Positions 1-64,000 of a stretch of 64,000 nucleotides of DNA are shown one piece after another. The DNA is taken from the IMG/VR virus record IMGVR_UViG_3300042923_000619, positions 132,136-196,135 of that record. One strand, given 5' to 3'. Source of the stretch: a virus. A program made the translations under genes and the position numbers. The notes under the pieces are model-generated. The model saw only the letters and a list, made by a program, of their open reading frames with translations. It did no database searches and was not told the DNA's origin. Each line of letters begins with the position of its first letter. The first letter of the stretch is position 1.

Positions 1-32
1 GATATAATATTAAAATATAAGGAGTACTGATT

Positions 33-2509
33 ATGAAAATTATAAGTGGAAACTGGAGAAAACATAGCTTTGTAGATGAATATATAAAAAAGAATAAAGG
101 GAAATATCTTGTTATTGAAACAAGTGAAAATAGTTATCCTTTTGAGCAAGATGATTTATTATTAGCTGAAACAGAAAAAGAATGTTTGATAACCGATATA
201 ACAAAATGGGATTCAGAATTAGAAAATGATAGGATATTCATTCTTTTTACAAATGAAAATGAAGAAAATTTTAAATATTATAAAGAGAATTTATCGTTCT
301 TAAAAAGAGAAGTTATAATTGTATTAAATACTATATCTGGCACTAGAGTTTATCCATATATATTACAAGTATAAAGGAGGTGATTACTAATGAATTTCAA
401 TGAACGTTTAAATATATGGATAAAAGAAAATAGTATTAAACAAAGTGATATTGCTACGATTGCACAGGTAAATAAAAGTTATGTAAGTTGTGTTGTAAGT
501 AAGGGGAAACCACCAAGTGATAAGTTTATTGATGCCTTAGTAAAAATGAGTGGACATAGTGAATATTGGTGGAATAATGGTAAGGATGAAGATGATAATT
601 TAAATGCTTTTAATGAATTATTAAATACTCTTATAGCAAGTGGAAGTATAAGAGCAGATGGATCATATGATAAAGATATAGAATTAATTATTAAAACAAT
701 GGTTGATAGAGAAATAAAATTAAAAATAGAGAAAGTAAAATAGGAAATATAACAGAATGAAAGGAGATATTAATATGAAAAAATATAGTTTTGAAAAAAT
801 TAAAGAAGAAATAATTAATATATTAGAAAACAATTATTTAAGTACATTGGGAAACAAAAAGAATTTCTTAATAGATGATGATGGTGAAGAAATTGATTTC
901 CAAAATGAGAAATATTATGTATTATGTGATAAAGGATTTAAACTTACACTAATTGAAGGGGATATAATATTAGGTGTATCAAATAATGAAAATGTTACTG
1001 ATAAGTGGATAAGTCAATTATATCTAGCGAAGAAAGCTCAAGAAAAAATACAAAGATTAATTGATATGCAATGTATTTATGATAGTTTGTCCAAGTAAAA
1101 AAAAGTAATTTTACAAAGTTGGGAAGTGTACTAAATGAAACTTAAAGACGTATTACCTTATGAATTTATGGGTAGTGAATATGAAAAAGATAAAGCAAGA
1201 ACATATGCTGAAATTGAAGTCGTCAAACAATATGATTCAAGAGATGTTATTTGGGCAGGAAAACATAAAAACGTAACCTATTGGTTTGAATTAGAAAATG
1301 GTTATGCAGTAGGAATGAATGAGAGTCCTATTAGAGGATTAAGTTTTCCTATACTGAAAATAAAAAGTAAAACTATAAAAATCTGATTTTATTGAAAATA
1401 ATTATCAATTGGAGAGAGGAAATTAATGAATATGAAAATAGATTGGGAAAAGTTTTTTGATAAGAAGCTTATTATACAATTCAATAATAAATATGAATAT
1501 AAATTATTTAGAGATAAACTTAATTTAGAATTTAAAATTAATAAAAATGTATTAAATGATTTAGTAATAAAAACAACACCTAATTTAGTATATGGAGTTA
1601 TTTATGAAACTTTTGGAGGTATTAAAGAATATAGACTTATTGATACTAATATGTGCGATATAGAAAATATCTATAAGAAGTATGTTCACTCTATGGCTGA
1701 ATTTATGTCAAAAGAAGAAATCGCCAACATTAAAGAAAAGGAAGAAATAATAAAAAAAGATATTATGAATAAAGAAGCTGGAGGATGGAGTAGTGGCAAC
1801 GCAATTTGTAACAGCTTGGATAACTATAAAGAAAAAATGGAAAAAGATATAGAAGAATATAAAATGAGAAAAGCTTCATATGAATGTTATTACGGGAATG
1901 GAACTTGGATACACAGTCGTTATTATAAAGAATATTATCCTGATTAATCCTAGATACTATATTAACTTTAATTAAAATCTTAGTTTTATGATAGTTATTA
2001 TCAATTAGAAAGAGGGGAAATATAATATGAAAAGTAAAGTGAGAATTGGAGATACAATTAATTTATTAACTATCAAAGAATGTAAAATAATTAGAAGTAA
2101 TGATAGAAGCGAATCTGATATTATAGATATATTTCTATATAACAACAATGTCAATGTGATTGCAAAGAATGAGAAAGATATAATTATATGTTGTTATGAT
2201 GGTGAATCTTATCCAAATGATAATTTTTATATAATGAAATTTATACATGGGACATTTACAATTAAAAAACATTGTGAGAATAATCAAAAAGGTGCAATAT
2301 ATTATAATGAAGATTATTATGGTTATGTTGATGAAGATGACGAATTTGTATATGTTGCACATTATAGTATTTATGAAAGTGGAATAAATTCTATGTGTAA
2401 AATAAATAAGGATAAATATTATAAGAACGCTGTGAGCATTAATGATTTTAATTATGCTGAAGATTGTTATAAAAAAGAATGGGGATTAGTAGGGAAAGAA
2501 TTAGCTTAA
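33..2509 (+). other. Cluster of small hypothetical phage ORFs (33-374, 757-1098, 1135-1386, 1426-1947, 2027-2509)
   Basis: ORF track; each has a purine-rich RBS; no recognisable family motifs. Confidence 0.75.
390..743 (+). CDS. XRE/Cro-family helix-turn-helix transcriptional regulator
   Basis: N-terminal pattern ERL..WIKENSIKQSDIATIAQVNKSYVSCVV..GKPPS typical of HTH_3. Confidence 0.75.
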   Translation: MNFNERLNIWIKENSIKQSDIATIAQVNKSYVSCVVSKGKPPSDKFIDALVKMSGHSEYWWNNGKDEDDNLNAFNELLNTLIASGSIRADGSYDKDIELIIKTMVDREIKLKIEKVK

Positions 2510-2658
2510 AATGTTACTATTAAATAAATTAAAATAAAATATTTGATTAATTGAATATTACATATTCTATATTTAGACAAATTTATTAGCATATTTTATA
2601 TAAATATTGAGAATTATATAAAATATGCTAAATTCTAGAAAAATATTAAGAAAAAGTA

Positions 2659-2687
2659 TTGTAAACTTTTTCAAGAAGTAGTATATT
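2659..2687 (+). promoter_or_regulatory. sigmaA-like promoter pointing into the 3' end of the minus-strand XRE repressor (possible antisense)
   Basis: TTGTAA-17bp-TATATT; no + strand ORF follows before 3443. Confidence 0.35.
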
Positions 2688-2713
2688 ATAAATATAGATT
2701 ATATTTAATTAAA

Positions 2714-2992
2714 TTAAATATAATAATTTAAATGTGTCTCATCTTCTTTTTCATCACATTTATTATTCAAAGAACAATTTTCACAATTAAATTTCATAAT
2801 TTTATTAGGACAAACCCCTAGTGCTAAGGCTATGGCTGAAATAAGAGATAGTTTTGGAGATTTTTTACGTGTAATAGTCGGTTGTTCTAACATAGCTATA
2901 TAAGCTTGGCTTACACCAACTCTATATGCTAATTCTTCTTGACTCATATGACATTCATGTCGATAATATTTTATGGATAATTCATATAACAT
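2714..2992 (-). CDS. XRE-family repressor with C-terminal Cys cluster
   Basis: IKYYRHECHMSQEELAYRVGVSQAYIAMLE is a classic HTH_3; C-terminus CPNKIMKFNCENCSLNNKC; likely start is the ATG at 2992 behind an AGGAG RBS (ORF track opens at 3013); the only convincing minus-strand gene in the window. Confidence 0.85.
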   Translation of the reverse strand: MLYELSIKYYRHECHMSQEELAYRVGVSQAYIAMLEQPTITRKKSPKLSLISAIALALGVCPNKIMKFNCENCSLNNKCDEKEDETHLNYYI

Positions 2993-3348
2993 TTTATACA
3001 CTCCTTTCGACAAGTAGAAATGTTTTTATCATTATAACATGGAATATTATGTCGAAACAAGATGAAAATTAATCCAATAATAAAATATTAGTAAAATATT
3101 ATTACCACCAGTAATAGTATTAAAAATATGATGTGATATAATAGATTTATAGGAGTTGTTAAATTATTAACAATTTAATTTTAATAAACAAATGAATATA
3201 ATAAGCAAAACTAAAGCCGATAAAAATATCATAATAACTGATAAAATTTCTTTACAGAATATTTGTTTGGTGTTAAAATTATATCTATAATAAGAACACA
3301 CATTCGATAAAACTATGGTAATAAAAATAAATATTCCTAAAATACATA

Positions 3349-3377
3349 TTGATATTTATATTAATTTGTTATAAAAT
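3349..3377 (+). promoter_or_regulatory. sigmaA-like promoter with an inverted AACAAATTAAT motif in its spacer
   Basis: TTGATA-17bp-TAAAAT; ATTAATTTGTT at 3360-3370. Confidence 0.5.
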
Positions 3378-3442
3378 AGAAATGTAGACAAGTTTAAATA
3401 TATTAATTTGTTTATAAATATATAAAAATAAAAAGGGGAATC

Positions 3443-3757
3443 GTGATGGGAATGAGAGTAAAACAAAATAGAAAAACTACTGAACAATTAAAAAAAGAAT
3501 ATGAGACAAATATTCAAGGATATATTTTTATGGCAAAAGAAAACAATAACAATATCTTAATATCAGAAAATAATGATATTATAGTATGTAAGGCTCAAGA
3601 TTTTTGGAATACAATAAGAATAAGTGTTATGGATATAGAAATTGAGAATCCTAAATTTATAAGATGCGAATACATAAATGATAAGCTAATGTTAGAATAT
3701 GATGATAGAATTATAAAATTAAAAATGTTAAATGATGGACACAATGCAATAGAATAG
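3443..3757 (+). CDS. Hypothetical protein in control region
   Basis: ORF track, AAGGGG RBS. Confidence 0.6.
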   Translation: MMGMRVKQNRKTTEQLKKEYETNIQGYIFMAKENNNNILISENNDIIVCKAQDFWNTIRISVMDIEIENPKFIRCEYINDKLMLEYDDRIIKLKMLNDGHNAIE

Positions 3758-3819
3758 TATATAATTATAAGAAAGTGATAAAATAATGAAATAAGTAGTT
3801 ATTTTTATCACTATTTTTA

Positions 3820-3848
3820 TTGCAATTAATTTGTTAAAGTGATATAAT
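3820..3848 (+). promoter_or_regulatory. Strong sigmaA promoter of the ParB-like/MrpR-like operon
   Basis: TTGCAA-17bp-TATAAT with extended -10 TG; ATTAATTTGTT at 3825-3835 in the spacer. Confidence 0.75.
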
Positions 3849-3897
3849 AATTAATATAGAAGTTAAATAACGAAATATTATTCAAGGAGATGATTTT

Positions 3898-5316
3898 ATG
3901 ACACAAGAAGAAGTTCTTATATATAGTCAAGAAAATTTAAATAAAGAATTAAAAAAAGTTATAACAAAATATTTTAAAAATAAAGAATTAATAAAATCTA
4001 TAAATTTTGAATTAGCAGAAAAAAATATGAATTCAAATATAACATCAGCATTATTTTTAGATGGAACATTAGAGCCAAAAGATTTATCTAAAGAAGAAAA
4101 AATGGCAATAACAAAAGTTTGTTATGATGTTTTAAAATTAGAAAAATTAAATTATAGAAAATATTATGAAGCAGAAGAAAGAGGAGATTACAACAGTTAT
4201 AAAAATATAGAAAAACAAATAAAAGAAATAGAACTTCATAAAATTCAAAAAATAGATGAATATAATTATATAGGTAGAATTAGCTATGAACAAATATATC
4301 TATATATGAAAAATGTATTATTTAGATATAACAAATTGGCACAAAGAGCATTTAAAACTAAATCATATGGAACAAAGGATTCATCAATAAGAGTTATTGA
4401 CTTAAAACAAAAAAATGTTAATGCTATGTTAGAATTGATATTAAAAGGAAAATTAGAAAGTACACAAATAATAATAAATGTGAGACTTCCAGAAGGAGAT
4501 GAAGATTTTGAACCAAAATATGTATTTGAATCAATAGATGAAGAAAATCTTCCCGACATTGGAACTTTATCAATTTATCCATTATATGATATAGATAGTA
4601 AAGATTTTACAGTAGCAGAAATATTAGATGGATTCCATAGATTAGTTGCTGTTTATCAAGCAATAGCACAATATAAAGCTGAAAATAATGGTACAGTTCT
4701 GGAAGGTGGATTAGATATTAGAATTGTAATGAGAACACTTTCAGAAGCTCAAGAAATCGTCAGACAAATTTTTGAAAGAAGTGACACAAATAAAGAATTC
4801 ATAAAAGGATTTAAACAAGGTGATGATGTTGATTTCTTAAAATTAGTAGAAGATAATTCTAAAATACTAAAAGGTGAAATCGCAATAAACTTCGAAGAAC
4901 ACAAAATGTCTAAAACATTAACATATAAAACAATTTTATTAGATGCATTAAAATTAACAGAAATTCAAGTAGAGAAAAAGGGAAGTATTAGAACTATAGC
5001 AAAAGAATTAGGTTCTACAATTGATGAATTAGTTGAATCATTGAAGTTTAAGTACTTTAATGATAATTTAGAAGATATGGAAGCAGATAGTATGCTATTA
5101 AGTTGTAATATGTTCGTAGGTTATTTAGCTATAGCAAATACTATGAGAACAATGAAAGATTATAATAAAATTGATGAGGTAATAGATAACCTATATACCG
5201 TTCCTAAGTCACAATTAGAAAAATTGAAAATAAATCGTAGCCCAAATTCTTGTAATTATAAAGTTATATACAAATACTTTACAAACTTAGTAATGGAGGT
5301 GTATAAAGTTGCATAA
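3898..5316 (+). CDS. ParB/Sulfiredoxin-fold (DGQHR-like) protein, SPbeta YopQ-like position
   Basis: EILDGFHRLVAV motif matches ParB GxxRxxA / DGQHR; 472 aa; overlaps the next gene. Confidence 0.6.
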   Translation: MTQEEVLIYSQENLNKELKKVITKYFKNKELIKSINFELAEKNMNSNITSALFLDGTLEPKDLSKEEKMAITKVCYDVLKLEKLNYRKYYEAEERGDYNSYKNIEKQIKEIELHKIQKIDEYNYIGRISYEQIYLYMKNVLFRYNKLAQRAFKTKSYGTKDSSIRVIDLKQKNVNAMLELILKGKLESTQIIINVRLPEGDEDFEPKYVFESIDEENLPDIGTLSIYPLYDIDSKDFTVAEILDGFHRLVAVYQAIAQYKAENNGTVLEGGLDIRIVMRTLSEAQEIVRQIFERSDTNKEFIKGFKQGDDVDFLKLVEDNSKILKGEIAINFEEHKMSKTLTYKTILLDALKLTEIQVEKKGSIRTIAKELGSTIDELVESLKFKYFNDNLEDMEADSMLLSCNMFVGYLAIANTMRTMKDYNKIDEVIDNLYTVPKSQLEKLKINRSPNSCNYKVIYKYFTNLVMEVYKVA

Positions 5317-6466
5317 TCAAGATTTGGAATTTATAGGTCAAAAATATTTAAAACCGACTCTAGAAGAAACAGAAGCAAAAAAGCAAGAAATATTGGCTAG
5401 TTATGATAAGTTTCAATTAGATAAAATTACATGGTTAAATAATGTGTATATAGAAGAAACAACTAAAAAACCTTTATGGAGTGTTTATAATAATAATATC
5501 CATGATTATGAAGTTGCAAAAAACAAGGATTTGAAAGATTTTCAACAAGAAGAAGTTGTTTCTATGATGAAAAGTTTTATTTATGTAGCACCTATGACTT
5601 TAGGATCTATTAAAGCTTTTGTTAATAGATATTTTGATTATTGGGTTGAAAAAGGTTATATAACCATTAATCCTATACTTGGTGAGAAATCATTAAAAGG
5701 AATAAAATCAAATAAAAAAATGTTAGAAACAAAAATATACAATATGGATGAATTTTATGATTTACTAAGACAAATGAAAGAAGTCACAAAATCAGCTAAT
5801 ATAAAACCTTTATTATTAGGTAGATATGGCATACAAGGGAAACAATTGATTCATATGAGAAGTTTGAAATATAAAGATATTGATATAGAAAATAAATTTG
5901 TTAATATTTATGATGAAAATAATAAATTTCTAACATTAATTCCAATAGATAACCAGTTTATTGATTTTCTGGCTGAATTAGATGATATTGTTGATGAAGA
6001 CTCTAAGAAGAAATTATATGAATCAGATGTATATGTATTAGAAACAAGAGAAATAGTAAATTATAATACTGTAAATAGTAGAGTTTATAATGCATTTAAA
6101 TATTTGAATAAAAATGGTAAAGAAAATATAGAAGACTGGGAAAAAGTTCCTCGTATATCTTTTAATGATTTACTATTTACAAGACAAATTGAACTTTTAT
6201 TGCAAATAAGAAAGACAAGAAAGATATCTATTCTTGATATAAACAGCATAGTAGATATCTTTGGTAATATAAAAGGAACAGCATTTTCTAAGTATCATAT
6301 ACAAGAAAAATATGAAAGTTTAACAAAAGATAAAGTTCTATTAATTCAAGGAGGATATGCAAAGTTTGAAAATAAGATGGAGATATTAAAAGTTAATATG
6401 ATTGATCCATTAGCGTATGATACAGTCAATGAAATTTGTGAGTCAATAGGATTGAATATAGATTAG
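5309..6466 (+). CDS. Tyrosine-recombinase-fold protein lacking catalytic residues; putative master repressor (MrpR/YopR-like)
   Basis: SAM-like core-binding segment (TLGSIKAFVNRYFDYWVEKGYITINP) and box I-like LLGRYGIQGKQLIHMRSLKYKDID with no catalytic Arg; the HxxR box reads NDLL. Confidence 0.65.
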   Translation: MHNQDLEFIGQKYLKPTLEETEAKKQEILASYDKFQLDKITWLNNVYIEETTKKPLWSVYNNNIHDYEVAKNKDLKDFQQEEVVSMMKSFIYVAPMTLGSIKAFVNRYFDYWVEKGYITINPILGEKSLKGIKSNKKMLETKIYNMDEFYDLLRQMKEVTKSANIKPLLLGRYGIQGKQLIHMRSLKYKDIDIENKFVNIYDENNKFLTLIPIDNQFIDFLAELDDIVDEDSKKKLYESDVYVLETREIVNYNTVNSRVYNAFKYLNKNGKENIEDWEKVPRISFNDLLFTRQIELLLQIRKTRKISILDINSIVDIFGNIKGTAFSKYHIQEKYESLTKDKVLLIQGGYAKFENKMEILKVNMIDPLAYDTVNEICESIGLNID

Positions 6467-6493
6467 ATTGGGAAAATCCAATCTTTTCTTTTT
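6465..6493 (+). terminator. Intrinsic terminator
   Basis: AGATTGG/CCAATCT stem followed by a T-rich tract. Confidence 0.75.
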
Positions 6494-6515
6494 TAATTTA
6501 TTTTTATAAAAAGTG

Positions 6516-6544
6516 TTGACATTATATTCCGTAGGGTGTAATAT
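6516..6544 (+). promoter_or_regulatory. sigmaA promoter P1 of mazF-TPR-peptide operon
   Basis: TTGACA-17bp-TAATAT. Confidence 0.7.
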
Positions 6545-6603
6545 ATAGTCATGGGAGAGATAACAACAAATTAAAATAAAAAAGAAAAACATTTAAAAAA
6601 GTA

Positions 6604-6632
6604 TTGACAGTATTACCAAATGGTGGTAATAT
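6604..6632 (+). promoter_or_regulatory. sigmaA promoter P2 of mazF-TPR-peptide operon, overlapped by an inverted repeat
   Basis: TTGACA-17bp-TAATAT; TATTACCA-N5-TGGTAATA palindrome at 6611-6631. Confidence 0.75.
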
Positions 6633-6719
6633 TAAAACATAGGAACAAAACAAATTAATGTAAAAAAGTAATTTGAAATGAAATTTAATAAGAAATTAAT
6701 TAAATGGATGGTGGCAGTA

Positions 6720-7580
6720 ATGAAAGATTTTAGAGAACAGCTAATGGCTATAAAGACAGAAATGAATGAAAAAGAATTAACTCAAAAAATAAAGGTTGAG
6801 GTCAAAGACCTAGATATAAACAAACAAATTAAGCAAATTAAAATTGAAGTGAATACCAATGATAAAAATTTACATAACAATATTGAGCATAAAAATGTTA
6901 TGTATAGACCAAATTATAAAAATATTGAAGAAAAACATGAATATATTGACTTAAAATATATAAAGCGAGGTGATGTAATATGGATTAATCTTTTTGGGTC
7001 AGTTGGGTCGGAACAAGGTAGTGATGAATATGGTCGTCCATGTGTCTGTATCCAAAATGACGTTGGAAACGCTCATTCACCAACTATAATAGTCTCAGCT
7101 ATAACATCTCAACTTGGAAAACAAAAATTACCAACGCATGTGTTAATTCCTTCATCAGAACAATATGGATTAACTAAAGATTCTGTGGTTTTATTAGAAC
7201 AAATAAGAACTGTTGATAAAAGAAAAAGAATATTAAGAAGAACAGGTCACTTGGATGAGCTAGTAATGAAAAAGATAAATAAGGCTTTAGCAATATCAAT
7301 TGGTGATTTACAACAAAAAAATACATTAGAAAAACTTGAATCAAAAATACAAAAATATATAATAAATAGCTTTAAATCAATTGATACTTATGAAATGACA
7401 ATTGAAACTATGCAAATAAATAATGTTCCACAAGAGGCAGTTGATTTAATAGAAAATCAAAAGTTTAGAGAAGAAAATGGGTTAAAATGTTATTGTGATG
7501 ATAATAAATTAAATTATAATATATTATATAATGATTATAAAAATATGGTTAAAGAAAAAGAGGAAGATATCGCATTATAG
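6720..7580 (+). CDS. mazF: MazF/PemK (EndoA-like) endoribonuclease with N- and C-terminal extensions
   Basis: KRGDV...VGSEQG..RP...IQNDVGN.HSPTIIVSAITSQ..K.KLPTHV...DSVVLLEQIRTVDK closely follows B. subtilis EndoA, including catalytic Arg/Thr; ORF open from 6678, ATG at 6720 is the likely start; no MazE gene adjacent. Confidence 0.9.
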   Translation: MKDFREQLMAIKTEMNEKELTQKIKVEVKDLDINKQIKQIKIEVNTNDKNLHNNIEHKNVMYRPNYKNIEEKHEYIDLKYIKRGDVIWINLFGSVGSEQGSDEYGRPCVCIQNDVGNAHSPTIIVSAITSQLGKQKLPTHVLIPSSEQYGLTKDSVVLLEQIRTVDKRKRILRRTGHLDELVMKKINKALAISIGDLQQKNTLEKLESKIQKYIINSFKSIDTYEMTIETMQINNVPQEAVDLIENQKFREENGLKCYCDDNKLNYNILYNDYKNMVKEKEEDIAL

Positions 7581-7592
7581 TATGAACAGGAG

Positions 7593-8216
7593 ATGGGTAA
7601 TATGGGAAAAAGAGAGGAAGAAATAGAAAACAAAATAAGAAATGAAGTGTTTATAGGTTGTTTTGGTAGAGGGGAATTTAATAAAGGAAAAAAAATATTA
7701 CAAAAATTATATTATCAATATTATCCTATTTTAGATACTTTTGAAACTAAAAGAATGATTCTTTATAACTATATAGTTGGAGAAAGATTGGACACAAATA
7801 TTGAAGATATAATTAAAAAATGTAGTGAAAAACTAAAGAATGATATGGATAATGAACTAAATTATAAAGAGACAAATACAAAAGAATATTGTATGATGTT
7901 AGCATATTATTGTGATACACATAAAGAAGAATTAGGAAAAGAAGAGTTGATAAATATATACACATTTAGTTATAATTATTATAAAAAGGCTGGATTGGAA
8001 ATTGATATGTTAAATTCTAAATTCAATTTAGCTTTAATTGAAAAAAAGTTTGAAATTGTCTTTGAGATTATCAAAGACATACATAATAGTGATGACAAAA
8101 TATGTCAAGCTGTTTTATCTCAAATGCTAAATGATTTAAAAAACATAAACATAAATAAATATATTGAAATACAATTATTACTTAAAAAAGAAAATAAAAA
8201 ACTTTCATTAGTTTAA
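7593..8216 (+). CDS. All-helical TPR-like protein; putative RRNPP-type peptide receptor without HTH
   Basis: 207 aa, amphipathic helical repeats with TPR-like Tyr/Ala/Leu/Asn pattern (YCMMLAYYC, YTFSYNYYKK, MLNSKFNLALI); directly followed by a propeptide gene. Confidence 0.55.
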   Translation: MGNMGKREEEIENKIRNEVFIGCFGRGEFNKGKKILQKLYYQYYPILDTFETKRMILYNYIVGERLDTNIEDIIKKCSEKLKNDMDNELNYKETNTKEYCMMLAYYCDTHKEELGKEELINIYTFSYNYYKKAGLEIDMLNSKFNLALIEKKFEIVFEIIKDIHNSDDKICQAVLSQMLNDLKNININKYIEIQLLLKKENKKLSLV

Positions 8217-8276
8217 AATATGGTTAAAAGACACCTTATAAAAGAACTTAATAACTAATGAAAGAGGTGAAAACAT

Positions 8277-8369
8277 ATGAAAAAAATTTTAAGTTACGCA
8301 TTAGCTTTAGCGGTATTCGTTGCTCCAACAGTAATCAGAATACTAAGCTCAGGTGGTGGTTGGGGATGA
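8277..8369 (+). CDS. 30-aa secreted-type signalling propeptide MKKILSYALALAVFVAPTVIRILSSGGGWG (not in ORF track)
   Basis: GAGGTG RBS, ATG at 8277, TGA at 8367-8369; MKK + hydrophobic core + AxA-like cleavage region + polar C-terminal tail; terminator follows. Confidence 0.8.
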   Translation: MKKILSYALALAVFVAPTVIRILSSGGGWG

Positions 8370-8405
8370 TATTTAATATTATTCTTCCACAATAACAATC
8401 TACAT

Positions 8406-8442
8406 AAAAAGGCAATTAGGAGCAATCTTGATTGCTTTTTTA
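8406..8442 (+). terminator. Intrinsic (bidirectional) terminator closing the peptide operon
   Basis: A-tract, GGCAATTAGGA-GCAA-TCTTGATTGCT stem-loop, T-tract. Confidence 0.8.
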
Positions 8443-8491
8443 TAATTTATAGATTATTTATAATAAATTAAGAAAAATATAAATATTATTA

Positions 8492-8520
8492 TTGACAATG
8501 GTAATTAATAGTATTAAAAT
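8492..8520 (+). promoter_or_regulatory. sigmaA promoter of the downstream early operon
   Basis: TTGACA-17bp-TAAAAT, with AACAAATTAAT at 8530-8540. Confidence 0.7.
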
Positions 8521-8556
8521 GATAATATAAACAAATTAATAGAAATATAGAAAGGA

Positions 8557-9180
8557 ATGATTAAAATGTGCAAAGCTGTAAATTATGGGGCTGAAATCAA
8601 TAAACAAATTACAGAAGCTAAAGAATATTATAATAAACTTAAATCTAAAGAAAAAATATTTAATGATATGCAACAAGATTTATTACATAAAATAGAAAAT
8701 ATTGATAAATTTAATTTATATGAGGGCTGGGAATTATGCAAGTCTTTACAAAAGTTAAGAAAATCAAGAAGAGAAACAAAAAATGAATTAGATACAATGG
8801 AACGATTAATTAGGCAAATTGGAAGTTTCAATATAAATGCTGATTTAATTGAAAAACGAGATAATTTCTTAGAACAAGTCAAAGAAGAAAAAAGATATCA
8901 TCAAAGACAATTAGATATGACAGGGGACATTTTGAATGAAGTTAATGATATAGTCAACAATGCAAATAATTTTGAAATATCAAGCTTCGAAAAAATTTAT
9001 GAAGCATATGAAAGTATACCAAAAATAAAAGGAAGTAATGTAAAAATAAGATATACTTCAATTAAAAATAGAAGTAATATAATCAATAATAAAAAGCCAG
9101 CATATAATAAATATGTGATTAATGAAAAAGAAAAATATATAGAATTTATTGATAGAAAGAAAGGAAATGTACAATGTTAA
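8557..9180 (+). CDS. Hypothetical coiled-coil protein
   Basis: ORF track; heptad-rich N-terminal half. Confidence 0.65.
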   Translation: MIKMCKAVNYGAEINKQITEAKEYYNKLKSKEKIFNDMQQDLLHKIENIDKFNLYEGWELCKSLQKLRKSRRETKNELDTMERLIRQIGSFNINADLIEKRDNFLEQVKEEKRYHQRQLDMTGDILNEVNDIVNNANNFEISSFEKIYEAYESIPKIKGSNVKIRYTSIKNRSNIINNKKPAYNKYVINEKEKYIEFIDRKKGNVQC

Positions 9181-9427
9181 AATTAACAATATTTATAATT
9201 GGATTAGTAATGGTAAATAAACTTTTTAAAGTAAATCAATTTTCAAACGAAATTGACCAAGCTATATTAGATGAATTAAAGATAATAAAATAAGGAATAA
9301 ATTAATAGAACAAAACAAAGTAAAAATGAGAATTTATTTAGAAAGTAAGAAAAATAAAATAGAGTCATCATTGAAGGGAGGTGATAAAATACATAGAAAT
9401 ACAAAAGCTAAAATACCCTTTGGGTAG
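9174..9427 (+). pseudogene. Possible frameshifted small membrane-anchored protein
   Basis: ATG at 9174 gives a hydrophobic N-terminus; adding one A at the 9278-9280 run extends the frame to TAG at 9425-9427. Confidence 0.35.
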
Positions 9428-9506
9428 GCTAATTTAAGTATATTTAATAGGTATGTTTAAATTAACTTTAATAATAAATTAAAAGAAAGAAAAGAGGATA
9501 AATAAA

Positions 9507-10397
9507 ATGAGTATGAATGAGTTACAAAGAATAGGAAGAATTTTAGGAGTTAAAGCAGATGTAGATGATAAAACGATGTGTCTTTTGATTCAAGATAAGA
9601 TTAAAAAAAAAGACAGTGAAGTAAAAAAGAAAAATTTTAGTAATAATGTGCTAATGGAAAAAGTTAAATCATATGAAAGTGAAATACATAATCTTAAAAA
9701 CGAATATGCAGAAAGTGTTGGACTACAAGAGTATATGATGTTAAAGAAGTCATATAATACTTTAAAGAAAGATTATAATAAAGTACTTGAGGATAGACAT
9801 AATTTGAGAAAATCAATTGAATTATATAGAGCAAATTATTTACAAGATAAAATTAAAGCAATTGAAGGAGTGAGATAAATGTTAAAATTAGTTTTAGAAA
9901 TGTTAAAGTATATTCAATAATCCAAGCTTTAGTATATGGTGTTATAATATATGGTATATTAACACTATTATAATTATATTTTAATAAATGGTGTATGGAA
10001 TATAATATTGAAACAAAAGACTTATATGCTAATTATAATCAATTTTATGATATTGATGAAGGGTTAACAGAGGAAGAATATAATACTCAATATGAAGACT
10101 TACAGAAGTATTATGATGATATTAAAACAAGTATTAAAAGATTGATAACATATTTAAAAAATACAGAACTAATAAAATGAAAAAGTTAAGGAGGGAGAAT
10201 AAAAAATGATAAAAAGAGGACTAAGAGCCAAACTTCATTTTTATGAAGATTATTCAGGGTATAGTGAAGAAGAATTAGACGAAAAACTCAAAGCTTTAGG
10301 AATAGATGCAGATAGTTTTTCTAACTATAGTGGGGATATGCCTATACATGAATACAAGTCATTAATTATACAAAATAAATTATTTCAAAACAAATAA
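9507..10397 (+). other. Small hypothetical ORFs (9507-9878, 9995-10180, 10206-10397)
   Basis: ORF track. Confidence 0.6.
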
Positions 10398-10408
10398 AGG
10401 AGAAAATA

Positions 10409-10816
10409 ATGTGGATATTAAAAGGAACTATGAGAAGAGTTTTTATTTTGAAAAATATAGCCATAAAAATACCTTTAAATATAAAAGGCTATTTAGCAAA
10501 TATTAATGAGATACATAATTGGTATAAATATAAACAATACAAAGAGCATCTATGCCCTATAATATTTCATGATTTATTAGGTTTTATAGTAGTTATGAAA
10601 AGAGTTCAGCCAGTATATGATTTAGATGAATATGATATAAGTTTTATGGATTACACTATTCCAGTATTTAATGATATAAAAAGAAATAATTTTGGATTGT
10701 TAGATGGTAAATTAGTAAAAATTGATTATGGCAATGATTTTTGGTTATATAATGTGTGGATTGATATTAAAAATAAATTTAAACAGTTTAAGAATGGCTT
10801 AAATACTAACTTGTAG
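10409..10816 (+). CDS. Minimal protein-kinase-like fold protein (135 aa)
   Basis: G-T-M-R-R-V start, AIKIP (Lys), NINE (alphaC Glu), NDIKRNNFG (catalytic loop), KIDYG (DFG-like). Confidence 0.65.
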   Translation: MWILKGTMRRVFILKNIAIKIPLNIKGYLANINEIHNWYKYKQYKEHLCPIIFHDLLGFIVVMKRVQPVYDLDEYDISFMDYTIPVFNDIKRNNFGLLDGKLVKIDYGNDFWLYNVWIDIKNKFKQFKNGLNTNL

Positions 10817-10894
10817 TCTTATGCAATTAGTATAAAATGGCTATTTTATTTAGTAGTTGAAAATTATTATCAATTAGACGAAGGAGTAAATATA

Positions 10895-12783
10895 ATGAGT
10901 AAAAAATTAGATTTTTCTAAATTAAAATTTTCAGACAAAGTAATCACCACAAAAGAAGCTTTAAAAGATGTAGAGCCTTTTAATTTAGATGAGAATGTAA
11001 AAATAAAAGTCACTGGAGATAATGATAGAATAAAATCGTTACAAGAAAAATTAAATAAAAATATGGATAAAGCAGTTAAATTAGCTGAAAAGAATACTAT
11101 TAGAAATGAAAATGATGAGGTAGTTTTTACTAAAGATGAAATTGATGACATGGAAGATTTTATAGAATAAAACAAATTAATTAATAATACACTTGAAAAG
11201 TATAAAATAGTATGGTAAGATGAGGTAAATAATAAATTAATAAGAAAGGTTGTGTGTTAAATGACAAAACAAGAAAAGAAAATATATACAGATATTATAA
11301 TGGGGGCAAATGAATTAAAAACATTATTGAATGGAAAAGAAAAAACACTAAAGAATATTAAATTTTTAAATGAACAAGAATTAATAGACAATATGAATTT
11401 TATAAATAATAAAATTAAGACTACTAATATTAGTAAAACAAAGATTGATATAAAGAAAGTTCCACATAAAATAAAAAATCCTATTACAGGTGAAATACTT
11501 ATATTCAGTCATATACTTCATGGACAGTTATCTTATATGAAAACTGTATTTGCTAGACCAGGAAAAGGTTTTGAACATGTTTCAGAAAGTGATTTATATA
11601 GGTATGAAATATTAGAACAAACTTCAACAAAAAGTTTATCACAAGAATTAAGAGAGAAATATGACAATATTTAGGCAAAGGAGGTGAGAATTATGAATAC
11701 AAGTAAATTATCAATTAAAGTTCATTTAGAAGAACCAGTATACATAGATGAAAATACTGTAGAAATCTATTTTTCAATAGGTAATACAAGACAATCTAAA
11801 CCAATAGTAGCTAAATTTAATGGACAAGTTTGGGAAACAATTAAGAATAAATAATAAATTAATGTAAGAAGGAGTGTAAAAATGATTAGATTAGATATTG
11901 ATAGATTATTAAATGCAGATGTAGGATATACTCAAACTTCAAATGGTTTAACAATCAAAATTATTGAAGACAAAGGTAATAAGGCAATAGAAATAAGAAG
12001 AGATATAACTAGTGAATTAATAAATGAAATAGAAAAAACAAAAGAAAAATTTAACTCTGTAGAGTATGAAAATGAAGAAGAACAAGCTATATACAAAGGT
12101 TTAATAAATTTTAGATTAGAAGACTTACAAAATGAATTAAAACAATTAGAAACTAGTACAGATAATGTAATTCAATTAATAAAAATTAAAAATAAAGGAG
12201 ATAGATAATTATGAGATATGGAGTAATAAGTACAAAATTAATATGTGAAAAAGAGGATAAGAAAATCGAATATGTTAGTGGAAATAGAATTATTGTAAAA
12301 CAAGGTAAAATAGATGAATACATAGTTGTAATAAAAGCTGAAGTAGAAAATAGTGAATTTAATGATTTTATTAAAGAGAATGGAGAGTTTGATTTAACTA
12401 TAGTACAAGCAATTAAAAATGTTGTAAATGGTGAAGTAGAAAAAAAAGAAACAAAAATTCCCAATATATCATTTTGTAAGAAATTCACAACATTTGATAG
12501 TAAACTTTCATATGCTAATAATATTACAATTGTATTAACAACAATAAGTTGTGAATATGAAGATATAAAGTTCATATTAGAAAGTGATAAAAAAGAAGAA
12601 TATATTAATGCAGTTATTGATGCAACTAATGAAAGTGGAAAGTTTATAAGTGAAGCTTTTAAATCAATTAAAAAGAATATTGAATTAAATATAAATTCTC
12701 AAAATATAGAAGATTTCAAAACAGGATTGGAAGCTAATATTAATAATATTGGTAAATTAATAGATTATGAACAAATTAATTAA
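10895..12783 (+). other. Hypothetical ORFs (10895-11170, 11261-11674, 11693-11854 not in track, 11882-12208, 12211-12783)
   Basis: ORF track; 11693-11854 has a GGAGGTG RBS and a 53-aa frame. Confidence 0.65.
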
Positions 12784-12855
12784 TAATAACAACTTAAAAG
12801 AAGACATTTATCGGAAGTTGTATTTTGGTAAAAGTCTTTAATATAAAATTAAAAT

Positions 12856-13716
12856 ATGAAGGAGAGATTAATAATGAAAATATTATTAAGTAACAAAACA
12901 GAGGACGGAACAGAATATATTGTAAAAATAGGAGGTGAAAGCGTTATTCTTAATGAGCAGAATGATTTAAAAATTCCAGTGGCATATGGAGAATTAGACA
13001 TATTAATAGATAGATTAAGTGAATTGAAATCTAAAATTAAACCAATAAGAGGTCAAAGAAGATTAATGAATCTATACGAAGATAGTGCTGAAGATTTTGA
13101 ATTGCCTGTATATAAGGGATTCTTTTATCCAAAAGATAAAGAAAACAATATACACCTAAGTCAAAAAGAAAGAAATGTTATAAGGATTCAGATTGAAGAT
13201 GTATTACATAAATTTGAAGGATACGTTGATGACCATTTATATAAGAATGAATTAGAATTAGCAAAAGCAGATCATAATGTTGTGATGGTGACAAGAAGTA
13301 TATTAAGTAAGCTTGACGTTGCTGATTGTAATGAGCCTAGCACTTATGATTACTATTTAACTATGGATTTAAGCAGAGATGGAGATAATAAAGCTATCTT
13401 ATTTAAAAAATATGAAAATGCACTAAAGATAGAAAAATTTATTTCTTTCTATGAAAAAGATTGTACTGCTATGGTACATAAATTCCTGAAAGAAATCAAA
13501 GGATTAAATTGTGCAATACTTATCCCAACTGTAGCTTTTGGTTGTTTAATAGTTGATTATTTTAAAGCAGAAGGGTTTGAAGACATTATAGAGATAAATA
13601 TAAAGGATATAAATAAAGCTATGAATAGTGATATGTCATATATTGGTGGTAACCGTGATGAAATATATACAAGAATTTTACTCTATACAACAAGTAAATT
13701 AGGATTAAAATTGTAA
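12856..13716 (+). CDS. Hypothetical protein; C-terminal half resembles a degenerate terminase RNase H-like nuclease domain
   Basis: YYLTMDLSRDGD...ILIPTVAFGCLIVDYF pattern, by-eye similarity only. Confidence 0.35.
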   Translation: MKERLIMKILLSNKTEDGTEYIVKIGGESVILNEQNDLKIPVAYGELDILIDRLSELKSKIKPIRGQRRLMNLYEDSAEDFELPVYKGFFYPKDKENNIHLSQKERNVIRIQIEDVLHKFEGYVDDHLYKNELELAKADHNVVMVTRSILSKLDVADCNEPSTYDYYLTMDLSRDGDNKAILFKKYENALKIEKFISFYEKDCTAMVHKFLKEIKGLNCAILIPTVAFGCLIVDYFKAEGFEDIIEINIKDINKAMNSDMSYIGGNRDEIYTRILLYTTSKLGLKL

Positions 13717-13800
13717 TAAATTATATAAAATAATAGAGTATAAAATCTCGTTTTTAATTGAATTTCGGACAAGTAAAATAAATAATGAAGGAGTAAAATT

Positions 13801-14253
13801 ATGATAAAAAATATTAGAGAAGAATTATGGAACATTATAGAAGAATCTAAAAAAGGCATCCAGTTTAGAACAGCATGGCAGGAAGATGAGTTAAGGACTA
13901 TATTAGAAGAAAGATATTCTAGAGAAAATATTGACCTATTATCAGATGAATTTCACAAAATTCAAAAAGAATATATTGATAGTAAAGATTATGATTTGCT
14001 TCATTGGTCAAATGGTGGAATTGTAAGTGGTGGAGATGATTGTTTTTATAGCGATTTTACAAGTTGGTTAGTGGGACAAGGTAAAGAAGTATACGAAGAC
14101 TATTTTAAACGAGGTATATTGGCTGTATTAGTATATATAATTGATAATAAAATAGAACAAGACGATTTTCAACATGAATGCTTAGAATATGCGTTTCTAG
14201 ATTATGACAAGGTAGAGAAAGATTTCAATAAATTAATAGAACAAAATAATTAG
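13801..14253 (+). CDS. DUF4240-like protein
   Basis: GGDDCFYSDFTSWLVGQGKEVYE resembles the SDD.F.DFR.WLI.QG motif. Confidence 0.6.
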   Translation: MIKNIREELWNIIEESKKGIQFRTAWQEDELRTILEERYSRENIDLLSDEFHKIQKEYIDSKDYDLLHWSNGGIVSGGDDCFYSDFTSWLVGQGKEVYEDYFKRGILAVLVYIIDNKIEQDDFQHECLEYAFLDYDKVEKDFNKLIEQNN

Positions 14254-14358
14254 GCTTTAATAAAAGTAATGTAGGGAAGTTACAGCTTCCCTTAAATTTG
14301 AAAATAAATTAAGTTGATATAGATTAATAATAAATTAATATAAGAAAGAGTGATATAA

Positions 14359-16055
14359 ATGAGAAAAGTATTTTTAGAAGATTTACCTAGAAAACAAGGA
14401 ATAGAGTCAAATAGTAATAAATCCACAATTGATTGGTATAATTCAGTAGGATATATAGTAAGATTTATATATGATGATATTGAAGGTGAGATTGAAATTT
14501 TAAATTATAATTCAAAAAACTATACATTGACTTGTCAGCATGTCAATAAAGTTACTGATATAAAAACATCAAGCTTTAAAAATTCTAAAATTCTAAAATT
14601 AATATCAAGATATGAAAATAATGATAAATTATTGAAATATTTAGTTAATCCTAACGATATAAATTCTAAAACTTATAAAAAAGTATTAATGAAATGTCCT
14701 TGTTGTGGTTATAAAAGAAAATTTCTATTAATCAAGTTTTACAAGCCGGTTTTTCTTGTAGAAAGTGTGGAGATTCTCAATCATATCCTGAGAAATTTGT
14801 ATTTAGTTTATTAGAACAACTGCAAGTAAATTTTGAAACAGAATATTCTCCAACGTGGGTAAGTCCTAAACGTTATGATTTTTATTTTAAATATAATAAT
14901 CAAGAATTTATTTGTGAGGTAAATGGGATTCAACATTATGAAAATACAGGATTTAAAAGAACATTAGAGGAAGAGCAAGAAAATGATAGATTTAAAAAAG
15001 AGTTGGCTATTAAGAATGGTATAAAAGAAGAAAATTATATTGTTATTGATTGTAGAAAGTCAGAGTTAGAGTGGATTAAAGATAATGATTATGGAGTATT
15101 AAATAGTAGGCTTAATGAAATATTTGATTTAAACATTATTGATTGGAATAAAGCTAACGAATTCGCTTTATCGTCAAGAGTAAGAGAAGCCTGTGATTTA
15201 TGGAATGAAAAGTATGATGTAACAGACATTTCAAAAAAAATGAAGCTCGGAAAGGAGACTATTAGACGTTATTTAAATAAAGGTGTAAAAATAGGATTAT
15301 GTACATATAACTCAAAACAAGAAATGTTAAAAGGAAGTAGAAATGGATATATGAAAAAATGTATAAAAATTATATGCCTAAATAATCTTGAAGTATTTAA
15401 TTCTGTCAGTGACGCTGGAAGAAAGTATGGTATATCTATTAGTGGAATAAATCAGTGTTGTAAGAATAACTATAAATATAATTACTTATATAGTAAAATA
15501 GAAGATGAAAATTTTGTATTTACATATTATGAAGAATATCTTAAAATGACAAAAGAGGATATAGAAAATAAATTAAAATATATACATAACAAAAAAAATA
15601 GAACTGGGGTAAAAACACCTGTAATATGTTTAAATACATTAGAAGTTTTTGATAGTGCTAAAGATGCTATGAGGAAATATATGATTAGTGAAAAAGGAAG
15701 TGGAATTGCTCGTGCATGTAAAGGGGAAAGAGGCACTTGTGGGAAACATCCTATAACAAAAGAAAAATTATCATGGATGTATTATAAGGATTATTTAAAA
15801 TTAGAAAATAAAAATGAAATAAAATCTAAGATAGAAAAAATATATTGTATAACATTAAATAAAATATTTGATACATTAAATGAAGCTTCACAATATACTA
15901 AAGTAAAAGACAAATATAGTATAAATAAATGTTGTAAAGGTAAAGTAACATATGCAGGGAAATCAGAACAAGGAATACCATTAAAATGGATGTACTACAA
16001 AGATTACATAAAACAACAATCAATACATAATGAAAATTTAGGACAAGCTATATAA
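14359..16055 (+). pseudogene. Frameshifted homing-endonuclease-like gene: Zn ribbon + Vsr/PD-(D/E)XK domain + three NUMOD1/IENR1 repeats
   Basis: One extra A at 14718-14721 joins 14359-14720 to an open frame (CRKCGDSQSYPEK...KRYDFY...CEVNGIQHY) that continues into ORF 15003-16055 with repeats (K/P)(I/V)ICLN..EVF.S..(D/E)A. Confidence 0.75.
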
Positions 16056-17345
16056 TACATATAAATACATAATTGCAAAGTACAGAAACTCACAATTTAA
16101 AAAACGTAAATAAATTAATAGAAAAATATATAGTAAATGTGTATACACTCTTAAATTTTATGATATAATAGTAATATAAAATTTAAGAGGTGAAAAAAAT
16201 GAATATAAAAGACTTTGAGGAGTTCGCTGGGATTATAAAGGATAATTATGATATAACTAAATACTTATTGAGAAATCATATAACAGAAGAGGATATTAAA
16301 AAACTTAATAAAGATGAACTTGTTGAGAAAATGTATAATAAAGAAGTAGAAATTCAAAGAGAAGAAGTTCAAAGTTATATAAATCAAATAAAATTATTAT
16401 ATGAAGTTTACAAAAGATTAAAAAAGTTCACATATAGAAAAGTTGAAATATATCCATTTTATTATTTTTTAAAATCAATAGAAGAATATGATGGATTGAT
16501 TGAAGATATAATCGAATGTTCTGCTCCAAAATATATTGAAGATTTACATGTTCATTGTAATAATGAAAAGAGATGGGTGGATTTTATATGTCAAGATAAT
16601 TTTAATTTAGAAGATTTAGAAAACGGGAAAATAAAGTTTAATAATAGTAATAATCTAAAATTATTTAACCATGTTGGGAAGGGTGTTTTTAAGCTTATAT
16701 TTGAATCAGAAACCGACTTAGATGAGTTAGAAGATTATAATTTAAGATATATAAGTGATTATTTAGAAGGAGAAATTAATTCTCAACATGATAACTTATT
16801 ACTGGAATCAGAATTGGATTGTATTGTTATGATTAATAATCAAGCAATTTATAGATTTGAAAAACGTGAAGAATCATGTTATTGTGATTGTATAGAAAGC
16901 GATTTTATGTATCATTTCATATTGTGGTATAGAAAAGAGTATCAAGATAAAGAATTTAATGGTAGTAATGTATATACAAGAGTATGGGGATATTTAGATT
17001 ATGAAAAATAAACTTGAAAAGTGCAATAGATTGTATATATAATATTATCGAATATTTAATAGAAGGAGAATTTATTTTATGAATGAACATTTACAACCAG
17101 ATTTAACAGATATCAAATATGCTTTAGAAAAATGCTTGAATACTAGAACAGTAGGAGATATAAGGGATTTATTAAATGATGGTAATATAAATCCAATATT
17201 GAAAGAATTGATAGAAGGATTAGAAATAGAAATGGCGGATGCAACGGCTAAAGATAGGTCATATCGTATGAATATTAGTTTAAAACAATTAACTGAAGCA
17301 TTTGAGGAAAATTAAGTTGTTTATTTTCATAAAGGAGAAATGACC

Positions 17346-17614
17346 ATGTGTGAATTTCCTAAATATATAATTGACAAAATCTCGGAATATAATAAAACCT
17401 TATCTTTGAAATTGAAAATAGAAATTCGAGAAGATATAAAAAATTAAATAGAAAAAAATATAAAGATTTTTTAGATGAAGATATGGATGAAGTTCTTGAT
17501 ATAATAATAGAAGCTGGTGCAATGAAAGATGGAACATTACAAGAAATAAGTAAGATTGTAAGAAAAAGATTAGAAGAAGTAAAAAAGGAGAAGCAGAAAG
17601 GTGTTACAATATGA
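17346..17614 (+). pseudogene. Frameshifted hypothetical gene
   Basis: AAGGAG RBS, ATG at 17346; A6 run at 17438-17443 is one A short of an open frame ending at TGA 17612-17614. Confidence 0.5.
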
Positions 17615-17942
17615 TAAGGCAATACACAATATTAATCGAGTTTTAAAACAAGGATTAGCAAACGATATTTATGACCAAGAAGCATTAGAATTTGCAATTG
17701 ATGTATTAAGAAGAGAAAATAAGGTTTTAGAAAAACTAGATAATGGATATGCTTGTGGCAATTGTGGTCAAATAAGTTCTGCAAAAGATATTGATTCTAC
17801 AACTAAGGAATATTTTGAAGATAGAAATATCAATGTTGTTTCTATTGAGGGGACAGGAATAAGTTTTACAGAATATATATGTCCAAAGTGTAATAGAAGA
17901 GTAATGGGTAAAGATTTTAAAAAATTGAAATAATAAGAATGG

Positions 17943-17968
17943 GGCTATAACTTGGTTGTAGCCTTTTA
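17943..17968 (+). terminator. Intrinsic terminator
   Basis: GGCTATAAC-TTG-GTTGTAGCC followed by TTTT. Confidence 0.65.
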
Positions 17969-18985
17969 ATTTTATGTAAAAACCCTTTAAAATTTGTCTT
18001 TTATCTTGATATTGATTTTCAATTGGTAAACTATAAATATTTAAATAAATTAATAGAAATACTATTGCATTGATTGGTAGATTGTGCTAATATTAGTTTA
18101 GACAAACAAATTAATAATAAAAAGGAGAGAATAAAAATGAAAACAACCAAAAGAATAAGAATAATAGCAAGTAGTCCAGCAGATTCAGGACAAGAAGGAA
18201 TTGAAGAATACATAGGAGAAGAACTTGAAGTAGTAGCATGGTGGAAAAGTAAAACTAATTCATTAGAAGATGGCGAAATACAAGTCATATTAAGAAGTGA
18301 TAAAGATTTAAATTTAAATGGTCAATTAAGTATATTAAATGAAGATGAATATGAGTTTATATAGTAACTTAGGGAATTGTAACAGATTCCCCTACCGTTC
18401 TATAAAAAAGTAAAAGGTGGTAGTTAAAATGAATGATAATTGTGATTGGGTTAAAGAAAAATATGATGGGATATTAGAAATTTATCCAAGAAAATGTTTA
18501 AATACTTTTTTGTTAGATGCTAAATTATTAGAGTTGCAAAAAGATTATAAGTTAGTACAAGTATTTCCTGATTGGATTAGAGCTTTTAAAAAGGAGTAAA
18601 TTATGGACAAGGTATGTATAAATTGCAAGTGGTGGTATAAAGCCACTTGTAATTGTAAAGAGTTAAACATAACAGCTACAACAAAAGATGATGGAGTTAA
18701 ATATGTTGAAGATGGATTGCTTTCAACCAATATTGAAGAAAGTGGATTGACTAAAGATATTATTAAAATAATAATTGTAGAACTCAAAGAACAGGATTAC
18801 ATAAAGAAAACTAAAAATATAAATAACTTTAATGAAGAAAATATAGAAAAAGAATTAATTGAAGTTATAGATGATAAATTAAGTGAAGGTATTATGAATT
18901 ACTTTGATGGTGAATGTGATGAAATTAAAATAAATAATCCTAGTGAGCTTAGTTGTTGTTACTGGGAATAAATTAAAAGAAAGGA

Positions 18986-19772
18986 TTGATTAATATAAAT
19001 ACAATTAAATTAATAAGTGGGAATTGTCTTGAAAAGATGCAAGATATAAAGGATAAGTCTATAGACTTTATACTGTGCGACTTACCTTATGGAACTACTA
19101 AATGTAAATGGGATATTATTATTTCATTTGAAGAACTATGGGAGCAATACAACAGGATTATTAAAGATAATGGAGTAATTGCGTTATTTGGACAAGAACC
19201 TTTTAGTAGTAATTTAAGGATAAGCAATTTAAAAAATTATAAATATGATTGGTACTGGAGAAAAAGCAAACCATTAGGATTTCCAAATGCTAAAAAGATG
19301 CCATTAAAAGATATAGAAATTATAAGCATCTTTTATAAAAAAACAACCTACATATAACCCACAAGGATTACAACCATATAATAAAGTAATTAATAGACCT
19401 AAATCAATGACAGAAAAAGGGAATCATATTAGTGCTTATAATGGAGGAGCATTAAAACAAGAAACATATGTTAGAGAATTTACGAATTACCCTAGACCAG
19501 TTTTAGAATTTGGAGTAGAAGGAAAATGCGTTCACCCAACACAAAAACCAGTTGATTTATTAGAATATCTTATTAAAACTTACACTGATAAAGGACAAGT
19601 TATATTAGATAATTGTATGGGAGTAGCTAGTACAGGCATTGCTTGTATGAAAACTAATAGAGATTTCATAGGAATAGAACTTGATGATACATACTTTGAA
19701 ACTTGCAAAAATAGAGTAAATACATATATAAAAGAGAATAATATGCAAGATATACATATAGAAATTATTTAG
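18986..19772 (+). pseudogene. Adenine/N4-cytosine DNA methyltransferase (beta class), split by a frameshift
   Basis: DFILCDLPYG (motif IV), HPTQKP, ILDNCMGVASTGIA (motif I); removing one A from the A7 run at 19337-19343 restores YKKQPTYNPQG and a single frame. Confidence 0.85.
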
Positions 19773-19825
19773 TAAATAAATTAAAACAAATATGCTTTTA
19801 AAAGTGATATTTTAAATGGTAATAT

Positions 19826-20767
19826 ATGGGAGGTAGTGAAATGTATAAAATATGGACAATTGAAGATATTAAAGAAGAAATTCATAAATTAGAAAAGAAA
19901 AGCAATTTTTATTTAGATAATGATGTTGAAATAAGGATTAATCCACGACTTAAAAGAACATTAGCTTGTTGTCAGTATAAATATGTAAATGAATTAACAA
20001 AATTAGATTATATGGATTTTTCAAAACATCTAGTAGATGGAACAGTTAATGAAATGGAAGTACTAGATACTATTATACATGAGTTTGCTCATATCTATAC
20101 TGATTATAATAAACCAGCAGATAAAACTAGATATGCTGATGGTCATACTCAAGAGTGGGAAGACAATACTATTATGCTTGGTGGAACAGGTGAAAAATAT
20201 TATCATGGAGATGAATTTACATACATTAAACCTGAAAATAAAACTATGATAATTAGATGTAAAGAATGTGGGAAAATATATCATACTTGTGATATGGTTT
20301 TAGGGCATGAAATATTAGAATACTATCATTGTACACAAAAAATTAACAATAAAACATGTAATGGTGAATTTGAAGTATTAGAAGATATAGCAACAGATGA
20401 AAAGAGACTAAAATGTATTAAGAGATACATAAAAGATGAACTTACTGGAAATAAACATGGTGAATTAAGAGAGTATAACGGGCATAAATATAAAATATAT
20501 CATATTAAAAATTCTAGCATTATGAATTTAAGAATAAGTTATAAAAATAATATATTTAAGATTCAAGTCACAAATAAATTAGCAAGAATAAAAGACTATG
20601 AAGATAAAGATTGTTATAAAACAGTAATATCAGATGTTAAAAAATATTTAGAAAACAATAAATTATTTAAGTTTATAAATGATTTAAAAATGATTCATAA
20701 GGGTGAAGATAAATATGAATTTTCTTTTCCTTTAGATATAGAAAATATAAGTTTAGCAGAAATATAG
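19826..20767 (+). CDS. SprT-like zinc metalloprotease domain protein
   Basis: INPRLKRTLA, TIIHEFAH (HExxH), GHTQEW, followed by a CKECG Zn ribbon. Confidence 0.8.
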   Translation: MGGSEMYKIWTIEDIKEEIHKLEKKSNFYLDNDVEIRINPRLKRTLACCQYKYVNELTKLDYMDFSKHLVDGTVNEMEVLDTIIHEFAHIYTDYNKPADKTRYADGHTQEWEDNTIMLGGTGEKYYHGDEFTYIKPENKTMIIRCKECGKIYHTCDMVLGHEILEYYHCTQKINNKTCNGEFEVLEDIATDEKRLKCIKRYIKDELTGNKHGELREYNGHKYKIYHIKNSSIMNLRISYKNNIFKIQVTNKLARIKDYEDKDCYKTVISDVKKYLENNKLFKFINDLKMIHKGEDKYEFSFPLDIENISLAEI

Positions 20768-20770
20768 GAG

Positions 20771-23663
20771 GTGAAAATAATGGATAATGTAATGAAAGCA
20801 ATTATTGAGAGAAGAACAGGTCATGCAGATATATGGGAATGTACTTTGGATGAATTTATTGAGAAAGCCTTTTCAGAAGTAATTAAACAACAAAAGGAAA
20901 ATGATTTAACACATAAAATTGTTAAACTTGCGACTTCCTTCCTCAGAATTAAGTTTGAACAAAAAGAGTTAAAAGGCACAATAGAATATGAAGTTGCAAA
21001 GGCAATAGAAGAGTCAATGATGTATTATACAAATGTGTTAGGTGAAGATGATTAATTATTAGAAAGGAAGGTGAAATTTTTATGTTAACACAAGAACAAT
21101 TTAATAAAATAGAATCAGAGCATGGTTGTGGATATTGGAATTTATGTTGGGAACATGCATGTCCTTGTGCAATAACTACAGAAAATAAAGGATTAACTGA
21201 ATCTATCTACAATAGTTTTATTGAAGAAAATAAAAGAATAGCAGAAGAATATGATGCCTTTGATTATGATGAAATGGTACATTATGAAAGATGTAGAGAA
21301 TGTGGAAATTTACAAGAAGAAAATGATTTGATAAATGGATTATGTTACTCTTGTTATGATGATTTAAGAGAAGAAATGGAAGAAGAATATGATTAATTTA
21401 AAAACAATAGGAGGATAATTATGAGTAGAGGAATTAATTGGTTTAAAGATATTAAAATAGAAGAAGAAGTTATAGACTTTGGGCTAGGAAAGGAAATTAA
21501 TTATAGTATAGAATATTTAGATGGAAATAGTACGTCTTTTAGTGAAGGTAATATAGCTAAATATCAAGATGCTTTTAGAAAATATGGAAATGTAACGATT
21601 CCTTATATAGAATATGAATATTATTCAAAACCAACACATGTTATAGAAAGATTTATTGAACCCAAAGTATTATCAGAAGTTTGTAGTAAAATCTTATCTG
21701 ATTGTATATTAGATAAATATGACATAAAAAGCAGAATAGAATGGTTTAAAGAAATGTCCGATAAAGGATATTATTTTAGCTTTGATAATTGGTAAAATAT
21801 TGCTTTAAAAGACGTGTTTTATTGGAAATAATTATCAATTAGAATAAGGAGGAAATGATATGACTGAATTAGATATAGAAAAATTAAAACAAGAAATACA
21901 AGAACTAGTAAAAGATTGGTGTAAAAAATACGATAGAACTTATGAAGAAGCATTAGATATGGTAAGTACAATGTATATTCCAAGGAAAAATAAATAAATT
22001 AACACAAATATAGACAAGTAATGAGAAAAGTTGTAAGATATGATTAAGGAGGTAAAATTTATGAAAGAGTTATGCGATATGACATTACAGGAAAGACGAG
22101 AATATATTGAAAAGAAAGCATTAAGTATTACATATGGAAAAGTAAATGATAAATTAAAACAAGTATTAAAGGAGTTGAAAGGTTATGAAAGTAAAATGTA
22201 TTAATAATAAAAATAATTCATTATGTATATCTGTTGGGAAAGAATATCCAGTTATCGAGGAAAGAGAAGATTTATATTTTATTTTCAATGATTATAATAT
22301 AAATGGAGTGTTTAGAAAAGAACTATTTGAAAGAGTGGATAATGATGAGAAATGATATCCAACTTATAATAAATAGGAGGTAAAATTACTATGAGATGTA
22401 AAAAATGTAATCATACTATAAAAAACGGAGAGAATTATATAATATTAAAAGATGGAGACATATTATGTGAAGATTGTTTCCTTGAATATTCATTAGAACA
22501 ATTTGATGCAATAATAAAACAAAATTCAGAAACTTGTAAATAAGTTATAATTATATTGTTAATTAGAGGTGATTATTTGTATATAGATGATAAAAATAAA
22601 TCTGATATTGAACAATTAGAAAAGAAGAAAATAGATTTAACAAATAAATTAATCAAATCCATTGAAGAACAAGATAAATTATTTCATAAAGACAAAACAG
22701 TAATGAAAGATATTAATAAATGTATTAAAAGGTATGGGAATCCAAGAACTATAGAATCGGAATTAAAGAACCTAGATAGAATTTTATATGATTTAAAAAA
22801 GATAGAAAGGAAGTAATAATATGTTAAAAAGAATTATTCATCAATTTAAAATAGGATTTATAAAAACTGTAGTATTGTTTATACTTGCTTTATTGTTTTC
22901 AGTATCAATGTATTATTTAGCGTTATTCAGTGTAAAATTATACATAGTTGCAATAGTAGTAATTATTCTAATTTGTTGTTATTTTAATGGTGAAAGTTTA
23001 TAAATTACTGATTTTAAGTGAAAGTTATGCTTGAAAAACGTAGCTAGAGTGAGTATAGGGGAGAATGAGGGAGTTTAAACACAGAAAAAATAAATTAATA
23101 TAAGAAAGGTGATTAAAAGTGATAGATAAAAATATAAATTATAAGGATTTAGCTGACTATGTAGAGTTGGCAATTGAAGAATACGAATTTCATAATAATA
23201 AACAAATTGATAATCGTAGTTTTTATGATTTAACTGATTGGTTATATCACTTTCATTATTGTGATGCAAATAGTAGAGATATTAAAGAAAGAAGGGCGAA
23301 AAAATGATAAAGAAGCTAATATTAAAATACAAGTTATACAGGAAGGGCTACAAATGGTTTAAAGTTGATAAAGACATAATTAATAAGTACAGATATACAA
23401 CTAAAAAGAATAGAGATTTAGATGACTATATAATTCATTTAAAACTACTTAGGTCAGTTTATTCTGGACATATAGACTTTATAAGAGATGATGATATGAT
23501 GGTTATTGCATATGGATACTTAAAAATAATCGTGGATTTAGAAAAAAACAAAATTATAGAAATACATAATAGTGTAACAGAAAATAATAATGGTCATATA
23601 GATTTTAAAACAAAAGATGCTATTACCAAAATATATGAAAGTGTATATGGAGGTGAAATTTAA
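20771..23663 (+). other. Small hypothetical ORFs (20771-21055, 21082-21396, 21421-21795, 22556-22816, 22821-23003 membrane, 23119-23307, 23304-23663)
   Basis: ORF track with RBS. Confidence 0.65.
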
Positions 23664-24436
23664 TGGATAAACGGACAAGATTAAATAGAATTGGAGAAGT
23701 AAGTTATAATAATTGTGGTAGTAAGATGGAAATAATAGAATATATAGATGCTAATCATATTGTTGTAAAATTTAGTAATGAATATAAAGTAAAAGCATCA
23801 TATAAAAGATTTCAAGATGGTGAAATATCTAATCCTTATGATAAAACTGTGTGTGGAATTGGATATTTAGGAGAAGGAGACTTTGTAACTGGGAAAGGTA
23901 ACTTACATACAAAAATGTATGAAACATGGAGAGATATGATAAGACGAAGTTATGATATAAATACAAAAGAAAAATATTCTACATATAAAAATGTTACCTG
24001 TTGCAAAGAATGGCATAATTTTCAGAATTTTGGAAAATGGTTTAATGAGAATTATTATACAGTTGATAATCAAAAAATAGATTTAGATAAAGACATTTTG
24101 CATAAAGGTAATAAACTTTACTCTCCTGAAACTTGTATTTTTGTTCCACACAATATAAACTCATTATTTATCAAAAGTAATAAAAACAGAGGAGATTTAC
24201 CTATAGGAGTAACTAAAGATAGAAATAAGTACATGGCTAGATGTAGTTGTATAGATGAATTTGGAAATAATATTAGAAAAACAGTTGGACGAGCATCTAC
24301 TCCAAAAAAAGCATTTGAATTATATAAAGATTTTAAAGAAGCATATATAAAACAAGTTGCTGATGAATATAAGGATAAAATACCAGAAAAACTATATAAT
24401 GCTATGTATAATTGGGAAGTAGAAATTGAGGATTAA
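23663..24436 (+). CDS. Phage HNH-type (homing) endonuclease with AP2-like C-terminal domain
   Basis: YETWRDMIRR, CKEWHNFQNF, LDKDIL.KGNK.YSPETC.FVP..IN, LPIGV. Confidence 0.75.
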   Translation: MDKRTRLNRIGEVSYNNCGSKMEIIEYIDANHIVVKFSNEYKVKASYKRFQDGEISNPYDKTVCGIGYLGEGDFVTGKGNLHTKMYETWRDMIRRSYDINTKEKYSTYKNVTCCKEWHNFQNFGKWFNENYYTVDNQKIDLDKDILHKGNKLYSPETCIFVPHNINSLFIKSNKNRGDLPIGVTKDRNKYMARCSCIDEFGNNIRKTVGRASTPKKAFELYKDFKEAYIKQVADEYKDKIPEKLYNAMYNWEVEIED

Positions 24437-24454
24437 AAGAAAGGTGTGTATTAA

Positions 24455-25033
24455 ATGAATAAGTATAAGTTATATATTTTGGTAGGGAAGTCAGGAAGTG
24501 GAAAATCAACAATAGAAAGAAAAATAAGTGAACTAGAAGTAGCAAATAGAGTTATATCAAGTACAACTCGTAATCCAAGGTCGAATGAAGAATATGGACA
24601 AGATTATTATTTCATGACGGAAGAAGCATTTCAAGATAAATTAAATCAAGGATTATTTGCAGAACATAGTGAATACACAACAGTAAATGGTATGGCTCAG
24701 TATGGTATGCAATTAAAGGATATAAGATTAAATGAAGGAAACTATATTTGTGTAGTTAATCCTGATGGAATGAATCAAGTATTAAATAACTTAGGTGAAG
24801 AAAATTGTGTGACTATATATGTTGAAAGAGATGATAGAGAAAGAGTATGTAGTACCCTTATGCGAGATAAAAGTAAAGACTTTGGTAAAGTTTTAGAGGA
24901 AGCTACTAGAAGATATAAAGCAGATGAAATTGATTTTGCTAAAATGAAAGAAATTTGTAACTATGTTGTAGTTAATGAAGTATTAGATAATGCAGTAAAC
25001 AGGGTTCTTGATATTATAGAATGTAACTTATAG
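24455..25033 (+). CDS. gmk: Guanylate kinase-like nucleotide kinase
   Basis: GKSGSGKST P-loop, STTRNPR..E.YG.DYYF, E...Y.....YG. Confidence 0.85.
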   Translation: MNKYKLYILVGKSGSGKSTIERKISELEVANRVISSTTRNPRSNEEYGQDYYFMTEEAFQDKLNQGLFAEHSEYTTVNGMAQYGMQLKDIRLNEGNYICVVNPDGMNQVLNNLGEENCVTIYVERDDRERVCSTLMRDKSKDFGKVLEEATRRYKADEIDFAKMKEICNYVVVNEVLDNAVNRVLDIIECNL

Positions 25034-25751
25034 GAGGAATAATACAAATGAAGTTTACAATGTACCAAGTTATTAGTTTTCTTAATAAGATAGAGAATTC
25101 TGATAGAAAATTTAAAAGAGTAAATGATGAAAAGTTCAAATTGTTTAAGGGAATATATGGTGACTTAATGATAGAACTTAATGGAACTTATCGACCATGT
25201 CCTATTTTTCTATATATGCAAGATGAATGGATTTTAGAGGAATAAGACTAATGCAAGCAATAATATTTTCTGTAGGTGTGCCAATGGTTCTGTTCCTAAT
25301 AGTACACTTTACAGAAAAGCATAAATAAATTAATCAATAATAAGAATAAATTTAAAGGAGAAATGAAAGAAATGAATAAAGAATTTAAAGATGGATTAAG
25401 AAGTGCAATTGTAGTAGGTTTACAAAGTTTTAAATCAATTATTGAGGTATTAAGAGCTGACTATGAAAGATATAAAACAAAAGGTGAGGGATTTAATTTA
25501 GCTACATATAGAGGTAAAGTTTTATTGTTAGATATTGAAGATATAAATGAGGATATTAGTGCGTTTGAATTTGTAAAAAGACAAATAGACCAAATAAATG
25601 AATCTGAGGATGGTGAGTAAGTTATGAGAGATATAAAATCAATAAGTTTTGAAAGTATGATTGAACATTATAAATGGTTACAAGAGCAATATCAATCTCA
25701 AGATGGAGTTAAAGAAGTTGGTTGTTACTGTGGCGATGATGGAAGAATATA

Positions 25752-26015
25752 TTGTTCATACATAAATGTGAGAGAATAAAAATGAAAGCAATAGCATATT
25801 TAGGTTTAGAAAGCACTACACCAATTGAAGTAGAAGTCACGGAAGAAGATATTAAAAGAGGTTATGGGTTTGTTCCTTGTTTTGAATGTGAAGGCACAGG
25901 AATATGGGATTTTTACCCTAGTGGTTATTTTGATTATGATAAAGAAATTCCAACAGGAAAAGAATTTCAATGTATAAATTGTAAAGGTACTGGAAAAGTA
26001 TTAATAAATTGTTAA
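25752..26015 (+). CDS. DnaJ-type CxxCxGxG zinc-finger protein
   Basis: CFECEGTG and CINCKGTG. Confidence 0.6.
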   Translation: MFIHKCERIKMKAIAYLGLESTTPIEVEVTEEDIKRGYGFVPCFECEGTGIWDFYPSGYFDYDKEIPTGKEFQCINCKGTGKVLINC

Positions 26016-26030
26016 AGGAGAGATTTAAAA

Positions 26031-26420
26031 ATGGAAGTAAGTGACCAAATAATAAAGGTATTAGATGAAATAGGTAAAAGGTTTGGATTAGCAATAGACT
26101 GGACTCAAGCTAACATAATTCCATATGTTCAGCAGTTAGGACAAAGAATTGTAAATTATGAATTATGGACAAGTGTAGTATGGGTAGTTTTAAGTTTAGT
26201 CTTTATAATTGTTTCTGTAAAACTTTTTAAGAAATTTAGAAAAAACATAAAAAGCGAAGATGAATATACTTGGTTTATTGGAATACTAGAATGTATTTTT
26301 AGTATTGTGGGGATTATTGTTTTTGGAATTGTTATTACTGTACAAGTATTTGATATTGTAACATGCTTAACTCTACCAGAGAAGGTAATATTTGAATTTG
26401 TAAAACAATACATAAATTAA
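26031..26420 (+). CDS. Membrane protein (two TM helices)
   Basis: Two long hydrophobic segments. Confidence 0.65.
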   Translation: MEVSDQIIKVLDEIGKRFGLAIDWTQANIIPYVQQLGQRIVNYELWTSVVWVVLSLVFIIVSVKLFKKFRKNIKSEDEYTWFIGILECIFSIVGIIVFGIVITVQVFDIVTCLTLPEKVIFEFVKQYIN

Positions 26421-26758
26421 AAGTAGATAAAAAGTTAATTTTAACAAGAGTTAAATAAATTAATAAAAAAAATAAAATTGAAAGAAGGAATTGAAAATGA
26501 AAAACAACAAAATATTAAAATGTCCACTTGGAGGAGATGAAACAAATAACTGCGAGAGTTGTAGCTATTCAGGAGAATATAGTTTCTTTGGTGGTCAATG
26601 TATAGTAAGAGAAAAGGCTGAATATTTGAACGAGAAGATAAAAGAACACAATGAAGGGAAATGCAATTGTGATTTAAGATATGAAGGAAAAGGATTCTGT
26701 CTAGCTGGAGAATACTTAGAAGGTTGTAGAACTTTAAATGATGTATTGGAGGATATAG

Positions 26759-27577
26759 ATGTTGAATAATATACAACAAATTAAAGAAAACTCAATACAT
26801 AATTTAGATGCAATAACACTACTAGAACAGACATATGAGGAATTTGGAGATGAAAGTGTAAATATGTTTTTAATTGATTTCCCTTATACATTCAAAGGTA
26901 AACAAAGAGTTACTGCTAATCAATGGGACTTGCCTGTGGATATTGAAAGATTCTTTGAATTAGCTTCAAAATGCTTAACTAAAGATGGTTGTATAGCTTT
27001 AACTGCAACTCAACCTTTTGCATCATATTTAATAATGAAATGTATGGAAATGAATTGTAATCCTAAGTATAAAGACATTGAATTAGTTAATTTTAAATAT
27101 GATTGGATTTGGGAAAAAGATAACGGTAGTAATTTTGTACATACTAAGCATCAACCAATGAAAGTACATGAAGCAGTATTAATATTTGGAAAAGCTCCAA
27201 CTACATATAATAAAAAAGATGAATATATGCTATATAATCCACAATACACATATTCTAAACCTTATACAATTAAACGTGATATGTCAGATGTAACTAATTT
27301 AGAAGGATTTAAAGGCAGAACTGATACAGATAATCAAGATGGCAAAAGATGTCCTAGAACTGTTCAAAAGGTTAATTTAGAACGTGGCTTACACCCTACT
27401 CAAAAACCGACTGAATTATTTGAGTATATAATTAAAACATATACAAATGAAAATGATTTAGTTGTTGATTTATGTGCAGGAAGTGGAACAACAAAAGTTG
27501 CTTGTATAAATACAAATAGAAAATACATAGTTAATGATATTGAAGAAAAATATTATAATATAATGCTAAATAGATAA
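26759..27577 (+). CDS. Orphan adenine/N4-cytosine DNA methyltransferase (beta class)
   Basis: FLIDFPY (motif IV variant), HPTQKP, VVDLCAGSGTT (motif I); no restriction gene nearby. Confidence 0.85.
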   Translation: MLNNIQQIKENSIHNLDAITLLEQTYEEFGDESVNMFLIDFPYTFKGKQRVTANQWDLPVDIERFFELASKCLTKDGCIALTATQPFASYLIMKCMEMNCNPKYKDIELVNFKYDWIWEKDNGSNFVHTKHQPMKVHEAVLIFGKAPTTYNKKDEYMLYNPQYTYSKPYTIKRDMSDVTNLEGFKGRTDTDNQDGKRCPRTVQKVNLERGLHPTQKPTELFEYIIKTYTNENDLVVDLCAGSGTTKVACINTNRKYIVNDIEEKYYNIMLNR

Positions 27578-27585
27578 TAAATTAA

Positions 27586-27654
27586 ATTATTTCCTAAAAT
27601 TAAGTTTTAAAGTTAGTAATATAAAAATACAAACATCTTATTCTGGGAAATAAT
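27586..27654. repeat. 69-bp element with 14-bp terminal inverted repeats, copy 1
   Basis: ATTATTTCCTAAAA ... TTCTGGGAAATAAT (2 mismatches); homologous to 42752-42820. Confidence 0.7.
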
Positions 27655-27727
27655 GTATAATATTACTATAAAAGGTTGATTTTATAAGAACATAATAAAT
27701 TAAGATAAATAGAAAGATGGTGATATA

Positions 27728-28336
27728 TTGAATGATGAAAATTTAAACAGTGTTGTCATTGCAAGAATGATAAACAGACCACATAAATCTATACTTGGTA
27801 AAATAAAGAATTCTATGTCTAAACTGAATAATGTCGATATAGAAGATTATTTTATAAAACATACATATAAAGATAGAAAAAATGAAACTCGTCCATGTTT
27901 TTTAGTAACATTAAAAGGTATAAAATATTTCATAGATGATTCACGAAAACAATTAAATTTAATTTCTTTGATAGAATGGTATAATGAAAAAAATGTAAAA
28001 ACTGAAACTATAATATTACAAAATAGACCAGAAATCATGTTTTTAGATAAGTTAGAAGAAACACTATCTCCTATGAACATAATGGGAGAGAGACAATATA
28101 TATCATTGAAATATAGAATAGATTATTACATAAAAGATTTAAATATAGCTATTGAATATGATGAAGGTGACCATGAACAATATACATATGAGCAACAAGA
28201 ATTAAGACAAGCATTAATTGAAAAAGAGTTAAGATGCAGGTTTATTAGAGTAAGTGATAAGAACTCTGATGAGTATAACATAGGGTTAGTATTTAAAGAA
28301 TTATTTCAAATAGCTTGCCAATACATAATAAATTAA
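27728..28336 (+). CDS. Rha-family phage regulatory domain fused to a DUF559/Vsr-like nuclease domain
   Basis: SVVIARMINRPHKSIL...YF.K.TYKD.KNE.RPCFLVT.KG (Rha); YRIDYY....IAIEYDEGDH (DUF559). Confidence 0.75.
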   Translation: MNDENLNSVVIARMINRPHKSILGKIKNSMSKLNNVDIEDYFIKHTYKDRKNETRPCFLVTLKGIKYFIDDSRKQLNLISLIEWYNEKNVKTETIILQNRPEIMFLDKLEETLSPMNIMGERQYISLKYRIDYYIKDLNIAIEYDEGDHEQYTYEQQELRQALIEKELRCRFIRVSDKNSDEYNIGLVFKELFQIACQYIIN

Positions 28337-29125
28337 TATAAATATTCTTTTAAAATATGGATTTGAAAGGAAGATTAATAAATTAATCCAAAAGAGGTGA
28401 GAAAATGTTTAAAAGATTAAAGAAAATAATATTATTACATAAGCAAGAGCGTATCTTAAATGATATTAAAGATTGTAATGAGTTCAATCTAGCAAGGATT
28501 AAATGTTATCATACTGATGATTTTACAGAGTTTAATAAAAAATATCCTGAAGACTCATGTGCTTTAGCAAGATGTTGTCCAAATGAAGAATATTTGAAGA
28601 AAATGAAAATAGATGATGAAATAATTAGAATCAATAAGTTGCTATATGAAGATACAGTTAGGATGTATGAAGAATATGAAAAAAGAAAAAGCAAAGAAGA
28701 TTTAGTAAAAAGAGTAAAATTTATTGAAGACGAATTAAAAGATATTAAGAAAAGAATACATTAAATATGTTATTTTATGGTAAATATAAGGAGGAATTAA
28801 AAATGGAATTAACTATTGAACAAAAACTTGACTTGATTAATTCTATGGAGATTTGGGACAGATTTCATGATGGAACTGAATGGGAATTTATTTCAGTCGA
28901 AGACAACAAAATAAATAGAGATATTTTGCACCAAATAGGTGTTACAAATGACTTTATAGAAAATAACGGATTGGTGCAATTTGATCAGATTGATATAAAA
29001 GACATTGGTTTTCAATATGCAAATCACTACAGCCCTAATGATGGTGGATTTTGGAATTACTAAGATGTAACAAAGTATATAAAATAAATGTTTCATTGGA
29101 ACTTTAGAAAGGAGAATAAATTAAT

Positions 29126-29602
29126 ATGATTAGAAAAGGATTAGTATTTATACTAACAGATAAAGTTGAAGACACATATAATTACATAATATCTAAAACC
29201 CCTAAAGATACAATAACTCAAGCAAGAAATATGCTTGGTCAAAAAGTAATATTATTAAATGACTATAGAATTACAATACTTGATAATATAACGCTTATAG
29301 CAAGAGGACATAAACCAGAATTATCTTATATAATTGGAAATATAGAAACACCTAAGTTTGGAGATGTAGATTTTCTAAAATATATATCAAATATATCTAC
29401 AAGAAAAGAGAAAATAAGAAAAATTGATTCTTTAGAAAAGTTAGATGTTAAAGAATTTTTAGATGATAAATATGCTGAAGAAATTTATTGTGAAGAAAGA
29501 AAACTGAAAAGATGGGATGATATAATGAATCCTAAAGAAGATGATATAGAAAAATTTAAAAGAGAGTATGAATGTACTTGGGTAGAGAAGGAGTGTGATT
29601 GA
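29126..29602 (+). CDS. Hypothetical protein, duplicated at 63689; weak resemblance to terminase ATPase C-terminal half
   Basis: First 312 bp match 63689-64000 with 2 mismatches; IARGHK and KFKREYECTW motifs. Confidence 0.7.
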   Translation: MIRKGLVFILTDKVEDTYNYIISKTPKDTITQARNMLGQKVILLNDYRITILDNITLIARGHKPELSYIIGNIETPKFGDVDFLKYISNISTRKEKIRKIDSLEKLDVKEFLDDKYAEEIYCEERKLKRWDDIMNPKEDDIEKFKREYECTWVEKECD

Positions 29603-29993
29603 TTATGTCTAATGAATTTAAAACAATAGAATTTGATTGTAAATTTAAAATGCAAGTTAAAATTGATGATAATATGACTAACGAAGAAATTGTAAATCAG
29701 ATTCAAAATAACTTTGAAATGGTTATGGAATATGGTTCAAGTTCATGTGATGAATCAGATGAGTATTCAGCTTATATGGTACTTGATGATATTAAAAATA
29801 TTAAATCATTAAAAGAATAATAACAAACATCAAAGTTTCTAGCAGAGAATATTTTGTTAGAAACTTTTTGCATTATAGAAATAAATTAATTAATAATAGC
29901 TTGACTTTTGAAGTTGGAAAGATTATACTTAAAGTAAGCTAGAAATGAATGACATATACATAAATTTTGGATATAATTAAATAATGAAATGGA

Positions 29994-30800
29994 GTGGATA
30001 GAATGGCTAAAGCAAAAACTAAGAAAGTGGCATTGACTTTTGAACAAGAACAACAAGAAAGTATAAAAAGAGATTTGGATAGATTGCAAGAAGATTATGA
30101 GTGTGTTCCAGAACCTACTTATAAATATAATATAGGTGATAAAGTAGAAATAGGAAATTTGGAAGATTGTATAATAGATGGAATAGTTGATGATAGTAAG
30201 TTTTATATATTAGATTATACAAAGGTTGATACTAATTATGGAAATCCTATTAGAAACGAACATAGTAAAGGTGTTTGGATATGGACATCATTGAGAAAAC
30301 CAAACAATAATGAAAATTCATTTGTAAAAAACAATGATATAAAAATAACTTATATGCAAAGAACAATTTCATCATTGTTTATTCATGCTTATCATTTTGG
30401 GTTTGAGTTTGAACCAGTATATCAAAGAGGCTTAGTTTGGGACTTAGAAGATAAAGTTGCTCTAATTGATAGTATATTTAATAATGTTGATATTGGAAAA
30501 TTTACTTTTATTAAACCAAAAAGTATTATGGATAAGAATGAAGTGTTAGATGGTAAGCAAGGATTAACTACCTTATTGGAATATTATGAGGATAGGTTTG
30601 AATATAAGGGATATAAGTTTAGTGATTTATCAATTAAAGATAAGAATCATATAACTGGATATACCGTATCATGGGGAGAAACTGAAAACTTAACTGAAGA
30701 ACAAAAATTGAGATATTTTATTAAGTTGAATACTACAGGAAAACCAATGGACGAAAAACATATTGAAAAAGTTAAAAAGATGCTAGAAGAGTGTAAATAA
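29994..30800 (+). CDS. DUF262 (GmrSD/ParB-like) domain protein
   Basis: YQRGLVW....K.ALIDSIF....IG.F, EVLDGKQGLTTL (canonical Arg replaced by Gly). Confidence 0.75.
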   Translation: MDRMAKAKTKKVALTFEQEQQESIKRDLDRLQEDYECVPEPTYKYNIGDKVEIGNLEDCIIDGIVDDSKFYILDYTKVDTNYGNPIRNEHSKGVWIWTSLRKPNNNENSFVKNNDIKITYMQRTISSLFIHAYHFGFEFEPVYQRGLVWDLEDKVALIDSIFNNVDIGKFTFIKPKSIMDKNEVLDGKQGLTTLLEYYEDRFEYKGYKFSDLSIKDKNHITGYTVSWGETENLTEEQKLRYFIKLNTTGKPMDEKHIEKVKKMLEECK

Positions 30801-32551
30801 GACTATAAAAACTATATTTGATTGGAATTTTTAGGAGGTGTATTATGAAATATTTTAAACTAACAAGTGAGATGACTTATGAAGAAAATTTATATAAAGA
30901 AGGTCAAGAATTTAGAATAGTGGATAATGAAGTAATTGATGATAATGGTGAATGGTTATTTGATAGTGATAGTTTAATAGCTTCACAATATGGGATTACA
31001 ATAGAAAAATAGGAGGAATTAAGATGGATAGAGAAGAAATAATTAATAGAATAATGGCAATAGGCAAAAATGAAGGTTTAGGGATACAATTTTGTGGAGA
31101 TGAAGTATCTATAGATTTTAGTTTAAATAGTTATCAACCAATGTTTAAATTTGATATTCAGATTTGTTATAGTAGTATTAAATCAAGACAATGTTTTTAT
31201 TTAAACGTACCAGCTTATAACTTATATGAAAAAGAATTAGAAGAGTATATTAAAGACATAAATAAAGCAAATACAATGATTTTTCATTTAAACTGTTTGA
31301 TTAAAGATTTATTATAAAATCTATCTTTCAATTGAAGTGAGGTGAAATGAATGTTAGAGTGCATATTTTATGGTGCTAATAATAAAAAGTTTAAGAAGAT
31401 GAAAGACGGAGATTATTTTGTATGGAATACAGTAGATACTATTTGTAATTTGTCAAAAGAAAATTTTCTAAAAAGATTTAAAAGTCTTTCAGTGGAAGAT
31501 TATGATAGTTTTAAAGTTGAGATAAAAAGAGTCAAATAGTAGAATGGTTAAAACAATAATTTTAACATGAAAGAGAGTGATAAATATGAATTATAATATG
31601 AATATAGAAGAGTTAATTGATGGATTTCTAAAAGAAGACATAGTTCTTTATTGTCCAACTAAAGAGTCTTTTGAAAAAGCTACAAATGAATTGAAATCTA
31701 AAAATATACAAATAGCAGATATATGTTTAAAATACAATTGGGACAAATATAAAGATAATACATGTATGATTTATATGTCAAACGATAAGGATTATTTTAT
31801 TGAGGACGTTAGAATGTTTAAATCTGAAGCAACATTAAATTTTGATAAGTATATTAGTGGTGTAAATATTTCTGAGGATAATATAACCCAATTAAAACCT
31901 TTAATAGATAAAGTATTTGAAAAGGTAGATAACCTAACTGGTGGTAAAATGTTTTCTAGTCCATTTAATAAAGATGAAGACATTATAGAACTAGAATCTT
32001 TGCACAATCAAATAGAAAAGCTATTGTCGAAGAATGTATAAAAGAGCCATTTTATGGTAATATTAGGGTTTAAGAATGGCATGAATAGGGACTTTAGGAG
32101 GTGAGTTTTGATGAAAATGTATGAAAAAGTTTTAGAAACACTTAATAAGGAATTTTATGATGATAATTATGATAATTTCTGTAAAGAATGTGGTGTTAAA
32201 TGCAATACTGACGATGATTGTAAAGCAAATTGTTATAATTATACTTTATGTACACTACTTGAACAATTACAAAGAGAAGCTATGAACGTTGATGGTAAAT
32301 TCAATGATTATGATTAATAAACAAAATAAATTATAATACAGTAAATTGAAGAATTTAACTGAAAGGAAGAGTAGAATGAATAAATGGATTAAAATAGCAT
32401 TTTTATCTATAATATCTATGACAATTGCTAAATTGTTTGAAAATTATTTTGTAGTTGTATTTGTATTAGGTTTAATTTATGGAGGCATTTCAACATATGA
32501 AATAGAAGATAAGAGTTTATTTAAATTTAAGTAAACAAATTAATAAAACAA

Positions 32552-32580
32552 TTGACAACAAACCTAACAAGTAGTAATAT
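32552..32580 (+). promoter_or_regulatory. sigmaA promoter of uvsE, flanked by two AACAAATTAAT motifs
   Basis: TTGACA-17bp-TAATAT; motifs at 32534-32544 and 32592-32602. Confidence 0.75.
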
Positions 32581-32619
32581 TATCATATAATAACAAATTA
32601 ATAGGAAGAAGGTTATAAT

Positions 32620-33507
32620 ATGAAATTAGGATACGCTTGTATAAACACTACTTTAGGTAAAGAAGGTAGATTCAAAACAATAACAGTCAAATCTGCAAAT
32701 AAATTAACACAAGAAGAATTAATTAAAAAAGTTAAAGGAATTACAGTAGATAATCTATATAATACATATAAAATACTTCAATGGAATATAGAAAATAACA
32801 TCTATATGTATAGAATGACTTCTAATATGATTCCTTTAGCTACACATGAATTACTTGAAGATTGGTCTTGGTGGAATGATAAAGATATTTTAAATATTTG
32901 CAATAAGATAAAAGAATTAGTAATTAAGAATGATATCAGAATATCTTTTCATCCAGACCAATTTTGTGTTATTAATTCACCTAAAGAAGAAGTATTCAAT
33001 ATGGCTTTAGATATATTAAACTATCATAATAGATTGTCTGATTTGCTAGGTAATGATATTTTAATACTTCATGTAGGTGGAATATATGGTGATAAAGAAT
33101 CTGCTATGAGAAGATTTATTGATAATTTTAATAGATTACCTATAGATATTCAAAATAAGATAGTCTTAGAGAATGATGATAAAAGTTACAATGTTGAAGA
33201 TGTATTAGATATTTGTAATCACTTAGGTATTAGGATGTGTATAGATTTTCACCACGATAGGTGTTTACTTAGCAGTAAAGGAACAGACTGGCTTATGTAT
33301 AAGGTAATCACCACATGGAAAGGACAAACTCCTAAATGCCATATAAGTAGTGGTAAGGATAAGATAGATGATAGAAGTCATGCTGATTATGTTAGTAGTG
33401 AAGACTTTACAAGAGTTGTTGAATTAACTAAAGGTAGATTTGATATTATGTTTGAGTGTAAAATGAAAGAATTAAGCGTATTAGATTACATTAAAGAGGT
33501 GAAGTGA
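32620..33507 (+). CDS. uvsE: UV DNA damage repair endonuclease
   Basis: LGYACIN, YRMTS, SFHPDQF, HVGG.YGDK, LENDDK, DFHH, H.SS, H.DY, M.ECK.KE. Confidence 0.92.
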   Translation: MKLGYACINTTLGKEGRFKTITVKSANKLTQEELIKKVKGITVDNLYNTYKILQWNIENNIYMYRMTSNMIPLATHELLEDWSWWNDKDILNICNKIKELVIKNDIRISFHPDQFCVINSPKEEVFNMALDILNYHNRLSDLLGNDILILHVGGIYGDKESAMRRFIDNFNRLPIDIQNKIVLENDDKSYNVEDVLDICNHLGIRMCIDFHHDRCLLSSKGTDWLMYKVITTWKGQTPKCHISSGKDKIDDRSHADYVSSEDFTRVVELTKGRFDIMFECKMKELSVLDYIKEVK

Positions 33508-33673
33508 AATGAGAAAACAAACTAATCCAAAAGACTTTGAAATATTTTTAAGTAACAATGGTTATGATAGTGATAAATATGAATACATAAGTAAAGATTG
33601 TTATGATTATAGAGTTAAAGATATTGCCAGTGGTAAAGAATTTTTTATTAGATATTGAGGAGGGGGAACTAAT

Positions 33674-36600
33674 ATGGATATAAGACAAATATTAAAAAAT
33701 GGTGATATATGCGAACTAGAATATCAAAAAGGAGTAACATTTGGTTTATATATGGATGGTTATTTATACAAAAATCAAGATAATGATGTTATGTGTCAAA
33801 TAGGAGGATTTGAACCAATGGTAATTAGAGTGGTTAGACCATCTTCTATGAGAAATGCATTTGAATTATTTAGATATGCAAATAATTATAATTTCAGCTA
33901 TGAAAAATATGGTAAGTTTAATATTGTATATAGTAAATAAGTTGTTTAAATTGTCATTTTACAGTAAGTAAATAAATTAACAGAAAAGAGATGATTAGTA
34001 ATGTGGTATGAGAATGTTTATTTTCAATGTATATTAATGGCACTATCAACTATTATATATATTTTTGTAAATGCATATGTGACTTTTTGTCCTAGAAAGG
34101 GATATAATAATGGGATATCAAAACCAATATGTATAAAAGGAAATTTAAAAGAAGGTGACTTTATTGATTTGGATGGAACAATCAGAAATATTAAGGAATT
34201 AAATTAATTGTAAAATTATGTTAAAATACTTCTTTTACAAGAATATTAATAAATTAAAATATGAAAGGATAGATAAAAATGGCAAAATTAATAAGAAATC
34301 AAAAGGACATAGAATATGGAGTAAACTCAATAATAGAAAGGTATTTATGGGTAAAGAATAAGATAAGCAAAACATCTGCTTATTCATTAAATGAAACCAA
34401 GGAAAGACTAGAATTAATAATAGAAAGAGATATTTTAGATGAGATTTTAAGACAGTTAGATATTCAAGATTTTGAATTAGACAAAGATAATAATGAATTT
34501 ACGATTAATTAAAATATTACTTTTAAAGTGAAAGGAGAAATAAATATGCAAGAGAAAGAGTATAATAAATTAAACTTCCCTAATGGAATGTATACAACAT
34601 ATAGAGGATTACCATTGTATAGAGATGTAATTATAAAAACAAAAGATAATAACATAATAATTGGAGAACTTAAACATGTGTCTTTATATGAAAATGGAGA
34701 TATCTTATATTTGCAAACTAAAAAAGGAAAAATTGATATAGATATTAATAATATTGATGATATTGATTTGTATATAGAGCAGGAAAATGATTTCAAATTA
34801 GATGATATAGTTGAAGTAATAAATATAGATGGTTTAAATACAGTTTTATATGATGAATATCCAAAAGGATTTAATAAAAATCTAATAGGAATGCAAGGAA
34901 AAATAACAATGATAGATAATGTTACTACTAGAGGTATTACTTATTATTTAGTAGATTTACCTGTTAATAATAATAGAATACAAGGCATGAGATATCTTAC
35001 TGATGGAAGAACAGTATTTTTAGGAGATAATTTAAAATTAGTTAAAAGAGGTGGAAAGAACATGGATAATTCAAGATTTTTTGATTTTTCAAACGTTAAA
35101 CCATTAAACTATAAGGATTTAGATGGGAAAACATTAAAAATGACATTAGTTGATAATAATTAATGTTTATTAGTTGCTGGAGTAGATAAAGAAAATAATA
35201 TAATTTATATGTTACATAGTGAAGTAAAGTAGGTGATGAAAAGTTTATTGTAATTACTAATATATGATATAATTAAAGAATATATAATTAATTGATAAAA
35301 GAAAAATGTTTATATTTAATATTTAAAAGGATGTGGAAAAAGTTGAGTAAATTAATAATAAAAAAACAATCAAATTCAGACAATTTATCAAATATAATAT
35401 GTAATTTTGTTAGTTTAGGAGGAATTATTGAAAAAGTATCTCATAACAATATTAAATATATATTTGAAGGAGTTTATAAGAATTCAAAAATTGTAATTGA
35501 AAAATATAATGATATAGAAATAGTAATAAAAACAGATTTAAACAATGCAGAAAATTTTAGATTATGTGAATTGCTTAAAAAAGGCTATTAATTTATATAA
35601 AATCTTGAAAGGAAATGTGTAATATGAATGACAATGAAGATTTAATAATTTGTTATAATTGTGGGTTTGAATATCCTATTGATTATACAGAATTATATTT
35701 AAAAGATAATATAAGTGAAAGAATTTGTTATGATTGTATTGAGAGTGATAATGATTGGTAAGTGGTAAGTTATTTTTATTAAAAGTAAATTAAGAAAGGA
35801 ATACAAAAATGAATAGAATATTAATTGATTATGGAAGATATGATACAATTTTATGGCTTAGTGATGGTTTTACTATGTTAAAGGGCAACTTAATGGAGGT
35901 AGCAGAAAAGATATATAATATTACTACAACCAAATATGTAAATGAAGAAAATCCTGATAAATATTATATAAAACAGGAATATGAATTATTAATTGATTAT
36001 TTTGGAGGTGGTCAAAAATTAGAAGATGTTTTGATAGAAAAGTACAATTTAAAAATAGAACGATGTAATGTTTATAAAAATCATCAACATTACAATTGCG
36101 ATAAACAATCAACAATTAAGTTGCATGAAGATGCTTTTAAGTTTAATGTTAGTCATGGAGATAAAAATTGGTTTAGAAACATGATAGGAAAAGTTGAATA
36201 ATACAGTAATAAAGTGCATTTGACATAAATTAAATAAAGAAAGGAGTATATTTAAATGAAAGATTCAGAAGAGCCACCAAGAAATAAATTAATAATTATA
36301 GATTTTAATATGATTACACACAAATTTGAATTATCAGTAATTAACAATAAGGAATATGTTATTTTAGCAAAGGATTTATATGTTGTATCATGTGTAGAAT
36401 TATTACATAAATTACATACTGAATATAAGCAAATATTATTTAATGTTGATAGATTTCAATTTGGAGATATTACAGATTTGTTAATTGAGCATAACTTACA
36501 TTTTAATATAGATACAGTATGTAGAGAATTAACACGTCTAATAAAGTCAAAGAAAAATTGCACAGTATTAACTGTATATGTAGAAAGTAGAGAATTGAAT

Positions 36601-38971
36601 TATAATGAGAATTTAGTAAAACACTTATTAAATTAAAACTTTAGATTTAAAGCAATTTAATTAAACATAAAATAAAAGGGAGGATAGAATATGGAAGACA
36701 ATAAACAAATAGTTATGAAATTAAATACAGAAGTAAATATAAATGATATTAGTATACAAGAATATGTTCAACAAATATTAGGAAGATTAAGCGATAAATC
36801 CACCTATTTAGGAGAGTGTGAAAGCCCAATACTACAATTAAGAACTATAGGAATTGAAGATATACCAAAATTAAAATTATTAAAAAAAGATAAATATTAT
36901 CAAATAGAATCACCATATAAAATTAATAATACTGTAGTTAATACTTTTGGTACTATTTTTAAAGTAATAAATGAATATAATGATAACAATGAATTTATGG
37001 AGATACAATTTGTAGGTGAGATTGATAAATCTTTAATAGAGTTTACTATAATAAACCATCAACCTATAATTTGGAATTAAGAAGGAGTTATGTATAATGA
37101 TAAGAGAGATATATAACAATTTAAAAGATACTACCTTTTTTATGTATTTATCAAATTTGATATTTTTAATTGTTTCCTTAACTATTACATTTCTAATTAT
37201 ATTAATATTTTGTAAAATAGTTGGAAATTCTTTAGTACAAACAATTTGTCAGAATGAGTTTTATTGGTTAGTTGTAGTAGTTATATCATCTTTTATGTCT
37301 GTTGCTATGACATTAATTATGTCAGAACAAATAAAGAAATATTTAAAATAAAAATTTAATTTTAAAAAGAAGTGGGTGGAATAATGGAAACTGTAGAACG
37401 TTTCGGTATTTTAAAAGCATGGTTCACTAATGGAAACGGTAAAAAAATTGAAGTAAAACCTATAAATGAATATTTAGATACTATAAAAATTAAAAATGCA
37501 GATATAGTCAGTAAATCTAATAATGTTGAATGGAATTTAAACGAAGAAAGTAATTATTTAGGGAAAAGAAAATTAAGGTTTGAAGAAAGTATAAAGAATA
37601 TAATTAATAATGGGAAGGAAGATTGAAATGAATTTAGACTTAAACAAATTTAAACCAAAAGATATAAAAATAAGTGATAAATACTCAAGTAATTTATACA
37701 AATTTCTAAAGAAATACAATAAACAAGGTTATAATAAGGTTTATTTTAACCCAATAGATAATTATGATGGGCATATTATAGAACTAGATATGAACTTCCT
37801 ACCATTCTCAAATATTTACATAGGTGAGATGATTGAAGATGATATAATAGGTAATTCATTAGCAAGAATAGTAACTGGTCAGACATTATATAGATTAAGT
37901 TGTAATATAAATGTAAAAGATGAATGGATAGATATTACAGATGAATTTTGGAAAAGATATGAAGAAATAGGTAGATGCTTATTCATAGGGCATAATTCAT
38001 GGTATCAAGATGATAATGATACTAGATTTACATATACAGATGAAGATAATAGAGTTTGTAACTGGTGTGGTAAAGTGGAACATAAAAGAATTGAACCTGT
38101 AATAAAAGAAAAAGTAATTTGGGAATAAATTAAACAAATTAATATAAACAAACTATTGACAAATAAAATTGGAAGATGTAACATAATATTGTAATAAGTA
38201 ATAAATTAATAGAAGAAAGGAAAATGATTAAGATGTATAAAGCAGAACAATTTCAAGCATTAACTAAACAATATGAGGAAAGACAATTACAAAAGACTAA
38301 AAGAATACAAGAAGATATCAAACTAGTAGAAGATGCACTAGAAAATCTATACATAAAGATTCAAAGTTGTATAGATAAAGAAATTAATCTACCTAAATAT
38401 GCTGAGGTAAATAAGATATTAGAAAAGGCAGTTTCAGATGATTTAATTTTAAATCAAGGATTCTTATTAGATATAACAAATGATAAACATACTAGAATTT
38501 ATTATAATAAGAGTGATTTTGATAATAAAAATAGTAGCAACCATAAGTCATTATCAATGAATAAACCACATTTAAGTCAAATTAAACTTCATGAAAATAT
38601 TAATAAAAAAGAAAATAATCTAAAAACACCTCATACTAAAGAAGAAGCAGATGATAATATCATTAAATTATTTAAGAGTCTTTTTGGAGATGACGCAGAA
38701 ATAAAATATTATAGAGGAGGATTTTAACATGAATGCAAAATTACTAATTAAACTAGTAGAAGAATTTTGCAACGAAAGAAAAATAGATATAAATAAATTA
38801 TACCAAAGATTAGCTGAAATATATCAAGATAAAGAATGGGGAGTAAATATTATAATGGAAGCTAATGAGCATGGTTATTGTCAGCTTCCTGAATATTTGG
38901 AATCTAGAGAAATTGTAGATAGATACATAAGTATTTTAAATAAATTAAAAAGAGGTGAATATAATGTCTAG
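33674..38971 (+). other. Hypothetical ORF cluster (33674 to 38729 starts)
   Basis: ORF track; 35292-35591 is a paralog of 42014-42394. Confidence 0.6.
38156..38184 (+). promoter_or_regulatory. sigmaA promoter upstream of the operon containing the amylase
   Basis: TTGACA-17bp-TAACAT; AACAAATTAAT at 38133-38143. Confidence 0.65.
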
Positions 38972-39872
38972 AAAAATTGGACTTCATTTATTTGAGTGGC
39001 ATTACAAAGACATTATATCTCAGCTTGAAAAAATTAAGGAGAGTGGATATTCCTTTATTCAACTTTCCCCTTGCCAAAGATTAAAAGATAATAATAGTGA
39101 TTTTTGGTGGATGCAATATCAGACAACAGGATTTGATACAATAGGAAATAAGTATGGTTCTGAATCGGAACTTAAAGAATTATGTTCAAAAGCAAATAAA
39201 CTAGGAATAATTGTAGTAATGGACATTTGCTTAAATCATGTTTGTGGTGAACTAGATGGTTCTTTAACTCCTTATAGAGAAGTTGATAAAAGGTTGTTAG
39301 ATAACCCTCAATTCTTCAAAGAACCAAAAGTAATTAATGACTGGAAGAATAGATATGAAGTAATTAATTATAACTGTCAAGGTTTAGCAACATTAAGATT
39401 AGACAACCATGACTTACAAGATATAATAATTGACTATCTAAATAAATTAATAGATGTTGGAATTTCAGGATTCAGAATAGATTCTTGTAAGCAAATTAAA
39501 TTACCTAATGACGGTAGTGATTTCTTTACTAGAGTATTTGACAATTTACATAAAAAGAAGGACGAGTTATTCATATATGGTGAAATAATATTTGAAACAA
39601 AAGAATTAATAAAAGAGTATCAAGCCTACATAGATGTCTTAACTAATACATATGATGGTTGTGACAGAAATAAAATTGTTACCTTTTTACTTAGCCATGA
39701 TTCAGAACTAGAATTTAAATATACTAATAAGATGGATTATAATATGATAGTTAATGAATGGGAATTCTTATTAAAGAATAATAGAGAAAGCCATATGTTG
39801 TTTTATCCAAGAGCTTGGAGTAATTTATGGTGTAGTGATAGAATCAAGAACATTAATAATATATATAGATAG
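38955..39872 (+). CDS. Cytoplasmic alpha-amylase (GH13) catalytic domain only
   Basis: LHLFEW, GYSFIQLSP, WWMQYQ, DICLNH (region I), GFRIDSCK (nucleophile Asp), YGEII (acid Glu), SHD (region IV); no signal peptide or C domain. Confidence 0.88.
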   Translation: MNIMSRKIGLHLFEWHYKDIISQLEKIKESGYSFIQLSPCQRLKDNNSDFWWMQYQTTGFDTIGNKYGSESELKELCSKANKLGIIVVMDICLNHVCGELDGSLTPYREVDKRLLDNPQFFKEPKVINDWKNRYEVINYNCQGLATLRLDNHDLQDIIIDYLNKLIDVGISGFRIDSCKQIKLPNDGSDFFTRVFDNLHKKKDELFIYGEIIFETKELIKEYQAYIDVLTNTYDGCDRNKIVTFLLSHDSELEFKYTNKMDYNMIVNEWEFLLKNNRESHMLFYPRAWSNLWCSDRIKNINNIYR

Positions 39873-40192
39873 GAAATAAATTAATGAAAATATAAAGGGT
39901 GAAGGTTAAATGAATTATGCAGAAGAACAATTACAAAATGCAATAGAAAAAGAGAATAATAAACTAAAAGCAGAGAATGAAAAGTTAAGAAATGAAAATC
40001 AAAAATTAAGAGAACTAGTAAAAATATTATTGTAAAAGAGATGAAAATATATGGAATGTAATAATAAAGAATGTCCAAGAAATGATGGAGGAAAGTGTGA
40101 ACATAAATATATAGTAGATAAATCAATGATATGTATAAGTGTTAGATAATGCATTAGAATAAAAATTTAATATAATAGAAGGAGGATGCTTT

Positions 40193-43100
40193 ATGAAAAG
40201 AGAGTATAATTTTGAAGAAGTAATGTTAAATATTAAAAAAGGTGAAACTTATGAATCTACTGAGGATATCTACAATTTAGAAACAATTACAAAAGGTGAT
40301 ATAGGTATAATTTTTAATAAAGAAAGTAAATTTCTTGTTTCAGGAGTTGATGACAAACAAAGATTTATAAAAGTAAAACCATCAGTAAGTTTAGCTGAGG
40401 TAATTAGTCAAGATAAAAGATGTAAAATTGAGAATGATATGATTAATCAATTAATAGAAGAAGATGGACAAAACTTTTTATGGTTAACAGAATATCAATA
40501 TTTAAAAGATATAATGTGTGTTATATCAGAAGAATTTAATAAAACTGCATTCAATGAAATATTAAGAAATGCTAAATGGTATTTAGAAGATTAAAGGTTA
40601 TTAAGGTTTAAATATATCATCAATAGAGAGTAAAATGGAAAATTTATGTAGAAATGAAGGAGCGAATATACAATGATTAATGAAAAAGAAAATATTGATT
40701 GTTTGGAACAATTATTATTGAAAAAATTAGAAATTCCAATAGAAAATGCACCATATGCTACAATATATAATAATGAAATAGGATTTTGGTTTGCCAGCTA
40801 TATTAGTTGTAATATTTCTATTGATGGTTCAGATTTAGAATGGATATGTTTAAGTAGGGATAAAGAAAAAGTAGATATATTTAAACACATGATTGAATTA
40901 AAAAAATTCTTTAATTTAGGTAAAATCTTGATTTTACTTAGAATTAAATAAATTATATTCAATAAAGGAGAAGTGGTAAAAATGAAAGTTTATTTAGTTA
41001 AAAGAGGAAAAATAACTCACACAGGATTTAAAGCAAAAGTTATGGGAGATATAGATGTTTATAGTTTATGTAATCAAAGAATGGATTGTAGTGATGTAGT
41101 ATCTATAGGCGAAGATACAGATGTAACTTGTAAAAGATATTTAAAGAAAATGGCTAAAGTAGATGAACATGGAAGAGTAATTTTATAATATGGATGGTGA
41201 ATAATATGAGTAATAAATATAAAGCAAAAGTTGAATACATAGAACAGATAGATGGTTATATTGTATTAGTATTAATAGATAATAAATGGAGTAGATGTGG
41301 TACAGGAAACCATAGTATAGAAGTATGGGATTTTCAAGAGGATGCTGAAGCTTATATAGATGGATGTAGTAATTTAGAATTGTAAAATTAAGGTAAAATA
41401 ATGTTTTTACTTGGTTATTAATAAATTAAGGAGTGGTAATATATGTTTAAAAAATCAGATTTTAAAAATGGCATGATTGTAGAATTTAATAATGGTAAAA
41501 GAAGAATGATTTGGGACGATAAATTAATAGATAATATCGGGTTTATTTGGATGGCTAACATAGATGAAAAAGATTTAAGACATCTAGATAGTATTAAAGG
41601 AGAGTTTATTGATAGAATATATAAAACTTATAATATTGGTTCAATGAATGACTTCTTTAGAGATGATAGTTTGACTGAAATTTGGAATAGATATAGATAA
41701 GTTTGAATGAAATGAATATATTATAAAGAATTAAGGAGTGAATTATTATGAAAGAAATATCAAAGAACGCTAAAATGACACCATTGTTTTTATTATTAGA
41801 TGAAGAAGGGCTGAATAAACTTAATATGATGGCAGAGAATGTTTATAAGCAAGATAGATTAGAATTTCCTAAAGAAAATGAGTTTGTTAGATTTATAGAT
41901 AAAGATAATAATGTAGAATTTGAAGCTAAAATAACAAATGTAAAAGAAGGTAAAACTTCAATAGATAAAACAATAGAAATTGAAAAGTTAAATTAAGAAG
42001 GAGTGAATTAATTATGTTAAATAAATTAACAATTAGAAAGCAATCAGATTTAAGTGATTTAATAAATATTGTACATAATTTTATTAGTATTGGTGGAGTT
42101 ATTGAGAGTGTATCTTATATAAGTGCTGAATATATGTTTGATGGAATGTACAAAGGGGAAAGAGTAATATTTGAAACCTATAATACTGATGAAATAATAA
42201 TGAGTACAGATTTAGATATTGCAGAAACTTTTAAATTATATGAATTACTTCAAGAAAATATTATAGATTACAAGTGGACACTTTTAAAAGGATTTATTAA
42301 ATCAACAATGAATAATAGTAAGGTAAAATTAGAAGACTCATGTCATTATCAAGCTATATTAAATAAAATGTATGAATTGGAGTGTGATAAATAATGAATG
42401 ATATTTTTAAACAACTATTAAATACTGGATTCAAACCAATATATTATAATAATAGTAATTTAGAAGGATATTCACTTGAAAGCAGATTAAATTATAGAAA
42501 AATGTTAAATTTAGAAAGACATGAATCAACTACAGATTTAATAATAGAGTTGTTAGGAAGAGATAAATATTTTTGGTTAAATAATGTTGATTCTTTATAC
42601 ATAGAAATTGATGAAAATTTAAAATGTGCTGAACTATATTGGCAATATGAAAGTAATGGAGAAGCTATAAATATAACAGACAACTTAGAAGGAATTTTAA
42701 AATTATTACCAAAAGAATATGAATATTTAACATTGGATGACTAACAAATAAATTATTTCCTAAAATTGAGTTTTAAGGCTAGGTATATCAATGTATAAAC
42801 AATCAGTTTTAGGAAATAATGTCGAAAATTAGCATAAAATATTAGTTTTATTGCCTTTTAAATAAAATAAAAAGAATGTGTATTGACTTACATAATTAAC
42901 CATGATATTATAAATATAAGTAATAAATAAATTAAAAACAATAAGGAGTTTAATACATATGAATATAAATAATAAAAATTTAGAAACTTTATTAACATCA
43001 TACATAGGAACAAATGTTAAAGCCCAAATAAATGGACGTGGTAATAAAGTAGAATTTTATTGGGATGAGTTATTAACTGATTTGGTTATTAATGAAACTA

Positions 43101-43309
43101 GTAGGTATTTTGATATTCACTATAAATACATTTCAGTATATAGAAATTTAGATTTTGAGGGACAAGTGGAAGAAACATCAGAAATTATAGAGTTTACATT
43201 AAGTAGTGTAACCGATGATTCAAAAGAAAATTTAGAGAGATTAGAAAAAGAATATTGTATTGATAAAAATTGTTTATATTACATAATTAATATATTAAAA
43301 GAATTATAA
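40193..43309 (+). other. Hypothetical ORF cluster (40193 to 42959 starts)
   Basis: ORF track. Confidence 0.6.
42752..42820. repeat. 69-bp element with perfect 14-bp terminal inverted repeats, copy 2
   Basis: ATTATTTCCTAAAA ... TTTTAGGAAATAAT. Confidence 0.75.
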
Positions 43310-43312
43310 GGA

Positions 43313-43705
43313 GTGACAAAAATGAATCAAGGAATATTATATACTAGTTATTTTGCAAAATTTAAAAAAGGTGTAGGAGATAAAATATCTATAGCTAGAT
43401 TTAATCCCAAATGGTTAGATTCTAATGAATTATTTGCATGGTGTACAAGTTTAGCACCTAGTAAAGAATTATTAAATGACTATAAATATAAGGGCATATC
43501 GTGGGACGAATATTCAGAAAGATATTATAACGAAATTAAGAACTCAGAAAAGGCTCAAACTGATATTTCAAGTATTTGTACAAGATTATCTTTAGGCTAT
43601 AATATAACTTTATATTGTTATGAGAAATCTACAGATAATTGTCATAGGCATTTATTAGCTGAAACATTTAAAGAAAGAGGAATTGAAGTTAAAGAGATAG
43701 AATAA
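43313..43705 (+). CDS. DUF488 family protein
   Basis: YTSYF, ISIAR, LAPS.ELL, WDEY..RY..E, TLYCYEK...CHR.LLAE. Confidence 0.75.
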   Translation: MTKMNQGILYTSYFAKFKKGVGDKISIARFNPKWLDSNELFAWCTSLAPSKELLNDYKYKGISWDEYSERYYNEIKNSEKAQTDISSICTRLSLGYNITLYCYEKSTDNCHRHLLAETFKERGIEVKEIE

Positions 43706-43730
43706 ATTAAAAATAAGGGAGGTTTTAAAT

Positions 43731-43973
43731 ATGAATGATATTACTAAATTAGAAGAAAATTCAAAACAAGTAATATGTATAGAGTGTCTTGGAACAGGAT
43801 ATATGAAAGATAGTGGTTATGCCAATATGGATAAATCTCATAAATGCTATACCTGCAATGGAACAGGTTGTATTTCCATAGATAGAGTCAAAGTATCTAT
43901 GGAAGAATATGAAAAATTATATAATGAAGCTATAAAAACTACATGGAATCATAGAAAATTTCAAATATTGTAA
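43731..43973 (+). CDS. DnaJ-type zinc-finger protein
   Basis: CIECLGTG and CYTCNGTG. Confidence 0.6.
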   Translation: MNDITKLEENSKQVICIECLGTGYMKDSGYANMDKSHKCYTCNGTGCISIDRVKVSMEEYEKLYNEAIKTTWNHRKFQIL

Positions 43974-44017
43974 AAATAAACTTATTATAATTAAAATATA
44001 AAAGGAGGTGAATTTTA

Positions 44018-44320
44018 ATGAATAGTTATAATCTTAATGTAATTCAAGATACTTTAAATAAAATGCATCCAAAACAAATTATAAATAAAGTAGACAACTT
44101 AAAAGTATCTATGTTCAAAGTTAAATATGAATATACTACCGATAGAAACAATAAAAAAGAAGGGGAAAAGTATTTCTTATTAAATACACTAAATCCTCAA
44201 GCAGACTTACAAAAAGAATTACTAGAATATGTACAAGATTATAATGAAAATAATGAGCATAGACAAATATCTAATGTTAAGTTTCTAGATGGTCAATGCT
44301 TGGCTTTTCTATCTATATAG
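44018..44320 (+). CDS. Hypothetical protein
   Basis: ORF track, AGGAGGTG RBS. Confidence 0.7.
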   Translation: MNSYNLNVIQDTLNKMHPKQIINKVDNLKVSMFKVKYEYTTDRNNKKEGEKYFLLNTLNPQADLQKELLEYVQDYNENNEHRQISNVKFLDGQCLAFLSI

Positions 44321-44451
44321 GTAGAACTATGGTTTCAGCCCTTCTAATCCTGTAATACAGGTTGCTATAGTTTAATATCTTATTAGCCATAAGAGTTAAA
44401 TGACAATTGGTTAAAAGCGTAAAAGGACACACCACAATTTTATATTGAATC

Positions 44452-44460
44452 TGTTATAAT
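44452..44460 (+). promoter_or_regulatory. Extended -10 promoter preceding a structured leader
   Basis: TGTTATAAT. Confidence 0.55.
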
Positions 44461-44549
44461 ATATCGAATTGTTCGAGAAAATTAATAGATAAAGAATGAC
44501 TTTATCCTTACGAATTCATAGGCAATATGAATGAGTAGGGTGAAGGATA

Positions 44550-45971
44550 ATGAAACCAATATTTGAAGAAGAAAAGAAATTTATAGAAGAAAGAATAGGA
44601 CTTAAATTGCCAAATAACTGCTGGAGAGATGGAAAAACAATATATCTCAATTGCGATAAAGATACAAGAATATTAACTTTTACGATAGAACATAAACAAA
44701 TTAAAATTAAAAAGAATTTTATAGATAAAGTATTAAATACATATGAAAATAAAACTCTAGAACAAGAAATAGAAGAAAATAAAGAAAGATTGGATCAATT
44801 AGAAAGTACAAGCATTAAAAATACTATAGAATGTATGGAAAAATATCCTAACCATAATTGGAGGATAAGCGATTCAAGTGGTAAGGATTCAGCTATTTGT
44901 ATGAAGATATGTCAGAAGGCTATGAAACAGATAGATAATTATGATTATGATATAGATTTTTTCAATACAACTAACGATACTGCTGATACATATAAAACAA
45001 TAAAACAAAATATAAAGAATACTATTATATTCCAATTAAATGGACAAGATATAACTAAAGAAGAAATGAATAAATTATATAATGAATCATACTCAAAATG
45101 GGTACATAATCCTGAAATGGGATGGTATCAATGGTTGAAAGAAGTTAAACATTATTATTTACCATCAATCATGGTTAGAAACTGTTGTTCTACCTATAAA
45201 GAAGGAAAACTAAAAGAAATATTGGACAAGAAAAAAGACTATGTATTATTTTTAGGTATGAGAAAATTTGAAAGTTCTAAAAGAAGTCATTATGATTGGT
45301 ATTTAAATGAGGCAATGGATGAAATGTATGAAGAAACAAAAAAGGACAAGTATAAAATTAATGTGCCTAGAAATTGGGTTAGGTTTTTGCCTATAGTGGA
45401 ATGGAAAGATGAGGATATATGGATGTATATGCTTAGAGAAGGGATAGAATTCAATCCAATGTACAAGAAAGGATTTGGTCGTGTAGGGTGTCTCTTATGT
45501 CCATTCAGTGGTGATTATAATGATTTACTAATAGAATATTATTATCCTTTACAATGGGATAGATGGAGTGGAATAGTTGAAAAGAATTATGATCTATATA
45601 ATGTTGAGACTAGATTAAAATGGACTAAAGAAGAATACATACAAGAAGGAAAATGGAAACAATCTACAAGTAAGATTCAAGAATACATAACTAAAAAAGC
45701 TACACCAGAAAGAATTAAAATAGTAGCAGAACTTTTAGGAGCATCTGAAGAAATTGCAGAAAAGTATTTTAAACAAAAATGTAAATGCGACAAGAAACTA
45801 AATCCAGACGAAGTGGCTATGTTTTTAAAATTATATGGAAGATATGAAGGGGAGGTAGATGAAAGAGTTTATTTATGTAAGGATTGTCTATATAAAGAAT
45901 TAGGATTAACTAAAGATGAATATTCTGAGAAAGTTAGAGAATTTCGTGAACAAGGTTGTAATCTATTTTAA
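44550..45971 (+). CDS. PAPS reductase/DndC-like PP-loop family protein with C-terminal Cys cluster
   Basis: SDSSGKDS, RNCCSTYKEG, FLGMRKFESSKR, PIVEW...DIW.Y, NPMY..GF.RVGCLLCP. Confidence 0.85.
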   Translation: MKPIFEEEKKFIEERIGLKLPNNCWRDGKTIYLNCDKDTRILTFTIEHKQIKIKKNFIDKVLNTYENKTLEQEIEENKERLDQLESTSIKNTIECMEKYPNHNWRISDSSGKDSAICMKICQKAMKQIDNYDYDIDFFNTTNDTADTYKTIKQNIKNTIIFQLNGQDITKEEMNKLYNESYSKWVHNPEMGWYQWLKEVKHYYLPSIMVRNCCSTYKEGKLKEILDKKKDYVLFLGMRKFESSKRSHYDWYLNEAMDEMYEETKKDKYKINVPRNWVRFLPIVEWKDEDIWMYMLREGIEFNPMYKKGFGRVGCLLCPFSGDYNDLLIEYYYPLQWDRWSGIVEKNYDLYNVETRLKWTKEEYIQEGKWKQSTSKIQEYITKKATPERIKIVAELLGASEEIAEKYFKQKCKCDKKLNPDEVAMFLKLYGRYEGEVDERVYLCKDCLYKELGLTKDEYSEKVREFREQGCNLF

Positions 45972-45980
45972 TATATAAAA

Positions 45981-46014
45981 TTCATGCTATAATCTTATTG
46001 GGTGATAGCATGAA
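45981..46014. other. Perfect 10-bp hairpin covering the RBS and ATG of a 50-aa ORF (46010-46162)
   Basis: TTCATGCTAT-N14-ATAGCATGAA. Confidence 0.5.
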
Positions 46015-46287
46015 AAAAGATTATATACATATAAAAGAAGAAAATAGGAAAAGAATTTTAGTAATAAAGTACCAAGATAAAGAAGACAACTATAGATTAG
46101 TCAATAATATTAAAGACTTAATAAAAATTAAAAATGAAGTTGAAAAATGGAAAAGAAAATAAGTTATATCGAAAAATCACTAAATTAAAAAATGAGGCTA
46201 TAGCTTGTCTGTAGCCTGTACATATTACAATAAAAAATGTATTTTATTGGGTGTTAAACAAATTAATAGATATAAAGTAGAAAGGAG

Positions 46288-47496
46288 GTGATTATTATTA
46301 AAATTTATAAATCATACATAATCCCAATCAGGAATATACCACAAAAAGATGTTGATTATTTATTTGAATGCAATAGGGAGTCGGCTAAAGTGTGGAATGA
46401 ATGTTTAAGGGTAAACAAAGAATACTGGACTAATGAACAAAAATATGTTGATACCAATTACTTACAAAGTAAATTAAAAGGGTTCTCCGAAGTACTACCT
46501 TCTAATTGTGTACAAGTAACTATAAAAAAGTTTATGGGTGCTATTACTGGGATTCAACGAGCAAGAAAAGCTGGAAGAAGTGACGTAAAATATCCTTGGA
46601 AACAAAAGAAATTTTATAATACTATATGGAAAGGTCAGTCTGTAAGGGTAAAAGGTAATTATATTCTATTAGGAAAACCTAAAGACCAAATTAATAAAAA
46701 ACTATTACCACCTTTAAAAATTTATTCAGCTTATATCCCTCCTAATATATGTTATGCTGAAATATTATATGATAATGGTTTAAAGTTGGCACTAAACTAT
46801 TGGATTGATTCTGAAGAATATGAACAAATAGAATCTAATAATATATCAGCTATTGATTTAGGAGAAATACATACAATGACTTCAGTTGACACATCAGGAA
46901 ATACTCAAATTATAACAGGTAGAAGGCTAAGAAGTTTTCAAAGGTTTAGAAATAAAGAATTAGGTAAAATACAACATAAGTTATCAAAATGTAAGAAAGG
47001 TAGTAGAAATTACAAGAAATATAGACAATCTATCAGAAAATTAACAAGTAAATCTAATTCTAAAATAACTAATGAATTACATAAGGCGAGTAAACTATAT
47101 ATTGACTATGCAGTGAAAAATAAAATAAAAACAGTCATAGTAGGAGAATTAACAAATTTCAATATGAATTTAAAAAATATAAAAGGAGGTGGAGGACGGC
47201 TTCAAAAATTAGTTCAATGGAATTACGGACAATTAATAAATATGCTTACTTATAAACTTGCTAGACATGGAGTTATAGTCAATCAAATAAGTGAAGCATA
47301 TACTAGTCAAACATGTCCTAATTGTGGTCACAAATATAAACCAACAGGTAGAAATTATATTTGTAGTGAGTGTGGATTCACATTACATAGAGATGTTGTC
47401 GGAGCTTATAATATTTTAAGCAAATACATAAATGATGGAGTAATTAAGAAAATGGATTTAGAATTAAAATCCTTAAAGTATCTACGTATAGGTTAA
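46288..47496 (+). CDS. tnpB: TnpB RNA-guided endonuclease (IS200/IS605, IS1341-like; no tnpA)
   Basis: RuvC-I AIDLGE, RuvC-II IVGEL, Zn finger CPNCG..CSECG, RuvC-III HRDVVGAYNI; all three acidic residues intact. Confidence 0.92.
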   Translation: MIIIKIYKSYIIPIRNIPQKDVDYLFECNRESAKVWNECLRVNKEYWTNEQKYVDTNYLQSKLKGFSEVLPSNCVQVTIKKFMGAITGIQRARKAGRSDVKYPWKQKKFYNTIWKGQSVRVKGNYILLGKPKDQINKKLLPPLKIYSAYIPPNICYAEILYDNGLKLALNYWIDSEEYEQIESNNISAIDLGEIHTMTSVDTSGNTQIITGRRLRSFQRFRNKELGKIQHKLSKCKKGSRNYKKYRQSIRKLTSKSNSKITNELHKASKLYIDYAVKNKIKTVIVGELTNFNMNLKNIKGGGGRLQKLVQWNYGQLINMLTYKLARHGVIVNQISEAYTSQTCPNCGHKYKPTGRNYICSECGFTLHRDVVGAYNILSKYINDGVIKKMDLELKSLKYLRIG

Positions 47497-47620
47497 ATTA
47501 TTAACTGTAAGTAGTAGAAGCGTACATTCAACGCCTAGTTTAAAGACTGGTTGCTTGTGTTGGTTATCAGCAAGAAAGTTTATGAGTTCGTAATGTAAGC
47601 ATGAATGGAAGATGTCTTTT
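47497..47620 (+). ncRNA. Putative TnpB omegaRNA / element right end
   Basis: GC-richer structured stretch directly 3' of tnpB ending in GGAAGATGTC; position as expected for omegaRNA, boundaries uncertain. Confidence 0.45.
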
Positions 47621-47662
47621 ATTTGTTTTAAACAAATTAAGAAAAATAAATTATAAAAAGTA

Positions 47663-47692
47663 TTGACAGATGGTAAATAAATGTAGTAAACT
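47663..47692 (+). promoter_or_regulatory. sigmaA promoter
   Basis: TTGACA-18bp-TAAACT; AACAAATTAAT at 47708-47718. Confidence 0.55.
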
Positions 47693-47925
47693 AAGAATGT
47701 ACCAAGAAACAAATTAATAAAAATACATAAAAGAGGTGAGGATATGAAATATAATGTATATGTATCAGTAGATTTATCTGGGGTAGTTGAGGTTGAAGCA
47801 GATTCGTTAGATGAAGCAGAAGAAAAAGCATTAGCTACATATGACATTGAGGAATTAGATATAGATAGCGTTCATGTTGAAGCTAAAGAGTAAAAAACAA
47901 ACTAAAACAAATTAACGAAAATATG

Positions 47926-47954
47926 TTGACAAAGTAAATTCAAAATGTTAAACT
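47926..47954 (+). promoter_or_regulatory. sigmaA promoter
   Basis: TTGACA-17bp-TAAACT with extended TG. Confidence 0.6.
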
Positions 47955-48099
47955 ATGTTTAGAGGTGGTAAGAAATGAAAAACTTGCCACCATACATAAA
48001 AATCAGATTTAAAGAATGGCTTAAACACTAGGGTGTAGAAGTTAGGAAACCTGTTAAAAAGTATGTTTTAATTAGAAATAAATTAATTTAAAATAAAGG

Positions 48100-48128
48100 T
48101 TGCATTTAAAAGAAGATTATGGTAAAGT
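48100..48128 (+). promoter_or_regulatory. sigmaA promoter upstream of structured RNA
   Basis: TTGCAT-17bp-TAAAGT. Confidence 0.5.
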
Positions 48129-48155
48129 TAAATAGTAGACAAAAACAAATTAATA

Positions 48156-48249
48156 CAGTATGCTTAAAATGGTAGTTCTCAACCCTGACTCCTTTCAAAA
48201 TAGATTGGAAAAGTAGATTAATTATCTGCCTATCCTTTTAAGCATATTG
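48156..48249 (+). ncRNA. Putative 94-nt structured RNA (long closing stem, CU-rich loop, two hairpins)
   Basis: CAGTATGCTTAAAA/TTTTAAGCATATTG closing stem; TTTCAA/TTGGAA and GTAGAT/ATCTGC internal hairpins. Confidence 0.5.
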
Positions 48250-48288
48250 AAGGCTTAAATAAATTAATAGAAGAAGGAGAAATGTAAA

Positions 48289-49675
48289 ATGAGAAATTAT
48301 AAAAATGAAAGACTTAACAAATTAGAATTGCAACCTTATAATATAGTAGTTGCTAAAACATCTGAACCAGATTATGAAATGAGCAGAAAGATATTACTAG
48401 AAAGACTAGAAGGTTTAGAGTATGGAGAATATGTTTTATTAGAAGGAGGACATTGTAGTTGTTATGACTTTGATGAAACAGAATGGGACGCAATAGTTTA
48501 TGAAAAAGAAGAATTAATTAAATTAGCTAATGCAGATTATAATCAAAATGATAAATTTTGGCAATTAGTTAAAGTAGCAATGGGATAAAATAAATTAATT
48601 AAAATAAAAAGGAGATGATATTGTGGAAATTAATCAATCATTAAAAATAGGAAATACATATTTTGATATTAACGATATTGTATTAGTTAAAACAGGAGAT
48701 AAATATTCAGCAGGATTAGGTGGTTCAGTAACAATAGATATGCCTAAATATAGTTACCAAGGTAGATTAAGTTCAATTAAAACTGGAATAATTGAAGTAG
48801 ATTCAAGCACCGAATTACATTCTAATGTACATAAAATACGAATTGGAGATATATTAGAAATGCAATTAATATCTAAATTTAATAAGGAGGAAATATAAAT
48901 AATGATTAAGTTTGATTATGTTATCACAAATGGGTATGTAGACATAGAGACAATTGAGAAAAGAACCGAAGATGGTTGGACTTTTGTTACAACACTACCA
49001 GCTAAAATTGTACATCCACATGCACTAGATACAGATAAGGTAACTATATTTTCAAAGTATTTAAAGTCTGAATAAATGAATAATTTTATTTAAACTCTAA
49101 CAAATTAATAGAACTAAAAAAGAAAGGATGATATGAAAATGGAAAAAGCAAATTTAGAAGAAGATTACTTATATCAAAAGTTTGGAATTAGAAATGATTA
49201 TATTTATGAAATAGTATTCTATCCAAAGTTAGATATAGAAGGCAAACCACGTTATGGAGAAACAAAAAAACGTATTATAGGAGAAATTCTTAATTTTAAT
49301 TGCAACCAGTTTTTTATTAAAAGTTATAATGAAGAAGAAGGAAATAATCATTACATATTAAAACTAGGAAATATAATAGAAATCCAACCTTGTATTTCTA
49401 TTGAAGAATATAATAAAGAAATTATAAGTCAACAATTTAAAAGACTTCAAGATTATGCTTCGTTATATATAAAGGATAATGTGGTTATAAAGTATAGAAG
49501 TGGAAATAAACAAACTATAAAATTGGGTGAAATATTCAATGAAGTAACTAATAAAAACAAAGTTATATTTGAAAATAATGGTATGATATCATGTTATTTT
49601 AAAGATGAGGATAAACATATTATAAAAGATTTATCAATTTATCCTAAGATTAAAGGTAAAGTTATTTTTAAGTAA
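48289..49675 (+). other. Hypothetical ORFs (48289-48588, 48623-48898, 49133-49675)
   Basis: ORF track with RBS. Confidence 0.65.
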
Positions 49676-49810
49676 AATACAGTATAAATTGCATTAATGA
49701 AGTCAGAGAACTTGAATGCGTATTATAAACAAATTAAAAGAAATAACAGAGAAAAATATAGTGAGTGAAATTAGCTAAAATATTTAAAATTAGAAGGAGA
49801 GAATTAAATT

Positions 49811-50743
49811 ATGGAAAAGAAACAAACTTTAAACGTGGTAAATGTAGCAGGGGTACTAGTTGATAAGAGTATCGAACTAAAGGAAATGACAGAAAAGAAA
49901 ACAGGAAATACATATAATGCAATTACTGGTGAAATGGTTGTTAGAACAAATGATGGGTCAGAGATTGAGGTTTCATTATTCTCAAAAGAATTAACAAAAG
50001 AAGGAAAACCAAGTTCAATTTATAAAGGATTAGTTACTGTTATGGATGAGTATAAGACATTAAAAACTTATCCAGAAGATGCTGATTATGTAAAAGTTGG
50101 AGGCTCTGATTTCTCAGTTAATGATTACAAATCAAAACAAGATGGAACAATTAAAACTTACAATAATGTACAAGCTAAATTCTTTAATAGATTATCTCAA
50201 AAAGATTTAGAAATTACTCCATTAGAAGCAAAATTTGAAGTTGAAGGTGTTATTGATACAATAAAAGATATAAACAAGAAAGATGGCACACCAACAGGAG
50301 ATAGGATGATTATATTAAACATATTAGGATATGAAGGAACAATTACACCAGTTTCATTAACTTTACCACAAGCATTAGTTGCTCCATTTGCTACTATGGG
50401 ATATTTTGAAGGTAGTGTAGCAACTTTATGGGGTAAGATTATAAATACCAAAGAAGAAAAGAAAATAGTAGAACAAGCTGGATTTGGTGTGGCAAATGAG
50501 AAAACAGTATCATCTACTGTTAAGAGATATGAAATTACAGGTGGAAAGCCTCCAGTATCATTAACTGAAATTGGATATACTCAAGAAGATTATGACCAAG
50601 CTAAAGCTAAAAGAAAAGTAAAATTAGATGGTTTATTAGCAAGTGATAATGGTGCAACACAACAAGCTACTACTCAAACACCAGCAAGTAATCCATTCGG
50701 ACAAGCTACAAACTCTGTACCTGCAACAAATCCTTTTGCCTAA
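49811..50743 (+). CDS. Putative ssDNA-binding protein (SPbeta YorF-like position)
   Basis: Two beta-rich OB-like halves, low-complexity Q/T/A tail ending in NPFA; first gene of the replication module. Confidence 0.5.
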   Translation: MEKKQTLNVVNVAGVLVDKSIELKEMTEKKTGNTYNAITGEMVVRTNDGSEIEVSLFSKELTKEGKPSSIYKGLVTVMDEYKTLKTYPEDADYVKVGGSDFSVNDYKSKQDGTIKTYNNVQAKFFNRLSQKDLEITPLEAKFEVEGVIDTIKDINKKDGTPTGDRMIILNILGYEGTITPVSLTLPQALVAPFATMGYFEGSVATLWGKIINTKEEKKIVEQAGFGVANEKTVSSTVKRYEITGGKPPVSLTEIGYTQEDYDQAKAKRKVKLDGLLASDNGATQQATTQTPASNPFGQATNSVPATNPFA

Positions 50744-50751
50744 AATGAAAA

Positions 50752-50775
50752 TAGGGATACTAAATAGTATCCCTA
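50752..50775. terminator. Perfect 10-bp hairpin between SSB-like and ATPase genes
   Basis: TAGGGATACT-AAAT-AGTATCCCTA; no + strand U-tract. Confidence 0.45.
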
Positions 50776-50824
50776 ACTAAACAATAAATTATAAAAATAA
50801 TAATGAAAATGGAGTGATATATTA

Positions 50825-51811
50825 ATGTTAAATATTTTTGAAATTCAAGAAAACAAGGTTACTACAAATTTAAATCAATACCCTATTATATTAACAAGTG
50901 AAAGTGGAGATGGTAAAACTACTACAATGAAAAATATTCTTACACAATTAGCACCAGAAGGTAAGAAACCATTATTCCTAATGTTTGAAAATAGATATCA
51001 ACATATCCCTGGAATTATGGCTTTAAGGATACATAACATGGGTGAATTAATGACAATAAAATCTCAGTTATTAACTCCACAAGCAAAGGAATTGTATAGT
51101 TGTATAGTTTTTGATACGGTTGATAGACTTGATAGTTTAATTGAGAAGTTTGTAGCAGATGGTAAAGGCGTTCAAATTACTGGTGATTTGGGCTTTGGTA
51201 AAGGTAATAAATATGTAAAAAGTTCAGCACAATTTATTTTAGAATTAAAGAATGCAGGATGGACAACACATTTTATTGCACAATCTCATAAGAATACTGA
51301 TATCACTACTGGAGCAGTAACTTATGAACCAAAAGTAAATAAAGAAATTTGGAATATAATTTTCCAAGATGCTTATTTAGCTGGTTTCCTAAAGGTTAAA
51401 CCAAATGGAGAAAGACTTCTTACATTCCAAAAGACATTAGAACAACCAAAACTTAAAGATTCTATTGGTATGCCAAAAGAAGTAAAGATAGATACATTTA
51501 AAGATACTTTAACTAAATCAATAGAAAAAATGGCTGGTGGAATGTTAACAGATGAAGATACTATTTGTCCAGTAGTTGTAGATAAAAGAGATTTTAATGC
51601 AATAAAAGCAAGAGGAGTTGAATTGGGAGGTATACTTGCTAATAATGGTTTCTTAGATGAGGCAATGTTTATTCTAGCACAAAATATTGGTACAGACGAA
51701 GCAGGAAAACCAAAGATGTTTGATACTTTAGTTCCAGCACAAGTAGATATAGCTGAAGTTGTAGTTCAAAAATTAGAACAATTATTAGTAGAAAAAGGTA
51801 TAACAGTATAA
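50825..51811 (+). CDS. AAA_24/Sak4-like ATPase (YorG-like)
   Basis: SESGDGKTT Walker A, IVFDTVD Walker B, FIAQ. Confidence 0.75.
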   Translation: MLNIFEIQENKVTTNLNQYPIILTSESGDGKTTTMKNILTQLAPEGKKPLFLMFENRYQHIPGIMALRIHNMGELMTIKSQLLTPQAKELYSCIVFDTVDRLDSLIEKFVADGKGVQITGDLGFGKGNKYVKSSAQFILELKNAGWTTHFIAQSHKNTDITTGAVTYEPKVNKEIWNIIFQDAYLAGFLKVKPNGERLLTFQKTLEQPKLKDSIGMPKEVKIDTFKDTLTKSIEKMAGGMLTDEDTICPVVVDKRDFNAIKARGVELGGILANNGFLDEAMFILAQNIGTDEAGKPKMFDTLVPAQVDIAEVVVQKLEQLLVEKGITV

Positions 51812-51821
51812 TAAATAACTG

Positions 51822-51852
51822 AATAAGGGGCGAATTTCGTCTCTTATTTTTT
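51822..51852 (+). terminator. Intrinsic terminator
   Basis: AATAAGGGGCGA-ATT-TCGTCTCTTATT then TTTT. Confidence 0.75.
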
Positions 51853-51870
51853 ATAAGTAGGTGATTTTTA

Positions 51871-52374
51871 TTGAGTAGAAAGTCAAAATGCAAAGGTTGT
51901 GAAACCTTATTAGAAAAAGAAGAAAAGTATATATATTCAGGAAAAACATATTGCAAAAATTGTTATGATAAATTGCAAAAAGAAAGAGAAAATTATAATC
52001 AATTATTAGAAACAATAATGAATTATTTTGAAATACAAGTAATAGATGGTTTAATGTATAAACAAATTAAAGAATACAAAGAACAATTCAATTATAACTA
52101 TACTGGTATGACATATACATTGTGGTATTGTAAGGAAATTTTAAACAAAAAATTTGATAGAAAATATGGAATTGCTCTTGTTAAATATGAATACAACAAT
52201 GCAAAAGATTATTTTATAAAACAACAACAAATTCAAAATAGTGTTATGAAAATAAAAGAACCTGTCACTAGAAAAGTAAAAATAAACTTAGAAAAAGTAT
52301 TCAAAAAAAATAGTCGCAATTATTTAATAGATTTAGAAAACCTAATAGGAGGTGCAGATAATAATGGAATTTAA
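51871..52374 (+). CDS. Zn-finger protein (YorH-like; possible helicase loader)
   Basis: CKGC...CKNC; directly upstream of the helicase. Confidence 0.5.
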   Translation: MSRKSKCKGCETLLEKEEKYIYSGKTYCKNCYDKLQKERENYNQLLETIMNYFEIQVIDGLMYKQIKEYKEQFNYNYTGMTYTLWYCKEILNKKFDRKYGIALVKYEYNNAKDYFIKQQQIQNSVMKIKEPVTRKVKINLEKVFKKNSRNYLIDLENLIGGADNNGI

Positions 52375-53971
52375 AGGACTGGTAGATAAACGAAATATAT
52401 TTCTTTTATTAGGTTGTTATTGTAACAATCCTAGATTAGCTTTAGATGAAAAATACGAAACTAACGCAAATGATTATAGTGAAATGTTTCATAAGATGGT
52501 ATGGGGTGCGATATATAATATTGCTAAAAAAGGAAATGTAGGAAAGATAACCTCAATAGAAATCGAAAATGAGATATCTCAATTTGAAAGTACAATTGCT
52601 TTATGGAATACGAATAGTGGAGCTAGTTATATTGAAAGGGCAATAGAAGAAACTGAAGATAAATTATTCAATATTGGAATGTATTATGACAATGTTAGAA
52701 AATTCTCTATAATTAGACAAGCTTCAGAAACAATGAAAATGGATATAAGTTTTCTATATGATGAAAATGATGAAAACAAAATAAAGATATTTAATGATAT
52801 GGATAGTAATAAGGTTTTAGGAATTATAATAGATAGATTTAATAATTTTAGAGATATGTGGAAAAGCAACTTTGGAGATAATTTTAAATTCCATGCTGGA
52901 GATGGAATTGATGAAACATTAGATAATTGCAAAAATAAAGACACTTCATTTGGATATCCTTTTCAAAGTCAATATATGACAACAATATTTAGAGGAATGA
53001 AGCCAAAAAAGTTCATTATTAGAAGTTCTAAATCTGGTGGTGGAAAAACAAGAAACTCTTTAGCAGAAGCTTGTAATATATCTTCAGATAAAATATATGA
53101 TTGGAGTAAGCATGAGTGGATTTCAACAGGAGATAAACAAGCAGTATTATTTATATCAACAGAGTTAATGCCAGATGAATTACAAACTTGTTTATTGGCA
53201 CATGTAAGTGGAGTTGAAGAAGATAGAATTGTAGAATGGAAAGAGATAACAGAAGAAGAAGAACAAGTAATTGAAACAGCCAAAGAGATTGTAAAGGCAA
53301 GTTTGTTATTTGGAGAATATTTACCTGATTTTACAATAGATTTGATTGAAGAAAAAGTGGAAGAATATGTAATAAATAAAAATATTACTCATTGCTTTTT
53401 TGACTACATAAATGATTCACCTAATATGTATTCATATTACATAGAAAAAACTGGAGTTAGACTAAGAACTGACCAAATACTATTTTTATTTAGTACATCT
53501 TTGAAAAGAGTATGTAATAAGTATGGTATATATTTAGGAAGTTCAACTCAATTGTCTGGAAATTGGAAAGAAGAAAAAGATGCTAATGCTATAAAAGGTT
53601 CTAAGGCGATAATCGAAAAAGCCGATGCAGGAATAATATCTTTACCAGTAACCAGTTCAGATTTAAAGAAACTTAAACCGATATTGGAGAATGGTTTTTT
53701 TGAAGAACCTAATATGGCTTATTACATATTTAAAAATAGAGGAAACAAATGGAACAATGTCATAGTATGGACAAAAATGAATATGGGAACTGTAAGAGAA
53801 AGAGATTGTTTTGTAACAAATAGTGATTATGAAATAATCAATGATATAGAAAAAACAGTTTTGGAATTCCAATTAGAAGATATTGGTACTGTATCAGGGT
53901 TATTAACAGAAGATACTGACAATGCTAATGAGTTTATTAGTGAGTTTAACAAAATAGATATAAGAGAGTAG
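52364..53971 (+). CDS. dnaB: Replicative DnaB-like helicase
   Basis: RSSKSGGGKTR Walker A, LFISTEL, FFDYI, SSTQL, IIEKADAG, KNRG; ATG at 52364 behind GGAGGTG (ORF opens 52352). Confidence 0.85.
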   Translation: MEFKGLVDKRNIFLLLGCYCNNPRLALDEKYETNANDYSEMFHKMVWGAIYNIAKKGNVGKITSIEIENEISQFESTIALWNTNSGASYIERAIEETEDKLFNIGMYYDNVRKFSIIRQASETMKMDISFLYDENDENKIKIFNDMDSNKVLGIIIDRFNNFRDMWKSNFGDNFKFHAGDGIDETLDNCKNKDTSFGYPFQSQYMTTIFRGMKPKKFIIRSSKSGGGKTRNSLAEACNISSDKIYDWSKHEWISTGDKQAVLFISTELMPDELQTCLLAHVSGVEEDRIVEWKEITEEEEQVIETAKEIVKASLLFGEYLPDFTIDLIEEKVEEYVINKNITHCFFDYINDSPNMYSYYIEKTGVRLRTDQILFLFSTSLKRVCNKYGIYLGSSTQLSGNWKEEKDANAIKGSKAIIEKADAGIISLPVTSSDLKKLKPILENGFFEEPNMAYYIFKNRGNKWNNVIVWTKMNMGTVRERDCFVTNSDYEIINDIEKTVLEFQLEDIGTVSGLLTEDTDNANEFISEFNKIDIRE

Positions 53972-53980
53972 GTGCGTATA

Positions 53981-55093
53981 ATGATTATTGACGCACAAGA
54001 ATTAAAACAAAAAATTAGTGAAAGTGATGTAATCACTATTTTAAAACTTTTAGGAGCAAAAACTTTTATAGATACTAAAGAAGCAATAATAACTCAAACT
54101 GTATGTCATAAAGGTCATAGTGATAAATTATATTATTATAAAAATAGCAATATGTTTCACTGTTATACTGATTGTGGAGATAATTTTGACATTATAGAAC
54201 TTGTAAAAAGAAATAAGAATTATATAAATATTAATTTTGCTATACAATGGATTACTACACAATTAGGTATAGATACTTATACATATGGATTTAAAGAACA
54301 AAATAAAATAGAAATAATAAAAGACTGGGACTTCATAAGTGGCTACATAAACAGAAAGCAAAGAAAAGCAAATGTAAAACAAGAATTACCAGAACTAAAT
54401 ATAAACATACTAAACATATTTCAAAAAATGTATTGGGAAGAATGGCTAAAAGATGGTATTTCTATTGAGTCAATGAAAAAATATAATATTCTATACAATA
54501 CTTTATATCAAAAAGTAATAATACCACATTTTGATATGAATAATAGATTAATTGGTATAAGAGGTAGAGCAACAGATGAAGATGAAGTAGATATATTTGG
54601 AAAGTATACTCCTTTTATGTGGCAAGGACAAATGTTTAATCATCCTTTGTCTCAGAATTTATATGGATTAAATCAAAATAAGAATACTATTCAATTGAAG
54701 AAGAAAATTATGTTAGTGGAGAGTGAAAAAGGAGTTCTCCAAACAGATACAATGTTTGGAGAAGATAATTTTACAGTAGCAATATGTGGAAATAATTTAA
54801 GCGATTTTCAAAGAGATTTAATATTGTCTTTAGGTGTTGAAGAAGTAATAATAGGATTAGATAGGCAATACAAAGAGATAGATGATGTAGAATACAATAA
54901 ATGGTCAAAGCATATTAGGGAAAGATTAGTTGCAAAATTAGCACCATTTGTAAGAGTTTATGTTTTATGGGATACAGAAGGTCTTCTAAAATATAAAGAT
55001 TCACCAACTGATGTCTCAAAAGAAGTTTTACTAAAATTAATGAAAAATAAAATATATGTAGAAACATATAATGAAAGTGAAGTGATATTATGA
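53981..55093 (+). CDS. DNA primase (CHC2 Zn finger + TOPRIM)
   Basis: TVCH....FHCYTDCG, IIPHFD...LIGIRGR, LYGL, VESEK, GLD, KDSP; ATG at 53981. Confidence 0.85.
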   Translation: MIIDAQELKQKISESDVITILKLLGAKTFIDTKEAIITQTVCHKGHSDKLYYYKNSNMFHCYTDCGDNFDIIELVKRNKNYININFAIQWITTQLGIDTYTYGFKEQNKIEIIKDWDFISGYINRKQRKANVKQELPELNINILNIFQKMYWEEWLKDGISIESMKKYNILYNTLYQKVIIPHFDMNNRLIGIRGRATDEDEVDIFGKYTPFMWQGQMFNHPLSQNLYGLNQNKNTIQLKKKIMLVESEKGVLQTDTMFGEDNFTVAICGNNLSDFQRDLILSLGVEEVIIGLDRQYKEIDDVEYNKWSKHIRERLVAKLAPFVRVYVLWDTEGLLKYKDSPTDVSKEVLLKLMKNKIYVETYNESEVIL

Positions 55094-56829
55094 GTTTTAA
55101 ATATAATTTAATAGGTAATAATTTAGGATTTGGAGATATATTAGAAACCATTTTGAAAAATAGAGGTATAAATAATATAAGTGAATTTCTCAATCCTACA
55201 GAAAAAAACATAGAAGACATTAATCATTATGATAATGTAGAAGAGTGGATTTCAATTTTCTTGAAACACATTAATAAAAATAATAATATTGGTATAATTG
55301 TTGATTCAGATTTTGATGGATTTTCTTCAGCTTCTTTAATTTATCAATATATAAAATTACTTAATCCTTCAATTGATATTAAATATTTTGTACACAAAGG
55401 AAAAGCACATGGCTTAAAAGACTTAATGAATGAAATTGCAGAAGTGCAAAATAATATACAATTACTTATAATACCTGATGCGAGTAGTGGAGACTTTGAA
55501 CAACACTCATTTGCTAAGTCTTGGGGAATAGATATACTTATAGCTGACCATCACGAGGTTAAAGGTGATGTATATAGTGTAGATGCTATTGTGGTCAATA
55601 ACCAATTATCAAAAAGAGTAACCAACAAATCATTAACTGGTGTAGGTGTAATTTATAAGTTATGTAAGGAAATTGATAAAAGGTTAAATATAAATTATGC
55701 AGATAATTTTTTAGATTTAGTAACAGTTGGAATGATAGCTGATGTTTGTGATTTAACAAATTTAGAAAGTCGATATTTAGTTAATAAAGGAATAGAACAA
55801 ATTAAAAATAATAAGAATCACAATGAATTAATATCAAAACTAATTGAAAAACAAGCATATAGTATGGGTAATAAAATAACAATTATGGGAATAGCATTTT
55901 ATATTTGTCCTTTAATAAACTCAATGACTAGAATGGGAACAATAGAAGAAAATAGGATTTTATTTGAAGCCATGTGTAACAAAGAACAAACTATGATTGA
56001 TAAAGTTAGGGGAAAAGGTGAAGTTGAAATGACTTTACAAGAGTATGCTATAAGAAAATGTGAAGCTACAAAAAGACTTCAAAAGAAAAGTACAGATAAG
56101 GGCTTAGAATTAATGAGTGAACAAATAGAACAATTTAAAATAAATGAAATGGCTATTATGATATGCAATGGTGATAAATTAGAAAAATCTTTAACTGGAT
56201 TAGTAGCAAATAAGGTGGCGTCTCAATTTCAAAGACCATGTATAATATTAAAAACTACAAATGACACTTTAAGTGGTAGTGGTCGAGGATTTGAAAGAAA
56301 TCAAATTCAAGATTTGAAACAATGGTGCAATGAAACTGGATTGTTTATACTTGCAGAAGGACATGCTAATGCAATGGGATTGTCTATACATAAAAATAAG
56401 ATAAATGAATTATATAATATAACAAGACAAATTCCTTGTAGTACAGAATTAATTTATTGTGTTGATGGTATATATAATTCAAAATCATTAAATAAAGCAA
56501 TTGTAATTTCTGTAGCAAGTATGGGAAAGATATGGGGAACAACAGTAAAAGAACCATTGTTTGCAATAGAAAAATTACAAATAGATAGTAGTAAAATTAA
56601 TTTAATTGGTAGTAAAAAGAATACAATATCATTTCAATACAATGACATTGATTTTATTAAATTTAATTCAAGTGAAGAAGAATATCAAAAAATAATTATT
56701 GGACAAAAGGATGTTGAATTTACTATTATAGGTAGATTTAGTGTTAATGAATACAATGGAAATACAAAACCCCAAATATTAATTGAAGATATGTTGTATA
56801 AAGATGTTGATAAAATTTTCCGTTTCTGA
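55090..56829 (+). CDS. recJ: RecJ-like DHH ssDNA exonuclease
   Basis: DSDFDG, KAHG, PDAS, ADHH, LTGVGV, GMIADV, SGSGR, EGHANAMG. Confidence 0.9.
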   Translation: MSFKYNLIGNNLGFGDILETILKNRGINNISEFLNPTEKNIEDINHYDNVEEWISIFLKHINKNNNIGIIVDSDFDGFSSASLIYQYIKLLNPSIDIKYFVHKGKAHGLKDLMNEIAEVQNNIQLLIIPDASSGDFEQHSFAKSWGIDILIADHHEVKGDVYSVDAIVVNNQLSKRVTNKSLTGVGVIYKLCKEIDKRLNINYADNFLDLVTVGMIADVCDLTNLESRYLVNKGIEQIKNNKNHNELISKLIEKQAYSMGNKITIMGIAFYICPLINSMTRMGTIEENRILFEAMCNKEQTMIDKVRGKGEVEMTLQEYAIRKCEATKRLQKKSTDKGLELMSEQIEQFKINEMAIMICNGDKLEKSLTGLVANKVASQFQRPCIILKTTNDTLSGSGRGFERNQIQDLKQWCNETGLFILAEGHANAMGLSIHKNKINELYNITRQIPCSTELIYCVDGIYNSKSLNKAIVISVASMGKIWGTTVKEPLFAIEKLQIDSSKINLIGSKKNTISFQYNDIDFIKFNSSEEEYQKIIIGQKDVEFTIIGRFSVNEYNGNTKPQILIEDMLYKDVDKIFRF

Positions 56830-56871
56830 TACAATATAAATAAATTAATAGAATTATAGGAGGTAAAATAA

Positions 56872-59800
56872 ATGAGTCATTTTTTAGCACATAATCATGA
56901 TGAGCATTCTAATGATAGGTTAAAAGACTGTAATATAAAATTAAGCAAACTTATTGACTATGCAGTAGAATTAGGATTAAAAGGAATAGCTATCACCGAC
57001 CACGAATGTTTGAGTGGTCATATAGAAGCCATTCAAAAAGTAAAACAAATTAAAGAAAAAGGAATTGATTTTACTTTAGGCTTAGGAAATGAAATATATC
57101 TAGTTGATTCATTAGAAGAAGTTAGAGACAATTATAAATCAGGAGTTACAAAATTTCCCCATTTTATACTTATTGCTAAAACAAAAAGAGGACATGAAGC
57201 CTTACGAAAATTATCAACTATGGCTTGGAGTAATTCTTTTAAAACTGGGAAAATGGAAAGAGTTGTAACAGAAACAGCTTATTTAAGCCAAATTGTACAA
57301 GAATACAAGGGAGAATTAATTGCAAGTAGTGCTTGTTTGGGAAGTTATTTGGGAATAAAATTTAAGCAATATCAACAAGAACCATCTCAAATAATAATTA
57401 ATAGTATAAATAAATTTACAAATGCTTGTAAATTCTTATTTGGAGAAGATTTTTATTTAGAAATTCAGCCATCTTTTATGGAAGACCAAATTGAATATAA
57501 TAAATTCATAATCAAATTAGCTGAGATTCATAACATTAAAGTTATATATACTACAGATACACATTATTTAACTAAAGAACATCGACTTTTGCATAAATCT
57601 TTTCTCCAATCACAAGAGGGTGATAGAGAGGTAGATGATTTTTATTCATCTACCTACATGATGACAAAAGAGGAAGTGTGGGAATATTTACAAGGATATA
57701 TTGATAGAGACTATTTTGAACAAATGGCAAACAATACTTTGGAGTTGGCTAGTAAAATAGAGTTTTATGATTTATCTCAGGATACAATAGTTCCTCAAAT
57801 TTGTGTTCCACCTTTTAATACAGAAAATGTAATGAAACAATATTGTGATACTTATGAATACATAAATAAATATTATCATAGTAATTTTTTAATTGATAAA
57901 TATTTAATATTTATGTTAGTAGAAGGAATGAAAGAAAGAAATCAAAGTTTCAATGAGAAAAATTTGAGTAGAATCAATACAGAGTTAAAAGAACTATGGT
58001 TAATTAGTGATAAATTACATAGTAGACTATCTTCATATTATTTGTTAGTTCAAGAAGTAGTAAATTTGATGTGGACAGTTTCTTTGGTAGGAATAGCAAG
58101 AGGAAGTGCAACTGGTTTTTATCTATGTTATTTACTTGGAATTACTCAAATGAATCCTATGGACTTTAATCTATGCCATTGGAGGCATATATCAGCAGAA
58201 CGTCCTGAGTTACCAGATATTGATGTTGATAGTGAAGCTGATAAGAGACCTTTAATATTTAAATTATTAAAAGAAAAATATGGATACGATAGAGTTCTTA
58301 ATATTATTACCTTTAAAACATTAAAACCAAAAGCTTCAATTCAAACAGCAGGTAGGGGATTACAATATAATAATGATGAAATTCAAGCTATCTCAGATAT
58401 GATACCAGTTGAAAGAGGACAACAATGGTCATTATCTGATTGTTTATATGGTAATGAAGAACTTGAAAGAAAACCAATTAAAGAATTTATAAATTTAATT
58501 AATCAATATGATGGATTATTGGAATCTGCTTTGGATATGGAGGGATTGATAGTTGGAAGGTCTATTCATGCTAGTGGATTATATATCTTTAATGACCATT
58601 ATATAAAGCAAAATTCTTTAATGAAATCTCCAAGTGGTGAAGATATCACTTGTTGGAGTATGTCTGATAGTGATTATTGTGGAGCTTTAAAAATAGATTG
58701 TTTAACAATAGAAGCATTAGATAAAATAAGAACTTGTATGCAACTATTAATTGACGATGGATTGTTAGAACAACAAGCAACCTTGAGAGAAACATATAAT
58801 AAATATCTTCATCCAGATACCCTTATTTATGAAAATGAAGATATGTATAAGTTACTATATAATGGTGATATTATAAATGCATTTCAATATGAAGGTTCGG
58901 TTGGTGAACAAGCTTTAAGAAAAATTCAACCTCACAAATTTGATGAAATTATAGCAGGAAATTCAATAATGAGATTAGCAAACAAAGGTGGAGAACAACC
59001 TTTAGACAAATATGTCAGATTTAAAAATGATATTTCTCAATGGTATAAAGAAATGAATGCTTATAGCTTAAATGCAGATGAAATATCTGTCATGGAAAAA
59101 CATCTAAAACCTTTATATGGTGTAGCAGATACTCAAGAAGTGGTAATGTTATTATCAATGGATGAACATATTTCTAATTTTTCTTTAAAAGAAGCCAACA
59201 AATTAAGAAAAGGTATAGCAAAAAAGAAGAAAAAAATATTAGAAGAATGTAAGGAAATGTTTTATCAAAAGGGTTTAGAGAGTAATACTAGAAAAGAATT
59301 ACTAGATTATGTTTGGGAGATGCAAATTACTCCACAACTTGGATATTCTTTTTCTGTAAATCATACTACTCCTTATAGTGGTATATTAATTCAAGAAATG
59401 AATTTAGCTTACAAGTATGGAGATATGTATTGGAAATGTGGTTGTTTGTCTGTAAATGCAGGAGCAATAGGAGAAGGAAAATCAACTGACTATGGTAAAA
59501 TAGCAAAAGCCGTATCAGAAATGAATAGTTTGGTAGATGCTCCTAATATACTATATTCTGAAGAAGGCTTTACAATTCATAATGATAAAATATTATTTGG
59601 CTTGAGAGCAATATCAGAAGTTGGTAGTAGTGATATAGAAGTAATTAAAAACACTAGACCATATAATTCATATGAAGATTTTATAGATAAGTGTGGAGAT
59701 AAGCTAAGTAAAGCAACAATTGTTAATTTAATTAAATGTGGTGCATTAGATGAATTCAGTAATAGACAAGAATTGATGGACAAATATTTAAACTCTGTAG

Positions 59801-60717
59801 CTGAATTTAAAACATCTTTTACATTAGCAAACATACCAACGTTAATGGAATTAGGATTAATAGATGAACAAAAATATAACATAGAGTTATCTTATTATAA
59901 TTTATATAAAAACATATGTACTAAACCTAATTTAATTGCCAAAACAACTGAATTAAAAGGAGAATGGTATAAAATAGACAACTCTATAGTAGATACTTTC
60001 TTAGATATGTGTGATAGTTTGAAAGAAAGTGTTGATTATCAATATTATGATAATACTTCTTGTTATATAGTTAAGAAAACAAAAATTAAAAGTATAATGG
60101 ATAGTAAAATTGAAAATATGGTAAAAGAAATATTAAATTCTGAAACAACTGCAACAAATTATAATAATTTAAAATTAAAAGAATTGTATGATAAGTATGC
60201 AGAAGGGAATATATATAAATGGGAAATGGATAGTATGAATTATTACAAAACAGGACATGAATTGGATTGTGTTAATAAAGAAAGATACACAATACAGAAT
60301 TTCTTTGACTTACCTTATGACCCTATAGTAAATGATTCTTGGACTAATAAAAATGGTAAGGAATTTAAAAGGTATAAATTAAATTTAATAATGGGAACAG
60401 TTTTAGATAGAGATAAAACAAAACATACAGTTTCATTGCTAACTACAGATGGAGTGGTTACTTGTAAATTATATGATGGTGCTTTCAACTTTTACAATAA
60501 AACAATTTCTCAAATATTACCTAATGGCAAAAAGAAAAGAATAGAAGAAAGTTGGTTTAAAAGAGGAACAAAGATATTAGTATATGGATTTAGAATGGGA
60601 GACCAGTTCAAACCAAGAAAATATAAAAACTCAATATTTCAACATTCAATAATGAAAATAAATATGGTAAATGAAGATGGAACTATTGTAGTTCAACAAG
60701 AAAGAACCGAAGTGTAA
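56872..60717 (+). CDS. dnaE: DNA polymerase III alpha subunit (DnaE), no intein seen
   Basis: PHP motifs (HNH..HS, ITDH), GIARGSA, SAERPELPDIDVD, GRSIHASG, KIDCL, GYSFS..H. Confidence 0.95.
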   Translation: MSHFLAHNHDEHSNDRLKDCNIKLSKLIDYAVELGLKGIAITDHECLSGHIEAIQKVKQIKEKGIDFTLGLGNEIYLVDSLEEVRDNYKSGVTKFPHFILIAKTKRGHEALRKLSTMAWSNSFKTGKMERVVTETAYLSQIVQEYKGELIASSACLGSYLGIKFKQYQQEPSQIIINSINKFTNACKFLFGEDFYLEIQPSFMEDQIEYNKFIIKLAEIHNIKVIYTTDTHYLTKEHRLLHKSFLQSQEGDREVDDFYSSTYMMTKEEVWEYLQGYIDRDYFEQMANNTLELASKIEFYDLSQDTIVPQICVPPFNTENVMKQYCDTYEYINKYYHSNFLIDKYLIFMLVEGMKERNQSFNEKNLSRINTELKELWLISDKLHSRLSSYYLLVQEVVNLMWTVSLVGIARGSATGFYLCYLLGITQMNPMDFNLCHWRHISAERPELPDIDVDSEADKRPLIFKLLKEKYGYDRVLNIITFKTLKPKASIQTAGRGLQYNNDEIQAISDMIPVERGQQWSLSDCLYGNEELERKPIKEFINLINQYDGLLESALDMEGLIVGRSIHASGLYIFNDHYIKQNSLMKSPSGEDITCWSMSDSDYCGALKIDCLTIEALDKIRTCMQLLIDDGLLEQQATLRETYNKYLHPDTLIYENEDMYKLLYNGDIINAFQYEGSVGEQALRKIQPHKFDEIIAGNSIMRLANKGGEQPLDKYVRFKNDISQWYKEMNAYSLNADEISVMEKHLKPLYGVADTQEVVMLLSMDEHISNFSLKEANKLRKGIAKKKKKILEECKEMFYQKGLESNTRKELLDYVWEMQITPQLGYSFSVNHTTPYSGILIQEMNLAYKYGDMYWKCGCLSVNAGAIGEGKSTDYGKIAKAVSEMNSLVDAPNILYSEEGFTIHNDKILFGLRAISEVGSSDIEVIKNTRPYNSYEDFIDKCGDKLSKATIVNLIKCGALDEFSNRQELMDKYLNSVAEFKTSFTLANIPTLMELGLIDEQKYNIELSYYNLYKNICTKPNLIAKTTELKGEWYKIDNSIVDTFLDMCDSLKESVDYQYYDNTSCYIVKKTKIKSIMDSKIENMVKEILNSETTATNYNNLKLKELYDKYAEGNIYKWEMDSMNYYKTGHELDCVNKERYTIQNFFDLPYDPIVNDSWTNKNGKEFKRYKLNLIMGTVLDRDKTKHTVSLLTTDGVVTCKLYDGAFNFYNKTISQILPNGKKKRIEESWFKRGTKILVYGFRMGDQFKPRKYKNSIFQHSIMKINMVNEDGTIVVQQERTEV

Positions 60718-60739
60718 AATAAATTAATAAAATAAAGAG

Positions 60740-63007
60740 GTGTTTAAAAATATGGAAGATGAAAAAATCGTAAAGTGTATAGTGGAATTAGAAAGAATAT
60801 TTTTCCCTAAAAGAAGAAGTAGTATCAAGAATGGAGAATATGGAATATTTTTAGCCAACATTATTGAACCATTAGACAATTGTGAGAATATATTTAAAAC
60901 AATAAAATTGAAAGGAACTGGATGTGAAATAAATTATGGAGAAAAGTATAAAGTTACATGTAAATTAGCAGATGTAAATGAACAATATGGAGATACATAC
61001 GAAATTGTATATGATAATAGACTTGTAGACTTAAAAGATAAAGTTAAACAACACAACTTTTTAATGTCAATATTAAATGAAACTACAGTAAACAGATTGT
61101 TTGAAACATATGAGGATGTTGTAAGTTTATTGGAAAACGAAGATGTGAAATCATTAGTAAAAGTTAAAGGTATTGGTGTTCCTACGGCTATGCGAATAAT
61201 AGATAAATATAAAGATTGTAAAGATTATAGTTCAATATATACTGAATTAGGTCATTTAGGATTATCCAATAATTTAATTAAAAGGTTAGTAGATTTTTAC
61301 AAATCTCCAGATGTGGCTATTGATACAATTAAAACAAATCCTTATGATTTAGTTAGAGTTGATGGAATAGGATTCAAGAAAGCTGATGAAATAGCAGAAA
61401 AAGTTGGTATAAGTGGTTCAAATCCAAATAGAGTAAAAGGATGTTTAATTTATATTCTTTCTCAAGGAGGAGAAAATGGAAGGAGTTATTTGCATTATGC
61501 TGACTTATTAAAGCAATTAAATGATTCTATTGGATATGTAGAGCAAGATATAATAAATAAAGTTGCACAAAGCTTAATAGCTAAAAAAGAAGTATATGTG
61601 AGTGACAATGGAGAATATATTGGATTACATAAATACAGAAAACTTGAAGAAGATATTGCATTGGAATTAATTAGAATATTAAATGCTGATTCTAAAATTG
61701 AAATTGCTGATATAGAAAATATAATTAAAGAAACGGAGAAAGCACAAGAATATGATTTCACAGAGGAACAAAGAGAAGCAATAATAACTTTTGCCAAAGA
61801 AAATTTATTAGCCCTAACTGGTGGAGCAGGAACAGGTAAGTCAACTACTATAAAAGGCATGGTAGATTTAGTTAGTGATTACTCATGTATTGGTTGTAGT
61901 TTATCTGGTAAAGCTTCAGTAAGGATAAAAGAAGCTACTGGAATGGAAGCAATGACAATTCATAGATTATTGGGATATCAACATGGACAATTTATGTTCA
62001 ATTCTGAAACACCATTACCTTATGACGTATATATAATGGATGAAGCAACAATGACTTCAGGAGAATTATTTTTAAGCTTTTTGAAAGCTATTCCTAATGG
62101 TTCTAAATTAGTATTGGCTGGGGATGTACAACAATTAACACCTATAGGAAGTTGTCAAGTATTTGCAGATGTATTAAACTGTGGTGTAGTTCCTACCGTT
62201 AGATTAACTAAACCTCATAGACAAGCTTTAAAATCAGGTATTATTCCATTATCAATGAGTATAATAAATCAACAACCAGTTTGTGATTCAACTTTTCAAG
62301 GTAAACAAATTCTAGGAGAATTACAAGACATGGAATTAGATGTCTTTAAAGATGATTTATTACCTTCAAGTAGAGTCGTTAATCACTTCTTAACACAATA
62401 TAATATAGAACCTAATTTGATGGAAATTCAAATTGCAGTTCCTATGAAAAATAGAGGTGATATGTGTACATACAATTTAAATTTATTAATACAAAGTAAA
62501 ATAAACCCTATAAATGAAAATAGAAAGAATATAATAGTATCATTAGATAAAGAAAGATTTTATACAATTCAAACTGGGGACAAAGTTATAAATACTAAAA
62601 ACAATTATAATGCTAAAACATTAGAAGGTGATGATGTGGCAGTATTTAATGGAAATATGGGAATAGTAAAAGACATTAAAGATGGATTTATCACAATAGA
62701 TTTTGATGGAATTGGAGAAGTTGTACTAGATGGAGCAAGTTCTAAATCATTAGAATTAGGATATGCTTGTACAATACACAAGTTACAAGGTTCACAATTC
62801 CATAGGTTGATATTTGCTATAAACTCATCAGATTTTGTATTATTAAATGCTGAATTAGGATATACAGGAATAACTAGAGCATCTAAATATTGTGTATTTG
62901 TATTTAAAAATCAAGCTATGAAAACAATGGTTAATAAACGTGAAGTTAAGAATAAACAAACTTATTTGAGTATGATACTACAAGAAAAATTATTAAAAGC
63001 AAGTTAA
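60740..63007 (+). CDS. recD2: RecD2/TraA-like SF1 helicase
   Basis: HhH motifs (KGIG, DGIGFKKAD), TGGAGTGKST, MDEA, GDVQQL, TIHKLQGSQ, YTGITRA. Confidence 0.92.
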   Translation: MFKNMEDEKIVKCIVELERIFFPKRRSSIKNGEYGIFLANIIEPLDNCENIFKTIKLKGTGCEINYGEKYKVTCKLADVNEQYGDTYEIVYDNRLVDLKDKVKQHNFLMSILNETTVNRLFETYEDVVSLLENEDVKSLVKVKGIGVPTAMRIIDKYKDCKDYSSIYTELGHLGLSNNLIKRLVDFYKSPDVAIDTIKTNPYDLVRVDGIGFKKADEIAEKVGISGSNPNRVKGCLIYILSQGGENGRSYLHYADLLKQLNDSIGYVEQDIINKVAQSLIAKKEVYVSDNGEYIGLHKYRKLEEDIALELIRILNADSKIEIADIENIIKETEKAQEYDFTEEQREAIITFAKENLLALTGGAGTGKSTTIKGMVDLVSDYSCIGCSLSGKASVRIKEATGMEAMTIHRLLGYQHGQFMFNSETPLPYDVYIMDEATMTSGELFLSFLKAIPNGSKLVLAGDVQQLTPIGSCQVFADVLNCGVVPTVRLTKPHRQALKSGIIPLSMSIINQQPVCDSTFQGKQILGELQDMELDVFKDDLLPSSRVVNHFLTQYNIEPNLMEIQIAVPMKNRGDMCTYNLNLLIQSKINPINENRKNIIVSLDKERFYTIQTGDKVINTKNNYNAKTLEGDDVAVFNGNMGIVKDIKDGFITIDFDGIGEVVLDGASSKSLELGYACTIHKLQGSQFHRLIFAINSSDFVLLNAELGYTGITRASKYCVFVFKNQAMKTMVNKREVKNKQTYLSMILQEKLLKAS

Positions 63008-63028
63008 ACAAATTAATAGAAATATATG

Positions 63029-63057
63029 TTGACTTTGAAACAAAATAAGAGTATATT
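63029..63057 (+). promoter_or_regulatory. sigmaA promoter
   Basis: TTGACT-17bp-TATATT; AACAAATTAAT at 63007-63017. Confidence 0.55.
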
Positions 63058-63059
63058 AT

Positions 63060-63098
63060 AGATACAGGATTAATTAGTAAATCTTGTATCTGTTTTTT
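63060..63098 (+). terminator. Intrinsic terminator after the replication operon
   Basis: AGATACAGGA/TCTTGTATCT stem plus T6. Confidence 0.8.
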
Positions 63099-63226
63099 AT
63101 TTACATAGAAACTAAGTTCCATTAAAAACGATAATTTATTTGAATTGTAAACAAATTAATTGATAATAGTATTGAACTAATTAGAAAAGTATGGTAAGAT
63201 ATGATTATGAAAGGAAGTGAAATGTA

Positions 63227-63615
63227 ATGACAAAAGTAATAGCAACAAAAACTAATAATACTATGAAATATACAAAGGATAAAGAATATGATGCTAGAAT
63301 AAGTCAACAATGTAATTCTATATTATTTATAGAAAATGATTTAGGAGATAATGTAATAGTTAATAGATATGATTTTACAACAAAAGTTTGGAAGAAAGGA
63401 GAGTATAAATGAAAGATAACAAAATAATAGGATTTAATTTAAGTTTGAATTTTGTATTTAAGAACGAAAATAAACAATATAAAGAAGTTATTAATAAAGT
63501 AGAAGATATGTTAGATGAATTGTTCCCAAACGGAGAAGATACTGATGTAATGTTATTAGGTGGAAAAGCTGAATATATTAGAGAAAAGAATGACTTAGGA
63601 ATCGAAAAATTATAA
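63227..63615 (+). other. Small hypothetical ORFs (63227-63412, 63409-63615)
   Basis: ORF track. Confidence 0.6.
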
Positions 63616-63688
63616 ATGTATTCCAGTAAATCTTGAATTTTAAAAGCTTACAATAAATTAATATAAGATGGAAAGGATTGAAGTATAA

Positions 63689-64000
63689 ATGATTAGAAAA
63701 GGATTAGTATTTATACTAACAGATGAAGTTGAAGAAACATATAATTACATAATATCTAAAACCCCTAAAGATACAATAACTCAAGCAAGAAATATGCTTG
63801 GTCAAAAAGTAATATTATTAAATGACTATAGAATTACAATACTTGATAATATAACGCTTATAGCAAGAGGACATAAACCAGAATTATCTTATATAATTGG
63901 AAATATAGAAACACCTAAGTTTGGAGATGTAGATTTTCTAAAATATATATCAAATATATCTACAAGAAAAGAGAAAATAAGAAAAATTGATTCTTTAGAA
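63689..64000 (+). CDS. Second copy of the 29126 gene (runs off the window)
   Basis: 310/312 nt identical to 29126-29437. Confidence 0.9.
   Translation, partial: MIRKGLVFILTDEVEETYNYIISKTPKDTITQARNMLGQKVILLNDYRITILDNITLIARGHKPELSYIIGNIETPKFGDVDFLKYISNISTRKEKIRKIDSLE

Follow-up and report, generated by a model that had tools for sequence, protein, structure and literature searches.

The accessory genes of a 196-kb phage genome are punctuated by a short palindrome, TAAAA-N6-TTTTA, which in the explanation that we favour, with about even confidence, is a phage-specific and putatively protein-read junction element where in-register exchange of gene modules resolves. We analysed 64,000 nucleotides of this genome (the window) and found 20 exact copies versus 2.47 ± 1.6 (maximum 7) in dinucleotide shuffles, a recount that bears out the original prediction of 17 exact copies, far above a chance number of about 3. 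Eighteen of the 20 lie outside ORFs, mostly 0-30 nt past a stop codon and 3-55 nt ahead of the next start, and at three sites the palindrome itself provides the TAA stop codon; the clustering at gene junctions that had been noticed earlier is thus confirmed. Copies with one mismatch (n = 38) fall outside ORFs in 27 cases. Likewise as predicted, the replication module is free of sites, with no exact palindrome between 48,070 and 64,000. The exact sites of the window, and the two one-mismatch copies that precede a duplicated gene, are listed here with no strand assigned:

1376..1391, exact palindrome, core ATCTGA; then a ATTATCAATT-type leader and an RBS
1973..1988, exact palindrome, core TCTTAG; stop 26 nt upstream, next start 39 nt downstream
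10833..10848, exact palindrome, core TGGCTA; 17 nt past a stop, with a hairpin-like repeat before the site
13741..13756, exact palindrome, core TCTCGT
17988..18003, exact palindrome, core TTTGTC; a GGCTA..TAGCC hairpin precedes the site
19799..19814, exact palindrome, core GTGATA; next start 12 nt on, ATAAATTAA motif upstream of the site
21806..21821, exact palindrome, core GACGTG
26428..26443, exact palindrome, core AGTTAA; composite, AATAAATTA 10 nt downstream
27669..27684, exact palindrome, core GGTTGA; composite, ATAAATTA downstream
29080..29095, one-mismatch copy, TTTCA arm; copy 1 of the duplicated gene starts 30 nt on
31549..31564, exact palindrome, core CAATAA; stop 10 nt before, next start 13 nt after
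32039..32054, exact palindrome, core GAGCCA; the upstream ORF terminates at its TAA
32390..32405, exact palindrome, core TAGCAT; within a doubtful 62-aa ORF
34222..34237, exact palindrome, core TACTTC; composite, AATAAATTA 10 nt downstream
34510..34525, exact palindrome, core TATTAC; provides the upstream stop codon, called start 3 nt on
37349..37364, exact palindrome, core ATTTAA; provides the upstream stop codon
40921..40936, exact palindrome, core TCTTGA, extended arms; composite, AATAAATTA 10 nt downstream, the only strong hairpin (-7.3 kcal/mol)
41394..41409, exact palindrome, core TAATGT; composite, AATAAATTA 10 nt downstream
42835..42850, exact palindrome, core TATTAG
46231..46246, exact palindrome, core AATGTA; tnpB 42 nt on, composite, AACAAATTA 10 nt downstream
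48055..48070, exact palindrome, core AGTATG; last site ahead of the replication module, beyond the range of the original prediction
63627..63642, one-mismatch copy, TAAAT arm; copy 2 of the duplicated gene starts 46 nt on

That such sites precede tnpB and both copies of the duplicated gene therefore holds with an exact site for tnpB, and with one-mismatch sites only for the duplicated gene.

Across the whole genome we counted 45 exact palindromes versus 7 for the reversed control, and TAAAA-N6-TTTTA is its most frequent 5-N-5 palindrome. The excess persisted against an AT-matched intergenic background, the comparison set beforehand as a refutation test: the roughly 29 kb of intergenic DNA hold 37 exact copies, with about 2.2 expected from order-1 and order-3 Markov models built on intergenic DNA itself. 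The same arms at spacings N3-N5 and N7-N10 gave 2-5 intergenic sites each, so that the excess is confined to N6, and both the motif and its N6 spacing specificity are demonstrated in this phage. The conserved arms are symmetric and 5-6 bp long, the full element measures 16-18 bp, and the 6-bp centres are distinct in all 45 copies. We found no publication that describes a TAAAA-N6-TTTTA element.

Judged by its gene content and by YorL and YopQ-YopR synteny, the phage is assigned to the SPbeta-like group: it carries the YorI-J-K-L replication genes and the YopQ-YopR pair by which membership was assessed, and its YorL homolog (42.5% identity across the full length) has DnaB-like and RecJ-like genes upstream. 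The YopQ-YopR pair consists of the following genes:

3898..5316, plus strand, YopQ homolog; tblastn with SPbeta YopQ E 7e-18, also matches c-st CST029
5309..6466, plus strand, YopR/MrpR-like recombinase-fold protein; Pfam MrpR_N_CB 27.3 bits (cut-off 27), c-st CST030 E 4e-9

The second protein is linked to YopR via CST030, which itself matches SPbeta YopR at E 1e-11. This YopR homolog, adjoining a YopQ homolog, had been put forward as an alternative reader of the palindromes, and MrpR is indeed known to bind a dispersed SPbeta repeat, its ChAP-seq peaks sitting at SPBRE (PMC10516654). However, SPBRE as derived from ten MrpR-bound promoters reads GACAAATA-CAAATAATATGTATA, which is sigmaA-promoter-like and unlike the palindrome, and an identity of the two was rejected on this difference in sequence. 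Moreover, the 34 palindromes of SPbeta outnumber its ten ChAP-seq peaks, and of the 10 MrpR-bound genes only 3 are preceded by a palindrome within 150 bp. The repressor alternative is thus contradicted for SPbeta; the 5309-6466 protein is probably not the reader, and we consider it very unlikely that the palindromes are operators of this MrpR/YopR homolog. Like the palindrome, SPBRE is an intergenic repeat scattered through genomes of this phage group; it occupies early-region intergenic DNA and survives as a short island, but it exists in about ten near-identical copies overlapping sigmaA promoters, whereas the palindrome is present in 30-45 copies with a different spacer in each.

The palindrome is enriched in SPbeta (34 versus 2) and c-st (31 versus 7), and 17 prophages of diverse Firmicutes together hold 52 copies at N6 versus 5-8 at other spacings. 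Lysinibacillus and Paenibacillus prophages also carry it, and in a Paenibacillus prophage the half-site is relaxed in a lineage-specific manner (TRAAA-N6-TTTYA, 60 copies, N6 only). An 18-bp form of the palindrome is concentrated in prophage DNA, with 11 of the 12 copies of a 3.4-Mb Terribacillus genome and 21 of the 29 copies of a Siminovitchia genome. The element is common to the whole SPbeta-like phage group, from Bacillus to Clostridium. At orthologous sites, the arms showed 1 substitution in 100 positions versus 63 in 740 for the flanks (p = 0.004) and the core 5 in 60, the same rate as the flanks (p = 1.0): the arms are constrained, and the core evolves neutrally.

No close relatives of the phage were found, and its sharing of cores with c-st and with genome G001 is at about chance level; the junction role was therefore assessed in the SPbeta clade, in seven Spbetavirus genomes with 30-43 palindromes each. 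Palindrome copies with their own 6-bp cores are collinear across the seven (rank correlation of address order 1.000), yet 48 shared cores have at least 70 extra left and at least 61 extra right flank classes, and identity extends past the palindrome edge by a median of only 1 nt upstream and 2.5 nt downstream. Non-homologous cargo is held by 45 of 54 shared address pairs, and among unique pairs the core was kept and the far flank changed in 120 cases versus 6 with a changed core. Homology boundaries lie within 8 nt of a palindrome in 26 of 149 cases (1.8 expected), with offsets clustered at -4..0 and +16..+19, and a boundary is carried by all 18 palindrome-bearing intergenic regions versus 35 of 85 others (p = 1.5e-6). 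The palindrome may remain with its upstream or with its downstream flank, and two palindromes bound the yoqH-yoqI deletion. Because related phages keep the order of the copies and swap the genes that flank them, the palindrome marks joints of gene exchange; in this clade, breakpoints between related phages are in excess at the edges of the element. Four properties are thus demonstrated in relatives, outside the lineage of this phage: phage confinement, constraint that spares the core and acts on the arms, collinearity, and the boundary excess.

Several observations count against the junction explanation. Crossovers in phi3Ts x SPbeta laboratory hybrids occurred in long homologous tracts and never resolvably at a palindrome; in the duplicated gene of this phage, the two copies become homologous from the ATG onwards, not from the palindrome; and 16 bases are short for ordinary homologous recombination. 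In addition, SPBRE, a proven promoter/operator, likewise forms short conserved islands between changing neighbours, and island behaviour is therefore not specific to the palindrome.

The SPBRE islands, together with the constrained arms and neutral core, also speak for a purely regulatory role, in which the palindrome would serve a phage transcription factor as operator or promoter-proximal box and which we regard as unlikely. A 5-6-5 dyad is typical of helix-turn-helix dimers, as in 434 operators and CRP sites. A fixed spacing of 9-10 nt from the palindrome to a downstream AAYAAATTA leader/promoter motif (13 observed versus 0.9 expected) would centre the site over a -35 position if TAAATT acts as -10. 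The 16-bp element itself contains no -35/-10 pair and no GC hairpin, and only a subset of copies adjoins the separate leader motif. On the regulatory reading, boundaries would coincide with palindromes only since, in so compact a genome, the site adjoins stop codons and selection retains the control element of each gene, an account that we hold to be equally improbable. Many boundaries without a palindrome do fall at RBSs, start or stop codons. At palindromes, compaction forces some boundaries to the left arm, which often contains the stop codon of the upstream gene. On the other hand, 35 of 85 other junctions are broken versus every one with a palindrome, the element travels with either flank, and palindromes occur inside the single YonO-transcribed late operon. 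The position relative to RBS and leader motif is inconstant, the palindrome sometimes lying downstream of the motif.

In NC_001884, two SPbeta copies carry a stem_loop annotation, and occasional copies have extended arms, which speaks for a hairpin in RNA or DNA (intrinsic terminator, processing site or YonO promoter); we nevertheless judge this reading to be extremely improbable. Six of eight folded window sites reached only 0 to -2.7 kcal/mol (z -1.5 to +0.5), no better than shuffles, and none of the eight has a GC stem followed by a U tract. An intrinsic terminator was rejected on the absence of a stable GC-rich hairpin and subsequent U tract, and a YonO promoter was rejected on the ground that YonO has one start site only, which lies upstream of yonK (PMC5467207).

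A search beyond the window revealed two Xer-like tyrosine recombinases (A and B), predicted to be active from their intact R, HxxR, H/W and Y residues, as the original prediction had suggested might be found elsewhere in the phage. Their genes, both about 105 kb from the window, flank a RusA gene. Recombinase B is orthologous to SPbeta YomM, a YomM-type gene is found in nearly all SPbeta-like prophages tested, and in three lineages (Siminovitchia, Terribacillus and this phage, which has a tandem pair) the yomM-type stop codon is followed by a palindrome 3-14 nt on. It is possible, with a probability well short of even, that the palindromes are core sites of a YomM-type tyrosine recombinase (5-6-bp inner arms and a 6-bp overlap) acting with the RusA resolvase; their 5-6-5 architecture resembles Xer/dif cores. 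Identical cores would be required, each junction recombining only with its counterpart, and in-register cassette exchange might then follow, with the same tentative standing. The predominance of same-core exchanges, the sharp step in identity at the edges, the yoqH-yoqI deletion between two sites and the lack of core repeats within a genome fit this reading, but the last is without statistical significance. Furthermore, the core drifts at a neutral rate, the 5-6 bp conserved in each arm are few for a tyrosine recombinase, the second catalytic Arg is replaced by Lys in SPbeta YomM and YopP, resolvable laboratory crossovers avoid palindromes, and the fixed spacing to the leader motif suggests a role in expression. 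Recombinases A and B also score below every curated Xer or integron cut-off. In its strongest form, in which the palindromes are spacer-addressed sites of a YomM-type recombinase with a RusA-type resolvase and a natural counterpart of heterospecific lox/FRT, the proposal is doubtful to us. If true, a phage-borne system would exchange accessory genes in register, one slot at a time and without flanking homology, and would span SPbeta-like phages from Bacillus to Clostridium.

For the junction element that we favour, we envisage that a symmetric, probably dimeric phage-encoded protein reads the half-sites (A)TAAAA and TTTTA(T), spanning the 6-bp spacer without reading its letters. Copies are placed between the stop codon of an accessory gene and the next ribosome-binding site, and the subset 9-10 nt upstream of the directional AAYAAATTA motif probably has a role in gene expression as well. 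The 16-18-bp element with its locus-specific spacer would be the sole sequence kept between otherwise unrelated neighbour genes; as the only shared sequence at the junction, it is where crossovers between co-infecting or resident relatives would resolve, and accessory modules would be swapped in register, slot by slot. Protein binding, a causal role in crossovers and the same behaviour in the phage of the window are what we infer from these comparisons.

Among known systems, PeSL (promoter-early stem-loop) cassettes of T4-type phages are short, conserved intergenic elements that are concentrated among small non-essential genes, and they too bound indels and replacements between related phages and are a proposed substrate of modular shuffling (Arbiol et al. 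2010, PMC2839356; PMC4122927). Boundaries between close relatives coincide with the palindrome in the same way (18/18 versus 35/85, p = 1.5e-6). However, PeSLs are about 40-50 bp long and alike, with a sigma70 promoter and a terminator hairpin, and have been shown to form mini-circles, whereas the palindrome is a 16-18-bp AT dyad with neither a sigma70-type promoter nor a terminator stem-loop inside. Unlike PeSLs, each copy has its own spacer, and exchange is therefore in register.

The pdif sites of dif modules on Acinetobacter plasmids (Mindlin et al. 2019, PMC6449649) similarly flank accessory genes in many copies with a 6-bp central region and delimit modules in varied contexts. In the seven Spbetaviruses, too, palindromes bound modules in different contexts (45 of 54 address pairs). 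The pdif sites are 28 bp long, are related to chromosomal dif and have distinct XerC and XerD arms that are read by host Xer. By contrast, the palindrome shares the 6-bp centre but not the 28-bp site with two distinct 11-bp arms, only 5-6 bp of its symmetric arms being conserved, and the motif in host genomes is concentrated in the prophage.

In integrons, an array of short attC sites separates promoterless accessory genes in one orientation, and the palindromes resemble such an array as short sites between accessory genes. Yet attC sites, imperfect palindromes of 57-141 bp, recombine as folded single strands; the palindrome studied here has 16 bp and barely folds, and no IntI, attI or Pc was found for the array. 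With the integron-integrase model, recombinases A and B scored 77.6 and 26.7 bits (cut-off 265), and integron membership was rejected for want of an integrase beside the array and of an attC fold. Thus, of the claimed cassette array, the junctions of exchangeable modules stand in the SPbeta clade, and an integron-like mechanism is not supported. The ComK AT-box, AAAA-N5-TTTT, an A-tract/T-tract dyad of similar shape, was rejected on its spacing, with 5 sites at N5 (2.3 expected) in this phage and 1 in SPbeta versus 37 and 34 at N6. Finally, heterospecific lox/FRT variants are an engineered system with fixed 13-bp arms in which the spacer decides the exchange partners, and this spacer-addressed choice is the logic of the recombinase alternative for the palindrome.

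The palindrome TAAAA-N6-TTTTA (arms TAAAA and TTTTA around a free 6-bp core) is over-represented in G000, the whole phage genome (an IMG/VR record of 196,135 bp, about 25% GC), of which the window forms the final 64 kb: there are 20 exact sites in the window versus 2.47 expected from dinucleotide shuffles, 45 across the genome versus 7 for the reversed control, and 37 in the ~29 kb of intergenic DNA versus ~2.2 expected under order-1 or order-3 Markov models built on the same intergenic DNA. The excess thus holds on the AT-matched intergenic background that the original prediction had itself named as a possible refutation, and chance or AT-richness as the source of the palindromes is ruled out by the shuffles and the intergenic Markov backgrounds. 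Other spacings (N3-N5 and N7-N10) occur only 2-5 times each in the intergenic DNA, TAAAA-N6-TTTTA is the commonest 5-N-5 palindrome in both G000 and SPbeta, and its consensus widens to A-TAAAA-N6-TTTTA-T. The placement is also as first described: most sites lie 0-30 nt 3' of a stop codon, with three supplying the stop and the next start being 3-55 nt away, the replication module of the window is devoid of exact sites, and an exact site stands ahead of tnpB and a one-mismatch site ahead of each copy of a duplicated gene. This 158-aa gene is present twice in G000 with ~99% identity (window 29126-29602 and 63689-64000, the second running across the genome end); the homology begins exactly at the ATG and the upstream leaders differ between the copies. 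The terminal repeat of the G000 record measures only 127 bp.

G000 belongs to the SPbeta-like phages, its host being a very AT-rich Firmicute. A 1281-aa protein matches SPbeta YorL over its full length (42.5% identity) with DnaB-like and RecJ-like genes upstream, and the window ORFs 3898-5316 and 5309-6466 encode homologs of YopQ and YopR (MrpR), respectively; a MazF-like gene lies close to them, an arrangement also seen in Clostridium phage c-st. Genes run rightward from 1-25 kb, leftward from 25-104 kb and rightward from 104-196 kb. The protein encoded at window 6678-7580, adjoining the YopQ-YopR pair, has 300 aa and a MazF/PemK domain flanked by a long extension at either side, and its c-st counterpart (CST027) resides in the same neighbourhood as the YopQ-YopR homologs there. 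Among the accessory genes, an ORF at window 15003-16055 matches NUMOD1, HTH_40 and I-TevI DNA-binding domains and looks like a free-standing homing-endonuclease-like gene. Close relatives of G000 were not found: megablast against phages and a single-protein scan of genomes came back empty, and three protein scans of viral contigs returned only matches of 45-60% identity.

The palindrome array spotted in the window was confirmed and extends to the whole phage group. SPbeta (35% GC) has 34 sites where the control gives 2, and each spacing other than N6 from N2 to N11 yields 0-3; c-st has 31 versus 7, and 17 SPbeta-like prophages, among them ones from Metabacillus, Paenibacillus, Sarcina and Terribacillus, together have 52 N6 sites versus 5-8 at other spacings. 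In a Terribacillus genome of 3.4 Mb, 11 of the 12 copies of the 18-bp form fall in a stretch of ~103 kb surrounding the prophage, as do 21 of 29 within the prophage of a Siminovitchia genome, showing that the palindrome is a property of the phage and not of the host. Presence/absence profiling revealed that prophage loci seemingly free of palindromes have copies elsewhere in the same prophage. One Paenibacillus prophage carries 60 copies of a relaxed half-site, TRAAA-N6-TTTYA, at N6 only; its arms vary independently, ruling out a second specificity. With conservation reaching from Bacillus to Clostridium, the palindrome belongs to the SPbeta-like group as a whole. Core sharing among G000, c-st and a second genome set against G000 (G001) is near chance, and no description of the palindrome was found in the SPbeta literature searched.

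As G000 lacks close relatives in the collections, the prediction that gene-exchange breakpoints fall at the sites was examined in seven Spbetavirus genomes (SPbeta, phi3Ts, SPbetaL6, SPbetaL8, BUCT083, Goe13 and SPR), with 30-43 sites per genome versus 0-3 for the control (n = 7). An identical site, including the 6-bp core, is found in up to seven genomes while the neighbouring genes reassort, as at core AGACTG, where the flanks are A|a in SPbeta, A|b in Goe13, B|b in phi3Ts and B|c in L6. The 48 shared cores come with at least 70 extra flank classes on the left and at least 61 on the right, and between different flank classes identity continues past the element for a median of 1 nt upstream and 2.5 nt downstream. 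Core order is collinear across the seven genomes (rank correlation 1.000), and within any one genome each core is used once at most. Non-homologous cargo occupies 45 of the 54 intervals between neighbouring palindromes that are common to at least two genomes, for example yorT versus a methylase gene between cores TATCTC and GATCAA. When one flank is anchored, identity amounts to 0.83-0.96 across the 16 bp but falls abruptly at +16/+17, and in unique pairs the core is kept with a changed far flank in 120 cases and is itself changed in 6. A count of unique homology boundaries across the early region of SPbeta gave 149, of which 26 come within 8 nt of a site versus 1.8 expected, and a boundary is present in all 18 site-bearing intergenic regions versus 35 of 85 site-free ones (p = 1.5e-6), with offsets relative to the site clustering at -4..0 and +16..+19. 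Some boundaries are forced to the left arm because at SPbeta-clade junctions this arm often contains the upstream stop codon; further boundaries fall at ribosome-binding sites (RBS), start or stop codons, and the promoters bearing SPBRE, the operator of the SPbeta repressor MrpR, likewise persist as short islands. The cassette-junction reading is supported by these comparisons as an evolutionary pattern; the integron-like mechanism attached to it is not supported. Laboratory phi3Ts x SPbeta hybrids lend no support to crossing-over at the sites, in a test of low power: their crossovers sit within identical stretches of 1.3-18 kb, and the resolvable ones fall in ordinary homologous sequence that lacks a palindrome.

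When orthologous sites were compared between diverged pairs, substitutions affected 1 of 100 arm positions versus 63 of 740 in the near flanks (p = 0.004), and the core had 5 in 60, equal to the flank rate (p = 1.0). From this we infer that the arms are read by something, with the core behaving as a neutral spacer whose identity between phages would reflect recent common descent. Our preferred interpretation, to which we assign about an even chance, is that the palindrome is a joint specific to the phage and bound by a protein, where in-register exchange would resolve.

The repressor proposed earlier as an alternative reader does not fit. In SPbeta, the ten promoters bound by the recombinase-fold repressor MrpR (YopR) carry SPBRE (PMC10516654), and the sequence we derived from these promoters by exhaustive window comparison, GACAAATA-CAAATAATATGTATA, is sigmaA-promoter-like and unrelated to the palindrome; moreover, a palindrome occurs in the 150 bp upstream of only 3 of the 10 MrpR-bound genes, and the identity as MrpR operator was rejected on both counts. 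Nor is the palindrome a promoter of the YonO RNA polymerase, because YonO initiates at a single start site, upstream of yonK (PMC5467207). A hairpin or terminator was likewise discarded, most copies folding as RNA no better than shuffled sequence.

Some palindromes are associated with expression motifs. AAYAAATTA is the dominant intergenic word of G000 (~126 forward versus ~20 reversed occurrences, mostly 10-35 nt before starts), and its longer form AAYAAATTAAT(AG) probably acts as a promoter or leader element specific to the phage. Examples of this directional intergenic word are:

window 26454-26462, AAYAAATTAAT(AG) word
window 27696-27703, AAYAAATTAAT(AG) word
window 34248-34256, AAYAAATTAAT(AG) word
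window 46257-46265, AAYAAATTAAT(AG) word

AAYAAATTA occurs exactly 9-10 nt downstream of 13 G000 sites versus 0.9 expected, and this fixed spacing places a subset of palindromes in a composite expression signal; other copies are downstream of the motif or directly before an RBS. An SPbeta analogue of the longer word is the AATAAAAATAAAAT(TA) repeat ahead of many ribosome-binding sites. Other repeats adjoin palindromes or accessory genes. A conserved hairpin, GGCTATARCTTG..TGTAGCC, is located ~20 nt upstream of two palindromes (window 17945-17968 and 46195-46218), and a repeat, AAGAATGGCTTAAAYACTA..TGTAG, at 10.8 kb and ~500 nt downstream of tnpB (window 10788-10825 and 48008-48045); both may be terminators or remnants of IS605/TnpB ends or guide RNAs. 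Toward the left end of the rightward early region (genome 126020-127500), a palindrome followed after 8-9 nt by TGTCGAA (resembling a Spo0A box) and, ~20 nt further on, by TTAATTTATT appears three times, and a repeated inverted-repeat element, ACAATATATAGTATA ... TACTATATATT, adjoins three palindromes at genome ~26690, 66880 and 119470.

The main rival to a protein-binding joint is a dedicated recombinase system that reads the palindromes and is addressed by their spacers, which we regard as unlikely. Candidate enzymes are encoded in one cluster:

genome 26709-29429, minus strand, outside the window: tyrosine recombinase A (301 aa), RusA resolvase (186 aa) and tyrosine recombinase B (358 aa)

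Catalytic residues are intact in both recombinases, and both score below every curated Xer and integron cut-off, arguing against the integron-like mechanism. The SPbeta ortholog of recombinase B is YomM, and the rival draws on the palindrome found 3-14 nt after the stop codon of this YomM-type candidate in three lineages, namely G000 (a tandem pair, 6 bp apart), Siminovitchia and Terribacillus. However, SPbeta YomM has Lys instead of the second catalytic Arg: yomM (40301-41302) and yopP (78691-79767) of NC_001884, which encode the two orphan tyrosine-recombinase-like proteins of SPbeta, both specify Lys at this position (HLFK and HSFK), and the G000, G001 and c-st homologs retain HxxR. Nearly every SPbeta-like prophage tested has the yomM gene (function not assigned), whatever the palindrome density, so that this gene does not discriminate. 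In c-st, a RusA homolog adjoins the recombinase. A PDB sequence search with recombinase B and with the MrpR-like protein gave no significant match.

The palindrome marks exchange points of accessory genes, among them genes for defence, toxin-antitoxin systems and methylases. Should it be read by a protein, this reader would be a core function that has gone unrecognised in a large phage group, and if the reader is a recombinase, the palindromes would constitute a natural in-register cassette-exchange system; these questions are directly testable in Bacillus subtilis. The numbered slots between palindromes offer a practical coordinate system for comparing and engineering mosaic SPbeta-like genomes, a group that includes SPbeta itself, a model phage for 50 years, and the c-st-type phages with their medically important cargo.

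Follow-up and report, generated by a model that had tools for sequence, protein, structure and literature searches.

The window analysed here, 64 000 nt of phage DNA, is part of a 196 kb phage record that is very AT-rich (24% GC), and given this GC content and the presence of c-st-like genes the host is probably clostridial. A cassette spanning positions 6516–8443 is made up of two promoter-like sites, a gene for an extended MazF, a gene for a TPR-fold protein, a small ORF and a terminator-like hairpin. It adjoins, and is located downstream of, SPbeta-type (YopQ/YopR-like) repressor genes. The features of the region, numbered from the first base of the window, are as follows.

2714–3013 (−): small HTH_3 (Cro/CI-type) gene, divergent, bordering the lysogeny-control block (Pfam HTH_3, E 3.7e-8)
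3898–5316 (+): YopQ/SroE-like DGFHR-domain gene (phrog_5732, E 5.5e-37; DGFHR motif at aa 244)
5309–6466 (+): MrpR/YopR/SroF-like recombinase-fold gene (MrpR_N_CB; phrog_5830 integrase)
6465–6484 (+): terminator-like hairpin at the end of the upstream repressor operon (8-pair stem, then a T-run)
6516–6544 (+): promoter-like site P1, TTGACA-17-TAATAT, kept in locus L001
6604–6632 (+): promoter-like site P2, TTGACA-17-TAATAT with extended TG, near-identical in L001
6678–7580 (+): extended MazF/PemK-like RNase gene (Pfam PemK_toxin, PF02452, aa 96–207, E 1.4e-29)
7305–7577 (+): MazF C-terminal extension, aa 210–300, three helices, predicted from modelling to be the docking site of the TPR protein
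7593–8216 (+): TPR-fold protein gene, candidate peptide receptor and MazF partner, starting 12 nt past the MazF stop codon
8264–8269 (+): RBS of the peptide ORF, GAGGTG, 7 nt upstream of it and identical in L001
8277–8369 (+): 30-codon pro-peptide ORF with an MKK start, a hydrophobic core with Pro and the tail SSGGGWG
8349–8366 (+): predicted mature-peptide region, SGGGWG; L001 matches the final 9 residues of the ORF exactly
8404–8443 (+): intrinsic-terminator-like hairpin with a U-run, ending the three-gene unit and kept in L001

An earlier note, made from the sequence alone, had placed the operon directly after ParB-like/MrpR-like lysogeny genes, and the DGFHR/phrog_5732 gene and the MrpR_N_CB gene do lie immediately upstream. 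CST029, the gene in phage c-st that is syntenic with the first of these, is annotated as a YopQ homologue. The Pfam MrpR_N_CB match of the second is at E 6e-6 with 27.3 bits, where the cut-off is 27, and MrpR_C_cat matches were obtained on its homologues in loci L001, L014 and L017. The product is a candidate master repressor (for MrpR, see PMC10516654). At the position equivalent to that of the divergent HTH_3 gene, L002–L004 carry a 69-aa HTH gene.

The tandem sigmaA promoters of the earlier note correspond to two sigma-70-like sites, both retained in L001, a locus that is 97% related to the window cassette, and no ORF was found between them and the MazF gene. The terminator that had been placed after the peptide ORF is a strong hairpin (−19.5 kcal/mol, z −5.87; 0/200 shuffles were equally good), which a simple scan overlooked because its stem contains few G-C pairs. 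A separate promoter, at 8492–8520, lies beyond it.

The extended MazF and the TPR-fold protein

Comparison with homologues indicates that the true start of the MazF gene is likely ATG 6720, which gives a 286 aa protein with an N-terminal extension of approximately 80 aa that is variable and disordered. In an alignment with B. anthracis PemK and B. subtilis EndoA, the core (aa 95–209) shows approximately 50% identity. Its Arg120 and Thr143 occupy the positions of Arg25 and Thr48 in those two proteins and do not vary among 10 homologues; we take these residues to be catalytic, from the B. subtilis MazF–RNA structure. The C-terminal extension consists of helices at aa 222–247, 252–275 and 280–299 (pLDDT approximately 90), ends in KEKEE-x-IAL, and was kept in all of the MazF homologues aligned and in CST027 of phage c-st. 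When the whole 196 kb record was searched, no second MazF and no MazE of the PF04014 family were found. Pfam, the alignment and the whole-record search thus agree with the original description of a MazF with intact Arg and Thr, N- and C-terminal extensions and no MazE.

The gene for the TPR-fold protein likely starts at ATG 7602, again judging from homologues, and would then encode 204 aa. As had been read from the ORF map, it follows MazF by 12 bp and its product is all-helical and free of an HTH: the model (pLDDT 87) has 10–11 helices, and Pfam detected no HTH or other DNA-binding domain. The earlier note had staked its proposal on a TPR fold for 7593–8216, and the model adopts one, with matches to TPR proteins at Z-scores of 12–13. 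The structural matches found with VIA-align are headed by phi3T Rap (8rsv_A; Z 13.1, rmsd 5.7, 194 residues aligned) and include NprR (Z 12.7), RapI (Z 12.2), PlcR (Z 12.0–12.1) and pLS20 Rap (Z 11.5). The Z-scores for Rap, NprR and PlcR tie with those of generic TPR proteins (KLC, LGN). The suggested structural kinship to AimR, Rap and PlcR holds only in so far as Rap and PlcR are among the top matches; the modelled fold is TPR, and RRNPP receptors belong to a top tier in which they are not separable from generic TPRs. Neighbours in a structure atlas were also TPR proteins. Foldseek searches of the PDB and BFVD returned no match at E ≤ 0.001, and the usable TPR matches came from VIA-align only.

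At the sequence level the family is isolated. No Pfam match was obtained for 45 family members, nor a TPR HMM match at E < 1e-5 (TPR_8 came closest, with E 0.044 in a single member), and profile searching of the PDB came up empty; neither Pfam nor the PDB profile search revealed similarity to known RRNPP receptors, including Rap. Sequence searches of GenBank phages and PLSDB plasmids and a pattern scan of GTDB genomes found no named relatives. The family is small, with 6 close relatives among 5.8 billion proteins and 53 representative clusters, some of them shorter fragments, among 1.84 billion. Complete members are approximately 200–230 aa long, and a search for longer or fused forms (402–2000 aa) found none.

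The small ORF and conservation of the triad

Fifteen distinct related loci, all in uncultured phage contigs, were available for comparison, with receptors that range from 97% identity down to a relative detectable only by profile (E 2e-7). In all 15, a short ORF follows the TPR gene, adjacent to it or overlapping it and in most cases preceded by an RBS. The unannotated 30-aa ORF with a strong RBS that had been picked out in the window, 60 nt beyond the TPR gene, therefore has a counterpart in every related locus. An extended MazF is encoded directly upstream of the TPR gene, across a short gap, in 14 of the 15 judgeable loci. Reading of the 15 loci thus bore out the expectation that mazF–TPR–peptide synteny would extend to distant relatives. 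The exception is L021, in which the TPR gene and peptide lack MazF and are found beside a divergent HTH gene; the possibility that the proteins encoded upstream in L021 represent a stand-alone MazF extension was tested and ruled out. Phage c-st has the opposite arrangement, an extended MazF with neither TPR gene nor peptide. Because c-st lacks the TPR gene and peptide and L021 lacks MazF, neither link is obligatory.

The peptides are 30 aa long in the window and 18–51 aa in its relatives. In 13 of 15, a start with 2–4 Lys/Arg among the first 10 residues leads into a hydrophobic core, and small residues stand ahead of the tail; many of the precursors have AxA-like sites ahead of a variable tail of 4–7 residues. 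The tail in the window is short and very Gly-rich. Variants include SGGGWG, TGNGWG, GNPWG, GTMGRG, SGSPRS, GPPTHG and TTGSKG, and the precursor in L028 carries GVQAWG twice. The two shortest peptides (18 and 20 aa) lack the basic start and yet finish with GGWG and EMWG, and the tail is therefore the conserved part. Comparison of the window with L001 reveals the same pattern over a shorter distance: all 9 residues of the tail are kept despite three synonymous changes in Gly codons, 7 residues are replaced in the leader, and the sequence on either side of the ORF is near-identical. These substitutions indicate that selection acts on the peptide tail. We infer that the ORF encodes a pro-peptide of the secreted type, the tail, from an approximate N-terminus onwards, being the predicted mature peptide.

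The peptides also vary with the receptors, as the earlier note had anticipated. Peptide class tracks receptor clade in the TPR tree (clade support 98/98 and 97/98), and in one whole receptor clade the tails are without Trp (TTGSKG, SGSPRS, GTMGRG, GPPTHG).

Other roles for the small ORF were considered. A lipoprotein signal was ruled out, as there is no Cys lipobox, and a RiPP precursor by the lack of a modifying-enzyme gene nearby. With a terminator and the separate promoter at 8492–8520 in between, the ORF was not taken for the leader of the gene that follows.

A candidate signalling cassette and its alternatives

Co-folding of the receptor with the MazF extensions, one of the checks proposed at the outset, favoured contact with the C-terminal extension. 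The TPR–MazF complex scored 0.78 (0.00, 0.78 and 0.78 in three runs) and three controls scored 0.00–0.12. A score of 0.78 was reached by 58/80 solved complexes and 2/110 mismatched pairs, counts that hold only roughly here because the alignments were custom-made and the stoichiometry was set at 2:1. Run agreement was at least 0% and partner pLDDT at least 81. The predicted interface involves aa 226–272 of MazF, within the C-terminal extension, and helices 1, 3, 5–6, 7–8 and 10 of the TPR protein. Its residues are not better conserved than the rest and across the wide family are less conserved, which fits a specificity surface and equally plain surface exposure. Overall, the modelling is in favour of the TPR protein docking on the C-terminal extension of MazF, short of demonstrating it.

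Our preferred interpretation, held with moderate confidence, is that the three genes together make up a phage cassette of signal and effector, in which a peptide sensor like those of Rap/Phr or arbitrium gates a phage MazF. The small ORF would give rise to a pro-peptide destined for export. Cleavage behind a small residue, probably the work of signal peptidase, would release a peptide of 5–7 residues ending in G-x-x-W-G, in the window approximately SGGGWG. As infected or lysogenic cells become more numerous, this peptide would build up and then re-enter cells, where the TPR protein of approximately 205 aa would be its cytoplasmic receptor. As it has no DNA-binding domain, this protein may act in a Rap-like manner, via protein–protein contact, with the three C-terminal helices of the phage-encoded MazF seated in its concave face. 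In the most likely version, the TPR protein would restrain MazF, replacing the missing MazE, and peptide in the same TPR groove would free MazF. High phage density would then switch on the RNase, arrest growth and tilt the outcome towards lysogeny or dormancy, in parallel to phi3T, where high AimP leaves the host MazF active.

Some of this evidence could be accommodated by a toxin–antitoxin pair only, with the TPR protein a non-canonical antitoxin that acts on the MazF extension and the small ORF encoding an unrelated hydrophobic micro-protein, e.g. one that acts at the membrane in exclusion or in the timing of lysis. The toxin gene comes first and is separated from the next by 12 nt, there is no MazE, the complex model favours TPR–MazF binding, and the ORF product is mostly a single hydrophobic helix. 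However, in L021, which has no MazF, the TPR gene is still accompanied by the peptide ORF, and it is the hydrophilic tail rather than the hydrophobic core that is conserved. A doubled GVQAWG in L028, versions of 18–20 aa that are too short for a membrane span plus tail, and the correspondence of peptide class to receptor clade are also at odds with this explanation, and we consider it unlikely.

It appears more doubtful still that the TPR protein and peptide are a true signalling pair whose output is not MazF. The receptor would act on the neighbouring YopQ/MrpR-like repressors or on a protein of the host, leaving MazF as an independent early gene, for instance with an anti-host or abortive infection role. 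The MazF-less pair next to a divergent HTH gene in L021, the retention of an extended MazF without the pair in c-st, and the fact that the cassette always adjoins repressor genes are consistent with such an arrangement. Against it, MazF is encoded directly upstream at a short distance in 14/15 judgeable loci, and the predicted contact is specific to the extension of MazF (controls scored 0.00–0.12). It is very improbable that the system is EDF-like, with a secreted Trp peptide that targets MazF directly to modulate its RNase activity and a TPR protein that is a plain antitoxin or chaperone: short Trp peptides such as NNWNN have been reported to enhance MazF activity (PMC3668371, PMC5930309) and many of the tails contain Trp, but a receptor clade has Trp-less tails despite strong conservation of the MazF core, peptide class goes with the TPR tree, and a TPR gene beside a pro-peptide gene is the layout of RRNPP receptors in Firmicutes (bioRxiv 10.1101/2021.08.18.456871).

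Taking the cassette to be a peptide sensor that gates MazF, we tentatively suggest a broader reading, which may well prove too broad, that large temperate phages of the clostridial type use it as a minimal system for communicating by peptide. A secreted 5–7-mer and a MazF docking domain would contend for the groove of a TPR protein of approximately 205 aa, so that phage density sets RNase activity and, through it, the choice between lysis and lysogeny or dormancy, without a transcription factor; the receptor and peptide variants would be private 'languages'. Arbitrium phages reportedly count one another by means of peptides, and the count is said in later work to be read out via host MazF. If the suggestion is correct, the sensor here sits directly on a phage-borne MazF, post-translationally and free of a transcription factor, in another phage and host group. 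Quorum sensing, toxin–antitoxin biology and lysogeny control would then be joined in one three-gene unit. The unit is small enough for full testing with synthetic genes and peptides, and the natural WG-type and RG/KG/HG-type tails are ready specificity controls.

Comparison with known systems

We found no published description of a mazF–TPR–peptide cassette, which looks like a new form of peptide communication tied to a toxin of the phage itself. The five-criterion signature used by RRNPP_detector includes a pro-peptide of 10–70 aa adjacent to the gene for a receptor of 250–500 aa with TPR HMM matches (bioRxiv 10.1101/2021.08.18.456871). The pro-peptides found here (18–51 aa across loci) are within that range, and receptor and pro-peptide genes are adjacent or overlapping in 15/15 loci. 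The receptor was rightly suspected of being short: at 204–207 aa it is below the 250–500 aa range and about half the length of known receptors, and it gives no TPR HMM match though the modelled fold is TPR. Because current search rules demand both 250–500 aa and a TPR HMM match, the cassette is invisible to them, and such small-receptor systems may be systematically overlooked. Most RRNPP pro-peptides have a Sec signal, and SHP and PrgQ use PptAB (bioRxiv 10.1101/2021.08.18.456871).

The cassette shares with Rap–Phr an HTH-less TPR receptor, which in Rap acts through protein–protein contact, a pro-peptide gene that comes next on the same strand, and a mature 5–7-mer, here predicted, at the C-terminal end. 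Rap–Phr systems are also phage-borne (phi3T and phi105 Rap), the group including those of B. subtilis and pLS20 as well. Rap proteins consist of an N-terminal three-helix bundle and seven TPRs. At approximately 205 aa, compared with approximately 380 aa for Rap, the cassette receptor lacks the bundle and is too short for the full architecture. Rap targets Spo0F or ComA, whereas the proposed target here is a phage RNase toxin, and in most loci the cassette pro-peptide has no pro-region.

In phi3T, arbitrium works through host MazEF (PMC10769878), in agreement with the statement in the earlier note that SPbeta arbitrium phages steer lysis–lysogeny by this route. Both systems are phage peptide systems found by YopQ/YopR (SroE/SroF) genes, with a tail of hexapeptide size that often ends in Gly, and a MazF RNase, as reported for arbitrium (PMC10769878) and proposed here, would be the lever further down that decides between lysis and lysogeny. 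They differ in that AimR is a DNA-binding antiterminator with HTH and TPR domains and the cassette receptor has no HTH; in that the cassette MazF is phage-encoded and extended, with a predicted direct contact to the receptor; and in that the cassette follows the repressor genes rather than preceding them. The terminator comes directly after the peptide ORF, and the cassette contains no aimX-like unit.

As in MazEF/PemIK, a PemK-fold RNase with the Arg and Thr residues is encoded in a two-gene unit with a predicted partner. The usual cognate MazE is AbrB- or RHH-type and mostly encoded upstream, whereas the TPR protein is encoded downstream; its modelled contact is on an added C-terminal domain and not the RNA groove, and the third gene specifies a peptide of the secreted type.

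QsrB/QspB of C. acetobutylicum likewise has a clostridial-type pro-peptide with a Trp/Gly part encoded after the receptor. The active fragment of QspB is AEPTWGW (PMC7376267), and the statement in the earlier note that this peptide ends in Trp/Gly was right as to the residues and not as to the end, which is W-G-W and not Trp-Gly. Qsr is full-size with an Xre HTH, and the Leu, Pro and Trp positions conserved among Qsp precursors (39–50 aa) are absent from the cassette peptides.

In phage c-st, the product of CST028, the gene after CST027, was ruled out as a relative of the TPR family (hhalign probability 0.3%), and no peptide ORF follows. CST027 itself, a MazF-like growth inhibitor (phrog_1936), shares the extended form of the window MazF, with 28% identity over 200 aa (E 9e-13), and is encoded near YopQ/YopR homologues.

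Layout of the cassette

The cassette consists of genes for an extended MazF and a TPR-fold protein followed by a 30-codon ORF, and the same arrangement was found on an independent set of related loci beyond the window.

Features of the cassette, with window positions
6516–6544, promoter-like site, TTGACA-17-TAATAT, kept in the nearest relative
6604–6632, promoter-like site, TTGACA-17-TAATAT, kept in the nearest relative
6678–7580, MazF-like ORF
7593–8216, helical (TPR) ORF
8277–8369, 30-codon ORF, GAGGTG in front
8404–8443, hairpin, 18 pairs and a U-run, -19.5 kcal/mol, z -5.9
8492–8520, separate promoter-like site, ahead of the next gene

Comparison with homologues revealed that the longest ORFs overshoot the probable start codons, by 6678–6719 for MazF and by 7593–7601 for the TPR protein. 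The true starts are probably at 6720, where a Met preceded by GGTGG is the homologous start in MazF relatives, and at 7602, where a Met 10 nt after AGGAG is the homologous start in TPR relatives. The two promoter-like sites (6516–6632) are near-copies, AAAAGT-R-TTGACA ... GGTG-K-TAATAT, that lie approximately 88 bp apart and are both kept in the related locus L001; they may also be operators for the neighbouring MrpR-like protein. The next gene (8492–9180) has its own TTGACA-17-TAAAAT site and encodes a coiled-coil-like protein of 207 aa (phrog_32601). In L001 and L008 it keeps its place behind the cassette, with the common opening motif MI(K/E)(M/L)C.

The TPR-fold protein and its peptide ORF

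The TPR-fold protein has no Pfam match, and six close relatives were found among 5.8 billion proteins. Among 1.84 billion representatives, a profile search returned 53 clusters of the family, in which complete members are approximately 200 aa and a few are shorter fragments; no members were found in GenBank phages, in PLSDB or by a pattern scan of GTDB. Longer forms (402–2000 aa), such as a fusion of MazF with the TPR protein, were looked for and not found. The AlphaFold model (pLDDT 87, pTM 0.80) contains 10–11 helices. VIA-align matched it to phi3T Rap (Z 13.1, rmsd 5.7, 194 aligned), KLC-like repeats (Z 12.6–12.9), NprR (Z 12.7), RapI (Z 12.2), PlcR (Z 12.0–12.1) and pLS20 Rap (Z 11.5), values of a size that cannot tell TPR families apart among helical repeat proteins. 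Its Atlas neighbours are TPR proteins too. The TPR HMM threshold was reached by 0/45 family members, and the family profile had no match in the PDB. The modelled fold of the 7593–8216 product is TPR; because the Z values fail to separate TPR families, we assign it to TPR at large, within which it may be kin to RRNPP receptors.

Besides the window, 15 distinct loci from uncultured phage contigs were read (L001; L002, with L003–L007 and L023; L008, with L009, L010 and L022; L012; L013; L014; L015/16; L017; L020; L021; L024/25; L026; L027; L028), with receptor identities ranging from 97% to a relative found by profile alone (E 2e-7). In all 15, a short ORF lies right after the TPR gene or overlaps its end. 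Thirteen of the 15 peptides have 2–4 Lys/Arg at the start and then a hydrophobic stretch, often with a Pro located a few residues ahead of a small-x-small site. The tails are SGGGWG, GNPWG, SGNGWG, TGNGWG, TGNPW, TINP, TTGSKG, SGSPRS, GTMGRG, GPPTHG, GGGEMWG and GTIGGWG, with one longer SGNPY... form. As the basic start is missing from the two shortest precursors (18 and 20 aa), which retain the ...GGWG or ...EMWG end, the tail appears to be the functional part. The 51 aa pro-peptide of L028 (1938–2093) contains GVQAWG twice, internally after K-P-R and at the C-terminus, and looks as though it would release the same signal twice. The window and L001 have almost the same flanks, RBS and terminator; the leader differs between them by seven replacements, while the last nine residues are the same despite three synonymous Gly-codon changes. 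In a maximum-likelihood tree of receptors the tails group by clade, with K/R/H-type tails in one (98/98), G-N-G/P-W/Y tails in another (97/98) and x-x-W-G tails in a third group. This pattern fits co-evolution but is no proof of it, as common descent would yield the same. On these comparisons the small ORF is genuine and goes with the TPR gene, and we consider it unlikely that the cassette is a plain non-canonical toxin–antitoxin pair accompanied by an unrelated micro-protein.

Extended MazF and its predicted contact with the TPR protein

In the reading that we prefer, peptide sensing would act on the phage MazF, which is the single MazF in the whole phage record; MazE (PF04014) was not found anywhere in that record. 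Residues 96–207 match Pfam PemK_toxin (E 1.4e-29), and this core shares approximately 50% identity with B. anthracis PemK and B. subtilis EndoA. The phage residues Arg120 and Thr143 occupy the alignment positions of Arg25 and Thr48 and are invariant across ten homologues. The N-terminal extension is variable, missing from some homologues and predicted to be disordered. The C-terminal extension (aa 210–300) is conserved, ends in KEKEE-x-IAL, forms three confident helices in the model and is common to PHROG 1936 ('MazF-like growth inhibitor') and CST027 of Clostridium phage c-st.

In c-st (NC_007581; L018, 3953–8147), the extended MazF CST027 carries this C-terminal helical domain, and its gene sits two genes ahead of CST029/030, the YopQ/YopR homologues. 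Next to it comes CST028 (218 aa), which is not related to the TPR family, and there is no peptide ORF after it. As c-st has CST027 without the TPR–peptide pair, the extended MazF is older or wider than the pair. In L013, a 229-kb IMG/VR contig, the MazF gene is split (3057–3915): the N-extension ORF stops at 3332, and the PemK core resumes in another frame right after the stop codon, where no start codon precedes the catalytic Arg. The TPR gene and peptide (tail TTGSKG) are intact despite this split, for which a frameshift, an assembly error or gene decay could each account.

In 14 of 15 judgeable loci the gene immediately upstream of the TPR gene encodes an extended MazF; this count takes in two contig-edge cases (L015, L026), where the end of the C-extension alone can be seen, and one locus known from its gene table only. 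The exception, L021, has a divergent HTH_3 gene (69 aa) in place of MazF. There (964–2022), the TPR family member is followed by a 20-aa ORF that ends in GGGEMWG and overlaps the TPR stop codon.

Two copies of MazF 90–300 and one TPR protein, each with a custom alignment, gave a complex score of 0.78 (runs 0.00, 0.78, 0.78) against 0.12 for the best of three controls; the score mark was attained by 58/80 solved complexes and 2/110 mismatched pairs, a calibration that is only rough for this job. Run agreement was at least 0% and partner pLDDT at least 81. Solved complexes of such a type are not known to us, and template memory is therefore an unlikely cause of the score. The predicted interface sets C-extension helices 226–272 against TPR helices 1, 3, 5–6, 7–8 and 10. 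Its residues show no higher conservation than the remainder of the protein, which is evidence neither way. The model supports, but does not show, binding of the TPR protein to the MazF C-extension. A genuine signalling pair aimed at another target, e.g. the repressor pair, is a rather improbable alternative.

Proposed switch, known systems and genomic setting

For a pair aimed at MazF, we infer every step, beginning with export and ending with the direction of the switch, by analogy with Rap–Phr and with arbitrium, which works through host MazF (PMC10769878). The TPR protein would grip the MazF docking domain and restrain the RNase; the re-imported peptide would bind the TPR groove and free MazF, such that high phage density would promote RNase activity together with lysogeny or dormancy. 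That the peptide acts directly on MazF, as for EDF (PMC3668371, PMC5930309), is very improbable.

The cassette resembles RRNPP systems in pro-peptide size and gene adjacency and departs from them in receptor length and TPR-HMM detectability (bioRxiv 10.1101/2021.08.18.456871), and because of these two departures published RRNPP detectors would miss it. It is set apart from arbitrium by the lack of an HTH and of aimX, and from canonical MazEF by the lack of MazE. No account of such a system turned up in full-text searches on arbitrium/MazF/AimX, RRNPP phage MazF or MazF/tetratricopeptide phage antitoxins. We rate the cassette as probable RRNPP-like peptide sensing in which the minimal receptor and the toxin as direct output are the new parts.

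The window is the final 64 kb of a 196,135-bp IMG/VR record with direct terminal repeats; GC content is approximately 24%. A lysogeny-control block precedes the cassette.

Features upstream of the cassette, with window positions
2714–3013, minus strand, divergent HTH_3 gene of the lysogeny-control block
3898–5316, 472-aa gene, matches phrog_5732, DGFHR at aa 244
5309–6466, MrpR-like recombinase-fold gene, overlaps the preceding gene
6465–6484, terminator-like hairpin

The equivalent gene pair in c-st is annotated as YopQ and YopR homologues, and MrpR/YopR is the SPbeta master repressor (PMC10516654). Other window genes encode a PolC-like polymerase, a DnaB-like helicase, a primase and a RecJ-like exonuclease. 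A transposase-like gene (46288–47496; phrog_506, E 1e-55) and a PAPS-reductase-like gene (44550–45971; phrog_424) lie within the phage replication region.
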